Part shown: positions 1 through 64,000 of the stretch, piece by piece
How positions within the stretch are numbered: position 1 is the stretch's first letter
Layout of the letters: every line of letters starts with the position of its first letter
NCBI GenBank assembly: GCA_021818945.1
Contig: JAKASV010000002.1
Location: forward strand, 721-64,720
Length of the DNA: 64,000 nt
DNA from: a bacterium
Lineage (GTDB): Bacteria; Babelota; Babeliae; Babelales; Vermiphilaceae
Direction: 5' to 3'
Program-made: the position numbers and the translations under genes
The notes under the pieces: model-generated
Told to the model about the DNA's origin: nothing
The model's database searches: none
What the model saw: the letters and a program-made list of their open reading frames with translations, nothing else

Positions 1-2
1 TA

Positions 3-227
3 ATTGAAATACAAAACATATCTAATCAAGGGATCTGGATTTTTGTACATGATCAAGAATTTTTTATCCCATTTAATAAGTTTCCGTGGTTTCTCAATGC
101 TACAGTTCAACAGATTTATAATTTAGAATTTTTTCATGGCAAACATTTACATTGGCCTGATCTTGATGTCGATATTGAACTAGAATCACTTAAATCGCCT
201 GATTCTTATCCATTACAATATTCATAA
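3..227 (+). CDS. DUF2442-like small protein, 5'-truncated by the window edge
   Basis: The frame is open from the window edge to TAA at 225-227, so it is absent from the ORF track. The translation ..IWIFVHDQEFFIPFNKFPWFLNATVQQIYNLEFFHGKHLHWPDLDVDIELESL fits the DUF2442 pattern as I remember it (PWF..A....L.N.E......L.WPDLDVDI). Confidence 0.45.
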   Translation: MEIQNISNQGIWIFVHDQEFFIPFNKFPWFLNATVQQIYNLEFFHGKHLHWPDLDVDIELESLKSPDSYPLQYS

Positions 228-312
228 AACTACTCTCTATAATGAACCCCATAATTCTGACCACTAGCTAAGATCCAATTTTGCCTCAAAACTATGGTAT
301 AAGGAGGTCAAC

Positions 313-612
313 ATGGGTCGAAAGAAATTTAGTGCAAAAATGAAAGGACAAGTAGCATTAGAAGCGATAAAAAATGATGCAACCATCGAGGAATTAGCTC
401 AAAGATTTGATATCCATCCAACACAAATAAAGACATGGAAATCAGATTTAATAGCCAATGCAGAAAGGATCTTTGATAGGAAAAACTATAAGAATGCCGA
501 CAAGAAATTCATTGCAGAATTAATGCATAAGATCGGGCAACAGAGGCTAATAAGGCTCAAGCAGAAAAAGGCTAATCACCTACCCGACCAGTCTTTTACC
601 CCATTTACCTAA
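313..612 (+). mobile_element. IS3-family transposase OrfA (HTH) remnant with no OrfB
   Basis: KFSAKMKGQVALEAIKNDATIEELAQRFDIHPTQIKTWKSDL is the typical IS3/IS911 OrfA helix-turn-helix. The leucine-zipper part is degenerate and no DDE OrfB follows. Confidence 0.6.
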
Positions 613-718
613 AAGTTGATTAATTATACCAAATATTCAAATAAAATAATTGACATACACTTTACCTATTTATTGGTAAACAATTGGTAAATACACTAAT
701 TTAATGGATAAGAAGCCT

Positions 719-1195
719 TTAATCAGCCAAATCATCTTGGACTATGGTGATATTATTGTTCTGGTCAACAGTAATAATATCAGCCACTCCATCCCCATCG
801 ATGTCACCGGATGCAACAGCTACAAAACCCTGATTATCTGCCTTACTCCGTGAAAGACCGGCCGATCCACCTTCTAATTTACCCGAAAAATTATTCGATC
901 CTTCAGCACCAGAAAATCCATAGGTATAATATATTTTTTCATTTTTACCACCTCCATTATACCCTTCTGGCTTCCAGCCTACCCCACCTTGACCATTGAG
1001 AACTGTAGAATAGGTACCATGTTCAGCAAAATAAGCTTTTTCTGCAGCATATATCGAACTCAAATTCATATATGCTTCAGCCCGTTTAGCTTTAGCTAAA
1101 AAACGCATAAAATTGGGTACTGCAAGCATGGCTAAAAAACCCATAATTGCAACAACTATCATCAGCTCGATAAGCGAAAACCCACTTTTTTTCAT
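719..1195 (-). CDS. type IV pilin / pseudopilin-like protein (prepilin N-terminal methylation motif)
   Basis: The N-terminus MKKSGFSLIELMIVVAIMGFLAMLAVPNF carries the class III signal (G|FSLIELMIV). The C-terminus carries GDIDGDGVADIITVD, an FG-GAP/VCBS-like Asp-Gly motif. Confidence 0.8.
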   Translation of the reverse strand: MKKSGFSLIELMIVVAIMGFLAMLAVPNFMRFLAKAKRAEAYMNLSSIYAAEKAYFAEHGTYSTVLNGQGGVGWKPEGYNGGGKNEKIYYTYGFSGAEGSNNFSGKLEGGSAGLSRSKADNQGFVAVASGDIDGDGVADIITVDQNNNITIVQDDLAD

Positions 1196-1263
1196 CTCTC
1201 TCCCTTTTTAATAGGTTCTTTCTACTTGTATAATCCCAAAAACAATGCTGTCGTGTCAATAAA

Positions 1264-1908
1264 TCAAGGCTTGCCCAAATTCTTGCCAGTTAGATGCTCA
1301 AGAAACTCAAGAGAATAAGCGCCTTCCCTGATGACCTTAAAGTCTGGTAACGTGCAATCTAAGATCGTTGAAGCTTTGGCTTGTGGGTCAACACAGCCTG
1401 CAGGGCCATCGGTTATTATAGCTACCACTTTCTCTAGAATATCCTCATCAATTTCCTGAATACAATAAGGCACTGGCATACCAGCTTTATTGGCACTCGT
1501 AGAAAAAAGAGCTGGAACTAAACTCAACAAATCAAGCAGGCCTTCATGCTTTGGCACCCTAAGAGCAATAGTCCCATTGGCACTCACTATACCTTTTGGT
1601 ATATCATCTTTAGCTTTTACGATAATAGTGAGAGGTCCAGGCCAGCAGATATCAATAAGGACCTGTAGGGCTGAAGGTACCCTATCAGCATAGTCATGTA
1701 CCCTGTTTTTTCCACCTATAAGGATAATATAAGGCTTGTCTGTTCGTCCTTTAATACTATTGAGCGCATATATGCCCTGCTCAGTCGCTGTTGCCAAAAG
1801 TCCAAATACCGTATCAGAGGTCCCCAAAAAACTTTTACCATTTTGCAGCTCTCGAGCTATAATTTGTAAGTCTTTTTTGTCCTTCCAAAATAAAATTTCT
1901 TTATTCAT
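1264..1908 (-). CDS. tsaC: L-threonylcarbamoyladenylate synthase (YrdC/Sua5/TsaC family)
   Basis: YrdC-domain motifs are present: GTSDTVFGLLA, KGRTDKP, CWPGPLTIIV, ALRVPKH and STSANKAG. Confidence 0.8.
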   Translation of the reverse strand: MNKEILFWKDKKDLQIIARELQNGKSFLGTSDTVFGLLATATEQGIYALNSIKGRTDKPYIILIGGKNRVHDYADRVPSALQVLIDICWPGPLTIIVKAKDDIPKGIVSANGTIALRVPKHEGLLDLLSLVPALFSTSANKAGMPVPYCIQEIDEDILEKVVAIITDGPAGCVDPQAKASTILDCTLPDFKVIREGAYSLEFLEHLTGKNLGKP

Positions 1909-2233
1909 ACTGGAAAAAATACCTTTTTTTATATTTAATTAATGCTTTTTTGAACTCACTACAATTCGATTCAATCAATACATACATCATTTTTTCTTTT
2001 GTAAATAAACCCGCATGATTAAAAAGATAATTTACTGAATTGACATTTTTGTAAAATACCTTATATTAATAACAATGTCACGGAGTTTAATGATTAAGTG
2101 TCATTCGTTAAGCAATTTTTTAACGGCTTAATGTGAATTGGAAAATTGTGTTGGCGGCAAATTCACGGATCGATGCTAAGAACATGGATTCTTTTAGTTT
2201 TAACAATAGAAATGTTGTAAATATGGATAACCT

Positions 2234-3667
2234 ATGGAGATAACCATGAAAGATATACGTAAACAAACTATTTCGAAGGCAGATTTGCCTTTAGGCCGTC
2301 AGCGAAACAATAGCGAAGTTATAGAGTTTTTTGATGCTCATTGGGCAGTACCAGTTACCGATCAACTGGTACGTATTAAAAAATTAGATGCTGCACTGGG
2401 CAATCGTGCTCAACAGATAAAAGCAATTGCTGTTACCGGAACCAATGGCAAAAGTATTACCATCCATTTGACCAGCAAACTTCTTAAAGAAGAGAGCCTC
2501 AAGGTTGGGACCATGTATTCGCCTCATATTCTAACCTATAATGAACGCTTGGCTATTGGCGAAGAGACTATTTCAAATAAAGAATTTACAGAAATTGCGA
2601 ATGATGTCATCAACGCAGCTGATTCTCTGAACATGAAATGCAACAGCTTTGAACTGCTGACCATGATGGCAATAATTTATTTTGCAAATAGCAAGGTCGA
2701 TGTTGCCATATTTGAAACAGGCAGTAATGACTGTATCGAATTAATGAACATCTGCAAGCCTGTTGTCGTAGCCGTTACACGTGCTATCGATGAAAAAATT
2801 ACCGATGAAACAATAGTTCCAGCTGAACTCATAAAGCATATGCTCTCAATAGTCAATCCTGGAACCCATGTAATTTCTGCCGATCAAAGCAAAATGAATC
2901 TTCAAATGATGCTTGAAATTACCAAGGAAAAAAATGGTACTTGGGCTATGCCAATTCGTAAACTCGCCCAACTTGCTTATCCTTATGAACAACTTCATGG
3001 CCGCTGTGCTGCATTAGCAGAACGTATTGCTGATATTTTCGTCAACACCTTCGCCAATAGAGATGCAGTTGTCGTCAATGATACTTTATTGACCAAGCAA
3101 AAGGGTCAACGTGGACGTCCTACCTTAGAAGCTAAACGTCAGGCCGAATTAAATCCCAAAAGAACTGTAGAACAATTCTGGAAAGATACATGCAATACAT
3201 TGCCTGGCAGGTTCCAACTTTTGGATAAAGAAAAACCAAGCCTTTTACTCGACAACGCAAATAACTTAGATGCCATTAAGAATGTGTTACTTGGTGTTCG
3301 TTTATTGCATTATCAACGCCCTCTAAAAGGGTTGGCCGTTGTTCTTGGTTGCAACAATAAGGATATTGATGTTGAAGGACTCATGCGCGCACTACGCTAT
3401 TTCTTCAAAAAGACATCAGGTCAGGTTATTGTATGCCCAGTTGCAAGTATACCAAGTGATCGTGGCGCTCAGTCTTGGGATATAGAAAAGGTCACTAATG
3501 ATCTTAAGAGCATGAAAATAAAAGCTCGTTCAAGCGCATCATTCAAAGAAGCTTTTGATATTGCCCAGAAGAGTGTAGACGAACGACATGGTCTTGTAGT
3601 CATCACAGGATCGTCAGCGATTGTTAATGAATACTGGAACTACAAAGGTATTAAGAAGATCGTTTAA
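2234..3667 (+). CDS. Mur-ligase family protein, FolC-like (folylpolyglutamate/dihydrofolate synthase-like)
   Basis: It has the P-loop AVTGTNGKSIT, a Mur-ligase central pattern (FETGSNDCIE..VVAVT) and a C-terminal LVVITGS. The start is more likely ATG 2246, which has GGAG upstream. Confidence 0.55.
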   Translation: MEITMKDIRKQTISKADLPLGRQRNNSEVIEFFDAHWAVPVTDQLVRIKKLDAALGNRAQQIKAIAVTGTNGKSITIHLTSKLLKEESLKVGTMYSPHILTYNERLAIGEETISNKEFTEIANDVINAADSLNMKCNSFELLTMMAIIYFANSKVDVAIFETGSNDCIELMNICKPVVVAVTRAIDEKITDETIVPAELIKHMLSIVNPGTHVISADQSKMNLQMMLEITKEKNGTWAMPIRKLAQLAYPYEQLHGRCAALAERIADIFVNTFANRDAVVVNDTLLTKQKGQRGRPTLEAKRQAELNPKRTVEQFWKDTCNTLPGRFQLLDKEKPSLLLDNANNLDAIKNVLLGVRLLHYQRPLKGLAVVLGCNNKDIDVEGLMRALRYFFKKTSGQVIVCPVASIPSDRGAQSWDIEKVTNDLKSMKIKARSSASFKEAFDIAQKSVDERHGLVVITGSSAIVNEYWNYKGIKKIV

Positions 3668-3678
3668 ATAAGAATAAC

Positions 3679-3978
3679 ATGCTTACACAGCTTGCATCAT
3701 ATATAGGATCTACCCTTGTAGGCTGTTGCATTGGATTGTTATACGGGCTCCTTTTTATATATCAAAAAAAAGGAGCCCTTTTTCGCGCCAACAAATCCAG
3801 CAGCTTTCAATCATGGATCAATCATATTTTTTCAACTCTAGTTCGTTTTATTGGCGTCGCACTTATAATCTGGTATCTGTTGCCGTTGCCAAAAATCCAT
3901 TTTATACTGGTGATGTTAGGTTTTTTGGTAGTTTTCTGGGTTGTTGTTATTCAGTATAAAGGATATCCCCATGAATGA
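3679..3978 (+). CDS. small polytopic membrane protein, possible AtpI/AtpR-like accessory subunit
   Basis: It is 99 aa with 3-4 hydrophobic helices. It lies immediately upstream of subunit a and is translationally coupled to it (ATGAATGA overlap at 3971-3978). The assignment rests on position only. Confidence 0.35.
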   Translation: MLTQLASYIGSTLVGCCIGLLYGLLFIYQKKGALFRANKSSSFQSWINHIFSTLVRFIGVALIIWYLLPLPKIHFILVMLGFLVVFWVVVIQYKGYPHE

Positions 3979-4729
3979 ATTTGAGTTCGCAGGCGGACAA
4001 ACATGGCATCCTCTGGGTTGGCTCGGACTTACTCATCCGTTTTTTTCCTTAGAATCATCCCAAGTCCATCTCATTGTACAAACATGGATTATTTTAGGCA
4101 TACTTTTTTTACTATGTCTTCCCGTACGATGGCTACTGAAAAAAAAATTCGGCATCCCTCGCTATCTTATCCTTTCGTTCGTGGACACCTTCATAGGCTT
4201 ATGTAAACAGGCGATGGGCACACTCATATTTTCGCACCTTGCATTCGTTACTTCAATTTTTATATTTATTTTATTCTGCAACGTAATCTCAATTGTTCCT
4301 TGGATGGAAGAACCGACATCGAACCCCTACACAACATTTGCCATGGGCATAATCTCATTTTTATATGTTCAATTTAATGGTATTCGTGCTCATGGTATTA
4401 AGGGTTATTTGAAAGAATATATTGAACCATTCTTTGTCATGGCACCGCTTCATCTTATCGGAAAACTTGCAAGCATTATTTCTATGTCATGTCGTCTCTG
4501 GGGAAATATTTTTGGTGGCGCAATTATTACAAATATGTATCAAGGCCTTATCAGAAGCCATCTTATTCTCCAAATAGTAGGCTTGGGATTGGGTCTTAAT
4601 TTTGTGATTCTTTTCTTTTTCGGTCTTTTTGAAGGATTTTTACAGGCATTCGTATTTACTATGCTCAGTTTAACCTACTTGTCTATTGCAATAACGCAAG
4701 AAGAACAAGGACACGGAGCGTCAACATGA
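3941..4729 (+). CDS. atpB: F-type ATPase Fo subunit a
   Basis: A polytopic protein with the subunit-a signature around the essential Arg: SMSCRLWGNIFGGAII (compare RLFGNxxAG). The likely true start is ATG 3971 (MNEFEF..). Confidence 0.8.
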   Translation: MLLFSIKDIPMNEFEFAGGQTWHPLGWLGLTHPFFSLESSQVHLIVQTWIILGILFLLCLPVRWLLKKKFGIPRYLILSFVDTFIGLCKQAMGTLIFSHLAFVTSIFIFILFCNVISIVPWMEEPTSNPYTTFAMGIISFLYVQFNGIRAHGIKGYLKEYIEPFFVMAPLHLIGKLASIISMSCRLWGNIFGGAIITNMYQGLIRSHLILQIVGLGLGLNFVILFFFGLFEGFLQAFVFTMLSLTYLSIAITQEEQGHGAST

Positions 4730-5688
4730 TAGAACTATCTGAATGTTTTCATTATGGAACCATAGCCGGCATTGTAGGACTTAGTTCCTTTGGTGCTGGA
4801 ATCGGGCAAGGACTTACCGGACGCGCTGCTATGCAGGCAATGGATATTCAACCCCAAGCGAGAGGAGACATTGGGCGCAATGCTATCATGGGAATGGCTC
4901 TTATAGATACTGCGTCCATTTTATGTTTAACTATCGCATTCATGATGGTATTTGGTTCGCGAAGCGTCGAAACGGTCCTATACACAAATATTGCTGACCT
5001 TGGCATTCTCTTTGCACTTTCTTTACCGGGATTTGCTATTGGTATAGCCTCGGCTATGCCTGCCCGCGAGGCTTGCCTGGCAATTGCTCGCCAACCATTT
5101 TTTTCAACAAAAATTTCACGCTTTATGCTCATTTGTCAATCGGTCATTCAAACACCCATCATTTTTGGATTTATTATAGCTCTGCTTATAAAAAACGGTT
5201 CCAGCACATGCACTAATGTAATGGATAGCCTGCGTTATGTGGCAACTGGCATTGCTGTTGGCGTAAGTGCTATTGGTCCTATTATTGGACTGGGGATATT
5301 CGCAAAAACAGCTTGCCGTGGTCTTGGTATTAACAGACAATCCTATGCTTCATTGCTGACTCTAACATTTATAAGCAATGCTATTATAGAAACCCCTATT
5401 GTTCTTTCACTTGTTATCGCGCTTGTGTTACTAGGCGTACCCATTGACCCCAATAATGTACTTGATGGTATACGCGTACTAGCTGCCTCAATGTGTGTTG
5501 GTATAGGAACGTTTGGTCCGGGTATCAGTTCAGGACGAGCATCCGCAGTCGCCTGTCATGAAATCGCAAAAAATCCTGCCGTCTATAGTACCCTATCCAA
5601 GGTAAGCATTTTTGCTCAAGGTCTTATCGATACCTGTGCTATTTACGCTTTTTTAATAGCACTTTCAATTTTAATAATGGTAAAATAA
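4726..5688 (+). CDS. fused proteolipid made of four tandem F/V-type c-subunit hairpins (320 aa)
   Basis: There are four repeats of Gly-rich helix, polar loop and second helix. The Gly-rich helices are GAGIGQG, GFAIGIA, AIGPIIGLG and FGPGISSG. The loops are DIQPQARG, ARQPFF, INRQSY and AKNPAVY. The ion-site positions read ALIDTA, SVIQTP, AIIETP and GLIDTC. Confidence 0.75.
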   Translation: MIELSECFHYGTIAGIVGLSSFGAGIGQGLTGRAAMQAMDIQPQARGDIGRNAIMGMALIDTASILCLTIAFMMVFGSRSVETVLYTNIADLGILFALSLPGFAIGIASAMPAREACLAIARQPFFSTKISRFMLICQSVIQTPIIFGFIIALLIKNGSSTCTNVMDSLRYVATGIAVGVSAIGPIIGLGIFAKTACRGLGINRQSYASLLTLTFISNAIIETPIVLSLVIALVLLGVPIDPNNVLDGIRVLAASMCVGIGTFGPGISSGRASAVACHEIAKNPAVYSTLSKVSIFAQGLIDTCAIYAFLIALSILIMVK

Positions 5689-5712
5689 CAAACACAGCAC
5701 TCTCGGAGATGT

Positions 5713-6858
5713 ATGAAGCAAAAAGAATCAATGCATGTTGTACACATGATCACGAAGCTGGAAATGGGAGGCGCCCAAAAAGTATGTTTAACCATAAAAA
5801 AAGGTCTTGACAATCAGAAAATTTGGTCGGCTCTTATCTCTGGCGATACAGGCGAATTAGTGAATTGTGCTAGAGACCTACCCAACAGCCTGTTTATTAA
5901 AGAATTGAAAAGAGAAGTTACTGTGCTGGGTGTCTTCAATGAATGCATTTGTTTTTTTAAACTCATTCGCTATTTACGCACATTAAAAAAACAGTACCCG
6001 AATCTTATAATCCATACACACAGTACAAAAGCAGGTCTCATGGGCCGATGGGCTGCATTTTTTGCAGGAATAAAAAAACGAGTACACACTATACATGGCT
6101 ATGGATTTCAACCAGAACAAAATCTGTGTGTTCGCTTTTGTATCTATTGTGTAGAATTAATCACAAGTGCAATTACAACACATTATATTTGCGTATCTAC
6201 CGAAGATGCAAAAAGAGGATCAAAAATATTTCCATGTTTTGGAAAAAAACATTCAATAATCAGAGCTGCTGTAGATTGGAAACAATTTTATTCTCCCGCA
6301 CGAAAACATCAGGCAGTACCATTGTATGATAAGCCTTTTATATTCGGAACTATTGGCGGTCTCTCTTATCGCAAAAATCAGATAGAAATTCTCAAGGCTT
6401 TCAGCATAGTACATTCAAAATATCCGCATGCACGTCTAGAACTTATTGGAGATGGTGACCAGCGGGCTGTTCTCGTGAACTGGATAAATGAACATCAATT
6501 GCAAAATGTGGTAGTACTTCATGGCTGGCAACAGAATGTACTCCCTATCATGCTCAACTGGCATGTCTTTTTGTTAAGCTCTTTATGGGAAGGTCTGCCA
6601 TGTGTTATCGTTGAAGCTCGTTTGTTAAAGTTACCAGTATTAACTTATGCAATGAATGGTGTACGCGACGTTATTTTCCAGGATTATAACGGGTTTATCT
6701 ATAAACAGCGTGATTATCAAAGCATGGCCAATGGCATGATTTCACTTATAGAAAATCCATTACTATACACGAAACTTTCCCAATATCCCGACCAGTTACA
6801 AGATTTTAATGATACCTATATGGTTCATCAACATATAGAATTATACAAGTCTTTTTGA
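5713..6858 (+). CDS. glycosyltransferase family 4 (GT-B)
   Basis: The N-terminus reads MGGAQKV. The C-terminus has the E-x7-E region SLWEGLPCVIVEARLLKLPVL..NGVRDVI..NGFIY. Confidence 0.8.
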   Translation: MKQKESMHVVHMITKLEMGGAQKVCLTIKKGLDNQKIWSALISGDTGELVNCARDLPNSLFIKELKREVTVLGVFNECICFFKLIRYLRTLKKQYPNLIIHTHSTKAGLMGRWAAFFAGIKKRVHTIHGYGFQPEQNLCVRFCIYCVELITSAITTHYICVSTEDAKRGSKIFPCFGKKHSIIRAAVDWKQFYSPARKHQAVPLYDKPFIFGTIGGLSYRKNQIEILKAFSIVHSKYPHARLELIGDGDQRAVLVNWINEHQLQNVVVLHGWQQNVLPIMLNWHVFLLSSLWEGLPCVIVEARLLKLPVLTYAMNGVRDVIFQDYNGFIYKQRDYQSMANGMISLIENPLLYTKLSQYPDQLQDFNDTYMVHQHIELYKSF

Positions 6859-6957
6859 CACTACCGTCTATTGACTTTCTCTCTATGTTAGATAATGTAT
6901 AGAGCGTTCATTCGCTATGTTCATGCAATATGTTCATGAGAAAGTAATTTCTAAGGA

Positions 6958-7752
6958 ATGTTAACTATGAATGCAAAGAATATCCTGCTTTATGCATGCG
7001 TCATTTTTATAATAAGCGGCTATCTCTATCTAGCAATCACCCCTAAAAAAGCCCCGGTAAAACCACAAAAGCCTCTTTCGATAGGTCTTTGTATTATGGC
7101 AACAGGCAAGTATATTCATTTTGCTAATCAGCTTATTCGATCAGCAGAGTATTATTTTTTGCCCGGACATAGACGAACATTTTTCGTGTTCACTGATCAG
7201 ATAGATGCTCTTGAAAAAAATTCTCACATCGTACCCATTTTTCAAAAACGTCTTGGCTGGCCTTATGATACAATAATGAGGTGCGCGGTATATCAAAAGC
7301 ACAAAGAACTTTTTACATCGATGAATTATCTTTTTGCTTGTGATGCAGATATGTTATTTGTTGATTTTGTGGGAGAGGAAATTTTGAGCGACCTTGTTGG
7401 TACACTCCATCCTGGGTTTACCTACCGACGTGGCACGTATGAAAACAATTCACAATCGAAAGCCTATGTAGGAACTGGTGAAGGCAAATACTATTTTGCA
7501 GGTGGTTTTTATGGAGGTTCACGGGAAAGATTTATAGCCATGAATGATTCCTTGACGAGCTCCATTGATCAGGATTTAAAGAAAAACATCGTAGCTATGT
7601 GGCATGATGAAAGCCATCTTAATCGCTATTTTATTGATCATAAACCTACCCGTATTTTAGATACCTCCTATTGTTATTTTGAAGGACGCAGTCTACCAAC
7701 ACCACCCCGCTTGGTTGCATTATATAAAAACAAAACTTATTGGCGCTCATAA
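6958..7752 (+). CDS. glycosyltransferase family 6 (ABO / alpha-1,3-Gal(NAc)-transferase-like) with N-terminal signal anchor
   Basis: Block-by-block resemblance to vertebrate GT6: IGLCIMATGKYIHF, GHRRTFFVFTDQ, FACDADMLF (DXD), GTLHPGF, YYFAGGFYGGS, AMWHDESHLNRYF and HKPTRIL. The start is probably ATG 6967. Confidence 0.85.
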   Translation: MLTMNAKNILLYACVIFIISGYLYLAITPKKAPVKPQKPLSIGLCIMATGKYIHFANQLIRSAEYYFLPGHRRTFFVFTDQIDALEKNSHIVPIFQKRLGWPYDTIMRCAVYQKHKELFTSMNYLFACDADMLFVDFVGEEILSDLVGTLHPGFTYRRGTYENNSQSKAYVGTGEGKYYFAGGFYGGSRERFIAMNDSLTSSIDQDLKKNIVAMWHDESHLNRYFIDHKPTRILDTSYCYFEGRSLPTPPRLVALYKNKTYWRS

Positions 7753-7804
7753 AAATCAGTCTGTTGACTTTCTTGACATGTCATATAGTGTATAGAAAGT
7801 TCGT

Positions 7805-8704
7805 GTGAACCACAGAAAAGAAAGGGCCGTAATGAGGCTCATACAAAAAATAGTGATGTATCTTTTTCTATTAATCGCATGCATAATAATTTTTGTACCA
7901 ATTTTTTTCTTACGTTTAGATCACTATCCCGAAAAACCTATGGTGGTTATTATTCCCTCCTACAAAAACCAGCAATGGATCGATAAAAATTCATCGTCGG
8001 TCTTTAATCAGAAATACAAAAACTATCGTGTCATATATATAGATGATTGCTCACCAGATCATACTTATGAAAAAGCCAAACAGATAAATAACATACATAA
8101 TCAGAGTCACCGAACAACACTCAGACATAACACCAAACGTCAAGGAGCATTGGCAAACTTATATCACGCTATTCAATCATGCAATAATAATGAAATAATT
8201 GTCCAACTTGACGGAGATGATTGGTTTGCTCACGACTATGTATTGGCTTATATCAATTGCATCTATGCAAATCAAGATATTTGGCTCACTTACGGTCAAT
8301 TTCAAGAATATCCTTCTTGCCGCATTGGCCATCTGTATTCTCAACATTTTCCTCAATCAGTCATCAAACAAAATTGTATGCGCAGATACAAAAATCTCCC
8401 TATGTCACACCTGCGGACGTGCTATGCATGGTTATTCAAATTAATTAAAGTGGAAGATTTAATGTATGAGGGTGACTTTTACCAAATGAGCTGGGATAAG
8501 GCTATTCTTGCACCAATGATTGAAATGGCAGCAGATCATTATGCATGTATCTCAGAAATTCTTTATATTTATAATAACTCAAATCCTATAAGCGCCCATC
8601 GCATCGATGTTAATCTACAACATGCATTAGCAGACCATATTGCTCATTTAGAGCCCTATAAACCATTAAGCACTTGCTGGCAAAAAAGGAACTTTCAATC
8701 ATGA
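7805..8704 (+). CDS. glycosyltransferase family 2 (single domain), paralog 1
   Basis: Motifs MVVIIPSYKNQQW..YKNYRVIYIDDCSPDHT..LDGDDWFAH (DXD), with an N-terminal signal anchor. The alternative start is ATG 7832. Confidence 0.75.
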   Translation: MNHRKERAVMRLIQKIVMYLFLLIACIIIFVPIFFLRLDHYPEKPMVVIIPSYKNQQWIDKNSSSVFNQKYKNYRVIYIDDCSPDHTYEKAKQINNIHNQSHRTTLRHNTKRQGALANLYHAIQSCNNNEIIVQLDGDDWFAHDYVLAYINCIYANQDIWLTYGQFQEYPSCRIGHLYSQHFPQSVIKQNCMRRYKNLPMSHLRTCYAWLFKLIKVEDLMYEGDFYQMSWDKAILAPMIEMAADHYACISEILYIYNNSNPISAHRIDVNLQHALADHIAHLEPYKPLSTCWQKRNFQS

Positions 8705-10185
8705 AATTCACCATACTACATCTATGCTGGATATCATTATGTATGACCTGTTATACATTAGAAGCTGAAGATAATCATCTATCCCAAAAACCTATGGTCG
8801 TTATTATACCATCCTACAATAATCAACAATGGGTCGAAAAGAATCTGACCTCAGTTTTTAAACAGCAATATGATAATTATCACATCATATACATTGATGA
8901 TTGCTCGAGTGACGGAACCTACGCAATTGCGCAAAAAATCACGCAACAGTATAAACAACAACCTCGCACTACGATTATCCGTAATACTGAAAGATATGGA
9001 GCAATGGCAAACTTGTATACTGCCATTCACTCATGTAATGATACTGACGTTATTGTTACTCTTGATGGTGACGATTGGTTCGCACATGACCAGGTATTAA
9101 ACAAACTTAATAGTTACTATGCGCGCGATATATGGATGACTTACGGTCAATTTCAAGAATACCCAACAAATCGAATAGGTCATTGTATTCCTTTTCCTGA
9201 AGAGATAATAAAAAATAATGGCTTCCGGACTTTTCACACAAACAGATCAGTGTTACCAGCCTCACATTTGAGAACTTTTTATGCCTGGCTTTTTAAATCT
9301 ATTCAATTAAAAGATCTTCTGTATGAAGATTATTTCTATACCATGGGCTGGGATATTGCATTCATATGTCCATTGCTTGAAATGGCTGGCACTCGTCATC
9401 AATGCATTGATGACGTACTTTATATCTATAATATAATAAACCCACTCAGTGATTGTTATAGAAATGCAAGTCTCCAATTGCGTTTGGCTCAGTATGTTTT
9501 GAATCAACATCCATACAATCGACTTGATACCATAAGCTCTCTAGAGACTTTTGATAAAGATGATCGGACTAGTCTTATTCTTTTGGCTACACAAGGATTA
9601 TCAAACATATATACACTGCTTACAGATGTCTACACGTCAATCAAACCGCTCACAACACTCTCTTTGCTCTATGATTCAAGCTATGAAGATATACATACAT
9701 TGGACAATCTATCTTCCCTATTCCCTTCTGTGAGTGTTAAAAGCTACAATAAAGAATCGTTTAAAAATATTGTAGAGAAATGTATTAATGTGGCTACAGA
9801 AAACTATATTTTCTTGGCAACAGACACCATGACTATACGCGACTCTATCAATTGCACAGCCAGTATACGCGCACTCAAAAAAAGTCATACAACCGTCTAT
9901 TATTGTGCGTTGGCAAAGAAAAATACGATGTTGTTTGCTCAACCACATCTAGCACCAGTCAACAGTGATCATTCTGTATATGCCTGGTATAGCAATAATA
10001 AAAAAGGAACATGGGTTATTCCGACAATCGATGGAACATTATGGAAAAAAAGAGATCTACAAAAATTACTCACTTCATGCTCATATTACACCCCTGACGA
10101 ACTACGCACCAGTCTACACGATCAGGTCATTAACGGTCGACTTTTAGGTCTTGTCAATATAGATGCAAAAATTATAAGGAACTAA
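8701..10185 (+). CDS. two-domain glycosyltransferase (GT2 N-domain plus C-terminal extension), paralog 2
   Basis: Motifs MVVIIPSYNNQQW..IIYIDDCSSDGT..LDGDDWFAH. ATG 8701 overlaps the upstream stop (ATGA). The ORF-track TTG at 8674 is unlikely to be the start. Confidence 0.75.
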   Translation: MKFTILHLCWISLCMTCYTLEAEDNHLSQKPMVVIIPSYNNQQWVEKNLTSVFKQQYDNYHIIYIDDCSSDGTYAIAQKITQQYKQQPRTTIIRNTERYGAMANLYTAIHSCNDTDVIVTLDGDDWFAHDQVLNKLNSYYARDIWMTYGQFQEYPTNRIGHCIPFPEEIIKNNGFRTFHTNRSVLPASHLRTFYAWLFKSIQLKDLLYEDYFYTMGWDIAFICPLLEMAGTRHQCIDDVLYIYNIINPLSDCYRNASLQLRLAQYVLNQHPYNRLDTISSLETFDKDDRTSLILLATQGLSNIYTLLTDVYTSIKPLTTLSLLYDSSYEDIHTLDNLSSLFPSVSVKSYNKESFKNIVEKCINVATENYIFLATDTMTIRDSINCTASIRALKKSHTTVYYCALAKKNTMLFAQPHLAPVNSDHSVYAWYSNNKKGTWVIPTIDGTLWKKRDLQKLLTSCSYYTPDELRTSLHDQVINGRLLGLVNIDAKIIRN

Positions 10186-10186
10186 C

Positions 10187-11590
10187 ATGCGCAACAGTCT
10201 CATTTTTCTGTTTTGTGTGTTAACTTATATGGCTGTGTTTCATGTTCAACTGATTGCTTACGAAAAACCAATTGTTATTTTGGTGCTGGCTTATAACCAT
10301 GAAGATTTCTATGAGCGGAATCTCAACTCGATCATAAGCCAAAAATATGAAAATTATCGGGTAATCTTTATTGATGATTGCTCTTGCGATAACACATACT
10401 ACCATGCTAAAGCATATTGCGCTGATCAAAAGATCTTATCACGCATCAAGTTTATTCGTTCAGAATCACATCAAGGTCCTATTTCTCATATGTATCGTGA
10501 AGTACAAAAATGCAAAGATGATGAAATAATTGTCTTTATTGCAGGCTGTGACTGGTTTGCAGATTCTCAGACTCTCTCTATCATCAATAGCCACTATTGC
10601 ACGTCTGATATATGGCTCTCATATGGTGCTTATACCTGTTATCCCCATGACAACCATTCGACTATGGCAAAAACACTGAAAAGCTCTATGCAAGAACTTT
10701 GTACTTGTTATGCATGGCTTTTTAAAGAGCTTAAACTCGAAGACCTATTGAATAATCATATATTCTATACTTTAGATTGGAACTCAGTAATAACTGAGCC
10801 ACTCAAACGATTGGCTTGCACCAGATGCCGCCCAATTAAAACCATTTTGTATGTTCGTAATACAAGCAACACGATACTAAGACCCGTACAATCAGACAAA
10901 CCTATAAGCTGCCCCCTTAATAATTATATCCCCATTCACCAGCCACGCATCAAAAAATCAAGCACAGAGCCTGAGGCAAGTATACTTATATTTTCAACAG
11001 ACCCATCACATCTTGTACCTCTACTTGTAGGCATAAAGGGTTATCTATTTCATCATGCGGCCATAGACATAGTGTATCCTGCAGACGTGCAAACTGATGC
11101 GGCCTACCAAACTCTTATCGCAAAATTTTCATCTATCAACTTTATACGTTATGAGACGCACAATTTTAAATCTGCTTTAACACGATATATAGAACAGGTA
11201 CCATATACCTATATAATGCTATCCAATGACACTTGCAAGCAAATCTCACCTGTAGACCTACAGATATGCACACAGGCTCTTAATAATACAAATCTTGATA
11301 TTTTTTATTTACCAATTGGGCGCATCATATGCCCCTATGGAATGGCATTGTCTCAAGAAATCGCATGCATCGATACAGGCAATCAGATATACGCCTGGGC
11401 AAGTTCAAACAAAAATGGACATTGGCTATTGCCGATTCTTCAAATGACATTATTTTCAAAAAGCTATCTTAGCAATGTCCTCGATACCGCACGAGTAAGT
11501 AGCCCTGAAGACCTTCATATCTTGCTACATAGAACTATTGTACAAGAAAATAAATTAGGACTTATGTTTGATCAGATGAAGGTCATTTAA
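10187..11590 (+). CDS. two-domain GT2-like paralog 3 with a degenerate DXD
   Basis: It has the same architecture (ILVLAYNHEDF..VIFIDDCSCDNT), but the DXD position reads IAGCDWFAD instead of LDGDDWFAH. Confidence 0.65.
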   Translation: MRNSLIFLFCVLTYMAVFHVQLIAYEKPIVILVLAYNHEDFYERNLNSIISQKYENYRVIFIDDCSCDNTYYHAKAYCADQKILSRIKFIRSESHQGPISHMYREVQKCKDDEIIVFIAGCDWFADSQTLSIINSHYCTSDIWLSYGAYTCYPHDNHSTMAKTLKSSMQELCTCYAWLFKELKLEDLLNNHIFYTLDWNSVITEPLKRLACTRCRPIKTILYVRNTSNTILRPVQSDKPISCPLNNYIPIHQPRIKKSSTEPEASILIFSTDPSHLVPLLVGIKGYLFHHAAIDIVYPADVQTDAAYQTLIAKFSSINFIRYETHNFKSALTRYIEQVPYTYIMLSNDTCKQISPVDLQICTQALNNTNLDIFYLPIGRIICPYGMALSQEIACIDTGNQIYAWASSNKNGHWLLPILQMTLFSKSYLSNVLDTARVSSPEDLHILLHRTIVQENKLGLMFDQMKVI

Positions 11591-11602
11591 AAGGAACTCA
11601 CA

Positions 11603-12553
11603 GTGGATTGGCATAAAATTTTTCGATCGTATACAAGCCTTGTCGCTATCGTATATATCGTTATAGCATTGCAACTCTATAATCATGCCTTGAACAGTTC
11701 TCGTTCACTACTTTCTATTGACCTTTCATTGCAAACCGTTGACCTCATTATTTTTTCATTTGATCGCCCATTACAACTGTATGCTCTTCTTGAATCAATC
11801 GAGGTTCATCTTACAGGAATCGAAAGAACAACAGTCATCTATAGATCAAGCAATGAGCATTTCAATGACGCTTATGTAACCGTAAAACAACGATTCCCTG
11901 CGGTGATATTCCTGAAACAATGCACACAGCCAGCTTACGATTTTAAACCGCTAATTCTGCAAGCCGTTAGATCCGGAAAAACTCCCTATATCTGCTTTGC
12001 TGTTGATGATCTGGTGGTCAAATTATCAGCAGATCTGAGAATGGCTACGCAAGCTCTTTGTAAGTATAATGCCTATGGATTTTTTTTACGCATGGGAACT
12101 CATTTGACTGCCTGCTATACAGAAAATCAAGATCAGCCGCTCCCTTCATTAACACCCCTTTCTGATTCCATGCTATCGTGGACATTTAGCGATGGAAAAT
12201 GTGACTGGAACTATGCCCATACAGTCGATATGACTATATACCGCAAGCAGGATCTTATTACACAACTGATGACTATGGATTATGCAAACCCTAATCGGCT
12301 AGAAGGAATCTGGGCTCGGTATGCTCGGGCACAAAAAAATAAAAAAGGTATCTGCTTTGCAGATTCTGCAGTAGTTAATATCCCCTGTAACAGAGTACAA
12401 GAAGTCTGTCATAATCGACATATGAACTCCTGGTCGACGGAGCAGTTGCTCGAAAAATTTAATGCAGGTCTTAAGATTGATATTCATTCTTTATATGGGA
12501 TTAAAAATGAATCATGCCATATTTCTTATCCACTCACATTTATCGCTCGGTGA
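11603..12553 (+). CDS. stand-alone homolog of the C-terminal domain of the two-domain GTs (putative GT-A-like)
   Basis: DLIIFSFDRPLQLYALLESIEVHL and ICFAVDDLVV parallel SDMIIFTHNRPEKLALFLESIRSQM in the C-half of the 12558..14087 product. It has a GTG start with AAGGA upstream. Confidence 0.5.
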   Translation: MDWHKIFRSYTSLVAIVYIVIALQLYNHALNSSRSLLSIDLSLQTVDLIIFSFDRPLQLYALLESIEVHLTGIERTTVIYRSSNEHFNDAYVTVKQRFPAVIFLKQCTQPAYDFKPLILQAVRSGKTPYICFAVDDLVVKLSADLRMATQALCKYNAYGFFLRMGTHLTACYTENQDQPLPSLTPLSDSMLSWTFSDGKCDWNYAHTVDMTIYRKQDLITQLMTMDYANPNRLEGIWARYARAQKNKKGICFADSAVVNIPCNRVQEVCHNRHMNSWSTEQLLEKFNAGLKIDIHSLYGIKNESCHISYPLTFIAR

Positions 12554-12557
12554 TCGA

Positions 12558-14087
12558 ATGAAAAAAGTTTGTGCACTTTTTGTATTCGTTACTCTGTTAT
12601 CTCACATGACTCTTCTTGGTGCTAACCAGGGCACCCAGGACACCACTGAAAAACCACTTGTCATTCTTATCACCAGTTATAACAACAAAGATTGGTACCA
12701 AAAAAATCTTGATGCGATCTTTAACCAAAAATATAGCAACTATCGTGTGATTTATATCGATGATTGTTCAGAAGATGGAACAGCTGATCTTGTTGACAAG
12801 TATGTCCATGAACTCAATCAACAAGATCGTGTCAGTATTATAAAAAATAAAACACGACACTTTAAAATGAATAATCTGTGGCATGCTATACATATGTGCC
12901 AGGATAATGAAATTATCATTGAGTATGACGGAGATGATTGGTTTGCGCATAATCAAGTATTGCAGCGTATCAATGACGCCTATAAATCTGATATCTGGCT
13001 CACCTATAGTAATTTAGTTTCTTGGCCCAACGGTAAATCAGGCCCCAACACCACTATTCCACAAGATATTATAGATACAGGAGAATTTAGAAAATTTAAC
13101 GGTTGTTTTTGGTCCATGTTGCGCACCTTTTATGCATGGCTTGCCAAAGAAATCGCCCTCAAAGATCTATTATACGAAGGACAATTTATGACTCGCACAT
13201 CAGATGTTGCCATTATGTTTCCTATGATAGAAATGGCAGGCGATCGCTTTGAATATATTCAAGAACCACTATATATCTACAACGTACAAACTGCTCTTAA
13301 CGATTCAAAGGTAAACCCAGTCTTGCAAAAACGTCTTGAACTCCTATTACGCAGAAAACCATGCTATCCTAAAGCAACTTCTTTCCACCTTCATAAAGAA
13401 TATGAACAAGCAAAATCTGACATGATTATTTTCACTCATAACAGACCTGAAAAATTGGCACTTTTTTTAGAAAGTATCAGGTCCCAAATGCAAGGTCTAG
13501 ATTCGATCTATGTATATATAAGATCCTACAACTCTGATTCTTATACAAACATAATTGATGCATTTAATAAAAAAAAATCTCCTCAAATTCAAATGTATAC
13601 TATCAGACAAGACCATGAGTCATTACTTACTGCAGTAGATAACTCAAAAAATTGTTATATTGTCATTGCCCACGAATATGACTGTGTTATTGATACCATA
13701 GAAATTCCTCAATGCATCAAAGAACTTGAAAAAACAAAAGCCTATGGGTTCTATATGACACTACCTAATCCAAGAACAGTTTCGGGAACTACACCTTTTA
13801 TTGAGATTGATGAAAATATTGTTGCATGGCAATTCGCATTTGGCACAGATAGATGGGCACACCCTCTGAGCAGTTCATTAACATTGTATAAAAAAGAAAC
13901 AATTATAAATGCAATTAAAAGATTAGAACAGAACAATCTTGATCAATTGGCATTATTGGGATGCCAGTCAACTGCAGCTGATGATGATATCGGTCTTTGT
14001 TTTTGTACACCTAAAGCTTTAGATACTCATCTATTAATGGATATCATTGCCGGACAATCTGGAACTTTCAGATTTATTAACTGGTAA
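12558..14087 (+). CDS. two-domain glycosyltransferase (GT2 N-domain plus C-domain), paralog 4
   Basis: Signal-like N-terminus MKKVCALFVFVTLL, then LVILITSYNNKDW..VIYIDDCSEDGT..YDGDDWFAH. The ORF-track start at 12462 overlaps the previous gene, and ATG 12558 follows its stop. Confidence 0.75.
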   Translation: MKKVCALFVFVTLLSHMTLLGANQGTQDTTEKPLVILITSYNNKDWYQKNLDAIFNQKYSNYRVIYIDDCSEDGTADLVDKYVHELNQQDRVSIIKNKTRHFKMNNLWHAIHMCQDNEIIIEYDGDDWFAHNQVLQRINDAYKSDIWLTYSNLVSWPNGKSGPNTTIPQDIIDTGEFRKFNGCFWSMLRTFYAWLAKEIALKDLLYEGQFMTRTSDVAIMFPMIEMAGDRFEYIQEPLYIYNVQTALNDSKVNPVLQKRLELLLRRKPCYPKATSFHLHKEYEQAKSDMIIFTHNRPEKLALFLESIRSQMQGLDSIYVYIRSYNSDSYTNIIDAFNKKKSPQIQMYTIRQDHESLLTAVDNSKNCYIVIAHEYDCVIDTIEIPQCIKELEKTKAYGFYMTLPNPRTVSGTTPFIEIDENIVAWQFAFGTDRWAHPLSSSLTLYKKETIINAIKRLEQNNLDQLALLGCQSTAADDDIGLCFCTPKALDTHLLMDIIAGQSGTFRFINW

Positions 14088-14113
14088 ATCGTACCCTCAA
14101 TGTTGAGCATACA

Positions 14114-15448
14114 TTATGAACCCAAAAGATTAAGAAGCACGCGATTATAGATAAGTAATATACAAAAATAAGAACCATATGCAATTGCCATTGCGCCTAT
14201 ACAACCGGAAAGTCCATAGCAAGGGATTAATAATAAATTTAGTACACTATTGATTAATACTGCTACCGCTAACGCAGCAACAAAAATCCAGCATTTTTTT
14301 TGAAATTGAATGAAATTAGATACAAAATAGGAGCCAATGAGAAATATATAACTTACTAAGATACCAAGAATACAACCCACTGCTTTTTCATACCGAACCG
14401 GAATAATCCAATAAAGCATAGAACGAAACAAAAAATAACCAATGAAAGATACCATTATCAAGCTGCAAAGTACGAGTACCATAATGCGATGATTAGATCT
14501 TTCTATCTCTTTGATCGGTCTCACTGACGAACCATATGAATTCAATAATGCAGGACCATAAGCCCCTTGTAAAGGATAGACTATAAAGCGATAAAAAAGC
14601 TGTCCACCAGCATCAGCGACTGCAAAAACCCCTGCAACTTCCATCCCTGCATACTTTGCGACCATCCAGCGATTAAGCATCGCAAAAAGCCACCCAACTA
14701 TCATACTAGGTAAAAAAGGAATACCCAGTTTAAGATTATGGGCATATCGTCCGGTAAGATTCGTACAATGAAAAGTCTTATACAGTTGACAGTTACAATA
14801 TAAAAAGAGCCCAACTGAAAAAACAACAAAAACCATAAAAAATTGTATCCAAATAATGCTTGCAACCCCCCAGTGAAAATAGCCAACAGATACAACATTA
14901 AAGAGAGCAGTAAGCAGTGCCACAGTAAGCTGCATAGTTGTTACTGTTACTGCATACCTATGGTATTGTAATATTTGAAACATTATGTCATTAAAAAAAG
15001 AAAACAAGCAGATTAACAAAATTGCATATATCAGTATCGATTGGTGCATCGGCAAAAAAAGGTACTGGTAAATAAAGTGAGGGTACAATGCACACAGCAC
15101 TACTAGGGGCACTGCACTCACAAGATAAGTACCAATGATGTTGTTGATCACCAGGCTCCGATCTGAATCTGATGAACGAAAATAATCAACCATAAGTACC
15201 TGTGGCAAGCCCAGTCCAAGACATGCTATAGCAACATTATTGAAACTATGAATTAATGAAAGCAGACCATAATCGGCTGGACTTAAAAGCAGCATCATAA
15301 GGGGAGCCATAATAACCGAAATACTGCTCAAAACTATTTTGCCTGCAGTGTATACAAAAAAATGAGCGACTACTGATAAAGGCAACCGCTCTTTAACTGC
15401 CAAGCGAAGTTCTCGTACAGCCCACATACCTACTCCCGCTAAGATCAT
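14114..15448 (-). CDS. polysaccharide/oligosaccharide flippase (MOP/Wzx-like), polytopic membrane protein
   Basis: It is 444 aa with roughly 12 or more hydrophobic helices and sits at the end of the GT cluster. The family assignment comes from topology and context. Confidence 0.55.
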   Translation of the reverse strand: MILAGVGMWAVRELRLAVKERLPLSVVAHFFVYTAGKIVLSSISVIMAPLMMLLLSPADYGLLSLIHSFNNVAIACLGLGLPQVLMVDYFRSSDSDRSLVINNIIGTYLVSAVPLVVLCALYPHFIYQYLFLPMHQSILIYAILLICLFSFFNDIMFQILQYHRYAVTVTTMQLTVALLTALFNVVSVGYFHWGVASIIWIQFFMVFVVFSVGLFLYCNCQLYKTFHCTNLTGRYAHNLKLGIPFLPSMIVGWLFAMLNRWMVAKYAGMEVAGVFAVADAGGQLFYRFIVYPLQGAYGPALLNSYGSSVRPIKEIERSNHRIMVLVLCSLIMVSFIGYFLFRSMLYWIIPVRYEKAVGCILGILVSYIFLIGSYFVSNFIQFQKKCWIFVAALAVAVLINSVLNLLLIPCYGLSGCIGAMAIAYGSYFCILLIYNRVLLNLLGS

Positions 15449-16696
15449 TTAAAATGATGAATATATCGGAAAGTGCTTACACAGACTTTCAACCCGCTGC
15501 CTAACAGCTTCAATAAAACATTGCTCATCCCTATGCTTAATGACTTCATGCATCATAAAGGCAACATCTTGAGCCTCTTTCTCAGTCATCCCCCGCGTGG
15601 TAATAGCACTGGTACCAATCCGAATACCACTGCCAAGGGTAGGTTTTTGCGTATCGAACGGTATGCAACTGCGGCTCACTGTTATGCCGGCACACTCAAG
15701 TACCTGTTCAGCCTCTTTTCCATTACAGCCTTGCCCTGTCAAATCGATAATAATCATATGATTATCAGTACCACCCGAAACAATACGATAGCCCAATTCT
15801 GCCAATACATCTGACATCGCCCGAGCATTGTTAATAATTTTTTGCTGATATCTGACAAATTCAGGTCTTAATCCATTACCAAAACAGATCGCTTTTGCTG
15901 CAATAACATGCATACATGGTCCACCTTGAATTCCAGGCATCACTGTTCTATCAAGAGCTTGGGCAAAGCCATCTTTGCACATAACAAAGGCTCCGCGTGG
16001 CCCACACAAAGTTTTATGGGTAGTACTCGTGACAAAATCTGCGCAAGCAATAGGACTCGGGTGCAGCCCGGCAGCTACAAGACCTGCAATATGAGCAATA
16101 TCGGCCATAAAAAGAGCATCAACTGACTTTGCTATCTGTGCAAATTTTGCAAAATCAATAATCCGAGGATAGGCAGATGCCCCTGCAATAATAAGTTTTG
16201 GTCTACACTGCTGCGCTATAGTGTAAACCTGATCATAATCGATGCACTCAGTTTCACGAGATACCCCATAAGAAACAACCCGGTAGAGCGCACCAGAAAA
16301 ATTTGCTTTGTATCCATGAGTTAAATGCCCACCCGACACTAAATCCATTCCCAGAATAGTATCACCGGGTTTTAAACAACTCATATAGACAGCCATATTT
16401 GCCTGAGAGCCGGCATGTGGCTGTACATTAACATGAGATGCGCCAAAAAGCTTCTTACAACGTTCTATGGCTAGAGTTTCAACAGCATCTACAACTGAAC
16501 ATCCTGCATAAAACCGTTTTCCAGGCAATCCTTCTGCATATTTATTGGTCAATACAGAGCCCATAGCCTTCAAAATATTTGCCGGTGCATAATTTTCAGA
16601 GGCTATAAGGCTAATCTCGTTTTCCTGACGGGCCTCTTCTTTGTCGATAAGCAACGAAATTTCAGGGTCACCATCAAATTTAATGGGCATAATCAC
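15449..16696 (-). CDS. glyA: serine hydroxymethyltransferase
   Basis: Conserved motifs LIASENY, VNVQPHAGSQAN and TSTTHKTLCGPRG (PLP lysine). Confidence 0.95.
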   Translation of the reverse strand: MIMPIKFDGDPEISLLIDKEEARQENEISLIASENYAPANILKAMGSVLTNKYAEGLPGKRFYAGCSVVDAVETLAIERCKKLFGASHVNVQPHAGSQANMAVYMSCLKPGDTILGMDLVSGGHLTHGYKANFSGALYRVVSYGVSRETECIDYDQVYTIAQQCRPKLIIAGASAYPRIIDFAKFAQIAKSVDALFMADIAHIAGLVAAGLHPSPIACADFVTSTTHKTLCGPRGAFVMCKDGFAQALDRTVMPGIQGGPCMHVIAAKAICFGNGLRPEFVRYQQKIINNARAMSDVLAELGYRIVSGGTDNHMIIIDLTGQGCNGKEAEQVLECAGITVSRSCIPFDTQKPTLGSGIRIGTSAITTRGMTEKEAQDVAFMMHEVIKHRDEQCFIEAVRQRVESLCKHFPIYSSF

Positions 16697-16925
16697 CTCA
16701 TGAGTAGACCTTATTCATCATTACAAAGTATACCCAATAGCACAAAAAATAAAAAAAGCGTTTTAAACTGAAGAGAACACTATTTAAAATTCATGTTGAA
16801 ATTTTAAATATTACTGGTATTATTATTAATAAAATTATTTAATTTTTATCAAAATGGAGATCTGTCAACGTGACCAAGTTATGGTTTCAATATACTATTC
16901 GTTTTTTTAATTAAGGAAGACCCTT

Positions 16926-19754
16926 ATGGCCATGGTTAAATATATTTCAGCTCTATGCATGTTAGCTTTGCTATCACTAAAACTTGAAGCAATGAGCCTT
17001 CTTAATATTTACAATTCATCTCAAGACACCCCAGTTTACTACAAAATCGGTGATGAACCTTGGGATGTTTTAGATGGAAACAACTCTAGTGCGATGTGGC
17101 AAGTCCCTTGTAACGGATATACTTTTATAAGATTTTCAGCCAATCAGCAAGGATCGCGACCTACTTACTTCGTATTGCCTCCACAACTACCATACCAACA
17201 GGCAGAGCCTGATGATGACTCAGCTGGCAGCAGTACAATGAACTGCGTTATCCAAGTCCACATAAGTGCCATGGCAGGGAAAGTCATAATTGCTCCGCAA
17301 CAAGAAGGACCTGTCGCAGGACAAACAACCTCTGGGCTCTCGTTGGAAAATAATATTACCGCCGCAATCATTGAGCAGTACGTGTCCTTGGCGGAAGCTA
17401 TCGCTTCCATTCAAGTACCTTCAAAAGATCCGGATTCTGTTGCTGCCGACCAAGCGCCGGCACCTTCCACACAAGCAGTCAGCACCGAGCAATCAGAAGA
17501 AAATTCTATTAGAAGCATGTGGAAATCTATACGTGCGTTTCTACCAGCAGACAAAAGCCTTACCTCGACCATTACGAGTTATATGAAGAATATCCTAAAA
17601 AATCATGAAGATTTCATGGATGGAATTGAAGGAGATCTTTCTGCTATCCTTGCAAAATGGCAAAATATCTTATTGGAAAATGCACCTGCAGCAACTGCTT
17701 GGTCAAAACTAACGCCAGTACAAAAGTTATTTTACTTAAAACTATTTGTTTTTATGAATTCAATTAAGAAAACTACAAAAACCCTGGTCATCACGGACGG
17801 TTCTCAGGTAGACACCTCAGCCTCCCTCATGCCCCCACATACACCTCCTGTAACAGATATTAAACTTGATCTTAAAGTTTTCCCTAAAAGCATTTTGTTA
17901 AAAACACAGCCTTCCTGGTTAACTTCTTGGTTGTCAGAAACTGGATACACAAAAAAAGGCAGGATCTTGCACGCATTATGGGACGATGTGGTCGAAATAA
18001 AAAATTTTATTTATGGCGATCCGAAGATTCCATATTTTCCCAATTTACTAGCTACTAATCAATTAGTTATGCCAAAGGATTTGACAGCTCAAGCGTTTTA
18101 TAAAAAATTGATGCATGACAAGGTCATTTTAATAACATTCAGACAGGCAACTATTGGATTGACCATAAACGAGACGTATGCTCACGAGCCCCCCTATTTG
18201 CGACATGAAATGGATCACTTAATTAAGCAAAACGATCATTTAATTGATCATGTCACTCAACTATGTCGTATCAAGTTAATACCTTTAGGGAACTTTGCAG
18301 TTGACATGGAGGCAGAGCGCAAACAAAGACCGGAAGAAGATACTATGACCCGATTTGCTAAATTTTATTTACGTAATCTGCTTTCCTCCACAATAAGCCC
18401 TTTTTTAAAGCTCACGTTAATCGCCTTCTGGGGCGGAGCCGATAATACTACATTTACTTTTCAGTCAGGTAAAACTCAATGGAAATTTTCATCAGAAATA
18501 ATAGATTCAGCAAAAGCTTGCGCTGAACAACATGCCAAATTAAGTTCAATCAAGGGAAAAGCGCCTGCTGACTCCGCTTCCCCAAGCGACGCTCCCGCTG
18601 CATCTCCAGGAGCACTATTACTACCTGCTGACTCAGCTGCTACTTACACAAGCGGTGCCCCAACCACAACTTCAGGAGCACATTTACTACCTACTGATGG
18701 TTCTCCAAAGGCTAGTCAAGCAGATGTGGCAGCTTTGATGCTTGATCAAAAAACTGATTTAGGAACAGAAATAATCGATCAAGTAGTTGATCTTGTAGCA
18801 ACTGGAAAATCTGGATCGTATATTGTTGATGCTACACCTGAATTGATACACAATAATCTAGCTCAAGCCGCCACATTCCTTGCAGCAAAAGCAACAATGA
18901 TAGATGCTGAGGGTGGCAATAGTACATTGGCACAAGAATTGTTGCTGCATGCTCAATATGCTGCCGATTGCTTTAAAACCTTCCATACATGCATGTCAAA
19001 AAAAGCAGGAGAAAAATTAAGTGGTATCGCTAAACATAGTCCATTTTTGCAAATTTTACAAAATTTACGTGATGGTCATGCAACAAAAAAAGAAAAAAAT
19101 GCTGACATTGCTGATACTAAATATAGTGGCATTGTACAAGAATGGTGTGCTTATATAGGGTGTAAATCTGGCGATCTAGCTTTTGACATATTAACTGTCA
19201 TACTGTTACACAAGGCCGGCGCTGGCACCTCGGGAACAACTCCACCTGCTGCAGCAACTGCAACTGGTGGCGCCGGTACTTCGATGGCTGTTGCAACATC
19301 AATTGCCGATGGAGCTATTGTCATTGTAGATAGCGTTAAAGTTGGTATGGCAATGGCATCTGGGCCAAAGGATGCAGACGGGTCTGGCTCAGATACAAAA
19401 ACGCCTGATATAACCGATAAAGTAAGTTCTTCACTATCCGCTGATGATTTAGCCGAAATAAATAAAGTAAAAATTATTTCAAAAGACGATTTACCACATA
19501 TTTTTAGAAATAAGATCGGTCACTTTATTGATAACACGGAAGCTAACCGGCAATTATTGATAACAACTGCCTCAGATTCAAAAAATTTTTTAGGAAAATG
19601 CGAAAAGGGTTCATTTTGGTATGCTAGAGTTTTGACAGATGATACTCAAATTTGGGCTGAAGTTAGAAATGGTAAAATACGAAATGGCGGCCTTAATTTG
19701 ACCCCAAAAAATTTTAATACAAAAACAGGGCTTAAAAAGCATATTAAATCTTAA
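16926..19754 (+). CDS. secreted polymorphic-toxin-like protein: signal peptide, unassigned N-terminal region, conserved pre-toxin segment, variable C-terminal tip A
   Basis: AAGGAAG RBS and signal peptide MAMVKYISALCMLALLSLKLEA. Ala/Pro/Ser/Thr-rich linkers are present. The 3' 600 bp recurs downstream (see repeats). The tip after GPKDAD is unique (..DLPHIFRNKIGHFIDN..WAEVRNGKIRNGG..). Confidence 0.7.
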   Translation: MAMVKYISALCMLALLSLKLEAMSLLNIYNSSQDTPVYYKIGDEPWDVLDGNNSSAMWQVPCNGYTFIRFSANQQGSRPTYFVLPPQLPYQQAEPDDDSAGSSTMNCVIQVHISAMAGKVIIAPQQEGPVAGQTTSGLSLENNITAAIIEQYVSLAEAIASIQVPSKDPDSVAADQAPAPSTQAVSTEQSEENSIRSMWKSIRAFLPADKSLTSTITSYMKNILKNHEDFMDGIEGDLSAILAKWQNILLENAPAATAWSKLTPVQKLFYLKLFVFMNSIKKTTKTLVITDGSQVDTSASLMPPHTPPVTDIKLDLKVFPKSILLKTQPSWLTSWLSETGYTKKGRILHALWDDVVEIKNFIYGDPKIPYFPNLLATNQLVMPKDLTAQAFYKKLMHDKVILITFRQATIGLTINETYAHEPPYLRHEMDHLIKQNDHLIDHVTQLCRIKLIPLGNFAVDMEAERKQRPEEDTMTRFAKFYLRNLLSSTISPFLKLTLIAFWGGADNTTFTFQSGKTQWKFSSEIIDSAKACAEQHAKLSSIKGKAPADSASPSDAPAASPGALLLPADSAATYTSGAPTTTSGAHLLPTDGSPKASQADVAALMLDQKTDLGTEIIDQVVDLVATGKSGSYIVDATPELIHNNLAQAATFLAAKATMIDAEGGNSTLAQELLLHAQYAADCFKTFHTCMSKKAGEKLSGIAKHSPFLQILQNLRDGHATKKEKNADIADTKYSGIVQEWCAYIGCKSGDLAFDILTVILLHKAGAGTSGTTPPAAATATGGAGTSMAVATSIADGAIVIVDSVKVGMAMASGPKDADGSGSDTKTPDITDKVSSSLSADDLAEINKVKIISKDDLPHIFRNKIGHFIDNTEANRQLLITTASDSKNFLGKCEKGSFWYARVLTDDTQIWAEVRNGKIRNGGLNLTPKNFNTKTGLKKHIKS
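19203..19379 (+). repeat. conserved pre-toxin segment, copy a (inside the main gene; long form 18777..19379)
   Basis: It encodes GTSGTTPPAAATATGGAGTSMAVATSIADGAIVIVDSVKVGMAMASGPKDAD. Confidence 0.9.
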
Positions 19755-19768
19755 AAGAGGTCAATTGC

Positions 19769-20164
19769 GTGGAAATATCATATATAGAAGCACTAAAAGC
19801 AATGGAAATATTTTTAGATGAATATTATTCAAGAGAAAAAAAAGATGATATCGGTTTATTGCTCAGCGATATAAGCCTAGATACTTTTATCGAAGAAAAA
19901 ACAGCCGATCCTGCTGCCTGGGAAGATTGGGAAGAAGCTATAGAATCGGTCAAAAAGGACAGTAAAAATAAGACCTTAACAGAAATAGAAAGTTTCGCAG
20001 CAATGATAGCTTTTGTTAAAGCATTTGGCCAACGTATTAACTCGCAAGAAATTAAAGAATTATTGCTTGAAATATTACACGAAGACGTAAACAATGCATC
20101 ATCCTTGTCAAAAGCAAGATTATTTTGGAAACAATGCTTAGAAAGAGTTAAGATTTCTGAATAA
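19769..20164 (+). CDS. candidate cognate immunity protein for tip A
   Basis: A 131-aa acidic cytoplasmic protein that starts 14 nt after the toxin stop. The call is positional. Confidence 0.5.
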   Translation: MEISYIEALKAMEIFLDEYYSREKKDDIGLLLSDISLDTFIEEKTADPAAWEDWEEAIESVKKDSKNKTLTEIESFAAMIAFVKAFGQRINSQEIKELLLEILHEDVNNASSLSKARLFWKQCLERVKISE

Positions 20165-20267
20165 CCCTGAATGCCTGTACTTGTACAAATGCTTTTAGTT
20201 TACGAACTTAATAATATTACGAGAATAGGCCTAGGATCCAATCTGTCGACCCAGCTTTATTTTAACC

Positions 20268-20450
20268 GCCATATTGTTACACAAAGTTGGCGCGGGCACC
20301 TCGGGAACAACTCCACCTGCTGCAGCAACTGCAACTGGTGGCGCCGGTACTTCGATGGCTGTTGCAACATCAATTGCCGATGGAGCTATTGTCATTGTAG
20401 ATAGCGTTAAAGTTGGTATGGCAATGGCATCTGGGCCAAAGGATGCAGAT
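20268..20450 (+). repeat. conserved pre-toxin segment, copy b
   Basis: Near-identical DNA to 19203..19379 and in frame with tip B. Confidence 0.9.
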
Positions 20451-20750
20451 AAGACTGGCGCAAGCGCAGCAAGCTCAGGGCCTGACGGGGATGCTGGTAC
20501 AAGCACTTCAGCAGGTAGCGACAAGGATTCAAAAAAGTCGCATCCTGAAGTTAAAAGCATGAAAGAATTTTTTCAGTTGCCATTTGGCAAGGTGCTTCGA
20601 CAAAATAGCCAGTCAATGAAGAAATACTACCAAGGGCAAAAAATGTACAAAATTACCGCAAAAATTCCTGAGACGTCTCTAAAAATAGGTGATATATTTT
20701 ATTTAGATGCCTCAGAAAAAAACCATCTTGAAGTTTTTGATGCTCAAGGG
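20274..20750 (+). pseudogene. orphan toxin module B, 5' part (interrupted by IS21 at 20750/20751)
   Basis: ..GPKDADKTGASAASSG..KSHPEVKSMKEFFQLPFGKVLRQ..IFYLDASEKNHLEVFDAQG, then IS sequence. The intact paralog at 24646..24921 shows the expected continuation. Confidence 0.8.
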
Positions 20751-20946
20751 TATAGAACGTCAATCATTTTGTCTGGTCGGCGACAATCATTTTGTCTGGT
20801 TTTTAACCCGAATTTATAGTCATAAATATCATTTCATTCCAATGTTTTTGTTGAAAAATTAATAAGAATCCTAAAATAAGCCTCCATTTGAAGGTAGTAA
20901 AAAGTCACTTAACAATGCCTGAGCCTCCTGTAAAGCATGCTTCTAC

Positions 20947-21699
20947 TTATTGGCCCATGCTATTCAACTTTGAGGCTCTTCTATAACTCTGTTCGTTAAT
21001 ATTGATGATTGTTGCATGGTGCACAAGTCTGTCTATTGCAGCAACGGCCATAATATTACTAGGGAAAATAGTGTCCCACTGTTCAAAAGATTGATTAGAT
21101 GTAATTAATAGGCTTTTTGATTCGTACCGATCAGCAATAAGTTCAAATAAGACGCTTGTTTCTGCTTCACTTTTTTTGACATAGCCAATGTCATCAAGAA
21201 TCAGTAATTGGTATCGAGCAAGTTTTGCCAAAAAATCAGATAACTTGCGTTGATTGTAGGCCTCTTGGAGTTTTTGAACCAAAACGGTTGTTTTGACAAA
21301 ATACACTCGCGCACCTTTTTCAATAAGTCGACGACCAATAGCAGCTGCCAAATGAGTTTTACCTACTCCGCTTGGGCCAAAAATAAGAAGATTTTGAGCC
21401 TCTGTAATCCATTGCGTATTTTCGGCAAACGCACTTATTTGTGCTGCATTTATAGAGGATGTTTTGCTGAAATCAAAAGCATCTAGCGCTTTGCCTACGG
21501 GCAGCTTTGCTTCGGCAATATTCCGTTTGATACGGTCCTGTTCTTTGCTCGCCATTTCTTTTTCACACAATGTTGCCAAATATTCAGGATAAGTCCAATG
21601 CTGGGCTTGGGCTTGTTGAGCAACCTCTTCCCAGTATGCGCGCATGACAGGAAGGCGAAGTTGTTTAAGGGAAAAAGGGAGAGTTAGGCTATTAACCAT
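20947..21699 (-). CDS. istB: IS21 helper ATPase IstB
   Basis: Walker A GPSGVGKTH and Walker B LLILDDIGY. The ATG at 21699 overlaps the istA stop by 8 nt. The ORF-track start at 21771 is an upstream extension. Confidence 0.9.
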   Translation of the reverse strand: MVNSLTLPFSLKQLRLPVMRAYWEEVAQQAQAQHWTYPEYLATLCEKEMASKEQDRIKRNIAEAKLPVGKALDAFDFSKTSSINAAQISAFAENTQWITEAQNLLIFGPSGVGKTHLAAAIGRRLIEKGARVYFVKTTVLVQKLQEAYNQRKLSDFLAKLARYQLLILDDIGYVKKSEAETSVLFELIADRYESKSLLITSNQSFEQWDTIFPSNIMAVAAIDRLVHHATIININEQSYRRASKLNSMGQ

Positions 21700-23218
21700 G
21701 TTGTGCTCCTTGCATGCTATTTGGGATAAGATCATTGTAGGCAGCAAGTGGATGCTGTTGAGTTCGAACAATAGGCACTACATTTTTTGCTTGCTTGAAT
21801 TGATATTGTAGATCGTGGAGACTGAGCTTCTTTTCTTGTTGGATGAGACAAATTACAGTACGAGCCAACTCTTCTTCGCAATGCTCTGTTGCTGCAAGAT
21901 GAATCAGTCCGACAATGAATTTGCAAGCATCTTTATCATTCATAATACGATCTACATACTCCCAAATATAGCGATAATCAGCATTAGGAAATAGTTCATC
22001 ACGGAATCGGCAACCTCTAAAGGCGCCTGGTTTTTTCGCAAGCCCTTCAATAAGATGGCTATAGTTTATTTGTCGTGCCCGTCCATTATGCGGAGGTACA
22101 AACTTTCGCTCAAGAGTGATAACATGGACATGACCCAGATAACACTCAAGCTTATCGCTGTATATTCTCACATGAAGTTTTTCTCCAATGAGCCTGCTAT
22201 ATACCGAATAAGTAACACGCCTAACATCGATCACGCTCGAACTGCTTACAACAACCGTAGTCTCGGCATAGTCAGCTGCTTTGGTAGCTGGCAAAGGCAA
22301 CAAATGTTCCCGTTCAGTTTCTAAGTCTTTACAAGCATGTTTATTGTGCTCTTTTAGAACTGCATGAATAAAATCTCTGTATTCATCAAGTGATGAGAAA
22401 TCATTACTGGAACGAATTTTCAAGCTTTGATAAACTCGTTTTTTAAAATGACCATGTGATGATTCAATAGAACCATTTTCGTGCGATTTTCCTGGGTTGA
22501 TACGAGTAGCTTGCATATTAAAGTGCTCTACAAAAGCCTTGTAGCGCTCTGTAAGATCTTCCGAGGCTACCTTGTTCAGGTTTTTGTATGAGGCAGAAAG
22601 ACTATCGGTACGATGTTTTTTTGGGGCGCCTCCAATATATAATAACGCTTCTTGAAGTCCTTGAGCAAAAGCTTCATAAGGTTCTCCAGACCCTCTGAAT
22701 ACTTGCACATAATTAAAACCGCTATATGGCAAGCGAAAATGATAAAAAATATGCTCAAATACCTCTCCCTTAATAGTAACCTGAATTTCATTGGGATGAG
22801 TAAAATCGGATATCCCTAGATCGCCAGGTTCATGTTTTTGTCTAAACATAACTTCTTTTTCTGGTCCAAATAAAGCCCTCCATCTTTTTATTCTACGTTG
22901 TAATGTGCGCAGGGTTGAATCGGCAAATTTTCCAGGGAATTTTTTTTGTAGTTCTTCAAGTATAAAGGTCGCCTCAAAAACTCCATCTTTAAGCCATGCA
23001 ATTATGTTTTGTTCCCATACATCTGCAAAAACATCATCCTTTGTTTTCCAGTTATGAGGGCTACCTTTTTGGTGTACATTGTTATCAATTCTGCTGCCTG
23101 TTCTCTCAGAGAATCCTGCTTTTGCAGCCGCTATTTTTTGGGGGCAGTCGTTTTGTCTATTATTCATGTAAAGAGCCTTTTGTTGGTCGGTCACCATTTC
23201 TTGATATGTCCTTTCCAT
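21692..23218 (-). CDS. istA: IS21 transposase IstA
   Basis: 508 aa with an N-terminal HTH (KIAAAKAGFSERTGSRI) and an rve-type DDE core. The gene order and overlap are typical of IS21. Confidence 0.9.
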   Translation of the reverse strand: MERTYQEMVTDQQKALYMNNRQNDCPQKIAAAKAGFSERTGSRIDNNVHQKGSPHNWKTKDDVFADVWEQNIIAWLKDGVFEATFILEELQKKFPGKFADSTLRTLQRRIKRWRALFGPEKEVMFRQKHEPGDLGISDFTHPNEIQVTIKGEVFEHIFYHFRLPYSGFNYVQVFRGSGEPYEAFAQGLQEALLYIGGAPKKHRTDSLSASYKNLNKVASEDLTERYKAFVEHFNMQATRINPGKSHENGSIESSHGHFKKRVYQSLKIRSSNDFSSLDEYRDFIHAVLKEHNKHACKDLETEREHLLPLPATKAADYAETTVVVSSSSVIDVRRVTYSVYSRLIGEKLHVRIYSDKLECYLGHVHVITLERKFVPPHNGRARQINYSHLIEGLAKKPGAFRGCRFRDELFPNADYRYIWEYVDRIMNDKDACKFIVGLIHLAATEHCEEELARTVICLIQQEKKLSLHDLQYQFKQAKNVVPIVRTQQHPLAAYNDLIPNSMQGAQHG

Positions 23219-23316
23219 TTTAAGGGGTACGTATCAAGTTTATCTGTAAAATTAACTTTAATCTGGACCAGACAAAATGATTGTCGTCAACCAGACAGAA
23301 TGATTGTCGCACAATA

Positions 23317-23412
23317 CAAGGGGATATAAAAACAGTATTAAATCTTGATGGGACTGTCAATATCGCTAAAAGAGCGAAAGCTGTGAAACAAAATAGAAAA
23401 ATTAAGCTCTAG
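23317..23412 (+). pseudogene. orphan toxin module B, 3' part
   Basis: After the TSD the frame continues ..DIKTVLNLDGTVNIAKRAKAVKQNRKIKL*, matching NIKTVLNLDGTVNVKKSNAAKGRKIKI* of 24646..24921. Confidence 0.8.
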
Positions 23413-23420
23413 AGGTTCGG

Positions 23421-24152
23421 ATGATTAATGAATTTTCACAAATTGTTGAAATAATCGAAGATCTAGATAAACAAAATATGATTTTAAAAGCAGCGGATAT
23501 AAGAGAACAGAAAGAAAATATTATCGATTTTGCGCGTGAAAAAAAGAACCTTATTTTACTTATGACAAAACTACAAACTTTGGCTCCTCATGTCATAGAA
23601 GTTGTTACGCCGAACAAAGCGACAGATCATGTCGGTCCTACAACCATCATTCTATTAGACATACGAGGAGAGCTAATGAATTACAAGTGGCAATTTTTTA
23701 CTATGGCAGCATTTATCAAACCTATAGTCAAATTTTATCGACGAAAAGCTCGCACCGTAGCTTGTCTTAATGAAAAATTTACATCTAACCCAATATTGTT
23801 ACATACAACAATAAGCCCCTTCCATAGCGAGGTCGACGAACTTAAACATTTAATAATAGTCATAGACAATCTTAATAATGATTTAGGAGAAAAAAGGATT
23901 TTGACTAATCAAGACTTACATGACGGATACAGAACTGTCCAAGAACTTTCAGCTATGAGCATTGATATACAAGAAATTCTTGATAAACTTCGGGGCATAG
24001 ATCCTATTGACTTATGTGCCATCGATCACTTATTACGGACTCTATTTGGAAAAATTTCTAAAAGCTGCGAATATATTTCAATAATAATTGATCAGGTAAT
24101 GAGAAAGATGATAAGCCATTACCCTGATTGGAACGATGATTTTGGTCAATAA
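23421..24152 (+). CDS. candidate immunity protein for tip B (243 aa, helical, no signal peptide)
   Basis: It starts 9 nt after the tip-B stop. The call is positional. Confidence 0.5.
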   Translation: MINEFSQIVEIIEDLDKQNMILKAADIREQKENIIDFAREKKNLILLMTKLQTLAPHVIEVVTPNKATDHVGPTTIILLDIRGELMNYKWQFFTMAAFIKPIVKFYRRKARTVACLNEKFTSNPILLHTTISPFHSEVDELKHLIIVIDNLNNDLGEKRILTNQDLHDGYRTVQELSAMSIDIQEILDKLRGIDPIDLCAIDHLLRTLFGKISKSCEYISIIIDQVMRKMISHYPDWNDDFGQ

Positions 24153-24247
24153 TGAATAGTCAAATTTTTAATAAACTCAATTCAATTGCCAATCACATAT
24201 GAGCACTCTAAAATCTACCCCTATTCGATATAGCCCGCTAAAGCCTA

Positions 24248-24534
24248 AAAAAATGCTGACATTACTAAAACAAAATATAGTGGCATTGTACAAGAATGGT
24301 GTGCTTACTTAGGATGCAAAGTTGGCGATCTAGCTTTTGACATAGCAACTGTCATATTGTTACACAAAGTTGGCGCGGGCACCTCGGGAACAACTCCACC
24401 TGCTGCAGCAACTGCAACTGGTGGCGCCGGTACTTCGATGGCTGTTGCAACATCAATTGCCGATGGAGCTATGGTCATTGTAGATAGCGTTAAAGTTGGT
24501 ATAGTAATGGCATCTGGGCCAAAGGATTGCAGAT
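24248..24534 (+). repeat. conserved pre-toxin segment, copy c (longer 5' extent, carries the +T lesion)
   Basis: Homology to the main gene runs from ..KNADI..YSGIVQEWCAY.. onward. It reads GPKDCR* because of an extra T at about 24528. Confidence 0.9.
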
Positions 24535-24645
24535 AAGACTGGCGCAAGCGCAGCAGGCTCAGGTACCGATGGGGATGCCGGTACAAGCACTTCAGCAGGA
24601 AAAGATAACAAAGATTCAAAAAAGTCGCATCCTGAAGTTAAAAGC

Positions 24646-24921
24646 ATGAAAGAATTTTTTCAGTTGCCATTTGGCAAGGTGCTTCGACAAAATAGCCAGT
24701 CAATGAAGAAATACTACCAAGGACAAAAAATGTACAAAATTACCGCAAAAATTCCTGAGACGTCTCTAAAAATAGGTGATATATTTTATTTAGATGCGCT
24801 AGAAAAGAACCATCTCGAAGTTTTTGATGCTCACGGAAATATTAAAACAGTTTTAAATCTTGATGGCACTGTAAATGTAAAAAAAAGCAATGCTGCAAAA
24901 GGCAGAAAAATTAAGATCTAG
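24646..24921 (+). CDS. orphan toxin tip B' (colicin-E3-like candidate), out of frame with its upstream conserved segment
   Basis: MKEFFQLPFGKVLRQ..IGDIFYLDALEKNHLEVFDAHGNIKTVLNLDGTVNVKK..RKIKI. No obvious SD sequence. Confidence 0.6.
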   Translation: MKEFFQLPFGKVLRQNSQSMKKYYQGQKMYKITAKIPETSLKIGDIFYLDALEKNHLEVFDAHGNIKTVLNLDGTVNVKKSNAAKGRKIKI

Positions 24922-25058
24922 CGCCTGTTATGCAAGTAATCGCTTACTCTTGTTAGAATAAATGTAAGAGCTAAATATGATTTTTTGTATAACGACATAT
25001 CATAAATTTAATATATTATTAAATAGATAGAATGTAAAAAAATATCAGGAATGTACAC

Positions 25059-25601
25059 ATGCATATTTCATCTTTTGAGCAATCAAATAAAAAAAAAATA
25101 CGTGGGCTCAAAAAAAAGTGTCGCGCTATGGTAGAAGCTCTCATTGCACAGACTTCTGAGTTTCCTATAGATTATAACTCAGAAGAATATTGGCACTATC
25201 ATTTGCCTGTAGCACAATCATTTATTGATTCAAAACACACTCCGCAATCAGTAAGACGATTATGCATACAGACAATGATAGATAGAACACAATTTTTATC
25301 TCAACATAAACCAAAAAACGCAAAAAGCTGCCGTGTTCTATGTCTAGTTTGTCTTCCAGATTTATGGTCCTCTGTTATAACAATTTTTTCTAGTCAAAAT
25401 TACTTTATTCATTTTTTTGATCGCAACAACCCATGGCAACGATGGACTCCTTTAATTCACAAAGACATAGCTAAAGAATACAATCTAATTATTCCAAGCA
25501 ATTTTCAAGTCAAAAGCTACAAACATGAATGCTTTGATGATGATAATCCCAGTATTGTAACTTATGTTGGAGAAATTTGGGCTATAGGCGAACTTGAATA
25601 A
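25059..25601 (+). CDS. hypothetical protein, candidate immunity for tip B'
   Basis: 180 aa with no signal peptide, 137 nt downstream of tip B'. It is unrelated to the 243-aa ORF that follows tip B. Confidence 0.4.
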   Translation: MHISSFEQSNKKKIRGLKKKCRAMVEALIAQTSEFPIDYNSEEYWHYHLPVAQSFIDSKHTPQSVRRLCIQTMIDRTQFLSQHKPKNAKSCRVLCLVCLPDLWSSVITIFSSQNYFIHFFDRNNPWQRWTPLIHKDIAKEYNLIIPSNFQVKSYKHECFDDDNPSIVTYVGEIWAIGELE

Positions 25602-25692
25602 TCAATAATTGCGATAATACAAGTTAGGGTTCTAAAAACCGGCTTATTGCGATAATGCAATCGTAAGCGTTCCTGCATAACCGCTGAGCGCT

Positions 25693-26763
25693 ATGATGAT
25701 AATAAAAGCGCCAAAACTCTATTTTTTACTTGATTCAGCAATTGATTTGGGATCGCGAATCAGTGATCAAGTAGTTGATCTTGTAGCAACTGGAAAATCT
25801 GGATCGTATATTGTTGATGCTACACCTGAATTGATACACAATAATCTAGCTCAAGCCGCCACATTCCTTGCAGCAAAAGCAACAATGATAGATGCTGAGG
25901 GTGGCAATAGTACATTGGCACAAGAATTGTTGCTGCATGCTCAATATGCTGCCGATTGCTTTAAAACCTTCCATACATGCATGTCAAAAAAAGCAGAAGA
26001 AAAATTAAGTGGTATCGCTAAACATAGTCCATTTTTGCAAATTTTACAAAATTTACGTGATGGTCATACAACAAAAAAAGAAAAAAATGCTGACATTACT
26101 GATACTAAATATAGTGGCATTGTACAAGAATGGTGTGCTTATATAGGGTGTAAATCTGGCGATCTAGCTTTTGACATATTAACTGTCATACTGTTACACA
26201 AGGCCGGCACTGGCACCTCGGGAACAACTCCACCTGCTGCAGCAACTGCAACTGGTGGCGCCGGTACTTCGATGGCTGTTGCAACATTAATTGCCGATGG
26301 AGCTATTGTCATTGTAGATAGCGTTAAAGTTGGTATGGCAATGGCATCTGGGCCAAAGGATGCAGATAAGACTGGCGCAAGCGCAGCAAGCTCAGGGCCT
26401 GACGGGGATGCCGGTACAAGCACTTCAGCAGGTAGCGACAAGGATTCAAGCAAGAGTCATCCTGTAGCAAATAATATGAAAGAGGTTTTTGAAAAAACAC
26501 CTTTCGGAAAAAAATTAAAATCTGTGGTACAATCAACTGGTAAATTTAGCACCAAAAATGAACTCATTTATAAAGTAACAGCAGACTTTGGTCATTCAGA
26601 TATCAAAAAAGGCGACTATATCCATTTTGATAAGCTCCACAAATGTGAATTAGAGGTTTATGATAAAACTGGACAATCGAAGGCCGTAGTATGGTTGGAT
26701 GGTATAGTTAACCAACAAAAAACAGATAAGGTATTAGACGGTAAAAGAACTATCAAAGTCTAA
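25693..26763 (+). CDS. orphan toxin module C1 (long conserved 5' part plus tip C, in frame)
   Basis: Positions 25765..26367 align without indels to 18777..19379 of the main gene, and I count five aa differences by eye. A divergent tip then follows: MKEVFEKTPFGKKLK..DYIHFDKLHKCELEVYDKTG..RTIKV. Confidence 0.75.
   Translation: MMIIKAPKLYFLLDSAIDLGSRISDQVVDLVATGKSGSYIVDATPELIHNNLAQAATFLAAKATMIDAEGGNSTLAQELLLHAQYAADCFKTFHTCMSKKAEEKLSGIAKHSPFLQILQNLRDGHTTKKEKNADITDTKYSGIVQEWCAYIGCKSGDLAFDILTVILLHKAGTGTSGTTPPAAATATGGAGTSMAVATLIADGAIVIVDSVKVGMAMASGPKDADKTGASAASSGPDGDAGTSTSAGSDKDSSKSHPVANNMKEVFEKTPFGKKLKSVVQSTGKFSTKNELIYKVTADFGHSDIKKGDYIHFDKLHKCELEVYDKTGQSKAVVWLDGIVNQQKTDKVLDGKRTIKV
25765..26367 (+). 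repeat. conserved pre-toxin segment, copy d (603-bp long form)
   Basis: See 25693..26763. The offset to the main gene is a constant 6988 nt across the whole block. Confidence 0.9.
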
Positions 26764-26772
26764 AACAAGGCA

Positions 26773-27441
26773 ATGAACGTGGATGCAATAAGCAGGGTAA
26801 TTAAATTAGTACAATATCTTGATAAAGAATCGGGCCTGATTCTCGACAAACCATTACTTGCAGCCCTTGAAATTATGCCTCAATGTATCAATAATTACGA
26901 AACTAATATGAGTAAAGCATTAGATGAATTGCAAATAGTTGACAAAGAAGATTTTGCTAGAATAGATGAACTTTTCTTTGATATAAAAATTGAATTGTCT
27001 CTTTATGCATCAGATATGCAAAAATTAAAATATTTCTGGCGAAAATTATTTAATGCTAGGTTTAATAACCAGTCTAAATATAAAAAAAGAGAGACTGGAC
27101 AAACCGATGAATTTGAGAGACACGATTTTATTGACATTATTTTTAAACGAATCACTGCTACAATAGATACTTTTAACGTTGTGGATTCTGAACATATTTT
27201 TCGTAAAAAAGATTTACGGACTTTGCAGGAGAATTCTGATGAAATATGTCAAGCTCTTAATAATTTGGATAATTTAATAAATGAACGTTTCATATCTAAA
27301 AATTGTTGTGAAGATATTGAGGATCTCATAGATGCAATGATCATGATAAGTTACGATATAAATAACGTAACCTATGCAATTGATTTTTTGCTAAACATTC
27401 TGACAAAGATTGTAGATTTTTATAATAGAAAAGCCTACTAA
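26773..27441 (+). CDS. candidate immunity protein ImmC1 (222 aa)
   Basis: It starts 10 nt after tip C1. It belongs to a four-member paralog set (26773, 28018, 30033, 31275). Confidence 0.55.
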   Translation: MNVDAISRVIKLVQYLDKESGLILDKPLLAALEIMPQCINNYETNMSKALDELQIVDKEDFARIDELFFDIKIELSLYASDMQKLKYFWRKLFNARFNNQSKYKKRETGQTDEFERHDFIDIIFKRITATIDTFNVVDSEHIFRKKDLRTLQENSDEICQALNNLDNLINERFISKNCCEDIEDLIDAMIMISYDINNVTYAIDFLLNILTKIVDFYNRKAY

Positions 27442-27465
27442 ATATAAAGCATTATTCCTGGCAAT

Positions 27466-27613
27466 CGGGAACAACTCCACCTGCTGCAGCAACTGCAACT
27501 GGTGGCGCCGGTACTGCGATGGCTGTTGCAACCTCTATTGCCGATGGAGCTATGGTCATTGTAGATAGCGTTAAAGTTGGTATGGCAATGGCATCTGGGC
27601 CAAAGGATTGCAG
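27466..27613 (+). repeat. conserved pre-toxin segment, copy e (+T lesion)
   Basis: Same core; reads ..GPKDCR* with an extra T at about 27609. Confidence 0.9.
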
Positions 27614-27723
27614 ATAAGACTGACACAAGCTGAGCAAGCTCAGGGCCTGACGGGGATGCGGGTACAAGCGCTTCGGCAGGCAGCGACAAGAATTCAAGCA
27701 AGAGTCATCCTGTAGCAAATAAT

Positions 27724-28008
27724 ATGAAAGAGGTTTTTGAAAAAACACCTTTCGGAAAAAAATTAAAATCTGTGGTACAATCAACTGGTAAATTTAGCCT
27801 CAAAAATGAACTCATTTATAAAGTAACAGCAGACTTTGGTCATTCAGATATCAAAAAAGGCGACTATATCCATTTTGATAAGCTCCACAAATGTGAATTA
27901 GAGGTTTATGATAAAACTGGACAATCGAAGTCCGTAGTATGGTTGGATGGTATAGTTAACCAACAAAAAACAGATAAGCTAGACCCTAAAAGAACTATCA
28001 AAGTCTAA
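27724..28008 (+). CDS. orphan toxin tip C2
   Basis: 94 aa and near-identical to tip C1 except for the C-terminal tail (..KTDKLDPKRTIKV). Confidence 0.6.
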   Translation: MKEVFEKTPFGKKLKSVVQSTGKFSLKNELIYKVTADFGHSDIKKGDYIHFDKLHKCELEVYDKTGQSKSVVWLDGIVNQQKTDKLDPKRTIKV

Positions 28009-28017
28009 AACAAGGCA

Positions 28018-28686
28018 ATGAACATGGCTGCAATAAGCAGGATAATTAAATTAGCACAATATCTAGATAAAGAAGCAGGGCAGGTTCTCGATAAATCATT
28101 GCTTGCAGCCCTTGAAATTATGCCTCAATGTATCAATAATTACGAAACTAATATGAGTAAAGCGTTAGATGAATTGCAAATAGTTGATAAAAAAGATTTT
28201 GCTAGAATAGTTGAGTTGTTCTTTAATATAAAGATTGAGCTATCTCTTTATGAATTAGATATGAAAAAATTGAGTTATTCATGGCTGAGATTATTAAAAG
28301 ATGATTTTACTGAAAATCGTATTAGCAGGCAAAAGGAGATTGTAGGAGTCAATAATTGTGGCACAGATAATCACATAGATATTCTTTTTCAACGTATTGG
28401 CGATGCAATAATCGTATTTAACATTGTTAATTCAGAACATATTTTTCATAAAAAAGACTTAAAAGCTTTGCAGGATAATTCTGATGAAATGTGTCAAGCC
28501 CTTAATAATTTGAATAATTTTATTAATGAATATTTCATATCAAAAAATGATTGTGAATACCTTGACGACCCGATAAGTCCAATGCGTTGGATAAGTTACG
28601 ATATAAATAACGTAACCTATGCAATTGATTTTTTGCTAAACATTCTGACAAAGATTGTAGATTTTTATAATAGAAAAGCCTGCTAA
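28018..28686 (+). CDS. candidate immunity protein ImmC2
   Basis: Paralog of ImmC1 with conserved ends and a divergent middle. Confidence 0.55.
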   Translation: MNMAAISRIIKLAQYLDKEAGQVLDKSLLAALEIMPQCINNYETNMSKALDELQIVDKKDFARIVELFFNIKIELSLYELDMKKLSYSWLRLLKDDFTENRISRQKEIVGVNNCGTDNHIDILFQRIGDAIIVFNIVNSEHIFHKKDLKALQDNSDEMCQALNNLNNFINEYFISKNDCEYLDDPISPMRWISYDINNVTYAIDFLLNILTKIVDFYNRKAC

Positions 28687-28697
28687 TTCAGTCGCTG

Positions 28698-28810
28698 ATG
28701 GCGCCGGTACTTCGATGGCTGTTGCAACATCAATTGCCGATGGAGCTATTGTCATTGTAGATAGCGTTAAAGTTGGTATGGCAATGGCATCTGGGCCAAA
28801 GGATGCAGAC
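28698..28810 (+). repeat. conserved pre-toxin segment, copy f (short, in frame)
   Basis: GAGTSMAVATSIADGAIVIVDSVKVGMAMASGPKDAD. Confidence 0.9.
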
Positions 28811-29200
28811 GGGGCTGTTACGAGCGCAGCAGGCTCAGGTTCTGCTGGAGATGCCGGTACAAGTTCGGACCAAGTTCACGAGCCACATTTAGTAAAATGG
28901 ACAAATCACGGCTTTAAACATTTTCCACCTAAAAGTGCAGCTTGGAAAGACATAGTTTCATCGACAAAGGGAGGCCCTGCAAAATATCATCCAACAGTAG
29001 CTATAGAAAAAATCGAGAGATTAGTCTGGGAAAAAGGTAAACTGTGCACTAATGGAAAACCATGGAAAGTAATGAAATTTACAAATATCATAGGTGCAAA
29101 AAATGGTTTAGAAACCACTTGCATTAGAGTTGAATGCAGCGGCAAGACGATACATGGTCATCCGATTACTTTTGACGAATATTTAAAACTCATAAATTAA
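28715..29200 (+). CDS. orphan toxin module D (unassigned His-rich tip)
   Basis: After GPKDAD comes GAVTSAAGSGSAGDAGTSSDQVHEPHLVKWTNHGFKHFPPK..IRVECSGKTIHGHPITFDEY. The ORF-track Met is the conserved internal Met of the repeat. Confidence 0.6.
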   Translation: MAVATSIADGAIVIVDSVKVGMAMASGPKDADGAVTSAAGSGSAGDAGTSSDQVHEPHLVKWTNHGFKHFPPKSAAWKDIVSSTKGGPAKYHPTVAIEKIERLVWEKGKLCTNGKPWKVMKFTNIIGAKNGLETTCIRVECSGKTIHGHPITFDEYLKLIN

Positions 29201-29207
29201 GGAAAAC

Positions 29208-29522
29208 ATGAATTTAAAGTTATTTTTGTCTAATTTATTTGATGGGCAAATTTTATATGATGAATTAGGCTTACTTGAAGAACTAGTTATTCCCGGCGAT
29301 CAATTACACTTGTTAAAGGAAGATTTATTACAAGTTGAAAGTCTTGACGGTGAATACCTATTAGATGTCGGATGGTACCCAGAGTTTAACGCCACGGGTC
29401 AATTCATAATCATGATCATAAAAAAATGTAATTGGGAAAATCCGATTTTAATACGAAAAACTTCCGATATTCAATCATTAAAACAAATATTAATAACATG
29501 CAAATCAATATCCAATTTTTAA
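29208..29522 (+). CDS. candidate immunity protein for tip D (104 aa)
   Basis: It starts 8 nt after tip D and is a small acidic cytoplasmic protein (..LLDVGWYPEFNATGQFIIMII..). Confidence 0.5.
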   Translation: MNLKLFLSNLFDGQILYDELGLLEELVIPGDQLHLLKEDLLQVESLDGEYLLDVGWYPEFNATGQFIIMIIKKCNWENPILIRKTSDIQSLKQILITCKSISNF

Positions 29523-29557
29523 GGGTTAAAAAAAAGAAGCTAGAAACATCTATCATC

Positions 29558-29630
29558 GATGGAGCTATTGTCGTTGTAGATAGTGTTAAAGTTGGTAGGG
29601 CAATGGCGGCTGGGACAAAGGATTGCAGAT
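29558..29630 (+). repeat. conserved pre-toxin segment, copy g (shortest and most diverged, +T lesion)
   Basis: DGAIVVVDSVKVGRAMAAGTKDCR*. Confidence 0.8.
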
Positions 29631-30023
29631 AAGACTGGCGCAAGCGCAGCAGGCTCAGGTACCGACGGGGATGCCGGTACAAGCGCTTCAGCAGGCAGCG
29701 ACAAGGATTCAAGCAAGGGTCATCCTGTAGCAAATAATATGAAAGAGGTTTTTGAAAAAACACCTTTCGGAAAAAAATTAAAATCTGTGGTACAATCAAC
29801 TGGTAAATTTAGCCTCAAAAATGAACTCATTTATAAAGTAACAGCAGACTTTGGTCATTCAGATATCAAAAAAGGCGACTATATCCATTTTGATAAGCTC
29901 CACAAATGTGAATTAGAGGTTTATGATAAAACTGGAAAATCGAAGTCCGTAGTATGGTTGGATGGTATAGTAAACCAACAAAAAAAGTCAAAAATTGGTA
30001 AAACAAGAACTATCAAAGTCTAA
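29583..30023 (+). CDS. orphan toxin tip C3 (toxin domain from ATG 29739)
   Basis: ..ADKTGASAAGSGTDGDAGTSASAGSDKDSSKGHPVANNMKEVFEK..ELEVYDKTGKSKSVVWLDG..KTRTIKV. Confidence 0.6.
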   Translation: MLKLVGQWRLGQRIADKTGASAAGSGTDGDAGTSASAGSDKDSSKGHPVANNMKEVFEKTPFGKKLKSVVQSTGKFSLKNELIYKVTADFGHSDIKKGDYIHFDKLHKCELEVYDKTGKSKSVVWLDGIVNQQKKSKIGKTRTIKV

Positions 30024-30032
30024 AACAAGGCA

Positions 30033-30701
30033 ATGAACATGGCTGTAATAAGCAGGATAATTAAATTAGCACAATATCTAGATAAAGAAGCAGGGCAGAT
30101 TCTCGATAAATCATTGCTTGCAGCCCTTGAAATTATGCCTCAATGTATCAATAATTACGAAACTAATACGATCAAAGCATTAGATGCATTGCAAATAGTT
30201 GATAAAAAAGATTTTTCTAGAATAGTTGAGTTGTTCTTTAATATAAAGATTGAGCTATCTCTTTATGAATTAGATATGAAAAAATTGAGTTATTCATGGT
30301 TGAGATTATTAAAAGATGATTTTACTGAAAATCGTATTAGCAGGCAAAAGGAGATTGTAGGAGTCAATAATTGTGGCACAGATAATCACATAGATATTCT
30401 TTTTCAACGTATTGGCGATGCAATAATCGTATTTAACATTGTTAATTCAGAACATATTTTTCATAAAAAAGACTTAAAAGCTTTGCAGGAGAATTCTGAT
30501 GAAATGTGTCAAGCCCTTAATAATTTGAATAATTTTATTAATGAATATTTCATATCAAAAAATGGTTGTGAATATCTTGACGACCCGATAAGGCCAATGT
30601 TTTGGATAAGTTACGATATCGACAATGTAGCCTATGCAATTGACTTTTTGCTAAACATTCTGACAAAGATTGTAGATTATTACAGTCGAGAAGCCTACTA
30701 A
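30033..30701 (+). CDS. candidate immunity protein ImmC3
   Basis: Nearly identical to ImmC2. Confidence 0.55.
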   Translation: MNMAVISRIIKLAQYLDKEAGQILDKSLLAALEIMPQCINNYETNTIKALDALQIVDKKDFSRIVELFFNIKIELSLYELDMKKLSYSWLRLLKDDFTENRISRQKEIVGVNNCGTDNHIDILFQRIGDAIIVFNIVNSEHIFHKKDLKALQENSDEMCQALNNLNNFINEYFISKNGCEYLDDPIRPMFWISYDIDNVAYAIDFLLNILTKIVDYYSREAY

Positions 30702-30726
30702 ATATAAAGCATTATTCCTGGCAATT

Positions 30727-30865
30727 GGAAACAACTCCGCTACTGTAGCTGATGGCGCCGGTACTTCGATGGCTGTTGCAACATCAATTGCCGATGGAGC
30801 TATGGTCATTGTAGATAGCGTTAAAGTTGGTATGGCAATGGCATCTGGGCCAAAGGATTGCAGAT
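30727..30865 (+). repeat. conserved pre-toxin segment, copy h (+T lesion)
   Basis: Same core with an extra T at about 30859. Confidence 0.9.
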
Positions 30866-30970
30866 AAGACTGGCGCAAGCGCAGCAGGCTCAGGTACCGA
30901 CGGGGATGCCGGTACAAGCGCTTCAGCAGGCAGCGACAAGGATTCAAGCAAGGGTCATCCTGTAGCAAAT

Positions 30971-31265
30971 AATATGAAAGAGGTTTTTGAAAAAACACCT
31001 TTCGGAAAAAAATTAAAATCTGTGGTACAATCAACTGGTAAATTCAGCCCAAAAGGGGAACTAATTTATAATTTATAAAGTAACAGCCGACTTTGGGCAT
31101 GCAAAGATTAAAAAAGATGACTATATTCATTTTGATAAATATCACAAATGGGAACTAGAGGTTTATGATAATACTGGAAAATCGAAGACAGTGGTATGGT
31201 TAGATGGCATAGTTAACCAATAAAAAACAGCTCTGAAAGCAGGTAAAAGAACTATCAAAGTCTAA
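30971..31265 (+). pseudogene. degraded toxin tip C4
   Basis: A 7-nt tandem duplication atttata/atttata at 31064-31077 shifts the frame. A CAA>TAA nonsense lies at 31221-31223 relative to C1-C3. Confidence 0.8.
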
Positions 31266-31274
31266 AACAAGGCA

Positions 31275-31967
31275 ATGAACATGGCTGCAATAAACAAGCT
31301 AATTAAATTAGCACAATATCTAGATAAAGAAGCAGGGCAGATTCTCGATAAATCATTGTTTGCATCCCTTGAAATTATGCCCCAATGTATCAATAATTAC
31401 GAAACTAATATTAGTAAAGCGTTAGATGAATTGCAAACAGTTGATAGAAAAGATTTTGCAAGAATAGATGAGTTGTTCTTTGATGTAAAGATTGAATTGT
31501 CTCTTTATGGATTAGATATACAAAAATTGAGTTATTCGTGGCTTAGATTATTAAAAAACAAATACTTTATAGAAAATCCTATTAACAGACAGATGAAAAC
31601 TGTAGGAAGTCATACGTGTGACACAGAAAATCACATAGATATTCTTTTTAAACGTATTTGCAATACTATAAATACATTTGACATTGTAGATCCTGAACAT
31701 GTTTTTAATAAAAGATACTTAAAAACACTAAAGGAGGATGTTAAAGAATTGTCGAAAAATTCTGATGAAATGTGTCAAGCTCTTAATAATTTGGATAATT
31801 TAATAAATGAACGTTTCATATCTAAAAATTGTTGTGAAGATATTGAGGAACTCATAGATGCAATGCTCATGATAAGTTACGATATACATAATGCAACCTA
31901 TGCAATTGACTTTTTGCTCAATATTTTGACAAATATTGTAGATTTTTATAGTAGAAAAGCCTACTAA
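31275..31967 (+). CDS. candidate immunity protein ImmC4 (230 aa, mosaic)
   Basis: The N-terminus and middle resemble ImmC2/3. The C-terminal third (NLDNLINERFISKNCCEDIEELIDAM..) resembles ImmC1. Confidence 0.55.
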   Translation: MNMAAINKLIKLAQYLDKEAGQILDKSLFASLEIMPQCINNYETNISKALDELQTVDRKDFARIDELFFDVKIELSLYGLDIQKLSYSWLRLLKNKYFIENPINRQMKTVGSHTCDTENHIDILFKRICNTINTFDIVDPEHVFNKRYLKTLKEDVKELSKNSDEMCQALNNLDNLINERFISKNCCEDIEELIDAMLMISYDIHNATYAIDFLLNILTNIVDFYSRKAY

Positions 31968-31979
31968 TTCAGTCGCTGA

Positions 31980-32082
31980 TGGCGCCAGCACTTCGATGGC
32001 TGTTGCAACCTCTATTGCCGATGGAGCTATTGTCATTGTAGATAGCATTAAAGTTGGTATGGCAATGGCATCTGGACCAAAG
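31980..32082 (+). repeat. conserved pre-toxin segment, copy i (terminal remnant with no tip)
   Basis: GASTSMAVATSIADGAIVIVDSIKVGMAMASGPK, then unrelated sequence and a stop. Confidence 0.85.
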
Positions 32083-32216
32083 GTCCTCGTTCCACAGATT
32101 AAAAGACAGCTACCATAGCCCCCCTCCTGGCTTTGGCACTCATAATGTGATTAAAAACCAACCAGATCAAAAAAATGGTCAAATAACGGTATAATTAAAT
32201 TAAATTAATAATTTTA

Positions 32217-32245
32217 TTGACTTAAAGAGATAAACACTATATAAT
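32217..32245 (+). promoter_or_regulatory. sigma70-like promoter candidate
   Basis: TTGACT, 17 nt, TATAAT, about 145 nt upstream of 32390. Such matches occur by chance in AT-rich DNA. Confidence 0.35.
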
Positions 32246-32389
32246 TTATACTAGAATTATTATTTATTATTTTTGTGTTTATTAAATGGAGGATACAGAA
32301 AGCTGTAAACCATAATTTAAAAAAGTATAAATTAAAGTATAAATTAATCCATGTTTTATAATTATTAGATAACCTTTTAAAGGAAAAAA

Positions 32390-33856
32390 ATGAATAAAAT
32401 CTTATTAATGAGCCTTTTAACAACCCTCTGCATTGGATGCCCTATGCAGATTATGTCTAGTGAACAGCCAAAGAAGGAACAACAACAGTTGCGGCAATTA
32501 GCTATGGAACGTATGGAACGTGACCGACAGAAAGAACAATTAAAACCTGAATTAGAGCTAGCAATTCAATCAAAAAATATTAAATGGATCAAAGAAAAAA
32601 GGTCATCACTGATCTCTTTAAGAATTATTACATCAGAAGAATTTGATAAAACAATCAGACAGTTAACAGATGAAATCCAAAGACAAGAACAGCCAGTTCC
32701 TTCAACTATAGCTCCAAGTCAAGGATTTTCCGACGACGAAGAATTACAAGAAGTAAGACAATTATCCAAACTCAGATACAAAGCAGCTTTATCGAAAGAC
32801 TTTCAGCGGGCATCTGAAACAGGAGATATCGAGTGGCTAAAGCAAAATAAAACAGCGGTGGCACAACAAGGCATTGAACTATTAGAAGTAATCAATGGGC
32901 TAATCGAAGCCTTCGAAGAGCCATTAAAAGCACAAGCAGAGAAAGCACAAATTATAGCAAGAGAACGAGAAGAAGCAGCACAATTCAAAAGGGAACGAGA
33001 ACGAAAAGAGCATCAAGCATGCATCGCTTATATGAAAAGCACCAAATCTATACAAGGTATGGTGGAAAGACTTGCTAAGTTGTATAACAGTTTAGTTGGC
33101 AAAGATAGCAATTTTGATCAACTTCAAAAAGTTACTAAAATCCAAAATTTAGGAGAATTATTCGCCCAACTCAAAGAACTGACCAAAAATCCTAGTATAA
33201 TTGCTGCCATCGGTGAAGAAATTCAATTGCTTGCCAGTTATATGCAATTTGGCGTTTGGTCAAGTTTGCAGGATCTTGATAAAAAACCTCATCAAGCATT
33301 TGAAGCATTTCAAGAAGCTGCCGGCAAACGTGATTTTACCGCCATGATCAATCTTTATCGTAATTTTCTTCAACAAAACGAGTCACTTAGAAAAGAAGTT
33401 CTTAGTATAGTTTTTGACATATTAATGAATGCTACAGACAAGAATGACTTACAAGCATTGATCGATTCATACCTCTATTTCTTCAAGGGAAGCGAACAGC
33501 AAGAGACAGCTTTGATGTTCTTGAATGAATATGCTCAAAAGCTACTAGCACATAGAGATCTAGAAAATCTTAAAAAACTTCTCGTGGTTTTTGAAAACAC
33601 AGAGTATGAAAGAGACATTAACGATGCAGCTGTCTCATTAACATTAGAAATCGGTCAACAACTACCTGAAGCTGCTCCAGCGACCACAGGCAGCCAATTG
33701 CCAAGACAAGTTTTATATGATGAATGGATGGGTGCACGTTCACAACTTAATTTAGAACGTCTTTTTGAATTACGTGATGAAGTAGTGAGGCAAGGCATTG
33801 AAACTGCAGATATGGCTGACGCAATCATTCATTCAGTTGCACAAACACTAGAATAA
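32390..33856 (+). CDS. hypothetical secreted/lipoprotein-like coiled-coil protein
   Basis: AAAGGA RBS and the N-terminus MNKILLMSLLTTLCIGC. It is rich in E/K/Q heptad-like sequence. Confidence 0.5.
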   Translation: MNKILLMSLLTTLCIGCPMQIMSSEQPKKEQQQLRQLAMERMERDRQKEQLKPELELAIQSKNIKWIKEKRSSLISLRIITSEEFDKTIRQLTDEIQRQEQPVPSTIAPSQGFSDDEELQEVRQLSKLRYKAALSKDFQRASETGDIEWLKQNKTAVAQQGIELLEVINGLIEAFEEPLKAQAEKAQIIAREREEAAQFKRERERKEHQACIAYMKSTKSIQGMVERLAKLYNSLVGKDSNFDQLQKVTKIQNLGELFAQLKELTKNPSIIAAIGEEIQLLASYMQFGVWSSLQDLDKKPHQAFEAFQEAAGKRDFTAMINLYRNFLQQNESLRKEVLSIVFDILMNATDKNDLQALIDSYLYFFKGSEQQETALMFLNEYAQKLLAHRDLENLKKLLVVFENTEYERDINDAAVSLTLEIGQQLPEAAPATTGSQLPRQVLYDEWMGARSQLNLERLFELRDEVVRQGIETADMADAIIHSVAQTLE

Positions 33857-33882
33857 GGGCTTTCTTTTAGAAAAACATTAAA

Positions 33883-33920
33883 ATCAGGAGGGAGGTAATT
33901 GCGCTTTCTTCCTGATTTTT
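33883..33920 (+). terminator. possible intrinsic terminator
   Basis: atcagga ... tcctgat stem followed by TTTT. The loop is long (about 20 nt), so this is weak. Confidence 0.3.
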
Positions 33921-33967
33921 CTATACTATAGTGTAAAGCATTATGTTTTTTAAACGAGGAAATAGCC

Positions 33968-34531
33968 GTGTATTCAACTTCCGATTTCAGAAAAGGACTA
34001 AAAATTCTTTTCCGTGATGAACCATATATGATCCTTGAATATCAATTGGTAAAGCCAGGAAAAGGCGGTACCTATTTGAAAACAAAGATGAAAAATATGC
34101 TCACCGGACTTGTTCATGAAGAAACCTTCAGATCGACTGAAAAATTTCCAGAACCCAACCTCGCTTACAAAGAAGTAGCATATCTGTATTCAGATAATGA
34201 TCTGTATAATTTCTTGGATCAAGAAAATTACGAAGAAATCTCTCTTGATAAAGATCATCTTGATGAAGTATTACCATATCTTAAAGAGCAATCTGTTTAT
34301 ACCGTGCTTTATTTCAACGGTAATCCTATCTCAGTGACACCTCCTATGTTCATGGAACTCAAGGTTATGGAGACTACCCCTGGCGTCAAAGGCGATACGG
34401 CGCAAGGAGCGGGCAGTAAACCTGCAACTCTTGAAACCGGCCTGGTTCTTCAAGTGCCACTTTTTGTTCAAGAAGGCGATCTGATCAAGGTTGATACACG
34501 CGATTGCAAGTATATTGAACGAATTAAATAA
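33968..34531 (+). CDS. efp: elongation factor P
   Basis: SDFRKGLKI..KPGKGGTYLKTKMKNMLTG with the typical three-domain length. It has a GTG start. Confidence 0.9.
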   Translation: MYSTSDFRKGLKILFRDEPYMILEYQLVKPGKGGTYLKTKMKNMLTGLVHEETFRSTEKFPEPNLAYKEVAYLYSDNDLYNFLDQENYEEISLDKDHLDEVLPYLKEQSVYTVLYFNGNPISVTPPMFMELKVMETTPGVKGDTAQGAGSKPATLETGLVLQVPLFVQEGDLIKVDTRDCKYIERIK

Positions 34532-34553
34532 ACATGTCACAGGATAGGGCACG

Positions 34554-35099
34554 ATGAAAAAAGAAGATCAAATCAAAGATACTAATCCTGACACTATTGA
34601 AATTGAAGAACCTGATTACGATACTGAAAGTGATGTCGCCTTATCGTATGAAAAATTTTCGCGTCGCGAGATTCGTTCAATTATTTTTCATCTGCTCTAT
34701 GCCATGGAAACATTTGAATACGAAACATCCATGTCAGAAATTGTCGATAATTTCAATCGCGGCTTTGCTCTTGATATTCCCAAAGATAGCGAGGTCTGCA
34801 GCGTAGCCCAGGCAGTCATAGATTCACGTGAAAAATTGGATGAAATAATTAAGCCGTTGCTCATAAATTGGCGTTTTGATCGCTTAGGGGTATGCACTAA
34901 ATTGATCTTACGTTTAGCTATTTGGGAACTTTTAAATACGCAAGAGCCCCATAGCATTATCATTAACGAAGCAATAGAACTAGCCAAATGCTTTTCAGAA
35001 ACTGATGCCTATAAATTCATTAATGGTATTTTGGACGAAGCTGTAAAGATTATTCGACCTGACGCTCAATCAGCAGAAAAAACTCAGAGTGATATCTAA
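34554..35099 (+). CDS. nusB: transcription antitermination factor NusB (with acidic N-terminal extension)
   Basis: REIRSIIFHLLYAMETFE, LAIWELL, IINEAIELAK and KFINGILD. Confidence 0.85.
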   Translation: MKKEDQIKDTNPDTIEIEEPDYDTESDVALSYEKFSRREIRSIIFHLLYAMETFEYETSMSEIVDNFNRGFALDIPKDSEVCSVAQAVIDSREKLDEIIKPLLINWRFDRLGVCTKLILRLAIWELLNTQEPHSIIINEAIELAKCFSETDAYKFINGILDEAVKIIRPDAQSAEKTQSDI

Positions 35100-37471
35100 C
35101 AAGATGCTAATCGATGATATTCTTCTATAACTTGCATCTGCTCAAAATATACAGCCAGGGCAACTTGAGTGCGCTGCTGTTCTATCTGTTGCATAAACCA
35201 TTGCAATCTCGGTTGAGTTGAACTTGATATTTTCCACAGCTCTTGCTTCATTAACTGATTACAGATCTCAAGACCTAGCCCATACACATACCATTTTTCA
35301 TGATTAATAAGCATAGCCATAATAAAATCAGCCGCTTGAATTTGACCTTCTTTGATCATTTCAGTTAAAAGATGGACAAAAAAGTTTCGTATCTCCTGTA
35401 CAAGAGCTACCTCGGTCCCTTCAAGATTTTGCTTATGGGCAATACTTTCAATACAAGCCAAAACAGACTCTGATGCTCGACTTGCATGCACATACAGACC
35501 TACACTCGCTAGGTAGTCAATGACACTTATCCCGGCTCTTTTTGCTGCGATATCATCAATAGTTAGTAACCGAGTTGCCCCATTTAAGCTTACCTGATGA
35601 TACTCCATGTCGACAAAACGATTCATCACAGTCACAAGATCGGTAAAATATATACACTCGTTCTTGTGTTTACATACTTCTATAAGTTCATGCAGTACCT
35701 GTGTATCATGAATATGGGCGACATAGTTCAGATAAGTTTCCTTTTTAATTGACCGAATACGTACCCGTGCTAAATCTTCTTGAATAAATACGCGAGGATC
35801 AATGCTCGGAACTGATAGATCCAGACTATGGAAAAAATCAGCTAATGCAGATGATAAAGAATCTTCAGTTTCTTTACCATCGGTGGCGTAAGACAATGAT
35901 TCAGGATCAGCTTTTGTTTCCCAAAAGACACGACACACAGCTTGAGCATATTCATTTTCAGTGACAACTTCATCTTGCAAAAAAGCTCGTACGATAGGTA
36001 ATGATGCAGTCATGCGATGAAATGTTCCCTCCGCACTTTGATACAGAATAAGGACCTTGTGTTGTCCATACTTGAGCATCCCCTTCTGAATAACTATTCC
36101 CTTGGCAATTGTAGATTCATTGCGCTCATCTGATACCAGCCGGTTGATAAACCAGGCTTTATCAGATACTCCAAAACTTGAAGCTCCCTCATAGTTACGA
36201 ATTATTTCTTTTAAAAAACAGCCTTCCAGCCAGTTCACCAATGTCTGTTCATCTATCTGTGGTACCTGCACTTCGCCTAAAAAGTGTCCGGCCTTACCAA
36301 AGATTTTAGAAACACATTGGACGCATGGTTCAAAAGATTCAAAAACAATTTTCGTATTATTGAGAACACAGGGATAGAACAATAGATGATGCAGATCAGA
36401 TGGTACTGGAATACGACTACATTGATGGTTAATAACCTGGACTCCTTGCACGGGCACACTTATAGCTGTTTGTGAATCAGGCAACCTCAATAAAGGATAA
36501 TTAGGAGCAGCAACCACATTCTTGAGTCCATAGACGGACTTTGAGAGTAACTCAGCTAATAGGTCGCCATCCTTGTTATTTTCTAACCACTGTCTAATAA
36601 TTGAAAAAAAGGTTTTCACTGAAGGACCGTCGCCAATAATTGCTGATACGGCACTATCAGTCGTTCCTTGTACCATAATCGGAAATTGAATAGGAATATT
36701 AGCATCGATACAGCGTTCATCGTCAACTGATCCGGAAAGAATTCGATTTATATTAAAAAAGTTACAACCGGCAGCATAACAGCTTGCTATATGCAAAAAT
36801 TTTGTGTTTATAGCATTAAGCATCTGTAAAAAGTTAACAAATTGCCAGACAGTAAGACTGGCTACCAATGGCATCGACCATTTAAAATCTTTAATCTCAT
36901 CAAGAGCATCAATACCATGGCTAATCAAATAGATATGCTTTGCGATAGGCTCATAACCTATATCTTGTTGCCTAAATAAGTTCCTAAAATGTTCAATTTC
37001 AATCAGATGACATGCCCACTTTTGTGCAGAAAATTGCATGAGCCTATCCGGCTCTATACGGGTCAAATGCGACTCTTGGAACCCAATGTCCTTCAGCCCT
37101 TTTGACTTAGTGTTAGGGACCAATACGACAAAATCTTCATCTTGGCACAAAAAAATGGAATAATTACGGGTAATTCTATCTAAACATTCACTGATTATAT
37201 CTTGCCCAGTTCGTTGCCGCTTTAATAGCCCATAGATAATCGAAGGCGATACTACAACAACTTGTTCATCCTTACAGGCAGCAAAGAGTTCATTGCAGCA
37301 AGGCTCATGAGTAACATGGTCAACCTTTAAAACTTCTTCACAACCGGTGGCCAGGACAACAACAAGATCCAATACGTCATTGGGTTTTGAATGTAGAGGA
37401 GCATGTACAAAAGTAGCCATAAAGCATATACAAATGTGCAGTGCGCGCCATAATGTGCCAAATTTGATCAT
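35096..37471 (-). CDS. hypothetical secreted protein with a caspase-fold-like His/Cys dyad
   Basis: Signal-like N-terminus. KHIYLISHGID is followed about 45 aa later by FLHIASCYAAGCN, resembling the H-G ... (A/S)-C pattern of clan CD peptidases. Confidence 0.35.
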   Translation of the reverse strand: MIKFGTLWRALHICICFMATFVHAPLHSKPNDVLDLVVVLATGCEEVLKVDHVTHEPCCNELFAACKDEQVVVVSPSIIYGLLKRQRTGQDIISECLDRITRNYSIFLCQDEDFVVLVPNTKSKGLKDIGFQESHLTRIEPDRLMQFSAQKWACHLIEIEHFRNLFRQQDIGYEPIAKHIYLISHGIDALDEIKDFKWSMPLVASLTVWQFVNFLQMLNAINTKFLHIASCYAAGCNFFNINRILSGSVDDERCIDANIPIQFPIMVQGTTDSAVSAIIGDGPSVKTFFSIIRQWLENNKDGDLLAELLSKSVYGLKNVVAAPNYPLLRLPDSQTAISVPVQGVQVINHQCSRIPVPSDLHHLLFYPCVLNNTKIVFESFEPCVQCVSKIFGKAGHFLGEVQVPQIDEQTLVNWLEGCFLKEIIRNYEGASSFGVSDKAWFINRLVSDERNESTIAKGIVIQKGMLKYGQHKVLILYQSAEGTFHRMTASLPIVRAFLQDEVVTENEYAQAVCRVFWETKADPESLSYATDGKETEDSLSSALADFFHSLDLSVPSIDPRVFIQEDLARVRIRSIKKETYLNYVAHIHDTQVLHELIEVCKHKNECIYFTDLVTVMNRFVDMEYHQVSLNGATRLLTIDDIAAKRAGISVIDYLASVGLYVHASRASESVLACIESIAHKQNLEGTEVALVQEIRNFFVHLLTEMIKEGQIQAADFIMAMLINHEKWYVYGLGLEICNQLMKQELWKISSSTQPRLQWFMQQIEQQRTQVALAVYFEQMQVIEEYHRLASC

Positions 37472-37610
37472 AGAATTCCCCCCAGAAACCAGCCTTGCCC
37501 ATTTTTATAAATATTTATATATTCTAATTGAATATATCATATCAAAAAAAGTTTGTTTTTGCAAGACAGTCGCGCTGGCAACTGGCGATTGTATGAAAAA
37601 CACTTTATCT

Positions 37611-37779
37611 TAAAGCCTGAAAATGACTCTCCTGGCCGTTCGTGGTGAGGGCCCGCAGGGCGCGTCTCTAACCATGCGGCCATACATAAACTCTCTTATT
37701 TGCACGTATTTCAGGAGAGTCCATGCTTCATCGGGTAGGAAGAGCTCACCCAAGGTCATAACCTAACAGGTCTGGACCT
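37611..37779. ncRNA. GC-rich structured intergenic element, unclassified
   Basis: A 10-bp perfect stem gactctcctg (37625-34) / caggagagtc (37712-21) encloses nested GC helices (ggccg/cggcc and gccc-gca-gggc). Local GC content is far above the flanking sequence. Confidence 0.35.
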
Positions 37780-37806
37780 AAAAAAAGGGCCGCCTTGCGA
37801 CGACCC
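37780..37806 (-). terminator. intrinsic terminator of ndk
   Basis: On the minus strand the sequence is GGGUCGUC-GCAA-GGCGGCCC (8 bp, GNRA loop) followed by U7. It lies 30 nt after the ndk stop. Confidence 0.8.
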
Positions 37807-37836
37807 ATCTTGGCTTGCCTGTTAAAAAGCAGCTTT

Positions 37837-38241
37837 TTATAGATCAGGAAAGAAAAATGCTAATTCTTGCACTGCTGTTGCCGGTGAATCAGAACCATGG
37901 GTAGCATTAGATCCAATGCTTATGCCATACAGATTTCTGATAGTCCCAGGCGCAGCATTGGCTGGATTTGTATCACCCATTAATTCACGCCAGGCCTTTA
38001 TTGCCCCGTCTTTTTCTAAGGCTAGAACAATAATAGGGCCTGAGATCATCATGCAGACAAGTTCTTCAAAGAAAGACTTACCTTTATGGATTGCATAAAA
38101 ACGTTCAGCTTGATCCCGTGACAACTTAGTTTTGTACATGCGGACAATATTAAAATCATTATTTTCAATGATATCGATAATATTGCCTGTATGCTTAGCG
38201 GCAACGGCATCAGGCTTAATAATCGCTAGTGTTCTTTCCAT
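37837..38241 (-). CDS. ndk: nucleoside diphosphate kinase
   Basis: MERTLAIIKPDAV.. and NATHGSDS (active-site His). Confidence 0.95.
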   Translation of the reverse strand: MERTLAIIKPDAVAAKHTGNIIDIIENNDFNIVRMYKTKLSRDQAERFYAIHKGKSFFEELVCMMISGPIIVLALEKDGAIKAWRELMGDTNPANAAPGTIRNLYGISIGSNATHGSDSPATAVQELAFFFPDL

Positions 38242-38260
38242 GAGCTGTTCATTCCTTCGT

Positions 38261-40105
38261 TTATTCTACTTCTTCAGTTTTGACATCGGCGGATGTTGCT
38301 TCTTGCTGACGAGCTACATGCTTTTCAAGCTCTATCTGGAAGAGACTCTTAGGTTTTGCAACAGTTGGTTGTTCAACCTTTGGCGCTTTGACTGCACGAG
38401 CCTTTTTCTCAGTAACCTTGGATGCTTCAACAGCTGGTACTTCGACTTTTTTCTCTTCGCGAGGTTGACGTAAGCTGAGCCCCAAACGACGTTCATTACG
38501 GTTTACATTGATAACGCGGAACTGCTTTTTGTCGCCCAGTTTTAGTACATCGTCAACCTTGTCGACATTCTGATCAGAAAGCTCAGATATATGAACAAGA
38601 CCTTCGACACCAATTGGCAACCTGATAAAGGCGCCAAAATTGGTAATACGAGATACTTCTCCCTCGATGACACTGCCAACCGGATATTCTTTTTCAATAG
38701 ATTCCCAAGGATCTTGTGTCAATTGCTTGATCCCCAAAGAAACCTTCTTCTTTTCAGGATCAACACTCAGAACAACAGCTTCAATCTCTTGGCCTTTTTT
38801 GTAAATATCTGCTGGATGATCAATATGCTCTGTCCAAGACAAGTCTGAAATATGAGCAAGTCCATCAACACCAGGTAATAATTCTATAAATACACCAAAA
38901 TCGGTAATGTTGCTGATCTTGCCTTTGATCTTCTGGCCGACTTTGAATTGTTCGCCGATAGATTCCCAAGGATTCTTTTCAAGACGTTTGACACTCAAGG
39001 ACATACGACGATTTTCTTTGTCAAGGGACACAGTGTACGCGTCAATCTCGTCACCAACTTTGTATTTGTCTTTAAGATCATTGATTCTGTCAGTCCAAGA
39101 AATCTCAGAAATATGAACAAGACCTTCGACCCCTTTGGCAACTTCTACAAACAACCCATAATTGGTAATGCTTGAAACAATACCTTTAACTCTGGCATTT
39201 GGCTGGAATTCAGCACCAAGTGCTTCCCAAGGATTACTAATTAATTGCTTGAGACCAAGTGAGATTTTTTCATGTTCTTTATCAAAGGAAAGAACTTTTA
39301 CCGCAATGGTATCACCGATCTTGATAATTTCACTTGGATGTCCAATGCGACCCCAGGTCATATCAGTGATGTGAAGCAATCCATCAACACCCCCAATATC
39401 CACAAATGCGCCATAGTTGGTAATATTCTTGACCACTCCATTGATAATCTGCCCTTCTGCAAGAGTATCAAGTACTTTGCGACGGACATCTGAACGCTGG
39501 TCTGAAAGGTATTTTCTGCGGGAAATAATAACATTGCCACGTTTTTTATTGATCTTGATAATGTTAGCAGTTATTGATTGACCTAGATACTGATCAAAAT
39601 CCATAACCTTTTGCAGATCAATTTGTGAGCCAGGCAAAAATGCAGGAATACCAATATCGACACTCAAGCCACCCTTGACTTTGTGAGTAACAGTGCCTTC
39701 AATTGGCTTATTTTCTTCAAAGTATTGGGTAATAGAATCCCAAGCCTTGAGTGCGCGTGCCTTTTCGTAGGAAAGAATAACGTTACCATCGACGCTTTCT
39801 AATTCGTCAATGAGCACTTCGATTTCATTTCCGGGAACAAGCCTTTTGATTTCGTGCTCACCAAATTCGTATCTTGGAATCAGGCCATCTGATTTGTAGG
39901 CTATATCAACTAATACGCCGTCAGAATCAATCCTTATGATACGTCCCTTGACAACATTGCCTTGTTTAAAATTGCCAAAGATACCCTCACATAATTCTGC
40001 CAGTTCTTTGCGTTGCTCATCACTGAGTTGCAACGCCTCATCGATCATGCCAACCGAGGTAGGAACTTTACCAAATTGTTCGGGATGTATCAGTTCTTTT
40101 GACAT
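38261..40105 (-). CDS. rpsA: 30S ribosomal protein S1
   Basis: Six S1/OB repeats (G.V...T.FGAFV..G.DGL.HIS). Confidence 0.95.
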   Translation of the reverse strand: MSKELIHPEQFGKVPTSVGMIDEALQLSDEQRKELAELCEGIFGNFKQGNVVKGRIIRIDSDGVLVDIAYKSDGLIPRYEFGEHEIKRLVPGNEIEVLIDELESVDGNVILSYEKARALKAWDSITQYFEENKPIEGTVTHKVKGGLSVDIGIPAFLPGSQIDLQKVMDFDQYLGQSITANIIKINKKRGNVIISRRKYLSDQRSDVRRKVLDTLAEGQIINGVVKNITNYGAFVDIGGVDGLLHITDMTWGRIGHPSEIIKIGDTIAVKVLSFDKEHEKISLGLKQLISNPWEALGAEFQPNARVKGIVSSITNYGLFVEVAKGVEGLVHISEISWTDRINDLKDKYKVGDEIDAYTVSLDKENRRMSLSVKRLEKNPWESIGEQFKVGQKIKGKISNITDFGVFIELLPGVDGLAHISDLSWTEHIDHPADIYKKGQEIEAVVLSVDPEKKKVSLGIKQLTQDPWESIEKEYPVGSVIEGEVSRITNFGAFIRLPIGVEGLVHISELSDQNVDKVDDVLKLGDKKQFRVINVNRNERRLGLSLRQPREEKKVEVPAVEASKVTEKKARAVKAPKVEQPTVAKPKSLFQIELEKHVARQQEATSADVKTEEVE

Positions 40106-40324
40106 AGAGAAACTCCACTGCTAACCGAATGGCTAGCTCTCTTTTTTCAAAGAGGAGGGTTAAAGGTTTAACATATAAAACATAGACATATTGTATCATA
40201 AGTTTATAAACAGGGCAAACAAAATATATAAAATTATATTTCTAACAGACTTTTGTTTAAAAGAATTATTCGAAAATAGCTACCAGGCATAAAAATTCGG
40301 TATAATTTCTAATAGAAAAATGAC

Positions 40325-40353
40325 TTGACATTTTTGTCTGTTTGCTTTAATAT
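40325..40353 (+). promoter_or_regulatory. sigma70-like promoter candidate for the PheS-family gene
   Basis: TTGACA (40325-30), 17 nt, TAATAT (40348-53). This implies a leader of about 230 nt. Confidence 0.4.
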
Positions 40354-40590
40354 AATAATGATATTTAAGTGATATTTTTACAATCAGAATTTTGGGATCA
40401 TGTATGATTCATAGAATTTTATATCTCTCTGGTGCCCGATTTACAAACCCCTTGAGCCAGTTGGCATTCAGGGGTCATTCTGCCACGTCCTAATTACTAA
40501 ACACTCCTGTCTTTCCAACTCTCGTTCAAGGGGAATTTATCCCTCCCTTTTTTATATATTTTTAAGTTTTAATGTACAAGACCGAGAGGT

Positions 40591-41718
40591 ATGTGTATGA
40601 AAGTTTTAACATTAACCCTTGACGCTCTTCGTCAAGCACTCACTATTTCTGATTTAACTAATCCCGCAGATGGTCCGCATGCCATGCAAATCATTCTAAA
40701 CGACATAATTCAAGCGCTTGAAACTGCCTGGCAATGCAATACGATGATGTATAGAGAGTCACCTATAGTCTCTATTGAAGATAACTACGATTGTCTTAAA
40801 TACCCCAAAGATGGGGCTTCACGTGAAGCCCGTTATACACGGTATGTCTGTCAAACTGCCCTATTGAGGACCCAGACATCAGCGATGATCCCTGCTGCAT
40901 TGCAATTGCTTGCAAAAAACCTCCCAACAGACTGTCTCATTGCATGTCCAGGGCTGGTGTATAGACGAGACTGCATAGATTGTATACACACAGGCGAGCC
41001 CCATCAAGTCGATTTATGGCGTGTGAGCTCCACAACAAAACTTAGGCAAAGCGACTTGCTTGATATGATAAAAATAATAGTACAAACAGCATTGCCAGGC
41101 TACCAATGGCGCACAGAACCACGTGTTCATCCCTATACCCTGAATGGTCTTCAGATTGATGTATGGTGCAATGGTCAATGGGTTGAGATTGGTGAATGCG
41201 GCTTGGCACATCCCGATATTTTGGCAGAGAACATTCCCCATGCTCAAAAACTTTCAGGATTGGCCTGTGGATTGGGCCTTGATCGCATATTAATGCTCCG
41301 CAAAGGCATAAAGGATATACGATTACTGCGCTCTACTGATCCAAGGGTGAAAATTCAAATGAATGATCTTTTACCTTATAAGGAAGTGTCCTGCATGCCC
41401 CCTGTCACACGTGATCTGTCAATCGTTATTGATCAAGACAAAACATTGGAAGATTTGGGCGATCGCGTCAGGGAATCCTTGGGATCTGATGCACCTATTG
41501 TTGAATGCATAACAGTTTTGTCACAAACACCCTACAAAGAGCTGCCAGAATGTGCAATTAAAAAACTTGGCATCACTGAAGGTCAAAAGAATCTCTTGGT
41601 ACGTATTATTCTAAGAGCTTTAGATCGCACATTAACCCGCGAAGAATGCAATCGCTATCGTGACCAGATTTATGCTGCAATCCATGAAGGATCGATATAC
41701 GATTGGACATCAAAATAA
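40591..41718 (+). CDS. PheS-family class II aminoacyl-tRNA ligase fused to a C-terminal FDX-ACB-like domain (monomeric, mitochondrial-type architecture)
   Basis: Motif 2 is GLVYRRDCIDCIHTGEPHQVDLW and motif 3 is GLACGLGLDRILMLRKGIKDIRLL. The C-terminus VTRDLSIVIDQD..LLVRIILRALDRTLTREECN resembles the PheT B8/FDX-ACB domain. The start is probably ATG 40597. Confidence 0.6.
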   Translation: MCMKVLTLTLDALRQALTISDLTNPADGPHAMQIILNDIIQALETAWQCNTMMYRESPIVSIEDNYDCLKYPKDGASREARYTRYVCQTALLRTQTSAMIPAALQLLAKNLPTDCLIACPGLVYRRDCIDCIHTGEPHQVDLWRVSSTTKLRQSDLLDMIKIIVQTALPGYQWRTEPRVHPYTLNGLQIDVWCNGQWVEIGECGLAHPDILAENIPHAQKLSGLACGLGLDRILMLRKGIKDIRLLRSTDPRVKIQMNDLLPYKEVSCMPPVTRDLSIVIDQDKTLEDLGDRVRESLGSDAPIVECITVLSQTPYKELPECAIKKLGITEGQKNLLVRIILRALDRTLTREECNRYRDQIYAAIHEGSIYDWTSK

Positions 41719-41883
41719 CGAGTAGAATTGGCAATCATTATCAGTTGTGCGTTTTATGTAGTTGATTACACAAAACGCACAACTTTATTGAAAGCTCTTT
41801 TAATTATTTCGTTGACAATCAATAATTTTAAAGATAAAATACATAATAATAGAGTATTTATTATGTCATCATTAGGTGTTAAA

Positions 41884-42426
41884 ATGAAAAAAGTAAACAA
41901 AACTTGCTTTGCCATTCTGGGAATGCTTTTTGACAAATCTAGAACTGGGTATGAGATTAAAAAGTTCATGCAAGAATCTACCGCGCATTTTTGGCAAGAA
42001 TCTGATGCTTCGATTTATCCAATGCTCAAAAAACTTGAAGCTGAAGGCAAAGTAGAATCTCAAACTACTCGCAAAGGTAAGCTTGAACGCGTACGGTATA
42101 CCATTACACAAACGGGAAAAAAAGAATTTTCGATTTGGATGACCAAAGAGGTAGAACCCGGTACCCACCGCGACGAGCTTCTTTTAAAACTCTTTTTTGG
42201 GGCAAACGCATCCAAAGAAGAAATAATTAAGCATCTGTTGTTACGGCAAAAAAAAGTCGGAGAACTACAAAAAAAATATGCTTATATCCAGATGTTTATA
42301 TTCCCCGAGGTAGCACCAGATTATAAACATAAACTTTTTTGGCAAATGGCACTCAGGAATGGAGTTATAAATGCTGACGCAGAATTTAAATGGATCGAAG
42401 AATGTCTAGATATGTTAAAAAAATGA
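41884..42426 (+). CDS. PadR-family transcriptional regulator
   Basis: FAILGMLFDKSRTGYEIKKFM..SDASIYPMLKKLEAEGKV. The ORF-track start at 41728 is an AT-rich extension. ATG 41884 has AGGTG upstream, and ATG 41863 is an alternative. Confidence 0.75.
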   Translation: MKKVNKTCFAILGMLFDKSRTGYEIKKFMQESTAHFWQESDASIYPMLKKLEAEGKVESQTTRKGKLERVRYTITQTGKKEFSIWMTKEVEPGTHRDELLLKLFFGANASKEEIIKHLLLRQKKVGELQKKYAYIQMFIFPEVAPDYKHKLFWQMALRNGVINADAEFKWIEECLDMLKK

Positions 42427-42455
42427 TAACTAATACAAATAAATGGAGTTAAAAA

Positions 42456-43241
42456 ATGTTCAAACGCATAGATAAAATTTCACATGACAAACAAACACAT
42501 CACTGGCTTGCCAACCAATTTTTACTTTTTAGTATAGGCACCTATACTACTCTTGTAGGAATTACCGTCATTTCTTTCCTTGGAGTTAGGCTGGGTATTG
42601 GGGCACAACTAAGCACTTTTGCAGGGTTTTTGATCACCATTCTTGCACGAACATTCTATGAGCAGCTGGTGATTTTCAGCATACCAACAACAGCATTAGA
42701 ACCCGGTAAGAATATCCTGTTTGCAGGCAGCTATGCAACCATAATGTCCTTTGTCTTTTATGCCATCAGGGGCCCCCAATGCTATTGGGGCATCCCCATA
42801 GCATTGGTCATTACGCAAGCGGTCATCAAGCCGCTCAAAGCATACTTGTGGCCCGCAAAACCAAGATCTGAGCTTTACGCGCTGTATGCCGCAAAACAAG
42901 GTTCGTTTATGGTAAGTCTTTATGGTTTTTTTGGATTACTCGCTTTTATCGCTGTAACTGGAGTCAAAACCTTCCATCTGGATTTCATATATGCTTTCAG
43001 CTCGGCAGTTTTTATCGCTCTTATTGCATCAGTATTATTTGAATTACATTACTTATATGAGCAAAGATTCAGTATAGCGATCATTGCCAGGTGGATACTT
43101 ATTACATTAAGCTTAGCAGTCATAAGCGCAACAGCTGTTATAGCAGCTGTCAAATTTGGTATATCAGGCCAAGCTGCTACCATTAGTGCGTGCATTGCTA
43201 TTAAAATTTTAGAACAATACCTCTTAAATCGGTCATTATAG
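42456..43241 (+). CDS. polytopic membrane protein, hypothetical (co-oriented with padR)
   Basis: 261 aa with about 7 hydrophobic helices. Confidence 0.5.
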   Translation: MFKRIDKISHDKQTHHWLANQFLLFSIGTYTTLVGITVISFLGVRLGIGAQLSTFAGFLITILARTFYEQLVIFSIPTTALEPGKNILFAGSYATIMSFVFYAIRGPQCYWGIPIALVITQAVIKPLKAYLWPAKPRSELYALYAAKQGSFMVSLYGFFGLLAFIAVTGVKTFHLDFIYAFSSAVFIALIASVLFELHYLYEQRFSIAIIARWILITLSLAVISATAVIAAVKFGISGQAATISACIAIKILEQYLLNRSL

Positions 43242-43264
43242 GCGTCATTAACATAGGAGCATTT

Positions 43265-44110
43265 ATGAAATTATTACGCAGTATCGGATTAGTAATTATC
43301 GGCTCACTTCTAGCAATAGGCATATATATAATTCTCATGCGCAACAAAGCGTCAGCATGCGCTTGGCTTGAACACGTAAACAACGTAACAGCCCATCAAA
43401 AATCAGGCCAATTTTCTGTCGTAGACAAAAAAGGAACCTCACTCATATTTGAATGGGAAAAAATTGAGACCAGTAATCCTGCATTTTTACCGAAAATGGA
43501 AAGCTTAAGTGATATCCTTGTGCAAGCATACACACCAGTGACAGTAAAGCTTTTACAAAAACACCCAGAAATCGTTTCCACGGTTACACTCTTCAAGCAG
43601 CTTGAACCATTCTTTAAAAATGGCATAGATTCAATCGACTGGAACATTATTACAGAAAAAATAAAAATCGGGAGTCGTCAATTTTTTGTTAGTGAAGCAG
43701 TTACAGGGTATGGACAACAAGATATCTCTTGGTTTGTTGTCGCCAAAGACAAAGACGAGCCCATAGGATTTGTACAATTTTTACTCAGTCCAGAATTGCA
43801 GTATGGTACTATTCGAGTTAAAAATTTGATGCTTTTGCCGGCAGCCCAACATAGAGGCATTGGAAAGTTGCTCATCAGTTCAATATTTAAAATACTTGCT
43901 TCAGTTGAAATAAAACAAATTATACTGTCAACTTGGCAAGTAAATGAGCAAGCTATTGCTGCGTATACGTCATATGGATTTAAAAAATATGAAGACAAGA
44001 ATCGCATAATCGAACCTGACAGTATTGATGCTTATGAATGTCATTTCAAGTACATAACCGATCAATCCGATCTTTTGCAAAAAGAAGCGGAAAAGCTAAA
44101 GCGTTTTTAA
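43265..44110 (+). CDS. GNAT-family N-acetyltransferase with N-terminal membrane anchor
   Basis: LMLLPAAQHRGIGKLLI (Q/RxxGxG/A) and AIAAYTSYGFKK. Confidence 0.7.
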   Translation: MKLLRSIGLVIIGSLLAIGIYIILMRNKASACAWLEHVNNVTAHQKSGQFSVVDKKGTSLIFEWEKIETSNPAFLPKMESLSDILVQAYTPVTVKLLQKHPEIVSTVTLFKQLEPFFKNGIDSIDWNIITEKIKIGSRQFFVSEAVTGYGQQDISWFVVAKDKDEPIGFVQFLLSPELQYGTIRVKNLMLLPAAQHRGIGKLLISSIFKILASVEIKQIILSTWQVNEQAIAAYTSYGFKKYEDKNRIIEPDSIDAYECHFKYITDQSDLLQKEAEKLKRF

Positions 44111-44233
44111 CATCAAACAAAAATACGTAAAATTGGTTAAGGATGAATTTCTGTCCACCGTAACAGATCATCCAAATAAATGGTATCATAAAGATCATAG
44201 TGCAGCGAAAGCTTTTTTAATGAGGTTCAATGA

Positions 44234-44506
44234 CAATATATACATACTTCAATTTTTCAACAAAAGGTCTGGCATACAATTTCGGAAGTATCTTATGGCG
44301 ATACGATTAGCTACAAAGCATTAGCCAAACAAATTGGGCTACCTACAAGCATTCGTGCTGTCGCCGCCGCAGTTGGGCGAAACCCATTGCTTTTGATTAT
44401 TCCATGCCATCGTATAATTGGAACTGATAAATCACTTGTTGGGTATGCTGGGGGCTTAGAACGCAAAAGATATCTTTTAGACTTGGAACAAAAACTATTT
44501 TCTTAG
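44234..44506 (+). pseudogene. ogt: methylated-DNA-protein-cysteine methyltransferase (Ogt/MGMT) C-domain, with no in-frame start
   Basis: IFQQKVWHTISEVSYGDTISYKALAKQIGLPTSIRAVAAAVGRNPLLLIIPCHRIIG..GGLERKRYLL contains the PCHR active site. The frame opens after TGA at 44231 with no ATG/GTG/TTG near its 5' end. The listed ORF 44133..44324 is in a different frame. Confidence 0.6.
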
Positions 44507-44894
44507 CATTTGTATTTTTTAACTCATGTTCTGATTGTGATATTATGCACCCTTTCACGTTATCCTTGACTTTATCTACCATTAAAACAGTTTATTATGA
44601 AAATTTGAAATAGCTCTAGTCGCTTAAGATAGGAACCTAGATGTGGCCACATTACAGGCCCCAATTTTTGCCAAATGGGCTGGATCATGATGCAATATAA
44701 ATATAATGTTCATGAATTGATATTTTGTAGAAAGAAACGCATAAATTATTTGATCATCAAATTCCAAAATCAATAATATCTAATAGCCATCAGCAGTTGC
44801 CATTGAGATTATCTGTTTACTATGACAAACAAAAGGCTATACATTAAGATTGTAAGCATAGATAAAATACGAAATTGATGAGAAAGTAAAAAAA

Positions 44895-45650
44895 ATGAAA
44901 AAACTGGATACTTTATTAAAGCTTGTGGCAGAGAAAAAAAAACAACTTGATTCTTTGCGTCCTTTGCCGCCAGCATTGATACAAAATTTAGAGCAATGGT
45001 TTGCTATTGAACAAATCTATACTTCAAATGCACTTGAAGGTAATACACTAACAAGACATGAGACAGCATTAGTTATAGAAAAAGGGATAACCGTTGCCGG
45101 AAAACCTCTCAAAGACCATCTCGAGGCAGTTAATTATGCAATTGCACTCCATTTTGTGGGCGATCTTATTCACAAAAAACGGTCCACATTAACCATTACT
45201 GATATTCTCGATATACATAGGATTATCCTAAAATCTATTGATGATGAACATGCCGGTATTTTTAGAAAAATTGCAGTACGTATCAGTGGTTCAACTCTCA
45301 CATTACCTGACCCGATCAAAGTTCCTGATTTAATGAATGAGTTTATCCAATGGCTAACAACGACAGCTGACAGCCCTATCATGATCGCAGCTCAAGCACA
45401 TTATCGCCTTGTATCGATTCACCCGTTTATTGATGGCAACGGTAGAACTGCACGTCTTTTGATGAACTTACTCCTCATTCAAGAAGGTTACCCGCCTGCC
45501 ATTATTCCGATGGAAAAAAGAGCAGCATATCTTGCAGCATTGACAGAGATAGATGCAACGGGAAACTATAAGGATTTTAAAGTCTTGATAACGCAAGCTG
45601 TTGAGCATAGCCTCGATGTATATCTGGAGGCAGCTCAAAAAAGCATATAA
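44895..45650 (+). CDS. Fic-domain protein (AMPylase-type motif) with N-terminal inhibitory-helix motif
   Basis: Canonical HPFIDGNGRTARLL. Upstream is TSNALEGNT, matching (S/T)xxxE(G/N). Confidence 0.85.
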   Translation: MKKLDTLLKLVAEKKKQLDSLRPLPPALIQNLEQWFAIEQIYTSNALEGNTLTRHETALVIEKGITVAGKPLKDHLEAVNYAIALHFVGDLIHKKRSTLTITDILDIHRIILKSIDDEHAGIFRKIAVRISGSTLTLPDPIKVPDLMNEFIQWLTTTADSPIMIAAQAHYRLVSIHPFIDGNGRTARLLMNLLLIQEGYPPAIIPMEKRAAYLAALTEIDATGNYKDFKVLITQAVEHSLDVYLEAAQKSI

Positions 45651-45768
45651 TGCAAAGGAACTTCATGACCAGCGATAAATTACTCATTGCCGTAAGTATT
45701 ATCGCAGGCATTGAACCACTCCATAATCATGTCAGGCACAACAAAATCTACCCGATCGAACAGAAGAA

Positions 45769-46002
45769 TTGAAAAAGATAATTGTTCCAGTTCTTATTAT
45801 TCATGGTCAATATGATTGCTTAAGTTTTCCACGTTTAGTTGAGAAATATTGCGCTGAACTGGTCCCTCATGCTCAATTTCATATAATCCCGGATATGAGC
45901 CACATGATTTTGAATCGAGAATTGTTCGCAGATATATTTGATTATATTGTAAAACAAAACGCCAAAACCGGAGAAAACGATGACCGTAAAGCCAAGCCAT
46001 AA
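45769..46002 (+). pseudogene. alpha/beta-hydrolase C-terminal fragment
   Basis: VPVLIIHGQYDCL...IPDMSHMI (catalytic His region) only. The nucleophile elbow is absent upstream. Confidence 0.5.
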
Positions 46003-46273
46003 AACAGAATTGCTTCGCATCATTCATACATATTTGCCACATTGCAAAGTCTGGTTATTTGGTTCTCGCGCAACGGGCAAGCAACGTCCAGGCTCTGATA
46101 TCGACCTTGCACTTGATAATGGACAAAAGATCTCATGGGGTACAATTACCCGCATGTTGATAGATATTGAGGAAACTACTATACCCATGAAAGTTGATTT
46201 TGTTGATTTATATAGCGTCGATGAAGATTTTAAAAAACAAGCTTTAAGTGAAGGAATATTGTGGACAGATTAA
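45980..46273 (+). CDS. minimal nucleotidyltransferase (MNT, HI0073-like antitoxin)
   Basis: LFGSRATGKQRPGSDIDLAL. Confidence 0.8.
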   Translation: MTVKPSHKTELLRIIHTYLPHCKVWLFGSRATGKQRPGSDIDLALDNGQKISWGTITRMLIDIEETTIPMKVDFVDLYSVDEDFKKQALSEGILWTD

Positions 46274-46668
46274 AAGAAAAGTATACACAATTATTACAAG
46301 CTCTTTCAACTTTGGATGAAAGCATTTCATTATTTCAAGATATTTCTGCCAAGCAATCCGAATCAATTGGCCAGTATAAATATGAACAGCTGTATAGGGC
46401 ATTTAGAGAATCAATGATTCAAAGGTTTGAATTTTGCGCAGAATTATTCTGGAAATATATTAAGCTTTATGTAGAACAGGTCAGTGAGCCGGTTGAATAT
46501 AACGCGCCAACACCAGTAATCAGAATAGCTTTTACCATAGGAATATTAAAGGAACAAGAAGCTGAAGATGCTCTCAAGATGATAAAAGATCGCAGCAGAA
46601 CGCCTCATATATACAAAGAAGAAATAGCCGAACAATTAACCAAAAAATTCCTCAACATTATCAATTGA
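46261..46668 (+). CDS. HEPN-type nucleotidyltransferase substrate-binding protein (HI0074 family toxin)
   Basis: ESMIQRFEFCAELFWKYIK and DRSRTPHIY (Rx4H). It overlaps the MNT gene by 13 nt. Confidence 0.8.
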   Translation: MDRLKEKYTQLLQALSTLDESISLFQDISAKQSESIGQYKYEQLYRAFRESMIQRFEFCAELFWKYIKLYVEQVSEPVEYNAPTPVIRIAFTIGILKEQEAEDALKMIKDRSRTPHIYKEEIAEQLTKKFLNIIN

Positions 46669-46766
46669 TGCATACTGTATTAGAACAATTAGCCAAAAAA
46701 ATAAGCAAACACTAGCGCATTGGAATAAACTAGATCTATAACAACTGATCGTTAACAGGAATTATA

Positions 46767-47540
46767 ATGATATTTATTAGAATGATAAAACTGCTTACGC
46801 CTTGTATTGTCGCTTGTCTTTGCAATCAATTGTATGGAATGGGCATATTTGAAGCAATCAGTGCACGGAGCTTTGAAGATTGTCGTATGATATTAACTGC
46901 TGATCCAAGGCTTCTGGATGCTAGAGATACAAAGGGGCGAACTCCTTTGCATAAAGCAGCATTCTTAGGACTTCATGAAATAGTTGAGCTATGCCTTTCG
47001 ATGGGAGCACCAGTTAATCAAACAACCCCTGAAGGGTTGACTCCTTTGCATTGTGCTGCCGATGGAAATGATCTATATTGTGGAAATTATATGAAAACAA
47101 TAGATGTACTTATATCTCATGGTGCTGATCTAGATATACGCAATAGAGCGGGACAGCGTGCTTCAGATAAAGGTAGAGGTACATTCCTGCTGGGAAGTGC
47201 AAGATGGTTATTGCGCGATTATAGTGACCATATAGATCGTGCCAAAAGGCGAAAGAAAATTATTGGTTCTGTTTTGGCAAGGGCCAAGGATGGCCGCTTG
47301 GGATCTGAAAGTCCCTTGTCTTTGATTCCTCAGTACACGTTGGCTGATATAACTCAACTAGCTGCTGAAGGTGAACTGTATGATGCACATCAGCCACGGG
47401 CTCATGCTCACTTGAAGGTTAGTATGCACAGATGTGCAACTATAACTGGTATCATTCTGGTAGCAGCAATGGTCGTATGCATGCCAGCTTTACTTATGGC
47501 TATTGGCTTTTATCAAGAAAATCATTATAAATCGTCTTGA
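46767..47540 (+). CDS. ankyrin-repeat protein with signal-like N-terminus and C-terminal TM helix
   Basis: GRTPLHKAAFLGLHEIVELCLSMGAPVN and GLTPLHCAA. The C-terminus has ITGIILVAAMVVCMPALLMAIGF. Confidence 0.8.
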   Translation: MIFIRMIKLLTPCIVACLCNQLYGMGIFEAISARSFEDCRMILTADPRLLDARDTKGRTPLHKAAFLGLHEIVELCLSMGAPVNQTTPEGLTPLHCAADGNDLYCGNYMKTIDVLISHGADLDIRNRAGQRASDKGRGTFLLGSARWLLRDYSDHIDRAKRRKKIIGSVLARAKDGRLGSESPLSLIPQYTLADITQLAAEGELYDAHQPRAHAHLKVSMHRCATITGIILVAAMVVCMPALLMAIGFYQENHYKSS

Positions 47541-47612
47541 CGATAGACATTTTATATACAGCATCGTGAAACTCGAAGCTATGGGCAACTAACTAGAAGC
47601 GGTAAAAAGGGA

Positions 47613-47804
47613 ATGCGTGAGACTATGCAAGAACTTCTGGGTAAAGGAGTTGATGTAAATGTACAGGATCAAGATGGCCTCACAGTATTACATATTGTTG
47701 CAAAACAAGAAGACACAGAATTGGCAAGATTTTTAATGGTTCATGGGGCAACTGATAATGCACGTGATAGGTGGGGTCGCACTCCTAGTCAGATGACTCA
47801 TTAA
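47613..47804 (+). CDS. ankyrin-repeat fragment (63 aa)
   Basis: GVDVNVQDQDGLTVLHIVAKQEDTELARFLMVHGA. It is probably a gene remnant. Confidence 0.45.
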   Translation: MRETMQELLGKGVDVNVQDQDGLTVLHIVAKQEDTELARFLMVHGATDNARDRWGRTPSQMTH

Positions 47805-47991
47805 TAGAAGACTTTTAATAACCAAGTCTTGCGACTTAAACATATCCTCATTAAAAAAGCACAACTGACATGCAGCATGACTTCTATACAAAGTAACCGC
47901 CAAAAAGGATCTTCTGCACAATCATAAAGCATTGCCATCACGTTCGAAACGTTGCGGTTATTTGAGAGGATTTAAAGCAAGATAATGTCTA

Positions 47992-48897
47992 TTAATGCAA
48001 TTTTTCCTCTTGCATAAGAATCATCTCTGGGTGCACAAGCCCTTTTGTTATTAATTCAAGAGCGAAGGAACTGGCTTTATCGTAAACCCCCTCCATCTCT
48101 TGAATAAAAGGATTGCTCCCTTTCCACAATGGTACCGATCCTAACTGTTTAATGAGAACCGCTGATATGTCAGGTACTCTATTGTCTGGCATATTGATAG
48201 CAATAGGTTGGCCAGACCAAAAATTATCCAGGTTAAATTCTTGCTGCACAGCAATTTTTTTCTTACTGACAATTTTCTTGGATTGAGCCTTCTTCTTTGT
48301 TATTTCTTTAGAATCGCCCGTTTTTGTCCTTTTTTGTAGAGCTTTCATAAAGTCATCACGATTAAGCCCACGAAAACTAAAAAGCTGGAATGGATCTCGA
48401 TCAATCTCTTCTGCTATCAAATAAAAAACTGCGGCAATATGTTTACAAGGGTTAACATGATCAGGGCAAGAGCAGGACGTATGCAACGATAATTCGGGCA
48501 CCAATTTTACGTCATTACAAATAAAAATTTCCTTCACTTCTTCCGGTACTTGGTTACTAATAAGCTGAGTTGTAATAGCCATAGACTGTGATAATGAAAC
48601 AACGATCGCATCCCAGACCTGTGCAGATATTGGAGGCGTTTCAATTTTTACCGTATAAGTCCCATACGATCCATTAACTCGTGCTTTGATAATTCCACTT
48701 TTAATGGTAACTGAATTCACACTCCCATGACGCGCATAGGATCTACCCCTTGTAAGTCTCTCCGATTCATTAAAACCTTCAATGATTGCAACCCATTGAG
48801 CACCCAGCCAGGTCTTGCCGAATTTTCCCTTGCGGGTTTGAGCTTTGACCCCACCGGTTTTTGGTTTCGAACGGCGATATGCATAAAACCAGCCCAT
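47992..48897 (-). CDS. SWIM zinc-finger protein
   Basis: CSCPDHVNPCKHIAAVFY (CxC..CxH). It lies 1 nt downstream of the SNF2 gene. Confidence 0.8.
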   Translation of the reverse strand: MGWFYAYRRSKPKTGGVKAQTRKGKFGKTWLGAQWVAIIEGFNESERLTRGRSYARHGSVNSVTIKSGIIKARVNGSYGTYTVKIETPPISAQVWDAIVVSLSQSMAITTQLISNQVPEEVKEIFICNDVKLVPELSLHTSCSCPDHVNPCKHIAAVFYLIAEEIDRDPFQLFSFRGLNRDDFMKALQKRTKTGDSKEITKKKAQSKKIVSKKKIAVQQEFNLDNFWSGQPIAINMPDNRVPDISAVLIKQLGSVPLWKGSNPFIQEMEGVYDKASSFALELITKGLVHPEMILMQEEKLH

Positions 48898-48898
48898 G

Positions 48899-51800
48899 CT
48901 AATCTCCTAAAGCATCTTTTGCAAGCGCAAAAAGCTCATGCAACTCTCTATTATTAAGATTTGTAATCCACTGTTCACTACTTGTCACAATCGATTGTGC
49001 CAGCTCCTTTTTTTGCTCAATCATCTCATTTATTCTTTCTTCAAGAGTTCCCATAGTTACAAATTTATGAACTTGCACATTGTTGACCTGACCTATGCGA
49101 AAGGCCCTATCAGTCGCTTGATTCTCAACCGCAGGATTCCACCAACGGTCAAAATGGAAAACATGCTGTGCTTTTGTTAAGTTCAAACCAACACCACCCG
49201 CCTTCAATGACAAGACAAAAAGAGATGGTCCCTGATCTGTCTGAAAATATTCGACCATAGCATCACGATCTTTCTTTGATGTACCACCATGCAAGAAAAG
49301 CGTCTCCTTACAAAAAGTAGTTTCAAGAGAGCTTTTTAATATATCGCCCATTTCTCTAAACTGAGTAAAAATAAGGGCCTTTTCATTATTGGCCAAAATT
49401 TCTTCAAGCATCTCTGTTATACGCATTAATTTTCCTGATCGATCAACTATAGTGTCCCCATCTTTTAAAAAGAGCATGGGATGATCACAAATTTGCTTAA
49501 ATTTCATGAGTGTTGCCAAAATAAGCCCTTTACGCTCAATACCATCAGAACCTGCATTAAGTGCCTTTGACACATCATCTACAATTGCCTTGTACAATGA
49601 AACCTGCTCCTTTGTTAATGTACATAACACATTAGTTTCAATTTTTTCAGGTAGATCTTTTATTATATTTTTATCTGTTTTTAACCGCCGCATAATAAAA
49701 GGACTAGTAATACGCTGTAACTTACGTACAGCCTCTTGATCTTTATTAACAGCTATGGGGACTAAGAACCTTTTCTTAAAATTCGTCTTATTTCCTAAAA
49801 AACCGGGATTCAAAAAATCCATAATCGACCACAGATCACCGACTGAATTTTCAACTGGTGTACCAGTTAAAGCAACACGAAAATCAGCCTTCAACGACTT
49901 GGCTGCTTTTGCCTGCTTGGTTTCTGAATTTTTAATGTTTTGAGCCTCATCAAGAATTAACATGTTCCACTCAACATCTTTGAATAGCTCAAAATCTCTA
50001 TGCAGTAAAGTATAACTTGAAATAACAAGTGCATGGTCACAAGCCTGTTTCTTGAACAGTTCATTTTTTTGACGACTATATCCATGATGAACCATAACGG
50101 GTAAATCAGGAGTAAATCTAGCAGCCTCCTTGAACCAATTCCCTGTCACTGACGTTGGACAAATCAATAATGAAGGGCGGCGCTCATCTGATGGCCAAAC
50201 TTTTTCTAGACAGGCAAGCATTTGCACTGTTTTGCCCAATCCCATATCATCTGCAAGACAAGCACCTAATCTACATTCATATAAGTAATTGAGCCAAGCA
50301 TAGCCATCAAACTGATAATCGCGCAATGTCCCATTAAAAGTATCCGGTACGACAAGAGATTTATTTGGTTTTTTCTGTTCAAGGTTATGCAGCAATTGAT
50401 CAACAGAAGGGCAATGTACAACCCCCTCAAATTTTAGATCATCAAAACTAGATTCCTGAACCCCCAAAGACCACCTAAAAAGATCATTGACTGATGCTTT
50501 TTTTGTATTTTTTAACAGCTCAACAGCACGATTAATCATAGCCGGCTCAATAAAGACCCATTTACCACGAATATTAACAAAGGGCTCTTTGAGTTTTGCT
50601 ATAGCAGTAAGCTCTTTAAGGGTTATATCTGCATCCCCTAAAGATATCTGCCAATCAAAATCAAGTACTGTATTCATATTCAATATACCTAGTGAAACAT
50701 TACTGTTTTTTATAGAGGCACGCACCTTAATGGGTGACTGGGATATCTGCCCTCGTACACACCAGGCAGGAACAATAACATCAAACCCTGTATCTTGCAA
50801 AGCCGGTACACTATGCACCAGAAAATCACATACCTGAGATGGCGAAATCGTACATGAGCCAGGCACAGAACCCTTAAGACTATTAGCCACCTGAGCACTT
50901 ATGCGCGAAGCTCTCCCAAATGCATATAAAAGATACTCATGCGGATCAAAATTATTATTTTGAAAGATTTTTTTTATCTGCCCAGAAGCGTTTAGTGCCT
51001 TATCAACAGGGATCAACAAGCTAGGATCATGTACTGCTTTCAAAAAATATGAAATTGTCCATTCCTGAGCACCCTCCTCTTGGGATATTTTTTTCTTTGT
51101 TTTATGTGTTGTCGTTGCTGATGGCTCTTCAATCTTAAAACATAGAATAAAAGGGGTATCATAGATCATAGCCAATGGCTTGGTCCAGGATTGAAGTTCT
51201 TGCTCAAATGGTTTTATTTTTTTTACGGTGGCATCTACTACTGGATCTCTATCATAGAGAGCATCAATAAAAGCATTGTGGATATTTTTATGCAAAAATC
51301 TATATACGACCGGACATTTATTGCTCACACGAATAACCGCATCAAGCATATAGTGCAACATATTGCTTACTGCGATATCAGAATTTTCAATGACTGGCTG
51401 AGGATTTTCAGAAATTTGTAACCGCAATAATGGTGGCCAAGCTTTTGCAAGTTTTTTTAAAACTTCTTGTGTTTGACCATTTATAATAGGCCGCCAATGA
51501 GCCTGATATTCATTCCCACAGTCATACAGCATAGGTAAAAATTGGTGTCGAATCACAAGATTAGCCGCAACCTTAAAAACTTGACCCAGAAAATGCATCT
51601 CCGACCCAACGACAAGACCCGGCTGAATAATATTTGTATCCAAAGAAGCAACCATTATATCGATAAGTCTTTCAGGGTTTATTTCAATTGCATGTACCAA
51701 CCACGGTTTCAGTTCTTTAATTCCCTCAATCGTATGCCGACTTTCTATCAAAGGACTCGAATAAGCAGGAGTTAATCCAATGGTCGGCAACCACAGCATA

Positions 51801-51997
51801 CTATCTGTCTCGTGCATCTTGAGCTTGCAAGAACTTATATTTATTATAAATTCTTGTAGTTCACTTGCCTTCATCTGATGTGGTAACCGCAATACCTGAG
51901 AGACTTCCCTTTCGCTGTCTATAGGATACTGCAAAGTCGTTGATTCTCCCCATAGAAAAAACTTATTGGCATAGTTAGCAAGATGTATTATTTTCAT
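48899..51997 (-). CDS. SNF2-family DEAD/H helicase with long N-terminal SNF2-associated region
   Basis: LADDMGLGKT, LILDEAQNIKN, LTGTPVEN and WWNPAVENQATDRAFRIGQ. Confidence 0.9.
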   Translation of the reverse strand: MKIIHLANYANKFFLWGESTTLQYPIDSEREVSQVLRLPHQMKASELQEFIINISSCKLKMHETDSMLWLPTIGLTPAYSSPLIESRHTIEGIKELKPWLVHAIEINPERLIDIMVASLDTNIIQPGLVVGSEMHFLGQVFKVAANLVIRHQFLPMLYDCGNEYQAHWRPIINGQTQEVLKKLAKAWPPLLRLQISENPQPVIENSDIAVSNMLHYMLDAVIRVSNKCPVVYRFLHKNIHNAFIDALYDRDPVVDATVKKIKPFEQELQSWTKPLAMIYDTPFILCFKIEEPSATTTHKTKKKISQEEGAQEWTISYFLKAVHDPSLLIPVDKALNASGQIKKIFQNNNFDPHEYLLYAFGRASRISAQVANSLKGSVPGSCTISPSQVCDFLVHSVPALQDTGFDVIVPAWCVRGQISQSPIKVRASIKNSNVSLGILNMNTVLDFDWQISLGDADITLKELTAIAKLKEPFVNIRGKWVFIEPAMINRAVELLKNTKKASVNDLFRWSLGVQESSFDDLKFEGVVHCPSVDQLLHNLEQKKPNKSLVVPDTFNGTLRDYQFDGYAWLNYLYECRLGACLADDMGLGKTVQMLACLEKVWPSDERRPSLLICPTSVTGNWFKEAARFTPDLPVMVHHGYSRQKNELFKKQACDHALVISSYTLLHRDFELFKDVEWNMLILDEAQNIKNSETKQAKAAKSLKADFRVALTGTPVENSVGDLWSIMDFLNPGFLGNKTNFKKRFLVPIAVNKDQEAVRKLQRITSPFIMRRLKTDKNIIKDLPEKIETNVLCTLTKEQVSLYKAIVDDVSKALNAGSDGIERKGLILATLMKFKQICDHPMLFLKDGDTIVDRSGKLMRITEMLEEILANNEKALIFTQFREMGDILKSSLETTFCKETLFLHGGTSKKDRDAMVEYFQTDQGPSLFVLSLKAGGVGLNLTKAQHVFHFDRWWNPAVENQATDRAFRIGQVNNVQVHKFVTMGTLEERINEMIEQKKELAQSIVTSSEQWITNLNNRELHELFALAKDALGD

Positions 51998-52093
51998 TAC
52001 TCGGCTTTTCGTTTAAAACTCTAATCCATTTGACAGGTATTATTGTCCCAAACTTCTATCCAAAGTGCAAATAGTGCATAACATTATTGCATT

Positions 52094-53887
52094 TCATTGA
52101 GGATCTGTCATTGCATTGTGATGGCTGAGCATCTCTACGATTGGTTCTTTTTGCTTTTTTGTAGTAGCGGCACTGGTTGCAGCGGCAACTATAGGCCTTG
52201 ATAATGCCTCTTGAATAAGTGGTTTGCGCGACCTTAAAGCTGCAATATGATCTACAATACGATCAGCATCGCGGAAATTATCAATGCATTTTTTACCTTG
52301 TGTTAGGCAACCCCATGCAGATGGCGCGATAAAATCTTGAACTTCTTGTCCGCTCACTGTAATACTGCCAAGCTTCAGGGCAGTGCTTTGTTGTGCTACC
52401 TGTAATGCATAATCAATAAGCGCTTTTGAAGAAGGTTCAGGAAATGCCACCAGCTTAAAACGGTTGGCAAGATGTTCATCAGTAATCTCTTTATTCGAAG
52501 CAATAATAACTAACATAGGAGAGAATGGTATATTGATTTCATCATCGCCAAAATATTTCGTCGAAATGCATGATTGAGCACCATTAAACACAATTTTTGC
52601 AGGGTCAACCATACCTGGATTATTGAGCCAGGTTGCCTCATCCATAAAGACAAGCGAGCCCAGTTTGTTTTCTTTGCATTGATTACGTAAGATATCGAGC
52701 ATAATGCCATGTTCTTTGTCAGCGCTACCTTGTAGTTTATTGGCAGACTCAAGATGTGCGGTGCGTTCAAGATGTACACTACCCGGGAAAAGCTCCTCTA
52801 TCCACTTATACAGGTTGTCAACAACAAAAAATGATTTTCCTCGGCCGTGTGAACCTTTCAGATACAGTGGCTTGGTTGGAGTATAACTTGATGGATTATG
52901 TGCCAAGGCATATAAAAACTCTCTGACAGTAGTCTTTATACCCTCTATATCCTCGAGTAAACTATCCTCGTAGCTTGCTACAAAGAATCCATCTATACGA
53001 TTGCATATTTCTTGTATAGCATCCTCTAAGCACATATCTCGAGCAATTCTTAACTGATTTTTCGGCTTGTAAATAGTTAGATCAAGGGCAAATTCAAGGT
53101 TATTCAAATGGGAACCTTGTGTCATCTGATTGGTACGTGCCATCATGAACTCTTCAATTATTTTTTCCCATAATCTTTGCGGGATAAAACACATATTTTT
53201 TGCAAAAAGTTCTTCGAGTCGATCCAATTTCTGAAATGGTGGATTTTTGAGGTGAAAGCAGGCACGTAATGCATCTTCACATCTGAATGCCATATTAAAA
53301 ACTGCATTGAGATAGCCAAAGCCTACTGCTTGACGACTGTCATCCTTTTTTTTCATATCATCGCTACTCATAAGTCTATTGAGACCAGCAGCAGCAGCTA
53401 GGGTTACCACGCCCGTGCCTACAAGATCCACAATAGGTTCGCTTATAGCCCACTTTCTTGCACTTTTAAGTTTGTCAAGACACGCTTTATAATATGCTTG
53501 CTCACGAGTCATGCGCACTGGCAATTCTTCTTCGCTTTTTTCTTTTTCTGGTTGAATGGCTATAAACTCTTGCTCTGGTGTAATAGGGACAGGGAAGATA
53601 AATACACGGTTCTTGGTACCGATCTGCTGGGCACTGGCCCCATGAGCCGCAACATTAACTATAACTGAGCCCTGCACCTGTTGTATTGCCGCCCCCAATA
53701 CATTGGGTGCGCAACCCCACTGCTCCATAACATCGGCAAATTCTTTATGGATTTCTGCCTGATCAAATGCTTTACGATAAGCCATATTAATCAGCGGATC
53801 TTGACGCCGATTGTCCCGCATGGCGAGCAAATTCGTCTGACAACAAATTACTAAAAGAGATAGGGAAAGTTTGCAAAAAATACGCAT
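52094..53887 (-). CDS. hypothetical P-loop NTPase with N-terminal signal peptide
   Basis: MRIFCKLSLSLLVICCQTNLLA. Walker A is LKGSHGRGKSF and Walker B is SLVFMDEATW. Confidence 0.5.
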   Translation of the reverse strand: MRIFCKLSLSLLVICCQTNLLAMRDNRRQDPLINMAYRKAFDQAEIHKEFADVMEQWGCAPNVLGAAIQQVQGSVIVNVAAHGASAQQIGTKNRVFIFPVPITPEQEFIAIQPEKEKSEEELPVRMTREQAYYKACLDKLKSARKWAISEPIVDLVGTGVVTLAAAAGLNRLMSSDDMKKKDDSRQAVGFGYLNAVFNMAFRCEDALRACFHLKNPPFQKLDRLEELFAKNMCFIPQRLWEKIIEEFMMARTNQMTQGSHLNNLEFALDLTIYKPKNQLRIARDMCLEDAIQEICNRIDGFFVASYEDSLLEDIEGIKTTVREFLYALAHNPSSYTPTKPLYLKGSHGRGKSFFVVDNLYKWIEELFPGSVHLERTAHLESANKLQGSADKEHGIMLDILRNQCKENKLGSLVFMDEATWLNNPGMVDPAKIVFNGAQSCISTKYFGDDEINIPFSPMLVIIASNKEITDEHLANRFKLVAFPEPSSKALIDYALQVAQQSTALKLGSITVSGQEVQDFIAPSAWGCLTQGKKCIDNFRDADRIVDHIAALRSRKPLIQEALSRPIVAAATSAATTKKQKEPIVEMLSHHNAMTDPQ

Positions 53888-54082
53888 AATAATCCTCTAA
53901 TTTCATAAAATTTTTGAAATATTTATATATATATTCAAATTATCATAAAAATTTAAATTGCCAAATCGAGTATTATTTCGCTTTTGTCCATTCACTACAA
54001 AAATAACCAGGGGCTCATATATGATAAAGCGAATGTGTTATTCAGATCATTAACAAAGGTCCAGTTTTGCTGGGAGACGCAA

Positions 54083-55585
54083 TTAAAATCCCATTCTTTG
54101 ACGCCTTTGTTGTTCATTATACCAAGCATTGCCAGCTGCACCTTCATATTGCCAGTAAGGCCCATGCTGCTGCTGATTTAGTAAATCGATAGGCGTTGTT
54201 TTAGGAATCTTAAGCAGATCTGATGACTCAGCTTTCCAGCGCTCATATGCTTCATGCTGAAGCAAACGTTGCCCCGTCCCCATGATATCAAGTTTGATAG
54301 GCTCGGCATGTTGAAAATGTTCAAATTGAGGCATCTTTAAAGCTGCTGATTTGTCTAGCCATTGTTGAACTGCTTCTGGTGAAAAAAGTTTTTCTGCTGT
54401 AATTTCAATTCCGGGCTGCTTTGATTCACCCGTATGACTTGTTACAGAACCAACCTCGAGCAAACCCTCTTGCACAGTATGCATAAGACCATGCTCACAG
54501 CTACCTTCTAATCCAGTTTCTAAATCATGTCTCATAGCTTTGACCACCCCTTCTAATGGAGCCGCTCCCACGTCAACACTCTGCAAAATTTTAAAGCTAC
54601 CCAAGTTAATATGTCCAAGCTCGTTTATCACAGATGTAAATTCAGCACTTGAAAGTGCGGCAGCTGCAAGCAAGATGCTCAAATGTATGGCCTGTTGCTC
54701 AGTTAATGTGCGATCTAATTTCATTAGCTGAATAGCAGATTTATCGATAGCAGATTGAACGAAACTTTCAATCTGTTTGCCAGCTATCGCATGTACGGCT
54801 TGCCCAACTACAAAACCACGCAGCTCATCTGTCAGCCCTTTTCCTAACCCGTAGAGCGCCCCTGGAATAGCACCTTCGCCCCCAGTGGGTGCAGTACATA
54901 TGCCGCCAGCTATACCTGCGGCGACAGTTTTAGCAGCAACCATACCTGCGGACATCGCTAGGCTTGCTTCGACCGGATGTTTAGTTTCGTATTCATGATA
55001 ATTATGCAATAACACACCTGTTTTATCTGCCAAACCGCCCAATTTACCTTCAAATTTACCTTCAAGAGTAATGTGTTGCGCAGACTGAGAAAGTAACCGT
55101 GTCATTCCTACAACAGCACCTGCTCCGGGTAGAAAAAGTGGAGACGCTGACGCTGCCACGCTTGCTACCTGTTGCAACACGCTATCAGATTTTTCGTCCG
55201 CTGCATAAGCTGTTGGAGTAATTAAAGACATGAGGATTATCAATACGAGTGCACGGTTTGCTGGAGATATACTTGATATTACATGATAAGAACGCGCGCT
55301 TTGATCTTGCGGTGGTGTAAACAATGCATGAACCTCGGCAGTAGATAAGCTGAAAGAATCTTCTGATTTTGGTCGAACAGTACTATGAGATTCTTTCACT
55401 CTTGTTGCACGAGCCACCATGCCTGCTTGCCGCCGCGTCTGTGCCATAGCTATTCGACAAGCTTGTCTTGCTTCTTTTCTTGTTTGTCCGGTCCTGCCCG
55501 CATTCATAATTCCGGGTGTATTTATACAAAAAGCAACAATCAATAACAATAATTCTATCTTTTTCATGAGCAACTCACTTCGCAT
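54083..55585 (-). CDS. hypothetical exported protein (SP, basic region, TM, Gly/Ala-rich domain)
   Basis: It has a signal-like N-terminus, a basic stretch (RKEARQACRIAMAQTRRQAG), a second hydrophobic segment (LVLIILMSLITPTAYAA) and G/A-rich helices. Confidence 0.45.
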   Translation of the reverse strand: MRSELLMKKIELLLLIVAFCINTPGIMNAGRTGQTRKEARQACRIAMAQTRRQAGMVARATRVKESHSTVRPKSEDSFSLSTAEVHALFTPPQDQSARSYHVISSISPANRALVLIILMSLITPTAYAADEKSDSVLQQVASVAASASPLFLPGAGAVVGMTRLLSQSAQHITLEGKFEGKLGGLADKTGVLLHNYHEYETKHPVEASLAMSAGMVAAKTVAAGIAGGICTAPTGGEGAIPGALYGLGKGLTDELRGFVVGQAVHAIAGKQIESFVQSAIDKSAIQLMKLDRTLTEQQAIHLSILLAAAALSSAEFTSVINELGHINLGSFKILQSVDVGAAPLEGVVKAMRHDLETGLEGSCEHGLMHTVQEGLLEVGSVTSHTGESKQPGIEITAEKLFSPEAVQQWLDKSAALKMPQFEHFQHAEPIKLDIMGTGQRLLQHEAYERWKAESSDLLKIPKTTPIDLLNQQQHGPYWQYEGAAGNAWYNEQQRRQRMGF

Positions 55586-55683
55586 TGTTTTGTAACATCT
55601 CTATCTCAATTGCTAAACCCATATGTTGTACCAAAAATTTTCTCGCATCTAAACTGATTCTAAATCCCTTCTTTAAATGATTA

Positions 55684-56898
55684 TTAGAGACCAGTTTGAC
55701 GCTCATTTACGCGTTTATTGTGCTTTTCAATTAAAGCCCTGGCATCGGCAATTGCTTGATCCATTTCTTTCAAAAAATATGCTGCAGTAATATATGCGGC
55801 CGAAGGACGCGTAGAATCACATATTATTGCAGGAGTTTCAGGTATAACTATTGTTCCTAGCACTTCAGGATGTTCAGCAACGCCCTGTCGCCATCGGACA
55901 AAGACATCCCTATTGATGTCAATATCCTGTACCAGTCCAGCGCACTGAGCCACAACCGCACTATCTTCCTGAGTTATAAGTTTGTTATACTCCTGTATGC
56001 GCCAGTCAAGTTCATCATGCTTTTGTTCCAACCGTTTCAAAAAATCCACACCTATCTGGAGCATAGAGGGACAAAGCAATTCTAGGTGACTTGGGAAAAT
56101 TACAGTTCCAATCTGATCTTTGTACTTATCAGCTACTTCCCTCAATTTGTCGTAATACTCTTTATGACTTGAAATAAAATTAGCTATTTTTGCACAATAT
56201 GAGTCTCTCTCCTGATCCGTGTGTGCATTAAAATCGCGTATACGCTGATTGACTTCATCAATCTTTTGCTGCATTGCTTCCAAAAAGTCCTTACCCTTGC
56301 GGTACCACTCATTAGCATGATCAACTTGCCAATGGAAACTACATGGCCAGGGAGGACAGTTCATTTCTAAAGTCGCGGGAAAAGTTATTGGTCCACGCCC
56401 ATCCAGCGCAGCAATCTCCTGGGCTGCACTTCTTGCAGAATCAAAAACAGGCATATTCCTGTTGATGTGATTCTGTTCAGCGTGACATAGATCGCACCAG
56501 GTTTGGCTGGAAGCCAATTGGGCCATTAGAAATAGTGAGAATACCCATGCAACGGTAACCGGGCGCCCGCTTGGCATGCTAAATCGTAGTCTTGAACTAG
56601 TCTGACTTGGCCTTTCTCGACCAGCACTAGGAACACTTGCTTGTGCTAATATTGGATCATAGACAGGAGCAACTACGTGATGCTCATGAGGATTCTGTGC
56701 AGAAGCTTTTTTGGCAAGTATCAGCTCCCATGCCTGCTGTTTGCGTTGCTGGACACGATCTAGACCTAGTCGCATACTCTTTTTTGAGGCTTTTGCCATG
56801 TACTTGCCAGCCTTGCCACCAGGATGGCCTACGAGCAACGGTAATCCGACTATTAGACAGCAACAAAATAAAGCTATAGAGTTTATCAACTTCATCAA
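55684..56898 (-). CDS. hypothetical exported protein, paralog family member with three internal ~80-aa repeats
   Basis: The N-terminus GHPGGKAGKYMAKASKKSMRLGLDRVQQRKQQAWELILAKKA is shared with 56939..59047. The repeats begin ITFPATLEMNCPP.., VIFPSHLELLCPS.. and IVIPETPAIICDS... Confidence 0.5.
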   Translation of the reverse strand: MMKLINSIALFCCCLIVGLPLLVGHPGGKAGKYMAKASKKSMRLGLDRVQQRKQQAWELILAKKASAQNPHEHHVVAPVYDPILAQASVPSAGRERPSQTSSRLRFSMPSGRPVTVAWVFSLFLMAQLASSQTWCDLCHAEQNHINRNMPVFDSARSAAQEIAALDGRGPITFPATLEMNCPPWPCSFHWQVDHANEWYRKGKDFLEAMQQKIDEVNQRIRDFNAHTDQERDSYCAKIANFISSHKEYYDKLREVADKYKDQIGTVIFPSHLELLCPSMLQIGVDFLKRLEQKHDELDWRIQEYNKLITQEDSAVVAQCAGLVQDIDINRDVFVRWRQGVAEHPEVLGTIVIPETPAIICDSTRPSAAYITAAYFLKEMDQAIADARALIEKHNKRVNERQTGL

Positions 56899-56938
56899 AT
56901 ATCCTTTGTGTTTAAACGATAAATACTTATCACCGTTA

Positions 56939-59047
56939 TTATGATGTAAATTCCCTTTTGAATGCTGTTAAATCAGCGTCTACAAACTCTCCTGCATCAG
57001 TCAGATACAGACCTCGTCGTGAATCTGTTTCCTGATCTTCTGTAGGTCTAAATCTAAATTCTACTGTATCTCGCGTAATCCATGTTGGCATATGACTGAT
57101 TTTAATGACCGCGTCACCGTGAGCACTTGTTGGCAAATAAGTAATCTGAGTTCCGTCATCAAGAGTCAATGAATAGCGCTTAGCATGATCATCGTAACTA
57201 TAAGACTCTTCAATTTTGTTGCCTCGAGCAAGAAACTGAAAAACAAGTGTTGCCAATTCTTGGCCGCCATCTATGGATCTGATCAGCGGATTAACCGGTC
57301 CATCACCCACATATGGCCGTCCGGCGTACTCGCCCTGCAACATAAAAAACCTACGCAGATCTTGAGCCGAATCGACTCGAACGAGCATATCTTTTAAACG
57401 TATCTCTTGATACATAAAATCAGTTTTTGCTCCTCCAAGAGCTGCGGCAACTGCATCGCTGATTCCACATATCCCTTGCGGTGAACACAAAATTCGTGAG
57501 CCTGGTATGAAAGGAGGAGAAATTTTTTGCTGATGCTCGCACGGCATGTCGAACAGCACTCCAAGAGGCCGAGGCTTCTTAGTACGTATCAAGTCAATAA
57601 CAAGAGGCTTAATAGCTTCCAGATCGTATCCTACAGCAGATCCAGCATATAAAAGTCCGTGACTCAGTTCGTTAAGCCTTGCCTTCAAGTGAGTAAAACC
57701 ATACCCATCTTTTTTGGCAATATTGAGCAACCATTCAAGCTCAGAAGCTAGATATTCAGCGGTTACAGGACCTTTTATGGTTTCTGAGACCCAAACTATA
57801 TGCTTTTTTAAGTTGGCTACTTCAGACTCTGATAATCCTGAACCAAAATATACATCGAAGCCAAACCCATCTTTTCCATTTTTAAAATCAAACTTTTTAA
57901 AATAAGTAAGCAGGATCTTGATGAGCTCTTTAACAAGATTAACATATTCGTCATGCGAACGCATCAGTTTAAGAAATCCTTTTTTTGTTCCGACATTACT
58001 GTGCATCTGTACTATATCTCTATCTCCTGGCTCTTCAGAGTCTAACTGCACGTTAACTTGACTAGAAGCAACCTTGCTCGCATAATCTTCAGCGATAGCA
58101 CCCAGTAGCACTAATGGATCAGCATCAAATTCCGCGTCCGGTCTTGACAGGTATTTATCTGGATCCTTCAAAAACGAATCAAAGGATCTTTGGCAATCGG
58201 GATTCAAATGATGGTACTGTCCACCCATATACGTCTCAATCTTCATCAAACGTTCATAGCGCTCAACTTTTTTGTGATGTTCGGCTATGCGTCTATTTTG
58301 CTCATCAATTTGAGGTTGGATTTTTTTATTATGTTCTTCTATGCGCTGGTTAAGCTCTTTATATTTGGCACAAGATGCATCCAAAAATGCTCTGCCTTTA
58401 TGGTACCAATCCCATGAATGATCGATACGCCAATGGAAGTTTAAGTCCGGAGGGCAAGCCATTTCAATAGTAGGAGGAAAATCGATTACACCACGTCCAT
58501 CGAACTCATGAATTTTGCGCCCCTGCTGGTGAATTTCTTCAAAAGTTCCTCTATTATGATTGATATATTGTGTCATTTGCTGACATACTCGCCATGCATC
58601 CCCTCCTGTTACTGGTACATCGAATGAATCACAAAAAGCAGCACAAGGAGTTATGCAGAGCAACGTAATAAATGCCATTAAAGCTAGGTTATGGTTTTTG
58701 GTTACAAATGTGTGTCTATGAAGCGGCTTGCTCTTGCTTGTGTATTCTTGCTCAGTCATTTTCTCAGCTGATTTGGTTGGTATTGGGAAAGTAAATGTGC
58801 GAGTTAAAGTTGGAACTACAGCCTTCTGTTCCTGTTGCTCGTAAGCCTTTTGTGCATGAGCTTTTTTTGCCATAATCATTTCCCATGCATCTTGCTTACG
58901 CTGTTGGGCTCTATCGGGCCCTATTCGCATGCTCTTTCTTGAATCTTTTGCCATGTACTTGCCAGTCTTGTCACCAGGATGGCCTGCACACAATGGTAAT
59001 CCGACTATTAAAGCAAAACCTAATGCACTCTTATTTTTCAACATCAT
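56939..59047 (-). CDS. hypothetical exported protein, paralog with one repeat unit and a unique ~430-aa C-terminal region
   Basis: GHPGDKTGKYMAKDSRKSMRIGPDRAQQRKQDAWEMIMAKKA, and IDFPPTIEMACPPDLNFHWRIDHSWDWYHKGRAFLD. Confidence 0.5.
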   Translation of the reverse strand: MMLKNKSALGFALIVGLPLCAGHPGDKTGKYMAKDSRKSMRIGPDRAQQRKQDAWEMIMAKKAHAQKAYEQQEQKAVVPTLTRTFTFPIPTKSAEKMTEQEYTSKSKPLHRHTFVTKNHNLALMAFITLLCITPCAAFCDSFDVPVTGGDAWRVCQQMTQYINHNRGTFEEIHQQGRKIHEFDGRGVIDFPPTIEMACPPDLNFHWRIDHSWDWYHKGRAFLDASCAKYKELNQRIEEHNKKIQPQIDEQNRRIAEHHKKVERYERLMKIETYMGGQYHHLNPDCQRSFDSFLKDPDKYLSRPDAEFDADPLVLLGAIAEDYASKVASSQVNVQLDSEEPGDRDIVQMHSNVGTKKGFLKLMRSHDEYVNLVKELIKILLTYFKKFDFKNGKDGFGFDVYFGSGLSESEVANLKKHIVWVSETIKGPVTAEYLASELEWLLNIAKKDGYGFTHLKARLNELSHGLLYAGSAVGYDLEAIKPLVIDLIRTKKPRPLGVLFDMPCEHQQKISPPFIPGSRILCSPQGICGISDAVAAALGGAKTDFMYQEIRLKDMLVRVDSAQDLRRFFMLQGEYAGRPYVGDGPVNPLIRSIDGGQELATLVFQFLARGNKIEESYSYDDHAKRYSLTLDDGTQITYLPTSAHGDAVIKISHMPTWITRDTVEFRFRPTEDQETDSRRGLYLTDAGEFVDADLTAFKREFTS

Positions 59048-59230
59048 CTGTCCTTAGTAATTACTGATTGTAAATAATATAACAATAATTACACATGCAA
59101 TTAGAATAACTAATATCAAAAATTTGTCAACTGCTACTTTTATTATTATTTCATAGTCAAAAAATCTTTTAGACTAATGTATACGTATTGATCATTGATA
59201 GTTCACGGCAAAGAGCTTATTGTTGCCTGA

Positions 59231-60283
59231 TCAGGAGTCAAGCTTAGTAGCCGTTATAGGCAATCTCTGTGTTAAACCTGGCATGGATTCTTCCTCACTC
59301 TTAACATGTTCAGCATCACCAATGCTATCTGCCAGCTTGCGATCCTGGGTATCTGCTTGCGAAGAAAGCGAACTTCGATGCGCAATTTGAGTAACGATCG
59401 CAGCAGCTTCATGAGGCAAACTAGCCCGTATGCGCATACGGGCCAAAGCTTCCGCCCTACCTCTATCAGCTGCAACAGAATCCAGATATTGAATAATAAC
59501 TGGATTTAACGTTAGTTGGCTAGGCATTCTACCACTATTATCTTTCACACTAATATCGGCCCAATTTTCTACCAGAAATTTGACCATTTCGAAGTTATTG
59601 ATAAGTACCGCAATATGTAGTGGGGTATTACCATTCAGATCCTGAGCATTGATATCAGCATTGTGATCTATCAGGAGGCGGGCAGCTGCAATATTGCCAT
59701 ACTGTGCGGCAAAATACAAAGCTGTATGGCCACTTCCGTCTATTGCATGAACGCGAGCACCGTTGTCTATGAGTATCTGAGCAACGTCAATATTTTCTCG
59801 TGCCGCAAGATGGAGCGGAGTTAGCAGGCCAGAATTATTTGTCCTATATAACTCTATTAAACCATACCAAGAGTCAGTTTTTGCATTCACGTCAGCACCA
59901 TGTTTAATGAGCAATCGGGCAATGTCTTCAGCCCCGCTTGATGCTGCCGCATGTAAAGCTGTAAAACCGTCGTAATCACGCAGGTTAACCTGAGCATGCC
60001 GGGATAAAAGGAACTGTACAACAGCAATTTGCTTACCTAAAGTTGCATGGTATAAGGGGGGATGATCTTCCGCAGAAATAAATCCAAAAACCTTATAACC
60101 GCGGGTATCGACATCTGTACCACTATCAAGCAATTCTTGCACACGTGCAACATCACCATCATAGGCTGCATCAAAAATATTCTTCTTGAACCATGACATG
60201 CCGTATAATGAACAACAATATAGAGAGAAGATTAATAATGCTGCATTAAATCTTTTGTAATCCATAAAACTCCTATAACTCAA
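59231..60283 (-). CDS. ankyrin-repeat protein with N-terminal signal anchor
   Basis: Multiple G.T.LH.AA....(I/V)...L(I/L)..GA.(V/I)N repeats. Confidence 0.85.
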   Translation of the reverse strand: MSYRSFMDYKRFNAALLIFSLYCCSLYGMSWFKKNIFDAAYDGDVARVQELLDSGTDVDTRGYKVFGFISAEDHPPLYHATLGKQIAVVQFLLSRHAQVNLRDYDGFTALHAAASSGAEDIARLLIKHGADVNAKTDSWYGLIELYRTNNSGLLTPLHLAARENIDVAQILIDNGARVHAIDGSGHTALYFAAQYGNIAAARLLIDHNADINAQDLNGNTPLHIAVLINNFEMVKFLVENWADISVKDNSGRMPSQLTLNPVIIQYLDSVAADRGRAEALARMRIRASLPHEAAAIVTQIAHRSSLSSQADTQDRKLADSIGDAEHVKSEEESMPGLTQRLPITATKLDS

Positions 60284-60499
60284 AAAAAATTAATAATTTT
60301 TATATGCATACTCATTTTGGTAGAAACAATAAATTTTACAACTATTATCTTTAAAGCTCATGGATTTAATTCTATATGTATCTTCATATCGCTTAAATTC
60401 TTATAGTTTATGACTTATCGATGCAATGAACTATTATTTTTGAATTTGGCATGATATATTTTTAAGATATAAAAATTCTTTTGCATTGAAAGTCAAACC

Positions 60500-60793
60500 A
60501 TGACCCTTGAAGATACCTATAAAAAAATATTAATAGATATAATCGATAAGCGAATTTCTGGTTGTAAAATATGGTTATTTGGTTCGCGAGCTCGTAAAAC
60601 CCATAAATCAGGAGCTGATATCGACATTGCTCTTGATGCAGATCGAATATTAACAGCACAAGAGATCTTTGATATTCAGGAGGCTATTGAGATATCACCA
60701 TTGCCAGTTTTTGTTGATATTGTTGATATTCATAATGTCTCTGAAGATTTTTTAAATCAGATTGCAAAGGATTGGGTTATATGGAAACAATAG
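60500..60793 (+). CDS. minimal nucleotidyltransferase (MNT), second copy
   Basis: LFGSRARKTHKSGADIDIAL. It is the same length (97 aa) as 45980..46273. Confidence 0.8.
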   Translation: MTLEDTYKKILIDIIDKRISGCKIWLFGSRARKTHKSGADIDIALDADRILTAQEIFDIQEAIEISPLPVFVDIVDIHNVSEDFLNQIAKDWVIWKQ

Positions 60794-61224
60794 AAAAAAA
60801 GTACGATAACGTAAAAAAAGCCTTACAAAGACTTGGTGAGTCGCTTTCATATTTTACTCATGCAAAAGAGAAGCATCTTAAGTTACAATTGAGTTCTGAT
60901 GAAGATATTGAATATACTGTAGCGCGAGATTCGATCGTGCAACGCTTTGAATTTTCTGTTGAATTATTTTGGAAATATCTTCGTTTATATCTCGAAGAAC
61001 ATGAAAAAGTTGAACTCGAGGAAAACACACCGCGCGCTGTAATTAGGTCAGGCTGTCAAGCACGCATTTTAACAGAAGAGCAAGCAAATAGTTGTATGAG
61101 AATGATTGCAAGTCGAAATTTAACCTGTCATATATATAAAGAAGAAATAGCAGAGCAATTGGCTCGCGATATTCCGCAACATTGGACTCTTTTAAAAGAA
61201 TTAGTTGCTCGTATACAACCATAG
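60772..61224 (+). CDS. HEPN (HI0074-family) partner, second copy
   Basis: DSIVQRFEFSVELFWKYLR and ASRNLTCHIY (Rx4H). Confidence 0.8.
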   Translation: MGYMETIEKKYDNVKKALQRLGESLSYFTHAKEKHLKLQLSSDEDIEYTVARDSIVQRFEFSVELFWKYLRLYLEEHEKVELEENTPRAVIRSGCQARILTEEQANSCMRMIASRNLTCHIYKEEIAEQLARDIPQHWTLLKELVARIQP

Positions 61225-61555
61225 CTTTTTTGGGTTATTTTTTTTGCACTCAACCCGTTCTCCATACACATCTTGAACGATGGTACAACCTTCTCCCAGC
61301 ATTCTCTTCTTCTCGGCTTCTAATGTCCCCTCGCCAAATATTTGAGCGCGAACCTGGCCTCCTTCAGTCATTTGTCTTATTTGTTCTTCTAGGTCGGCGT
61401 CGCTTTGCGCAGCAGTTTTAGGCTTTTTCTGCTTTTCCTGAGCTTTCTTTAATGCAGCTCTAAACTTTGCCTTAAGTTCTTGCTCGGCCCGTTCCCTTTC
61501 GACATGCCGTCACATAGCCAGGACTTTGCCCTGATAAGGTGTAGTTAGATTTCAA

Positions 61556-61852
61556 TTGACAAAAGCTGTCATTGATAGTCTTCTTTTTAAAAGAGTAAAA
61601 ACTTATAACAGACGCTGGCCAATCGACAAATCTTTTCGTTCGCAAAAACAATATCTTGGTTTAACTGAGTGCCAAATGTGTAGCGCAGGCAAACAGACTT
61701 TTCACATATTCAATGTCTTTCTTGTCTACTCATTGGCAACTCTTGAGAAAATTGCCAATGATACAAATTCAGTCGAAAACATTTTAAACGCCTGGAGATT
61801 TTCAAAAAAAATTCAAAATTTTGACGATAATAACGATTTGGCCAATACTTAG
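61556..61852 (+). pseudogene. DDE transposase C-terminal fragment (IS4/IS5-like)
   Basis: YNRRWPIDKSFRSQKQYLGL..HIFNVFLVYSL resembles the Y..RW.IE..F...K motif at the C-terminus of IS4-type transposases. Confidence 0.45.
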
Positions 61853-62111
61853 GCTTCTAGGTCAGAGTCCTGATAGGCTGTTTTCTTTTATCTCTCAGAA
61901 TTGGCGAGCCAAACCTCTTTTGGATTTAGTCACCATTGTTAATCTGATTGGAAATACTCGTACAAATGCTGGGTTAAAAGTTTGCTGCGAAATTGATGGA
62001 AATACTTACCCAATCGGCATCAAAGTTATTAACAAAGAAGTTGACAGTTTGAATATTGTTCGGGATGAATTTCACGGAGATTGGAACTACACCATTAAGC
62101 CTCAAATATAA
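61821..62111 (+). pseudogene. ISAzo13-like transposase fragment (internally deleted)
   Basis: RLFSFISQNWRAKPL..GLKVCCEIDGNTYPIGIKV..RDEFHGDWNYTIKP is the characteristic C-terminus of the family. Confidence 0.6.
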
Positions 62112-62284
62112 CTTTTATTTAATTACAGGCCATATGTATGAACACTACAAAAGAGCAGTTTCATATTTAATCTGATTTTCGCATAATACAGTCAAACGAA
62201 AAAAGGTTGAAAGAGAAATTGAGGAAGTAAAATAAGGTATGATATACTTTTGTTGGTATAACTTATTTTTGATGAAAGATAAAA

Positions 62285-62605
62285 ATGGTAAGCAAAGAAC
62301 TCATAGAGGATGTTAAAAACCGCTTAGTGAAGACTTATAATCCTGTAGCTATTTATCTTTTTGGATCATATGCCTGGGGCGCCCCTACTGAAGATAGTGA
62401 TTTGGATTTGTTGATCGTGGTCGATGAGTCACATGAAAAAACATATGAACGGCCTCGTCATGGGCAGCGTGCTTTATTCGGGATGGGAATATCGAAAGAT
62501 ATGATTGTGTACACCAAAGATGAATTTGAAAAATATGCGAATGATGTAACGAGTTTATGTTATAAAATCAAAAGATTTGGAAAGATGATTTATGCCCGCG
62601 CATGA
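62285..62605 (+). CDS. nucleotidyltransferase-domain protein (MNT-type), third pair
   Basis: YLFGSYAWGAPTEDSDLDLLIV. Confidence 0.8.
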   Translation: MVSKELIEDVKNRLVKTYNPVAIYLFGSYAWGAPTEDSDLDLLIVVDESHEKTYERPRHGQRALFGMGISKDMIVYTKDEFEKYANDVTSLCYKIKRFGKMIYARA

Positions 62606-62990
62606 AAACTGGCTAGCTATAGCCAAAGAAGATTTGCTTGCGGCAAAAGGATTACTTAAACTCGGGTTGTTTTCATCTGCTTTATTCCACTGCCAACAAT
62701 CAGTTGAAAAGTCTTTGAAAGCTTACTTGACATTCAAGAAACATCCTATTTCCAAAACACATGACTTGGTGCATCTACTTGAATTATGTATGTCATTTGA
62801 TCCAGAATTTAAAAAAGTCTATGAAGCTGCCGATTATATAAATCCATTTGCTACGAGATTTAGATATCCAACAGAATTTGATATTCCTGACATAGATGTC
62901 ACTAAAAAGGCTATTAAGCTTGCAGAAAATACAGTAAAATATGTATTAAAGAAAATAGAAATGCCCATTGCTGGACAAATGAAAATTTGA
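62592..62990 (+). CDS. HEPN-domain protein, third pair
   Basis: A..DL..A, HCQQSVEKSLKAYL, SKTHDLVHL and ATRFRYP. It overlaps the NTase gene by 14 nt. Confidence 0.75.
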   Translation: MPAHENWLAIAKEDLLAAKGLLKLGLFSSALFHCQQSVEKSLKAYLTFKKHPISKTHDLVHLLELCMSFDPEFKKVYEAADYINPFATRFRYPTEFDIPDIDVTKKAIKLAENTVKYVLKKIEMPIAGQMKI

Positions 62991-63185
62991 TCTACACTTG
63001 TCATTTTAACAATCTCTTACCTGAATATGGTCAGTTAGCGTCAACACTATTTACTGACATAATAATATATCAAAGTAATCGTGTATACCGGATCTACAGT
63101 AAAGATCTTCCCATCTTTAATTCTCTTTTTTTTGTTCATTCTGCGCTATGAATTCTATAAAAGTAGTAAAATAGCCTTATTAATA

Positions 63186-63441
63186 CCTGGAGATTTTCAA
63201 AAAAATTCAAAATTTTGACGATAATAACGATTTGGCCAATACTTAGGCTTCTAGATCAGAGTCCTGCTGATGCAAAAAAATTAATGTTGACGGCTGATTG
63301 CGGGGGAAAGCAGCGGGGTGCGTGTTCGTCTCTTTAAAAAAGAGTTACAGGAACTTGCCAATGGACTTGGAATTGAAATATCTGTATGTCATTTTCCTCC
63401 TGGCACGAGCAAATGGACTAAACAAATGCAAGGTAAACATT
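63186..63441 (+). pseudogene. ISAzo13-like transposase fragment (middle part, frameshifted)
   Basis: ..LMLTADCGG.. then, after a frameshift, RVRLFKKELQELANGLGIEISVCHFPPGTSKW. The first 81 bp repeat 61791..61872. Confidence 0.55.
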
Positions 63442-63585
63442 AATATAAAGCAAATGCTGACAATATGATTAAAATTATCAGATACTACAGGACAAACGTA
63501 CTTAAACTTGCATAAATAAGCCAGCTTTAAGTGCATTTGCCTTGTCAGATACTATATATATCTAAGTAGTCAAAACCTGATTTTT

Positions 63586-63999
63586 TTATTCGATAGTTTG
63601 CCCATTTTTTTGCAGTTCATCAAACTTATTGCTTGTACTTAGTGCAACCATAATCCATACTCCAACTAAGCCAAGCGATAACACAGTACCTACTGTTAAT
63701 AATAGCGGAAGCGAACCTCGTAAAGCATCGGTAACTGTTGAAGCTGAACCTTTGAGTAAACGTGCGCCAAAAGCATCTATCCATCCTTTTGCCTTAAATT
63801 TAACAGCTTTGCTTGTTGGAATATAGAGAACCTCTCGTGACGGATTATTTAAACTGTAATTGAGGCCCTTAATAATCACAACAGAAACCAAGAAAATCCA
63901 CATCAGATAATAAGGACTAAAGCCAAAATGGTAGCTCAAAAATGTCGAAATAACAACTGCTGCAATGATGGATGGGAAGGTAACTAGGCATGTTTTCAG
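63586..63999 (-). CDS. NTT/Tlc-family nucleotide (ATP/ADP) translocase, C-terminal part (5' end beyond the window)
   Basis: LNYSLNNPSREVLYIPTSKAVKFKAKGWIDAFGARL is the conserved NTT block. The frame stays open upstream of the ORF-track TTG to the window edge. Confidence 0.75.
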   Translation of the reverse strand: MKTCLVTFPSIIAAVVISTFLSYHFGFSPYYLMWIFLVSVVIIKGLNYSLNNPSREVLYIPTSKAVKFKAKGWIDAFGARLLKGSASTVTDALRGSLPLLLTVGTVLSLGLVGVWIMVALSTSNKFDELQKNGQTIE

Positions 64000-64000
64000 A

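Follow-up and report, generated by a model that had tools for sequence, protein, structure and literature searches.

The window analysed here (a 64-kb stretch of DNA, taken as a whole) belongs to a member of the phylum Dependentiae that lives as an intracellular parasite. Between positions 3679 and 5688 it carries three open reading frames, the presence of which was confirmed by an ORF check; these sit between two further genes that provide context, with all of the features lying on the forward strand.

2234 to 3667, + strand: folC-like Mur-ligase gene, context (TIGR01499 folC, E=2e-43)
3679 to 3978, + strand: putative AtpI-like small membrane protein of 99 aa, its last 8 nt shared with the a gene
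3971 to 4729, + strand: F-type ATPase subunit a, 252 aa (PF00119), starting at ATG 3971
4493 to 4495, + strand: codon (CGT) of Arg175, the stator arginine of subunit a, which aligns with E. coli R210
4726 to 5688, + strand: c4, four fused F-type c hairpins, 320 aa, eight transmembrane helices (PF00137)
5713 to 6858, + strand: GT4 glycosyltransferase gene, context (PF00534, E=3e-29)

In a profile search, the 99-aa frame gives a weak match to ATP-synt_I (PF03899), at an E-value of 0.002 that falls under the Pfam cut-off. In 36 of 84 Dependentiae loci an equivalent can be recognised in this position, the corresponding slot in Babela being occupied by gene_639 (84 aa), and it is the position that suggests an AtpI-like function. 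The product of the a gene is recognised by ATP-synt_A (PF00119) with an E-value of 3.6e-36 and 125 bits (cut-off 34), and scores 98.9 bits with TIGR01131, slightly below the cut-off of 102.6. Its ORF listing includes TTG 3941 as an alternative start; gene callers on the identical NCBI contig choose the ATG. An earlier note, made from the letters of the window, had described a subunit a that keeps its essential arginine, and this holds good: S171, R175, N179 and Q225 (equivalent to E. coli S206, R210, N214 and Q252) show no variation among 81 Dependentiae a subunits.

The order folC-like, atpI-like, a, c4, GT4 is conserved. Across loci from Dependentiae, Babeliales and TM6 genomes, a lies directly 5' of c4 in 83 of 84, a folC-like gene precedes the pair in 73, and a GT4 gene is the 3' neighbour of c4 in 53; in Babela, c4 is gene_637 (320 aa) and is flanked as it is in the window. 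The start of c4 overlaps the stop codon of a (ATGA), an arrangement found in 28 of 82 loci. The GT4 gene begins 24 nt past c4, with no terminator-like site between the two in a terminator scan, and the best promoter-like site of the region (positions 2040 to 2067, scoring 11 of 12 as a consensus match only) sits upstream of the folC-like gene. The earlier note had the operon run on into glycosyltransferase genes, and these are present downstream in the window. It had also assigned an ATP/ADP translocase to the organism, but no TLC domain occurs in any window ORF of at least 150 aa, nor, at E<=1, in the eight large window ORFs that lack a Pfam hit. For the phylum, COG3202 translocases have been reported, with three copies in Babela and three in TM6SC1 (PMC4378268 supplement).

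Four F-type hairpins with three carboxylates and one glutamine

The c4 protein matches ATP-synt_C (PF00137) over four separate stretches, with an E-value of 6.4e-29 and 100 bits (cut-off 24); it exceeds the curated cut-off of TIGR01260 (56 bits, cut-off 44) and scores as F-type with NF009998 (113 bits). Models for the V-type K subunit give at most 44 bits, below their cut-offs of 188 to 211, and both proteins fall short of the N-ATPase models (TIGR03306/TIGR03322), with 86 bits against 302 for a and 79 against 131 for c. Each of the four hairpins aligns, free of gaps, with the c subunits of E. coli, Ilyobacter tartaricus, Bacillus PS3 and spinach, and an AlphaFold model of the whole chain (pLDDT 92.7, pTM 0.90) consists of eight long helices. 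By both sequence and fold, its top match in the PDB is c1 of Acetobacterium woodii (4BEM_J), followed by E. hirae NtpK and V-ATPase c subunits. The reading of this 320-aa protein as four consecutive c hairpins, put forward in the earlier note, was therefore correct, as is its c-subunit origin; c4 is a c-subunit derivative rather than a canonical c of one ~8-kDa hairpin. The same can be said of the ion-site residues, for which the note had given three carboxylates (D, E and D) and one Gln; in the order D, Q, E and D, they are placed as follows.

4726 to 4965, + strand: hairpin 1, aa 1-80, active site D61 (codon 4906-4908)
4966 to 5205, + strand: hairpin 2, aa 81-160, blank site Q142 (codon 5149-5151)
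5206 to 5445, + strand: hairpin 3, aa 161-240, active site E222 (codon 5389-5391)
5446 to 5685, + strand: hairpin 4, aa 241-320, active site D302 (codon 5629-5631), with T303 and Y307

Residue counts at each site were taken from 118 close homologues, and a survey across species from 83 GTDB species loci. In hairpin 1, position 61 is Glu in 96 homologues and Asp in 22, whilst position 28 (Q28 here, at the position of I. tartaricus Q32) is Glu in 87 and Gln in 31; the two co-vary, in that the pairs E/E, Q/D and Q/E (positions 28 and 61) are seen, and E/D never. In hairpin 2, Q142 and the loop R122-Q123-P124 are invariant (118 of 118). Over the wider set of species loci, the residue at the position of Q142 is Gln in 70, Met in 4, Val in 1 and Glu in 5, with Glu confined to the most divergent lineages, in which all four sites are kept. 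Written as the residues of hairpins 1 to 4, the patterns across the phylum include EEEE, EQED, EMED and EVEE. E222 of hairpin 3 is present in every one of the 118 homologues, followed by conserved T223 and P224, and position 302 in hairpin 4 is Asp in 98, Glu in 18 and Ser in 2; Y307 is invariant in a 38-sequence alignment (A1). The cytoplasmic loop retains the full, canonical RQP in hairpin 2, QP (Q42-P43) in hairpin 1, N-R in hairpin 3 and N-P in hairpin 4. In the c subunit of E. coli, the RQP loop is the docking site for F1.

The fusion is an ancient and natural one. At least 149 clusters at 50% identity make up the c4 family, nearly all of 310 to 325 aa and aligned from end to end, and conservation over the full length reaches down to 28% identity; between the hairpins of c4 itself, pairwise identity is 25 to 30%. 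Searches with c4 against viral contigs returned no match, and no discussion of the fused c turned up in a literature search that paired Dependentiae with the c subunit or the F-type ATPase. It could be imagined that a fused c with a Gln site is simply the degenerate leftover of an ATP synthase in the course of being lost, given that these are reduced parasitic genomes, that one carboxylate has gone and that the operon is fragmented. We consider this extremely improbable in view of the end-to-end conservation of the family, the invariance of catalytic and loop residues at specific positions, and the count of truncations and frameshifts, which is zero among the 83 species loci; moreover, it is the ‘blank’ hairpin 2 that is the best conserved of the four (mean orthologous identity 66%).

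Sodium-binding c-rings carry a motif of Gln/Glu32, Glu65 and Ser/Thr66, supported by Thr67 and Tyr70 (PMC3692424, PMC2359735). Of the corresponding traits, c4 has a Thr after the key residue in all four hairpins, a Gln/Glu at position 32 in hairpin 1 only, and the Tyr in hairpin 4 only. More typical of proton-binding rings are Asp at two of the three carboxylates and Leu at the Q32 position of hairpin 3; judged from these residues, the two Asp sites in the c4 of the window would lean towards H+ as the coupling ion.

Genes for the rest of the enzyme

As the earlier note had pointed out, there are no F1 or stalk genes adjacent to the pair, and those for alpha, beta, gamma, b, delta and epsilon are absent from the whole of the window. 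A tblastn search with E. coli AtpD and Babela AtpG found no match in 1.5 Mb of Dependentiae loci plus the window, so that the F1 genes are not adjacent to c4, which does not mean that they are absent. A scan for Dependentiae beta with an AtpD alignment returned four contigs, all of them unrelated.

The note had left a choice between a set of subunits encoded elsewhere, in an unusual split, and a reduced or repurposed rotor and stator that work by themselves. This latter possibility, of a passive or repurposed ion conductor that operates without F1, draws on the fact that F1 and stalk genes adjoin the pair in none of the 84 loci, where the conserved neighbours (folC-like and GT4) are unrelated to it. 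Against it stands the invariant RQP loop of hairpin 2, canonical in form and corresponding to the site where F1 docks in E. coli, as does gene content elsewhere in the phylum. For alpha, beta, delta, epsilon and b, the record comes from a published COG table that covers two genomes, those of Babela massiliensis and TM6SC1, neither of which is the organism of the window. Both have one copy each of AtpA, AtpD, AtpG, AtpC, AtpH and AtpB, AtpF is present once in Babela and not listed in TM6SC1 (1/0), and NtpA and NtpB are counted as zero in both, which answers the search for V-type genes that the note had suggested (PMC4378268 supplement). Subunit a (COG0356) numbers exactly one in B. massiliensis and one in TM6SC1 (PMC4378268 supplement). 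As the a gene beside c4 is thus the only one in these two genomes, we take the a-c4 pair to be the Fo of the one F1Fo that the organism has. Nor does it look like a degenerate duplicate, since the counts leave no room for another complete set that brings an a and a c of its own.

The gamma gene tells the same story of dispersal. In Babela it is a solitary gene, 193 kb from c4, and a search with it as the query gave 665 homologues, the named ones being from Dependentiae with the exception of one labelled Novosphingobium. In two cases gamma and c4 are found on contigs of exactly equal length, which we take to be the same chromosome, approximately 72 kb apart in OY970169.1 (1,417,897 bp) and approximately 1 Mb apart in OY969428.1 (1,733,188 bp). 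Its slot is conserved, the gene standing alone beside tsaE/yacP in a ribosomal-protein neighbourhood, with the same slot recurring in two further contigs. With gamma widespread in the phylum and carried by chromosomes that bear c4, with F1 and stalk genes, a single a and no V-type genes in Babela and TM6SC1, and with an F1 that would otherwise be left partnerless for want of any Fo, we regard a stand-alone module as very unlikely, and the first option of the note, of subunits encoded elsewhere, as supported.

A more serious question is whether c4 makes up the whole of the rotor. It might instead be a minor part of a mixed ring, built mostly from ordinary single-hairpin c subunits encoded elsewhere; the best PDB match of c4, A. 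woodii c1, points in this direction, the scattering of Dependentiae atp genes makes an unlinked c gene conceivable, and the COG table lists two members of COG0636 (c) for Babela and none for TM6SC1 (PMC4378268 supplement). These last counts look unreliable, however, being inconsistent from genome to genome: TM6SC1 is given as zero despite having the gene for subunit a, as are several genomes with a known c. A tblastn search of 1.68 Mb (the 84 c4 loci, six gamma loci and the window) found no single-hairpin c ORF outside c4, either in the 10 kb around c4, in the surroundings of gamma or anywhere in the window. Furthermore, c4 follows directly after a, often with overlapping stop and start codons, and it keeps three of four sites (all four in the most divergent lineages), whereas the subunits of hybrid rotors keep one. 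We therefore see a mixed ring as unlikely, if less so than a stand-alone module, and incline by a small margin to the stricter proposal that Dependentiae have no c subunit other than c4, copies of which would make up a homo-oligomeric (c4)n ring.

A proposed rotor with a fixed blank, and its relatives

The closest counterpart to c4 is c1 of A. woodii (PDB 4BEM), likewise the product of an F-type c gene with more than one hairpin. The Gln of its second hairpin is in register with Q142 of c4, within similar motifs (‘AVAQTTGIY’ in c1, ‘SVIQTPIIF’ in c4), but of the two hairpins of c1 one carries Glu and the other Gln, which leaves it a single site, where c4 has three sites in four hairpins. The atp genes of A. 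woodii form one operon, in contrast to the scattered atp genes of Dependentiae. In that operon, single-hairpin c genes are co-encoded with c1, and none was found near c4; a single copy of c1 enters a ring with nine of the single-hairpin c2/c3 subunits that are encoded alongside it (PMC9171764).

Multi-hairpin F-type c subunits also occur within F1Fo operons of Desulfobacterota, where genes for four, five or six hairpins directly follow atpB and are named ‘ATP synthase F0 subunit C’ in databases. These resemble c4 in having Gln at the lost sites and in local motifs such as QTPxIF. They differ in that a carboxylate is kept in hairpin 1 only (three in c4), and in that they are always followed by a gene for a single-hairpin c of 82 to 83 aa, a point in favour of the mixed ring, and by a complete operon. 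Their hairpins are 41 to 53% identical to each other, as against 25 to 30% in c4, indicating that the Desulfobacterota duplications are recent. Compared hairpin by hairpin with c4 they show 23 to 35% identity and a weak diagonal, so the two fusions are probably independent; on the same figures, we do not claim a common origin.

Amongst V/A-type enzymes, proteolipids of 2, 3 or 13 hairpins are known from E. hirae (NtpK), eukaryotes (c/c''), Methanocaldococcus jannaschii and Methanopyrus kandleri; a unit of four hairpins is not among the numbers given in these two papers, according to which hairpin multiplication, often with loss of a carboxylate, lowers the ion/ATP ratio (PMC2359735; PMC9171764). 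Such proteolipids superpose on c4 with TM-scores of 0.75 to 0.86 (target side), but c4 scores as F-type, is partnered by an F-type a (PF00119), and occurs in a phylum with no V-type A/B in Babela or TM6SC1.

That covalently linked hairpins can work as a ring is established by engineering. For E. coli c, fused dimers and trimers were reportedly described by Jones and Fillingame in 1998. In Bacillus PS3, fusions from c2 to c10 form a working ring, with c10 functional (PMC8809890). Those proteins are man-made, their repeats being identical and their linkers short, whereas the Gln that c4 carries in one hairpin out of four is natural and conserved. A single E56Q change in the fused c10 abolishes ATP synthesis (PMC8809890), from which it follows that a ring with every fourth site blank would need compensating adaptations.

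Split atp arrangements exist elsewhere, as in the alphaproteobacteria, where separate Fo and F1 operons still yield one enzyme. The situation in Dependentiae differs in that the a-c4 pair stands alone, gamma is solitary and b lies away from both a and c.

Bringing these strands together, we propose that positions 3971 to 5688 encode the ion-translocating membrane sector (stator a and rotor c4) of the sole F1Fo-type rotary ATPase of the organism, the atp genes of Dependentiae having ceased to form one operon, with alpha, beta, delta, epsilon and b sited elsewhere. Copies of c4 would associate into a ring of 8, 12 or 16 hairpins, always divisible by four. In this organism three of every four outer helices would present a carboxylate (D61, E222 and D302), and the helix bearing Q142 would be a permanent ‘blank’, obliged to pass the stator Arg175 carrying no ion. 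Dependentiae have no electron transport chain, they possess ATP/ADP translocases, and their ATP synthase has been proposed to work in reverse (PMC4776705; PMC6561590). With no respiratory chain, and with ATP imported from the host, the enzyme would be expected to spend ATP on pumping ions and in this way to energise the membrane. For rings of 8, 12 or 16 hairpins, the number of ions moved per ATP would then be 2, 3 or 4, as compared with 2.7, 4 or 5.3; having a quarter fewer carriers per turn would mean fewer ions per ATP, and hence a steeper gradient could be reached for each ATP spent, just as the ‘gearing’ works in the V-type proteolipids and in c1 of A. woodii. Taken as a whole (the a-c4 pair as the Fo of a single, scattered F1Fo, a ring assembled from copies of c4 with three of four sites, and operation as an ATP-driven ion pump), we would put the probability of this model at roughly 0.78.

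The composition of the ring sets the ion-to-ATP gear ratio of rotary ATPases, and it is an old proposal that a synthase becomes a dedicated pump when its c hairpin is duplicated and ion sites are then lost. Nearly all natural examples so far have been V/A-type enzymes, A. woodii being the one F-type case. If c4 is indeed the only c subunit and its ring homo-oligomeric, it would be the first F-type rotor in which the number of hairpins is locked to a multiple of four by natural fusion, and the first in which the ion/ATP ratio is cut by a quarter by means of a fixed blank site. It would have arisen within the F-type family, independently of the V-type enzymes and in parallel with the four- to six-hairpin, single-site c subunits of Desulfobacterota, and the ancestral state (four Glu) and the derived ones (Gln, Met or Val in hairpin 2) would both be living in one phylum. 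It also follows from the scattering of atp genes in this phylum that operon-based calls of an ‘incomplete ATP synthase’ are unreliable.

Finally, c4 offers a system in which to study how a stator arginine passes neutral helices, with four-site relatives available for comparison; it constrains the stoichiometry of the ring (8, 12 or 16) and predicts that these parasites energise their membrane with stolen ATP. In a phylum able only to hydrolyse the ATP that it imports, this would amount to a natural test of whether fusion and carboxylate loss turn a synthase into a pump.

The a-c4 gene pair and its conservation

In the ORF listing for the window, subunit a and the protein of four fused F-type c hairpins (c4) form part of a tightly packed set of three co-directional genes:

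3679-3978, + strand, small membrane ORF of 99 aa, with a weak, sub-threshold Pfam match to ATP-synt_I (E=0.002)
3941/3971-4729, + strand, subunit a, ATP-synt_A (Pfam, E=3.6e-36)
4726-5688, + strand, c4, 320 aa, ATP-synt_C in four separate stretches (Pfam, E=6.4e-29)

Gene predictions for the identical NCBI contig (GCA_027404975.1) place the start of subunit a at ATG 3971, giving an 8-nt overlap with the 99-aa ORF; the start of c4 and the stop of a overlap as ATGA. Gap-free alignments of each ~80-aa unit of c4 with c from E. coli, I. tartaricus, Bacillus PS3 and spinach, along with the four ATP-synt_C stretches, bear out the earlier note's description of four c-subunit hairpins; its D, Q, E, D pattern is likewise recovered, as D61, Q142, E222 and D302, in register with the ion-binding carboxylate. 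Among NCBIfam models, those for F-type subunits (TIGR01260 passed) far outscore the V-type K and alternate N-ATPase models.

Full-length homologues of c4 number in the hundreds (50-100% identity), with all named sources being Candidatus Dependentiae or Babeliales. Scanning a single genome for each GTDB species yielded 80 c4 loci, whose informative titles are Dependentiae, Babeliales, TM6 or Chromulinivoraceae; many are titled only 'uncultured bacterium', and some are metagenome-assembled genomes (MAGs) bearing a 'Pseudomonadota' label that we assume to be wrong. When 1.84 billion cluster representatives were searched exhaustively with HMMER, 149 clusters had E<1e-30, almost all of them 310-325 aa in length with end-to-end alignment, at identities down to 28%.

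All 118 full-length homologues have Q142, E222 and the loop R122-Q123-P124, and Thr directly follows every key residue; position 61 is E or D, and position 302 is D or E (S in two). Among the species loci, hairpin 2 has Q at its key position in 70, M in 4 (one of them titled Chromulinivoraceae), V in a single locus and E in 5; this last group includes the four loci lowest in c4 identity (L081-L084), which carry Glu in all four hairpins. The hairpins of c4 are mutually 25-30% identical, approximately the distance between c subunits of different phyla; orthologous identity across species is 57-66% per hairpin, and highest for the blank hairpin 2. The simplest reading of these sequences would be that fusion came first, with one site lost later. 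In subunit a, R175, N179, Q225 and S171 are invariant (81 sequences). This position-specific constraint marks a and c4 as functioning genes and not as decaying copies.

Within hairpin 1, the Q32-equivalent (window 4807-4809) and the carboxylate (4906-4908) co-vary among the 118 homologues, as E/E in 87, Q/D in 22 and Q/E in 9, with the combination E/D in none (0/118). Q/D marks the clade of the window's own protein, and the E/E pair resembles the two-carboxylate variant of the Na+ motif found in Fusobacterium nucleatum (PMC3692424).

At 83 of 84 loci the gene immediately before c4 is that for subunit a, the exception being a truncated contig; a folC-like gene is found upstream at 73/84, a GT4 gene downstream at 53/84, and a 4-nt overlap of the a stop with the c4 start at 28 of 82. 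One locus (L003:8190-9152, GCA_942491305.1) has an extra 320-aa ORF between the folC-like gene and atpB, with no Pfam match and no c-likeness by tblastn. Directly downstream of c4 in the window is a large glycan-synthesis cluster (5713-15448), comprising GT4, a family-6 glycosyltransferase (PF03414, E=1e-48; known chiefly from animals), four GT2 paralogues that have a C-terminal extension in common and, on the opposite strand, a Polysacc_synt flippase.

Structure and other multi-hairpin c subunits

The AlphaFold2 model of c4 (38-sequence alignment; pLDDT 92.7, pTM 0.90) has eight long helices. By both sequence and fold, the top PDB match is 4BEM chain J, which is c1 from the F-type ring of Acetobacterium woodii, a subunit of two hairpins, one with Glu and one with Gln; E. 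hirae NtpK and the V-ATPase c/c'' subunits of eukaryotes come next, and solved chains cover at most about half of c4 (query-side TM-score <=0.44). Reviewed natural proteolipids have 1, 2, 3 or 13 hairpins, all A/V-type, plus A. woodii c1 (PMC9171764; PMC2359735), and we found no paper in the open-access literature that takes up the Dependentiae protein or any F-type c of four hairpins. We conclude that c4 is an F-type rotor subunit in which four hairpins are naturally fused and one site is a fixed blank, and that it occurs throughout the phylum.

Weaker matches in the representative search include four- and five-hairpin proteins with other patterns, one of which led to a large family of multi-hairpin c proteins in Desulfobacterota MAGs (2410 matches). 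Their genes, with the database name 'ATP synthase F0 subunit C' only, encode 4, 5 or 6 hairpins (322-326, 402-408 and 481-490 aa, respectively), with Glu in hairpin 1 only and Gln in all others, and sit in canonical operons of the order atpZ, ORF, a, multi-hairpin c, 82-83-aa c, b', b, delta, alpha, gamma, beta, epsilon:

L095:8688-17324, complete Desulfobacterota F1Fo operon
L096:8705-17067, complete Desulfobacterota F1Fo operon
L097:8672-17562, complete Desulfobacterota F1Fo operon

The completeness of these operons makes the multi-hairpin F-type c a bona fide F1Fo component. Their repeats (41-53% internal identity) are much younger than those of c4 and, since hairpin-by-hairpin similarity between the two is low, separate origins appear more likely. 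Further multi-hairpin c proteins from the search are P0366 (434 aa), P0320 (411 aa), P0370 and P0373; one is a five-hairpin protein with Glu in all five, and some of the four-hairpin proteins retain a carboxylate at a single site, the others being Ser or Gln.

F1 genes and the genomic setting

Searching 1.5 Mb of c4-centred loci and the window by tblastn, with AtpD of E. coli and AtpG of Babela massiliensis, gave 0 matches, in agreement with the earlier note that F1 and stalk genes are not adjacent. Published counts for Babela and TM6SC1, a second Dependentiae genome, are 1/1 for AtpA, AtpD, AtpG, AtpC, AtpH and AtpB, 1/0 for AtpF and 0/0 for NtpA/NtpB (PMC4378268). The accompanying annotation table lists Babela gene_637 as a 320-aa, 8-TM 'AtpE' (key positions E, Q, E, D), adjoined by AtpB, an 84-aa membrane ORF, FolC and a pilin gene, as in the window's gene order, and a solitary AtpG 193 kb from gene_637 (PMC4378268).

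Seeded with Babela AtpG, we recovered 665 gamma homologues, the named ones being Dependentiae except for one labelled Novosphingobium. Two of them are on contigs whose lengths match exactly those of the c4-bearing chromosomes OY970169.1 and OY969428.1; taking each pair as one chromosome, gamma would be ~72 kb and ~1 Mb from c4, respectively. Gamma stands alone in 5/5 contexts examined, Babela included, in a conserved slot after rpoBC, ribosomal-protein, nusG, secE, tsaE and yacP genes, and murA follows closely in the four contigs from metagenomes:

L089:10001-10843, solitary gamma gene
L091:10001-10816, solitary gamma gene
L093:10001-10921, solitary gamma gene
L094:10001-10855, solitary gamma gene

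Ankyrin genes often come after this gamma/murA slot in Dependentiae.

The atp operon is thus broken up across the phylum, and the suggestion that the other subunits are encoded elsewhere is supported, with single-copy F1 and stalk genes in Babela, all but AtpF in TM6SC1, and gamma phylum-wide. Because the a gene adjoining c4 is the only one in Babela and TM6SC1, the a-c4 pair is most likely the Fo sector of a single F1Fo. That single atp gene set, with one a gene and neither NtpA nor NtpB, argues strongly against both a stand-alone Fo-like module and a degenerate duplicate. Two independent genome analyses report that a Dependentiae ATP synthase is present and probably run in reverse (PMC4776705, PMC6561590).

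The window also holds ankyrin-repeat proteins, a Fic protein, a type IV pilin and many ORFs without a family match; these remaining genes fit an intracellular parasite. An ATP/ADP translocase, remarked upon earlier, could not be tied to the window, whose ORFs of at least 150 aa have no TLC domain. Positions 1-64000 have no tRNA gene and no Rfam match at gathering score. Mobile-element sequences are:

20947-23218, - strand, IS21-type element (IstB-like ATPase, and transposase with rve and Mu-transposase C domains)
313-612, HTH_Tnp_1 transposase fragment

Four tandem paralogues (26773-31967; 222-230 aa, 65-93% identical) have no Pfam match, and a 942-aa ORF (16926-19754) has an 87%-identical segment in common with the ORF at 25693-26763. 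The organism that carries c4 is an energy parasite with scattered atp genes.

A probable model for the rotor

Starting from what is shown (gene content, the four-hairpin build, the fixed set of three sites plus one blank, the intact stator residues, and F1/stalk genes elsewhere in the phylum), we infer how the rotor most likely works. A closed ring of 8, 12 or 16 hairpins would be built from copies of c4, with gamma and epsilon docking onto cytoplasmic loops, the canonical RQP motif being kept in hairpin 2 only. ATP hydrolysis by F1 would drive the ring past Arg175 of a, with ions carried by three in four helices; this would amount to 2, 3 or 4 ions for each ATP (6, 9 or 12 in a full turn). 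Pumping would be the physiologically sensible direction, because ATP is imported and there is no respiratory chain, and fewer ions per ATP should give a larger attainable ion-motive force, an argument made for V-type c subunits (PMC9171764).

In principle a fused ring can work, as shown by the active c10 fusion of Bacillus PS3; a single E56Q within it abolishes ATP synthesis (PMC8809890), such that a ring with 25% blanks would be expected to be either hydrolysis-adapted or tolerant of neutral helices, as is the case in A. woodii. As to the ion carried, the Thr after each key residue and the Q/E at the Q32-equivalent of hairpin 1 are Na+-like; two features are H+-like, namely Asp at 2/3 sites (in the window's protein) and, in hairpin 3, a Leu at the Q32 position.

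The least certain point of this model is that c4 would serve as the only c subunit. It lies directly after a, keeps most of its sites, and no single-hairpin c ORF was found in 1.68 Mb around c4 and gamma, or in the window. On these grounds we consider it rather improbable that c4 mixes with a single-hairpin c, encoded elsewhere, in a hybrid ring, even though its closest analogues have hybrid rings and the COG0636 count in Babela is 2; the same counts give 0 for TM6SC1 and for several genomes with a known c, and so look unreliable (PMC4378268). Should c4 be the sole ring subunit, its interest for rotary-ATPase specialists would grow.

Follow-up and report, generated by a model that had tools for sequence, protein, structure and literature searches.

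A gene for a predicted exported 942-aa protein and the array of partial copies behind it very likely constitute a polymorphic toxin-immunity system of a Dependentiae-like, host-dependent bacterium. The earlier note had read the region as a polymorphic toxin locus with displaced tip/immunity cassettes, and this reading is supported by the homology of the tips to Rhs-PAAR, pyocin-annotated, LXG, and filamentous-hemagglutinin/VENN-array modules and by the conservation of the immA partner ORF. "The window" denotes the whole 64-kb stretch of DNA analyzed.

Domain organization of the main protein

The main gene and its parts are located as follows.

16796..16823, + strand: promoter-like site ~100 nt 5' of the main gene (TTGAAA-16-TATTAT with TG; consensus match only)
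16926..19754, + strand: main toxin gene, 942 aa (signal peptide, N-module, helical segment, unique middle, linker, pre-toxin domain, linker, tip A)
16926..16991, + strand: predicted signal peptide, residues 1-22 (K at position 5, hydrophobic core, ...LEA/MS)
16992..17420, + strand: N-module, residues 23-165 (beta-sandwich, then helix)
17493..17786, + strand: helical "H" segment, residues 190-287 (C-terminal end ...W..LTPVQKLFYLK)
17802..18545, + strand: middle region, residues 293-540 (sole relative, the same gene in MAG GCA_027321735.1)
18732..19370, + strand: pre-toxin (PT) domain, residues 603-815 (two conserved Cys pairs; hydrophobic A/V/G/I segment at the end)
19295..19371, + strand: 77-nt core, main-gene copy, common to all nine copies; encodes ...TSIADGAIVIVDSVKVGMAMASGPK
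19371..19754, + strand: linker and tip A (basic, pI 9.6; conserved PHIF..GH...NR...WAEVRNG..RNGG)

The coordinates first given for a 942-aa protein with a signal peptide held, and its N terminus is hydrophobic, with a Kyte-Doolittle peak at residues 1 to 19. Residues 6 to 15 formed a low-pLDDT helix in the predicted model, and in an alignment the signal peptide of relatives ended ...SLGA/M. The hydrophobic N terminus with its predicted AxA-like cleavage site argues for export, as do the two conserved Cys pairs of the PT domain. Promoter-like consensus sites near the main gene showed no enrichment compared with shuffled sequence in the region.

Searches of Pfam and NCBIfam with residues 1 to 815 gave no significant match, in agreement with the claim that a recognizable delivery domain is absent, and no known trafficking domain was matched in either collection. 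Modeling and structural comparison of the carrier, which had been proposed as a check, yielded an AF2 model of the N-module with a mean pLDDT of 77.8 (10-residue blocks averaging 81 to 95 across most of residues 21 to 90 and 111 to 160) and only weak Foldseek matches in the PDB (TMq ≤0.36). Exhaustive protein searches found 10 relatives of the N-module and 12 of the PT domain (22 among 1.84 billion proteins), and the C-terminal tip differed in each of the 12. The N-module relative P0019 ends in a RING-H2 finger (PF13639, 3.6e-12), and the module is also present on proteins with repeated helical domains. The sole match of an H-segment HMM (H domains of P0005, P0006, P0011, and P0015) was the main gene (E 1.6e-18). 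In the PT domain, the Cys pairs lie in A[ED]C..TF..C and QEWCA..GCK, a helical hairpin at residues 636 to 706 was confident in the predicted model, and hydropathy peaks at residues 783 to 801. As judged from these comparisons, the carrier, comprising a beta-sandwich N-module and a Cys-bearing PT domain, consists of new, previously undescribed domains. The proposal of an undescribed Sec-dependent toxin family stands for the carrier domains; the design principle itself is not new, because Sec-only polymorphic toxins with lineage-specific N-terminal domains (MAFB-N, Microscilla-N, and APD1/2) have already been described (PMC3482391).

Layout of the cassette array

A repeat search of the window revealed nine in-register copies of the 77-nt segment, 83 to 100% identical, starting at 19295, 20366, 24449, 26283, 27530, 28726, 29545, 30780, and 32007, and within the window a PT-domain HMM matched these nine places only. 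The copies correspond to the main gene, the seven cassettes, and a closing copy that lacks a tip, as the earlier note had described.

19769..20164, + strand: immA, 131 aa (GTG start, pI 4.6, 14 nt past the tip A stop)
20235..20750, + strand: cassette c1 (in frame; PT fragment and linker, then tip B1 as far as the IS21 insertion)
20750..23330 (boundaries approximate), - strand: IS21-family element (istB 20947-21771, istA 21692-23218)
23328..23412, + strand: 3' remainder of tip B1, ...IKTVLNLDGTVNIAKRAKAVKQNRKIKL and stop
23421..24152, + strand: 243-aa immunity-like ORF of c1 (8 nt past the tip B1 stop, pI 5.8)
24249..24921, + strand: cassette c2 (PT fragment 24249-24536, +1 T within 24520-24533, tip B2 out of frame in ORF 24646-24921)
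25059..25601, + strand: DUF3916 ORF of c2, 180 aa (Pfam PF13079, 6e-40; 137 nt past tip B2; basic, pI 8.5)
25693..26763, + strand: cassette c3 (complete PT domain, linker, and tip C, all in frame)
26773..27441, + strand: 222-aa immunity-like ORF of c3 (9 nt past the tip, pI 4.8)
27429..28008, + strand: cassette c4 (short PT fragment, +1 T, tip C in ORF 27724-28008)
28018..28686, + strand: 222-aa immunity-like ORF of c4
28661..29200, + strand: cassette c5, tip D (in frame; PDB 8qjc match)
29208..29522, + strand: immD of c5, 104 aa (pI 4.5, 7 nt past tip D)
29545..30023, + strand: cassette c6 (degenerate PT core, +1 T, tip C)
30033..30701, + strand: 222-aa immunity-like ORF of c6
30676..31230, + strand: cassette c7 (PT fragment and +1 T; tip C reduced to a truncated or frameshifted remnant)
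31275..31967, + strand: 230-aa immunity-like ORF of c7 (mosaic of the c3 and c4/c6 types)
31942..32118, + strand: terminal PT core copy c8, tip-less (repeat search, PT-domain HMM)

The tips had been taken for seven different ones; they fall into only four families, namely A (main gene), B (c1 and c2), C (c3, c4, c6, and c7; 90 to 97% identical to each other), and D (c5). The statement that most units have no start of their own needs qualification, since in-frame ATG codons are present in c3 (356-aa ORF) and c5 (161-aa ORF). The PT domain of c3 extends over ~640 nt, and is 94 to 97% identical to that of the main gene; c3 would be the best donor for a tip swap. The IS21 element, assigned from its translations and from Pfam matches for the same genes in contig L001, inserted cleanly into tip B1, which continues beyond it.

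Homologies of the tips

Tip A, whose homologs include P0012, is 49% identical (1e-9) to an unannotated orphan in the filamentous-hemagglutinin (CdiA-type) array of Paraburkholderia phymatum pBPHY02 and 49% identical (5e-14) to the C terminus of a Scytonema plasmid protein; its AF2 model had a pLDDT of <50. Tip C resembles the extreme C terminus of a Metabacillus LXG protein (41% identity) and a free-standing ORF from a plasmid array of Duffyella in which a VENN pre-toxin gene is also present (37% identity). For tip D, the PAAR-Rhs toxin of Salmonella bongori (PDB 8qjc) is a match at 8e-32 in which HGHP and H..KH are conserved, and the C terminus of a Klebsiella protein annotated as an S-type pyocin is 44% identical. 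The S. bongori toxin could be produced only when its immunity protein was present, and its fold is predicted to be that of an RNase (10.1101/2024.02.26.582050). The pI of the tips is 9.4 to 9.9. A likeness of tips B and C to colicin E3, seen by eye, was unsupported on checking. By sequence homology, every tip family is related to C termini or orphan cassettes of established polymorphic toxins, and the assignment of the tips as real toxin domains is well supported.

Immunity-like ORFs

The small acidic ORF that had been noticed 14 nt past the main gene was confirmed as immA. It consists of two tandem copies of a ~65-aa domain and is homologous to the ORFs that immediately follow tip-A-like modules in P. 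phymatum (41% identity, 3e-14), in Scytonema (5e-5), and in the metagenome locus L020 (2.5e-12). These homologies indicate that immA is the conserved partner of tip A in other phyla. The resemblance of immD to a 99-aa ORF after the Klebsiella homolog is weak (2e-5 as a single pairwise comparison, 2.5e-4 in a small batch BLAST).

An intact ORF of 104 to 243 aa follows each of the seven cassettes, and an N-terminal hydrophobic stretch is absent from all of them. The sizes and the lack of a signal claimed for these ORFs therefore hold. Tight coupling to a tip applies to the partner ORFs with pI 4.5 to 5.8 and gaps of 7 to 14 nt, but not to the distant and basic DUF3916 ORF, whose role as an immunity protein is uncertain. 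The 243-aa ORF of c1 is distantly related to the 222-aa family (25% identity). The immunity genes are kept: none of the seven orphan ORFs is disrupted, and dN/dS among the 222-aa paralogs is 0.35 to 0.49.

Damage and recombination in the array

An identical +1 T, which changes AAAGGATGC to AAAGGATTGC, occurs in c2, c4, c6, and c7 and is thus common to cassettes bearing different tips; that in c2 is also present in an independent short-read MAG. As a result, the conserved frame stops at ...GPKDCR and the tip is left out of frame. The two linker haplotypes each occur with tip B and with tip C, giving all four combinations. The linker/tip combinations and the common +1 T indicate that recombination has occurred among the cassettes. 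At present, five stored tips out of seven cannot be used: IS21 splits one, and four are frameshifted (one of these also truncated). The array may therefore be decaying rather than in active use. From the reading frames, an in-frame swap is now predicted to be possible for c3 (tip C) and c5 (tip D) only. Tip exchange into the main gene was not seen: in the search for alternative tips in related genomes that had been suggested, the sole apparent case, in MAG contig L001, was an assembly artifact.

Organism and related loci

RpsA groups the organism with Candidatus Dependentiae/Babeliales MAGs, so it looks like a member of Candidatus Dependentiae, in keeping with the host-associated bacterium suspected at the outset. 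The Dependentiae are amoeba-parasitic. Ankyrin-repeat and Fic proteins are also encoded in the window, which, as had been stated, contains no T5, T6, or T7 secretion genes. Components of the T2SS are core to TM6/Dependentiae (PMC4776705). Related arrays (L017, L018, L020, and L021) also combine PT, tip, and small ORF; that of L020 includes Imm32-like and Cys_rich_CPCC ORFs, and those of L018 and L020 are likewise full of frameshifts.

Comparison with known systems

The closest system in design is MafB. As in Neisseria MafB/MafI (MAFB-N/DUF1020), a signal peptide is the sole recognizable export signal, a lineage-restricted constant N-terminal domain precedes a C-terminal toxin that varies, the immunity gene comes immediately after the toxin gene, and downstream orphan CT/immunity cassettes have 5' homology to the main gene (concept, PMC3482391). 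In contrast to MafB, the present carrier does not match DUF1020/MAFB-N and has its own PT domain with conserved Cys pairs, a MafA-like lipoprotein gene is absent 5' of the main gene, where glyA lies on the opposite strand, and phylum and lifestyle differ. The CdiA-CT/CdiI orphan arrays of type V contact-dependent inhibition similarly consist of toxin genes truncated to their 3' ends and paired with cognate immunity genes; each unit opens with part of the pre-toxin region of the main gene, and homologs of tip A and immA lie inside such an array in P. phymatum. However, the TPS domain, FHA repeats, VENN motif, and cdiB gene are all absent here, and the junction is the ...VDSVKVGMAMASGPK segment, not VENN.

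Orphan rhs-CT cassettes of the T6SS-linked Rhs/YD-repeat toxins also bear a fragment of the 3' end of the core, but YD repeats, PAAR, and the DPxGL cleavage motif are absent here, as are T6SS genes from the window. In Amoebophilus asiaticus APD1/APD2 and in Microscilla-N (Zhang et al. 2012), a lineage-specific constant domain directly follows the signal peptide, as it does here. Those constant domains, described from an amoeba-associated bacterium among others, are fused to many C-terminal effector/toxin domains, including ubiquitin-system domains (PMC3482391); the N-module similarly occurs on a toxin, a RING-finger protein, and proteins with repeated helical domains. Unlike APD1/APD2, it has no lipobox, its sequence is unrelated to any Pfam family, and the variable C termini are arranged in series, as cassettes that include immunity genes, whereas APD effectors are described as being used in parallel.

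Alternative explanations and proposed mechanism

The same toxin-immunity design could serve tips aimed at the eukaryotic host or its organelles, with the N-module as a lineage-specific surface-anchoring or host-delivery module common to other host-directed effectors and immunity acting only before export. The RING-H2 finger on P0019, sensible only in a eukaryotic cytosol, points to a eukaryotic host, not bacteria, as a possible destination, and the Dependentiae grouping, the ankyrin-repeat and Fic proteins, and the Amoebophilus APD1/APD2 effectors, with a constant N terminus and variable host-directed C termini (PMC3482391), fit the same idea. We nevertheless consider a host target unlikely: all tip families are used by interbacterial systems (Rhs-T6SS, LXG-T7SS, filamentous-hemagglutinin/CdiA-type arrays, and a pyocin-annotated protein), serial orphan cassettes that keep immunity genes even for unexpressed tips are typical of kin/rival discrimination, and Zhang et al. 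see amoeba-symbiont toxin and immunity pairs as arms in conflicts between bacteria themselves.

Less probable still is a decaying relic, in which the main gene may work, the cassettes supply no tips, and selection keeps the orphan immunity genes against the toxins of competitors. The IS21-split c1, the four out-of-frame tips, the intact orphan ORFs with their dN/dS values, and the frameshifts of L018 and L020 all suit such a relic; against it, c3 retains its complete in-frame PT domain, c5 is in frame, and the linker/tip haplotypes indicate recombination, and in any case it overlaps the main explanation rather than replacing it. Surface-antigen variation of the vls, pilS, or msp2 type, in which cassettes would diversify an exposed C terminus against a host response with no toxin function, is most improbable. 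Silent partial cassettes sharing the conserved 5' segment of one expressed gene do resemble such loci, but this reading is contradicted by the homology of the tips to toxin domains, known or predicted, from proteins of the Rhs, LXG, filamentous-hemagglutinin-array, and pyocin-annotated kinds, and the tips carry their own conserved, nonsecreted partner ORFs, which are absent from antigenic-variation cassettes.

In the toxin-immunity system that we favor, the main protein would exit the cytoplasm via Sec, and type II secretion/type IV pilus-like machinery, core to the phylum, might take it across or onto the outer membrane. The carrier would then deliver the tip to a neighboring, closely related bacterium, where it would act in the cytoplasm, most likely as an RNase, while the acidic, signal-less immunity proteins would shield both the producing cell and its kin. 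Through homologous recombination in the common PT segment, the carrier could acquire a stored tip together with the matching immunity gene, with c3 and c5 as the sole cassettes now expected to yield a product in frame. Protection against rivals with those tips is probably a further role of the intact orphan immunity genes. The locus would represent a familiar bacterial weapon design, built here on previously undescribed carrier domains.

Organization of the toxin locus

The main ORF (942 aa, 16926-19754) and the small acidic ORF that follows it by 14 nt (131 aa, 19769-20164, GTG start, pI 4.6) were recovered as the earlier note had described them. A repeat search located nine in-register copies, 83 to 100% identical, of a 77-nt segment that codes for ...TSIADGAIVIVDSVKVGMAMASGPK, the end of the conserved region of the main protein (starts at 19295, 20366, 24449, 26283, 27530, 28726, 29545, 30780, and 32007). 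A profile of the PT region (the pre-toxin domain, residues 603 to 815 of the main protein) matched the same nine sites in the window and no others. These nine repeat copies and nine profile matches confirm the proposed layout of one full gene, seven cassettes of tip and partner ORF (c1 to c7), and a terminal tip-less copy (c8), an arrangement far beyond chance. The tips fall into four families (A, B, C, and D), not seven.

Main gene and cassettes of the toxin locus
16926-19754, plus strand: main gene, complete, with tip A; partner immA at 19769-20164
From 20235, plus strand: c1; in-frame conserved part; tip B1 interrupted by IS21, resuming at ~23328-23412; partner of 243 aa, 8 nt past the stop
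From 24249, plus strand: c2; +1 T; tip B2 at 24646-24921; partner a DUF3916 ORF of 180 aa, 137 nt away, pI 8.5
25693-26763, plus strand: c3; conserved part complete (~640 nt, in frame, 94-97% identity with the main gene); tip C; partner of 222 aa
Plus strand: c4; +1 T; tip C; partner of 222 aa
28661-29200, plus strand: c5; in frame; tip D; partner of 104 aa
Plus strand: c6; +1 T; tip C; partner of 222 aa
Plus strand: c7; +1 T; tip C remnant; partner of 230 aa

Four cassettes, with two tip types between them, carry an identical additional T (+1 T) directly 3' of the conserved core, which changes AAAGGATGC to AAAGGATTGC (GGATGC to GGATTGC; sites at 24520-24533, 27601-27614, 29616-29629, and 30851-30864). 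The +1 T closes the conserved frame as ...GPKDCR followed by a stop and leaves the tip out of frame, as an ORF of its own beginning MKE[VF]F. It is not a sequencing error, since the same T is present in c2 of an independent short-read metagenome-assembled genome (MAG). Judging from the reading frames, an in-frame product could now come from c3 and c5 only. A standalone tip homolog in Duffyella starts at the same residue as the MKE[VF]F ORFs. Within the c1 tip lies an IS21-family element (istA of 508 aa and istB of 274 aa; ~20750-23330, minus strand), beyond which the tip frame resumes cleanly; MAG GCA_027321735.1 (contig L001) has this insertion as well. Apart from a single plausible promoter 5' of the main gene, a promoter and terminator scan was uninformative.

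Homology of the tips to toxins of other delivery systems

Tips A, C, and D matched toxin C-termini or orphans of Rhs, LXG, pyocin-annotated, and filamentous-hemagglutinin systems, which supports the reading of the region as a polymorphic toxin locus with displaced tip and immunity cassettes. Tip D matched, at 8e-32, the C-terminal toxin of a PAAR-Rhs protein from Salmonella bongori (PDB 8qjc); the H..KH and HGHP residues are kept. The S. bongori toxin was obtainable solely alongside its immunity protein, and its depositors predicted an RNase fold (10.1101/2024.02.26.582050). Tip D also shares 44% identity with the C-terminal end of a plasmid protein from Klebsiella whose annotation is S-type pyocin, and the ORF behind that protein shows weak similarity to immD, the partner of tip D. 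Tip C is 41% identical to the very C-terminal end of an LXG-domain protein from Metabacillus and 37% identical to an ORF that stands alone in a plasmid array of Duffyella, where a VENN pre-toxin gene and an HNH polymorphic toxin also occur. Tip A is 49% identical both to an unannotated orphan within a Paraburkholderia phymatum filamentous-hemagglutinin (CdiA-type) array and to the C-terminus of a Scytonema plasmid protein. These homologies identify the tips as predicted toxin domains, and tips A, C, and D with their partners bear the sequence signature of toxin-immunity modules moving between delivery systems.

Neither a fold nor an activity could be assigned to tip A, B, or C by the searches run. 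Tip A had no match in Pfam, NCBIfam, or PDB, and a word-index protein search was also empty; its likeness to ricin-B (QxW) was limited to weak profile matches (E of at least 0.036) that we judged to be chance. Tips B and C had been considered as colicin E3-type rRNases (Pfam Cytotoxic) because of a D..H..LEVYD..G likeness seen by eye. This assignment was rejected: the hhalign probability was 0.2%, PDB phmmer and profile searches were negative, there was no Pfam match, and tips B and C do not share the positions of the catalytic D..H..E.

Partner ORFs as candidate immunity genes

All orphan partner ORFs (7/7) are intact. The pI values are 9.4 to 9.9 for the tips and 4.5 to 5.8 for the partner ORFs. 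The tight coupling claimed for the partners stands insofar as they are acidic and signal-less and lie 7 to 14 nt from their tips, but it does not extend to the DUF3916 ORF, which lies 137 nt from its tip with a pI of 8.5. Literature on DUF3916 offered nothing useful on an immunity role.

The pairing of tip and partner is conserved across loci. The immA product is homologous to the small ORF directly 3' of tip-A-like modules in P. phymatum (3e-14), Scytonema (5e-5), and a metagenome locus, L020 (2.5e-12). Within immA, a ~65-aa domain has been duplicated in tandem; the same domain is single-copy behind the tip-A-like modules of Paraburkholderia (ORF of 71 aa) and Scytonema (ORF of 81 aa). The 222- and 230-aa partner ORFs (26773-27441, 28018-28686, 30033-30701, and 31275-31967) are mosaics with conserved ends and a divergent middle; they are mutually 65 to 72% identical, except for c4 and c6 (93%), and the 230-aa ORF of c7 combines c3-type and c4-type sequence. 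The 222-aa paralogs have a dN/dS of 0.35 to 0.49 and are 65 to 93% identical, against 90 to 97% for the adjoining tips. Such divergence of partner ORFs beyond their tips is unexpected for strictly cognate immunity proteins.

Recombination between cassettes and an apparent tip swap

Two multi-SNP linker haplotypes each occur with tip B and with tip C, so that all four combinations are present in the window. These combinations, together with the +1 T shared across tip types, indicate that the cassettes have exchanged sequence at the segment that would mediate tip replacement. Tip replacement in the main gene itself was seen neither in the window nor in the related MAG GCA_027321735.1. In that MAG, contig L001 (DAHVIV010000002.1) has tip B of c1 fused straight to the main gene, the sole apparent case of a related genome with an alternative tip, for which the earlier note had proposed to look. 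However, a second contig of the same MAG, L023 (DAHVIV010000006.1; 1212 nt), is identical to window 19224-20435 (100%) and holds the tip A/immA unit. The unit of 1071 nt and a k-mer overlap of 141 nt add up to this length, so that L023 is recognizable as the loop contig of a de Bruijn graph, and the join of carrier (residues 1 to 815) and tip B is an assembly artefact and not a natural tip swap. The deposited 940-aa protein (P0001) is probably a chimera, nonexistent as a real protein.

Modules of the carrier

Residues 1 to 815 had no significant match in Pfam or NCBIfam, in line with the earlier view that the carrier has no recognizable delivery domain. When 1.84 billion representative proteins were searched exhaustively with HMMER, no more than 22 relatives emerged, and they fall into two classes. 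One class, of ten, has the signal peptide and the N-module that follows it (residues ~2-190); in most of its members, Pro/Ala-rich linkers come next, and then one or two helical domains ending W..L.P.QKLFYLK. By HMM, residues 190 to 287 of the main protein are a partial copy of this helical (H) domain. The middle region was rejected as a second H domain, as the HMM matched residues 190 to 287 only, and residues 293 to 540 had zero relatives in the exhaustive protein search. A RING-H2 finger (PF13639, 3.6e-12) forms the C-terminus of one N-module relative (P0019). The other class, twelve relatives, shares residues ~600-815 with the motif EPKYxGIVQEWCAxAGCKxGD and carries a different tip on each protein, one of which (on P0012) is a tip A homolog. 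PT is a family-specific domain with variable tips.

In the AlphaFold2 (AF2) model (mean pLDDT, 77.8), the N-module forms a beta-sandwich with a helix behind it. Foldseek gave generic beta-sandwich matches only (HGSNAT luminal domain and CBM20/25; TMq at most 0.36), from which no family was assignable. The model of PT with tip A had a mean pLDDT of 47.8, with one confident helical hairpin, in PT. Scanning genome contigs with the main protein gave no match, searching metagenomes for the PT motif yielded two short contigs, and a profile search of a 5.8-billion-protein set gave P0001 and P0022 only. As judged by these comparisons, the N-module and the cysteine-bearing PT are two new sequence modules.

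A 755-aa paralog (P0005; 6001-8268 of L027, ENA ERZ27237336 contig k141_146524) has the N-module and two H domains and no toxin tip. Its gene lies two genes from murJ and next but one to an ABC ATPase gene, and the organism of the window is present in the same sample. In another metagenome (L019), the P0022 gene lies directly beside the same murJ/ABC pair. This murJ-linked protein may be a conserved core member of the N-module family.

Organism, surroundings, and related arrays

RpsA of the window is 92% identical to that of one MAG and 54 to 63% identical to those of a further MAG group whose informatively titled members are Candidatus Dependentiae/Babeliales; the G+C content is ~37%. The same organism is represented by MAG GCA_027321735.1 (99.98% over 12.4 kb) and was also found in several other samples. 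Dependentiae (TM6) are widespread, mostly uncultured protist parasites with small genomes. The window codes, besides housekeeping genes, for Fic, ankyrin-repeat, and pilin-like proteins. Fic/DOC and ankyrin-repeat proteins are usual in the effector sets of intracellular bacteria. As had been noted, the 64-kb window contains no T5, T6, or T7 secretion genes.

Features surrounding the toxin locus
719-1195, minus strand: type IV pilin-like gene with N-terminal methylation motif
5713-15448: cluster of at least six glycosyltransferase genes and a polysaccharide flippase-like gene, just upstream of the toxin locus
32390-33856: 488-aa ORF directly 3' of the array; hydrophobic N-terminus (MNKILLMSLLTTLCIGC...) and long charged coiled-coil-like body; no family match
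35096-37471 and 52094-59047, both minus strand: five large ORFs (597, 500, 404, 702, and 791 aa) with no Pfam match at the thresholds used, nor an NCBIfam match for the 791-aa ORF
44895-45650, 46767-47540, and 59231-60283: a Fic/DOC-domain protein and two ankyrin-repeat proteins

The related MAG has a Glyco_transf_6 match at the glycosyltransferase cluster. Arrays of the same design occur elsewhere in metagenomes, namely, L020 and the shorter L017, L018, and L021. L020 (1-8000; ENA ERZ25039481 contig_28815) is a second, more degraded array from another genome. It starts with a DDE transposase cutting a tip, ends in a truncated PT fragment, and contains tip fragments, two tandem Imm32-like ORFs, a Cys_rich_CPCC ORF, and a module resembling tip A, accompanied by an immA-like ORF; a full-length carrier gene was absent from the 13 kb retrieved.

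Comparison with known systems

The features by which polymorphic toxin systems are recognized (Zhang/Aravind 2012) have counterparts at this locus: a predicted secreted protein with a variable C-terminal toxin, a putative cognate immunity gene directly 3' of it, and standalone tip and immunity cassettes with 5' homology to the full gene, here seven plus the tip-less copy. The closest design is that of Neisseria MafB/MafI. However, residues 1 to 815 lack MAFB-N (DUF1020) in Pfam and NCBIfam, and the upstream gene is not a mafA lipoprotein gene but one for serine hydroxymethyltransferase on the opposite strand. Unlike CdiA/CdiB (T5SS), the locus has no TPS, FHA-repeat, or VENN Pfam match, and the 64-kb window has no cdiB-like gene. 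Rhs/YD toxins are marked by a shell of YD repeats, a link to PAAR or VgrG, and a DPxGL autocleavage motif; here there was no RHS, YD, or PAAR match, tip D alone being common to an Rhs protein, and no N-terminal LXG/WXG100 match (T7SS), tip C alone being common to an LXG protein. Since the defining domains of each were tested and not found, the main protein is not a MafB, CdiA, Rhs, or LXG family member. Cassettes for antigenic variation (vls, pilS, and msp2) are silent variant segments of a surface antigen without partner genes, whereas every cassette here pairs a toxin-type tip with a partner ORF of its own, and we rejected this explanation.

Sec-only toxins or effectors with lineage-specific N-terminal domains have already been described (MAFB-N, Microscilla-N, and Amoebophilus APD1/2; Zhang et al. 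2012, PMC3482391), and the general design of the locus is like that class, known from Neisseria, Microscilla, and amoeba symbionts, and is not new. The suggestion of an undescribed Sec-dependent toxin family thus holds for the carrier modules but not for the design. We rate the locus as a lineage-specific variant of the Sec-only toxin class with its own carrier. Full-text literature searches found no paper linking Dependentiae to polymorphic toxins.

Proposed mechanism and significance

Going by its N-terminal sequence and the Cys pairs conserved in PT, the main protein would be exported via Sec, from where it may pass through the T2SS-like system of the phylum. Type II secretion components are reported to be core to TM6/Dependentiae (PMC4776705), and the gene at 719-1195, being type IV pilin-like with a methylation motif, bears on export by a T2SS or type IV pilus. 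The tips would act on related bacteria, as suggested by the immunity genes and by tip families from interbacterial systems; their activity would be that of an RNase, and the orphan immunity genes would be protective.

The RING-bearing relative keeps a host-directed role for the N-module open. It seems improbable, though conceivable, that the N-module (signal peptide and beta-sandwich) is a Dependentiae-specific tag for export, anchoring, or host delivery on an effector set, with the tips deployed inside the protist host. On this improbable reading, the set would include RNase-type toxins with immunity genes, the RING E3-like protein, and the repeated-helical-domain proteins, and the targets would be either co-infecting rival bacteria or host structures, e.g., organelle ribosomes. 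If true, this would be a new polymorphic-toxin delivery route, in obligate intracellular bacteria without T3, T4, or T6 secretion systems.

With a Sec-exported toxin acting on related bacteria as the preferred reading, the locus suggests that reduced, host-dependent bacteria still keep an interbacterial-type weapon with stored alternative tips and antidotes, which would imply real competition between strains sharing a host. The N-module and PT can be used as search handles for listing the secreted toxins and effectors of the phylum, and the link between the N-module and a RING finger is a testable lead on protein export towards hosts.

Follow-up and report, generated by a model that had tools for sequence, protein, structure and literature searches.

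Why does one segment from the 3′ part of a single long gene recur in the DNA behind it, and why do the copies stop at nearly the same codon? The initial annotation of this window (64,000 nt, the whole stretch of DNA analysed here) had likened the stopping point to the VENN demarcation of CdiA and the DPxGL demarcation of Rhs proteins, and had raised a membrane-inserting helix as another possibility. Our analysis indicates that this is very probably a polymorphic toxin locus, in which the repeat is the constant/variable demarcation that orphan cassettes downstream have kept.

A repeat that ends where constant sequence meets variable sequence

The count of nine copies was reproduced by a repeat search, which found a 77-nt core in nine in-register copies (starts at 19295, 20366, 24449, 26283, 27530, 28726, 29545, 30780 and 32007), c1 within the main gene and c2–c9 downstream, all of them direct repeats derived from the main gene's pre-toxin domain. 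With ≤3 mismatches allowed, a 52-mer taken from the core matches at eight places, always on the + strand, where chance predicts none; six of these matches are identical, and the ninth copy, c7, lies outside this set at only 84% identity. Copy extents were taken from BLASTN of main-gene positions 18600–19520 against the window (Table 1). The 5′ ends proved as variable as had been annotated, the range being 98–651 nt for the orphan handles, equivalent to the last 30–217 codons of the constant region, in place of about 73–603 bp. At the other end, c2–c8 stop at main-gene positions 19378–19391, within 14 nt of the codons for GPKDAD (19362–19379), and c9 stops at 19371, at GPK, so the shared 3′ end described for eight of nine copies holds. 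Identity in a 15-nt sliding window falls there from 90–100% to background within 15–30 nt, a step with no gradual decay. The repeats share a 3′ end because that is where the constant part of the coding sequence gives way to the variable part, in keeping with the VENN/DPxGL comparison.

The long copy, c4, runs at a constant offset to the main gene with five residue differences in the well-aligned part, also as annotated. The statement that the flanking tips are unrelated is true when orphans are compared with the main gene but fails when they are compared with one another: six of them (c2, c3, c4, c5, c7 and c8) have a common linker after GPKDAD (KTGASAA..SAGSDKDS), and four of these six carry the same tip. 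In four orphans an extra T (GGATTGCAG versus GGATGCAG) shifts the frame exactly at the boundary. Each of the two junction strings between immunity gene and repeat was found exactly twice where it had been reported, type 1 at c5 and c8 and type 2 at c6 and c9, and the higher-order duplication proposed from them corresponds to a duplicated two-cassette unit with alternating junctions.

A full-length gene followed by orphan cassettes

The main protein consists of a signal-peptide-like N-terminus, an N-terminal domain, a central region, the pre-toxin domain, a linker and toxin tip A. Residues 1–22 (MAMVKYISALCMLALLSLKLEA, followed by M) have an n-h-c layout that by inspection resembles a signal peptide, and the protein is presumably exported by the Sec pathway. 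The conserved N-terminal domain (about residues 23–185) recurs in P0045, P0049 and a 1,799-aa protein of L082; the N-termini of P0045 and P0049 resemble that of the main protein, and a lipobox (SLVAC) is present in that of L082. The main protein matched no family in Pfam or NCBIfam, just one cluster nearly identical to it exists in a set of 5.8 billion proteins, and a scan of genome contigs with it found no relative; the corresponding scan with SHMT reached no more than 58% identity, to Aquificota and Clostridia, by way of one shared peptide pattern. Its pre-toxin domain ends in a hydrophobic Ala/Val/Gly-rich segment and then GPKDAD. The locus is preceded by genes for SHMT and glycosyltransferases and followed by an uncharacterised 488-aa gene and then EF-P; ankyrin-repeat and Fic proteins are also encoded within the window.

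Table 1 Features of the locus, in window coordinates
Feature	Position	Strand	Size	Main-gene match	Remarks
Full-length polymorphic toxin gene (probable)	16926–19754	+	942 aa		From the ORF list
Pre-toxin (constant) domain	18762–19379	+	Residues about 613–818		HMMER matches over query 613–828
Handle core, copy c1	19295–19371	+	77 nt		In main gene
Linker	19380–19460	+			Within 19380–19754
Toxin tip A	About 19461–19745	+			Within 19380–19754
Immunity gene for tip A	19769–20164	+	131 aa		132-aa homologue 3′ of tip-A-type orphan in L084
Handle c2	20240–20462	+	223 nt	19165–19391	In frame, leads to tip B
IS21-family element in tip B	20751–23316	-			istA 508 aa, istB 274 aa
Immunity gene for tip B	23421–24152	+	243 aa		Assigned by position
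Handle c3	24247–24546	+	300 nt	19093–19391	+1 T at about 24527
Tip B′ ORF	24646–24921	+			3′ of handle c3
Immunity gene for tip B′	25059–25601	+	180 aa		DUF3916 (Pfam E 6e-40)
Handle c4	25729–26379	+	651 nt	18741–19391	96.5%, no gaps, in frame
Immunity gene for tip C	26773–27441	+	222 aa		First of four paralogues
Handle c5	27458–27614	+		19222–19378	Junction type 1; +1 T at about 27608
Tip C ORF after c5	27724–28008	+			
Immunity gene after c5	28018–28686	+			
Handle c6	28695–28817	+		19264–19386	Junction type 2; in frame
ORF with intact tip D	28715–29200	+			Cassette c6
Immunity gene for tip D	29208–29522	+	104 aa		Assigned by position
Handle c7	29545–29642	+	98 nt	19295–19391	84%; +1 T at about 29623
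Immunity gene after c7	30033–30701	+			Follows tip C
Handle c8	30739–30877	+		19254–19391	Junction type 1; +1 T at about 30858
Immunity gene of c8	31275–31967	+	230 aa		
Terminal handle c9	31976–32083	+		19264–19371	Junction type 2; ends at GPK

Behind the main gene and its immunity gene stand seven orphan tip/immunity cassettes and then the bare terminal handle c9, with neither a tip nor an immunity gene 3′ of it. Tip B is split by the IS21 element, flanked by a CAAGGG target duplication (20745–20750 and 23317–23322), and resumes at 23323 to end at a stop codon (23410–23412); its immunity gene is unrelated to that of tip C. The c3 sequence with its +1 T is also present in the independent assembly L001. 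Handle c4 lies inside an open reading frame (25693–26763) whose end is an intact tip C, and the tip C of c8 is broken by a 7-nt insertion in addition to its frameshift. Altogether, five of the seven orphan tips are disabled (c2 by IS21; c3, c5, c7 and c8 by the +1 T), and only c4 with tip C and c6 with tip D are swap-ready, that is, in frame and undamaged. All eight immunity ORFs are intact, and the cassettes hold five unrelated immunity types; the array is now largely a store of immunity genes. Neither the tips nor most of the immunity genes matched a Pfam or NCBIfam family. A promoter/terminator scan of this AT-rich DNA was uninformative, its promoter part returning 74 sites versus 56 ± 9 in shuffles.

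The pre-toxin domain defines a family

About ten metagenomic relatives carry the same pre-toxin domain, which usually ends in GP[KQE][DQ] and is followed by a Gly/Ser linker. There the domain stands before at least eight different tips, so the boundary motif predicted to precede variable tips in relatives does so. Members are the 1,799-aa L082 protein with its two orphans, P0009, P0011, P0012, P0017, P0018, P0021, P0061 and P0159–P0161, and alignment A1 gave the consensus EPKYxGxxQEWCAxAGC...VADG...VK.G..MA.G.GP[EQK][QD]. The relatives' pre-toxin regions are 25–42% identical in protein sequence to that of the window. Relatives also form orphan arrays. In relatives DNA identity breaks off where the short post-motif linker ends, and not always at the motif itself. 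An ATP/ADP translocase gene adjoins the relatives' loci. The family was revealed by exhaustive HMMER searches; word-based protein searches were swamped by low-complexity words and gave only 1 and 5 matches, and pre-toxin alignments used in two scans of metagenome contigs produced no matches.

Described pre-toxin domains (PT-VENN, PT-TG, PT-HINT and DUF637) had no Pfam match on the main protein at E ≤ 1, and a Pfam scan of 12 family members at E ≤ 0.01 returned a single match, Ntox35, as the tip of one member. The pre-toxin profile, run on PDB sequences, found nothing better than a weak match to MIT/Vps4 (E 0.023). The AlphaFold model of residues 600–942 has a pLDDT of 45, and therefore says nothing reliable on the pre-toxin domain and makes its PDB fold search meaningless. 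The family is new but of a familiar type: the layout is usual for polymorphic toxin loci and the protein family is undescribed. The pattern EPKYxGxxQEWCAxAGC ... GP[KQE][DQ] provides a usable definition of the new pre-toxin domain for finding further cassettes.

Tips resemble toxins and recur with their partners

Tip A, with the motif HIFRxxxGH...NR...W...W..VRNG.I.NGG.N., matched 507 representative proteins at E ≤ 1e-10 (HMMER), mostly through their C-terminal regions and in proteins of many lengths, RHS_repeat proteins among them. Its AlphaFold model is confident (pLDDT 94), and comparison with PDB folds gave no significant match; the best were the Cami1 RelE-like domain (E 0.13) and HigB (E 2.2), which give only a hint of a predicted RelE/BECR-type RNase. 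Tip D matched a Salmonella bongori Rhs toxin (E 8e-32), an RNase fold being predicted by the authors of the structure. Tips B′ and C show homology to each other (42% identity). By sequence comparison the tips are thus toxin domains.

Three tip/immunity pairings recur across genomes on unrelated contigs. In L084 the tip A immunity gene has a 132-aa homologue (E 3e-18) behind a tip-A-type orphan, and a 68%-identical counterpart of the tip B′ immunity gene lies behind a tip-B′-type orphan; the gene after tip C in L082 is 30% identical to the tip C immunity gene (E 1e-24). Because these pairs stay together, the downstream genes behave as cognate immunity genes.

Proposed recombination at the handle and rival explanations

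In our model the main gene joins a signal-peptide-like N-terminus and a lineage-specific delivery region to the pre-toxin domain, after which come a flexible linker, a tip that can be exchanged and its cognate immunity gene; the seven downstream tip and immunity cassettes, apparently promoterless, each bear a 5′-truncated piece of the pre-toxin coding sequence. Cassettes arriving by transfer would displace the resident tip downstream, and RecA-type homologous recombination may act on the handle pieces retained there. If the main gene crossed over with one of the orphan handles, its delivery region would acquire a new tip, a fusion demonstrated experimentally for Rhs orphans, so that tips could be switched at this locus, and unequal exchange between handles would duplicate cassettes. 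Mosaic variant patterns are seen inside the handle, and a four-gamete test (113-nt segment, eight copies) gave three mutually incompatible blocks (column 240; columns 271 and 274; columns 292 and 346), which requires that handle copies exchanged sequence at least twice, unless homoplasy is responsible. Set against the low protein identity of the relatives, the perfect agreement of six handle cores (52/52 nt) suggests recent common descent or gene conversion and not selection at the protein level.

No recombinant joining the main gene to another tip is documented. The sole apparent case, P0001 (940 aa, from L001), looks like a fusion of the main gene with tip B, and we rejected it as a natural recombinant. 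Outside the handle L001 and the window are 100% identical; L001 is short by exactly 1,071 bp and has two SNPs typical of c4, and the missing unit is present as a separate 1,212-bp contig (1,071 plus k 141) in the same assembly. The public record P0001 is thus a chimera produced by repeat collapse at the handle, a practical warning for users of such records. Site-specific inversion of the shufflon type was also rejected; all copies are direct and on one strand, and the only nearby recombinase is the IS21 transposase.

The state of the array limits what recombination could now achieve, since the five disabled tips could not give a working fusion and the +1 frameshift at the handle's 3′ end in four orphans means that a crossover inside the handle yields a truncated protein. 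The handles might therefore be fossil scars, leftovers of displacement in an array kept for immunity against neighbours' toxins, with no switching now. Intact immunity ORFs beside mostly disabled tips, the decayed c7 handle and the lack of a recombinant favour this account; the six still-identical cores, site patterns that show exchange between copies, and the fully swap-ready c4 (with 651 nt of homology) and c6 count against it. We consider it unlikely as a replacement for the recombination model, with which it overlaps, the difference being one of degree. What accompanies each tip could instead be a functional peptide, either a membrane-inserting or translocation segment or a cleavage site (between GPKD and AD), whose presence would explain the DNA repeat. 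The segment is indeed Ala/Val/Gly-rich, GP[KQE][DQ] and the preceding VADG...VK.G..MA pattern are family-wide, hydrophobic Gly/Ala-rich stretches follow DPxGL before tip-A-type toxins in Rhs proteins (HMMER alignments extend over these), and pre-toxin domains have been proposed as processing sites (PMC3482391). The annotated helix itself was not upheld: the best 19-residue Kyte–Doolittle score is 1.56, under the usual 1.6 cut-off, the segment has two Asp and one Lys, and AlphaFold pLDDT over it is about 22. Three of four relatives score 1.1–1.4 (the L082 protein reaches 2.10), no Pfam pre-toxin family matches, and the relatives' cliff comes after the linker and not at the motif. Moreover, several orphans are frameshifted and start-less and keep identical DNA that cannot be under protein-level selection. 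GPKDAD may have a biochemical role in the main protein, yet this would leave the repeats unexplained, and we judge a peptide-based cause of the repeat improbable.

Two further accounts concern the nature of the orphans themselves. If they were independently expressed small toxin or antitoxin-like genes, the shared 5′ part would be a common N-terminal coding sequence; c4 and c6 are open from ATG (25693–26763 and 28715–29200), and several tip domains start with Met (MKEVFEK, MKEFFQL). This is very unlikely, given that signal peptides are absent from all orphans, the copies begin at uneven 5′ points next to unrelated junction sequence, and a frameshift separates handle from tip in four copies. 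That the array is an assembly artefact, with strain variants stitched in tandem, seems scarcely credible, even though short-read assemblies of the organism break or mis-join at the handle; L087 and L088, for example, break at c9 and start at window position 32017. The cassettes differ in their tips and hold unrelated immunity types, and independent assemblies are 100% identical at both ends of the array. L001 spans the main gene to the start of c4, 1,212-bp contigs match c1–c2 exactly, and L086 starts at window position 30968 and covers the c8 immunity gene and c9; by arithmetic only, L086 (78,897 nt) should reach back to about 29377, across c7/c8. Samples holding this organism are SRR13205817, SRR13205814, SRR33270670 (with a 97.9%-identical strain), DRR872537 and the source runs of ERZ27237336 and ERZ27237313, and its full MAG is GCA_027321735.1 or GCA_027404975.1. 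The order of the middle cassettes (c4–c6) is that of the present assembly alone.

The locus reveals the organization of a polymorphic toxin system in a lineage for which hardly any have been described. Its eight intact immunity genes, versus mostly disabled spare toxins, are a data point for orphan arrays serving mainly as immunity stores. The co-occurrence of immunity-linked toxins with ankyrin-repeat and Fic proteins in one bacterium suggests competition between bacteria sharing a host. A bolder combination, in which the family is lineage-restricted and belongs to uncultivated, host-associated bacteria that probably live inside their hosts' cells, the hydrophobic Ala/Val/Gly-rich and GP[KQE][DQ] module is a translocation or cleavage device shared by every tip, and the +1 T is a selected 'safety catch' that silences spare toxins and leaves immunity genes active, is, taken jointly, quite improbable.

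Comparison with known systems

The locus has the marks by which polymorphic toxins are recognized: an N-terminal secretion signal on a multidomain protein (by inspection only), a constant region with different tips and tips on unrelated delivery regions, a putative cognate immunity gene after each tip, and orphan modules homologous to the 3′ end of the full-length gene. MafB/MafI islands of pathogenic Neisseria (PMC4436062) likewise combine a signal peptide, a lineage-restricted conserved N-terminal region of unknown function, a variable C-terminal toxin with its immunity gene immediately downstream, and numerous orphan CT/immunity modules with homology to the constant region. They differ in host lineage, and the main protein here has no DUF1020 (MAFB-N; Pfam, no match at E ≤ 1), its constant end is GP[KQE][DQ] after an Ala/Val/Gly-rich segment, and no mafA-like partner gene adjoins the locus. 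Sec-dependent polymorphic toxins with lineage-specific N-terminal constant domains (Zhang et al. 2012, PMC3482391), such as MicroscillaN and Amoebophilus APD1/APD2, resemble the present family in having a signal peptide (or a lipobox, as in L082), a single-lineage constant domain, polymorphic C-termini and host-associated bacteria as carriers. Homology between those domains and the present proteins was not detected. The Amoebophilus toxins reportedly have no immunity genes and act on the host, whereas the conserved immunity partners here argue for use by bacterium against bacterium.

Orphan rhs-CT/rhsI modules of E. coli and Salmonella LT2 also keep a 3′ fragment of the core and show a sharp identity break, there at DPxGL, and recombination between orphan and main gene has been demonstrated experimentally there (PMC3967940). 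Tips A and D of our locus occur on Rhs proteins as well. It differs in having no YD/RHS repeats, Rhs core, PAAR, VgrG or aspartyl autoprotease motif (RHS_repeat gave no match on the main protein at E ≤ 1, whereas P0080 and P0093 match strongly), and in an N-terminus that by inspection is Sec-signal-like, not a T6SS delivery domain. In CdiA with PT-VENN and its orphan cdiA-CT/cdiI arrays, the constant region similarly ends at a short motif followed by variable CT/immunity pairs, and orphans retain some upstream constant sequence; the TPS domain, FHA repeats and PT-VENN (Pfam) and a cdiB neighbour, typical there, are absent here. The locus is analogous to both CdiA and Rhs and a member of neither.

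Repeat structure and probable exchange

The handle, a repeated 3′ piece of the constant region of the main gene, had been annotated nine times, and a repeat search of the window found all nine copies on the + strand, in register over a 77-nt core: c1 in the main gene and c2–c9 downstream. A 52-mer from the core occurred eight times at ≤3 mismatches, six times identically, against none expected in shuffled sequence, and the ninth copy was 84% identical; the repeat is real and chance is excluded. BLASTN of the 3′ part of the main gene against the window placed homology starts at main-gene coordinates 18741, 19093, 19165, 19222, 19254, 19264, 19264 and 19295. These widely differing starts account for homology lengths of 98–651 nt, so that the ragged 5′ extents of the initial annotation stand, but not its lengths of about 73–603 bp. 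Homology stopped at 19378–19391 in all copies but the last (19371). Because the GPKDAD codons span 19362–19379, the common end is the last codon of this motif or a few bases past it; in the terminal copy the end falls just after GPK, as first described. Identity likewise fell stepwise rather than gradually, from 90–100% to background in one or two windows of a 15-nt sliding comparison.

The proposed cliff before unrelated tips holds only against the main gene. Among the orphans (c2–c8, each a handle, toxin tip and immunity gene), the next ~80 nt were common to six (c2, c3, c4, c5, c7 and c8), encoding the linker KTGASAA..GDAGTS.SAGSDKDS, and four of these six carried the same tip. Each of the two junction strings between immunity stop and repeat was present exactly twice, where initially annotated (27439 and 30699; 28684 and 31965), and the two-cassette unit with alternating junctions is duplicated, bearing out higher-order duplication. 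Each of the four tip C cassettes is a mosaic of the others.

The layout matches the textbook definition of polymorphic toxin loci that carry orphan modules (PMC4436062; PMC3482391). In the model of those papers, shown for Salmonella Rhs, the kept constant sequence permits homologous recombination with the full-length gene; orphan handles would recombine in this way here, and we infer tip switching. Besides the duplicated unit and the mosaic cassettes, two further observations within the window point to sequence exchange among the handles. Six cores were identical over 52 nt, yet the pre-toxin regions of relatives were only 25–42% identical to that of the window in protein. A four-gamete test on 113 nt common to eight copies found three mutually incompatible variant blocks, which record at least two exchanges between handle copies unless parallel mutation occurred.

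State of the orphan cassettes

The tips fall into three families: A (main gene); B, B′ and C; and D (B′ versus C, 42% identical, E 2e-18). Immunity genes are of five types (131, 243, 180 (DUF3916), 222/230 (four copies) and 104 aa), and all eight ORFs are intact. Only two orphans are in frame and undamaged: c4, which has tip C and 651 nt of homology, and c6, which has tip D. In c3, c5, c7 and c8, one extra T (GGATTGCAG in place of GGATGCAG) puts the linker out of frame with the handle exactly where they meet, and a crossover within these handles would yield a truncated fusion. As the same insertion stands beside different tips (B′ and C), it either spread between handles or predates the tip differences. 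The c8 tip has an additional 7-nt insertion. An IS21-family element splits tip B of c2; an independent assembly (L001) has it at the same position and has an identical c3 sequence.

DNA identity between tips B and B′ was 96% in the first part (20521-20754 versus 24608-24841) and only 79% at the end (23317-23372 versus 24832-24887), and the immunity genes that follow are unrelated (243 aa versus DUF3916), a pattern that suggests recombination within the toxin domain too.

Coordinates of features in and around the array (window positions unless a locus is named)
Feature	Position	Strand	Remarks
Extra T, c3	~24527		approximate
Extra T, c5	~27608		approximate
Extra T, c7	~29623		approximate
Extra T, c8	~30858		approximate
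IS21-family element, istA/istB	20751-23316	-	intact 6-bp CAAGGG target duplication
P0001	L001 10001-12823		GCA_027321735.1
Fic-domain protein and two ankyrin-repeat proteins	44895-45650, 46767-47540, 59231-60283
Phenylalanyl-tRNA synthetase, 375 aa	40591-41718	+	class II core and FDX-ACB on one chain
320-aa ORF	4726-5688	+	two ATP-synt_C matches; adjoins ATP synthase subunit a

Assembly support

The sole database relative over the whole main protein is the 940-aa P0001, in which the main gene looks to have been joined to tip B. Outside the handle, the P0001 contig matches the window at 100% identity; within the handle it carries two SNPs belonging to c4. It lacks exactly 1071 bp, the tip A/immunity unit. 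That unit sits on a separate 1212-bp contig of the same assembly (L092, matching window 19224-20435), 1212 being 1071 plus k 141; we therefore rejected a natural recombinant and regard P0001 as a repeat-collapse chimera. Other short-read assemblies also break at handles, with L087 and L088 beginning at the terminal copy. Both array ends were confirmed by independent contigs; the c4–c6 order comes from the window's assembly alone.

Predicted toxins and cognate immunity

Judged by sequence, the tips are predicted toxin domains. Over 100 residues, tip D matched the C-terminal toxin of a PAAR-Rhs protein from Salmonella bongori (PDB 8qjc) at E 8e-32. The authors of that structure predicted an RNase-type fold for this toxin, whose expression required the immunity protein. 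At E≤1e-10, tip A (HIFRxxxGH...) matched 507 representative proteins, in most cases through the C-terminal region; two of them are confirmed RHS_repeat proteins. The predicted structure of tip A (pLDDT 94) had no significant match among PDB folds, the best being RelE-like domains, whose E values started at 0.13. Other genomes share three of the tip–immunity pairings: tip A is followed there by a 131/132-aa protein (E 3e-18), tip C by one of 222/223 aa (E 1e-24) and tip B′ by DUF3916 (68% identity). The downstream genes thus behave as cognate partners.

The protein family and its hydrophobic segment

The 942-aa main protein has a signal-peptide-like start and matched no family in Pfam or NCBIfam. 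Exhaustive HMMER searches found about ten proteins with homology to its residues 613-828. This pre-toxin domain comprises a helical part (...GNTTFAQELLEGAQYAAECxKTFG...), the motif EPKYxGxxQEWCAxAGCKxGD and an Ala/Val/Gly-rich segment (VADG....VK.G..MA) usually ending GP[EQK][QD]. Beyond it lie a Gly/Ser-rich linker and tips of at least eight kinds, among them Pfam Ntox35, so a GPKDAD-type boundary precedes variable tips in relatives, as anticipated. A 123-kb metagenomic contig (L082) encodes a 1799-aa relative with the same N-terminal domain, a pre-toxin domain ending LLMATGPQDKD, and tip C with its immunity gene, followed by two orphans that both begin inside the handle. DNA homology to the second stops ~13 codons past GPQD, where the short linker ends, and in the L084 subfamily shared sequence likewise extends through the linker; the motif thus closes the conserved domain, and the precise recombination boundary shifts slightly from lineage to lineage.

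The helical first half (~18880-19110; positions 41-116 of the family profile A1) gave a weak sub-threshold match to the Vps4B MIT domain (E 0.023). A 755-aa paralogue, P0049 (L083 8990-11257), from a metagenome that also holds the window's organism (ERZ27237336), has the N-terminal domain (residues 2-185) and a W..L.P.QKLFYLK module but neither a pre-toxin domain nor a toxin. The MurJ/ABC-transporter neighbourhood of P0049 shows synteny with that of the toxin-bearing 1799-aa gene (L082 3309-8708).

The conserved peptide had been raised as a possible membrane-inserting or translocation helix. Its best 19-residue Kyte–Doolittle mean was 1.56 in the main protein; of four relatives scored, three gave 1.1–1.4 and the L082 protein 2.10. 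The segment contains two Asp and one Lys, its AlphaFold pLDDT is ~22, and the main protein and family members matched none of the described pre-toxin families. These results give no support to a conserved transmembrane helix. The segment could have a softer role, flexible, protease-accessible or membrane-active, since Rhs proteins also carry Gly/Ala-rich hydrophobic stretches ahead of tip-A-type toxins. In P0072, P0080, P0037, P0052 and P0076 (Rhs and other tip-A-type carriers), such a stretch lies between a DPxGL-type motif and the toxin, and HMMER alignments of tip-A-type carriers to the window protein reach back over the handle (query residues 762-775 onward).

Genomic setting

The window is chromosomal (38% G+C), with SHMT and glycosyltransferase genes upstream of the locus and an uncharacterised 488-aa gene, then EF-P, NusB and ribosomal protein S1, downstream. 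The Fic-domain and ankyrin-repeat proteins, together with the TLC ATP/ADP translocase gene adjoining toxin arrays of relatives (L084, L095), suggest a host-associated, possibly intracellular lineage. The phenylalanyl-tRNA synthetase architecture corresponds to the monomeric, mitochondrial type, which would be unusual in a bacterium. The ATP-synt_C ORF is far above normal F-ATPase c-subunit length, which may reflect fusion or duplication of the c subunit, or an ORF called too long.

Relation to known systems

Toxin tips, recurring pairings and a motif before varied tips together uphold the reading of the handle as the constant/variable boundary of a polymorphic toxin, like VENN or DPxGL. The phenomenon is ordinary among such loci; what is new is the protein family, with an undescribed delivery region and pre-toxin domain, and the state of the array, in which immunity genes are intact whereas most spare toxins are disabled, four by the same boundary frameshift. 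Neisseria MafB is the closest known system by architecture. Membership tests placed the locus outside all three of MafB, Rhs and CdiA; it thus works as they do but belongs to none.
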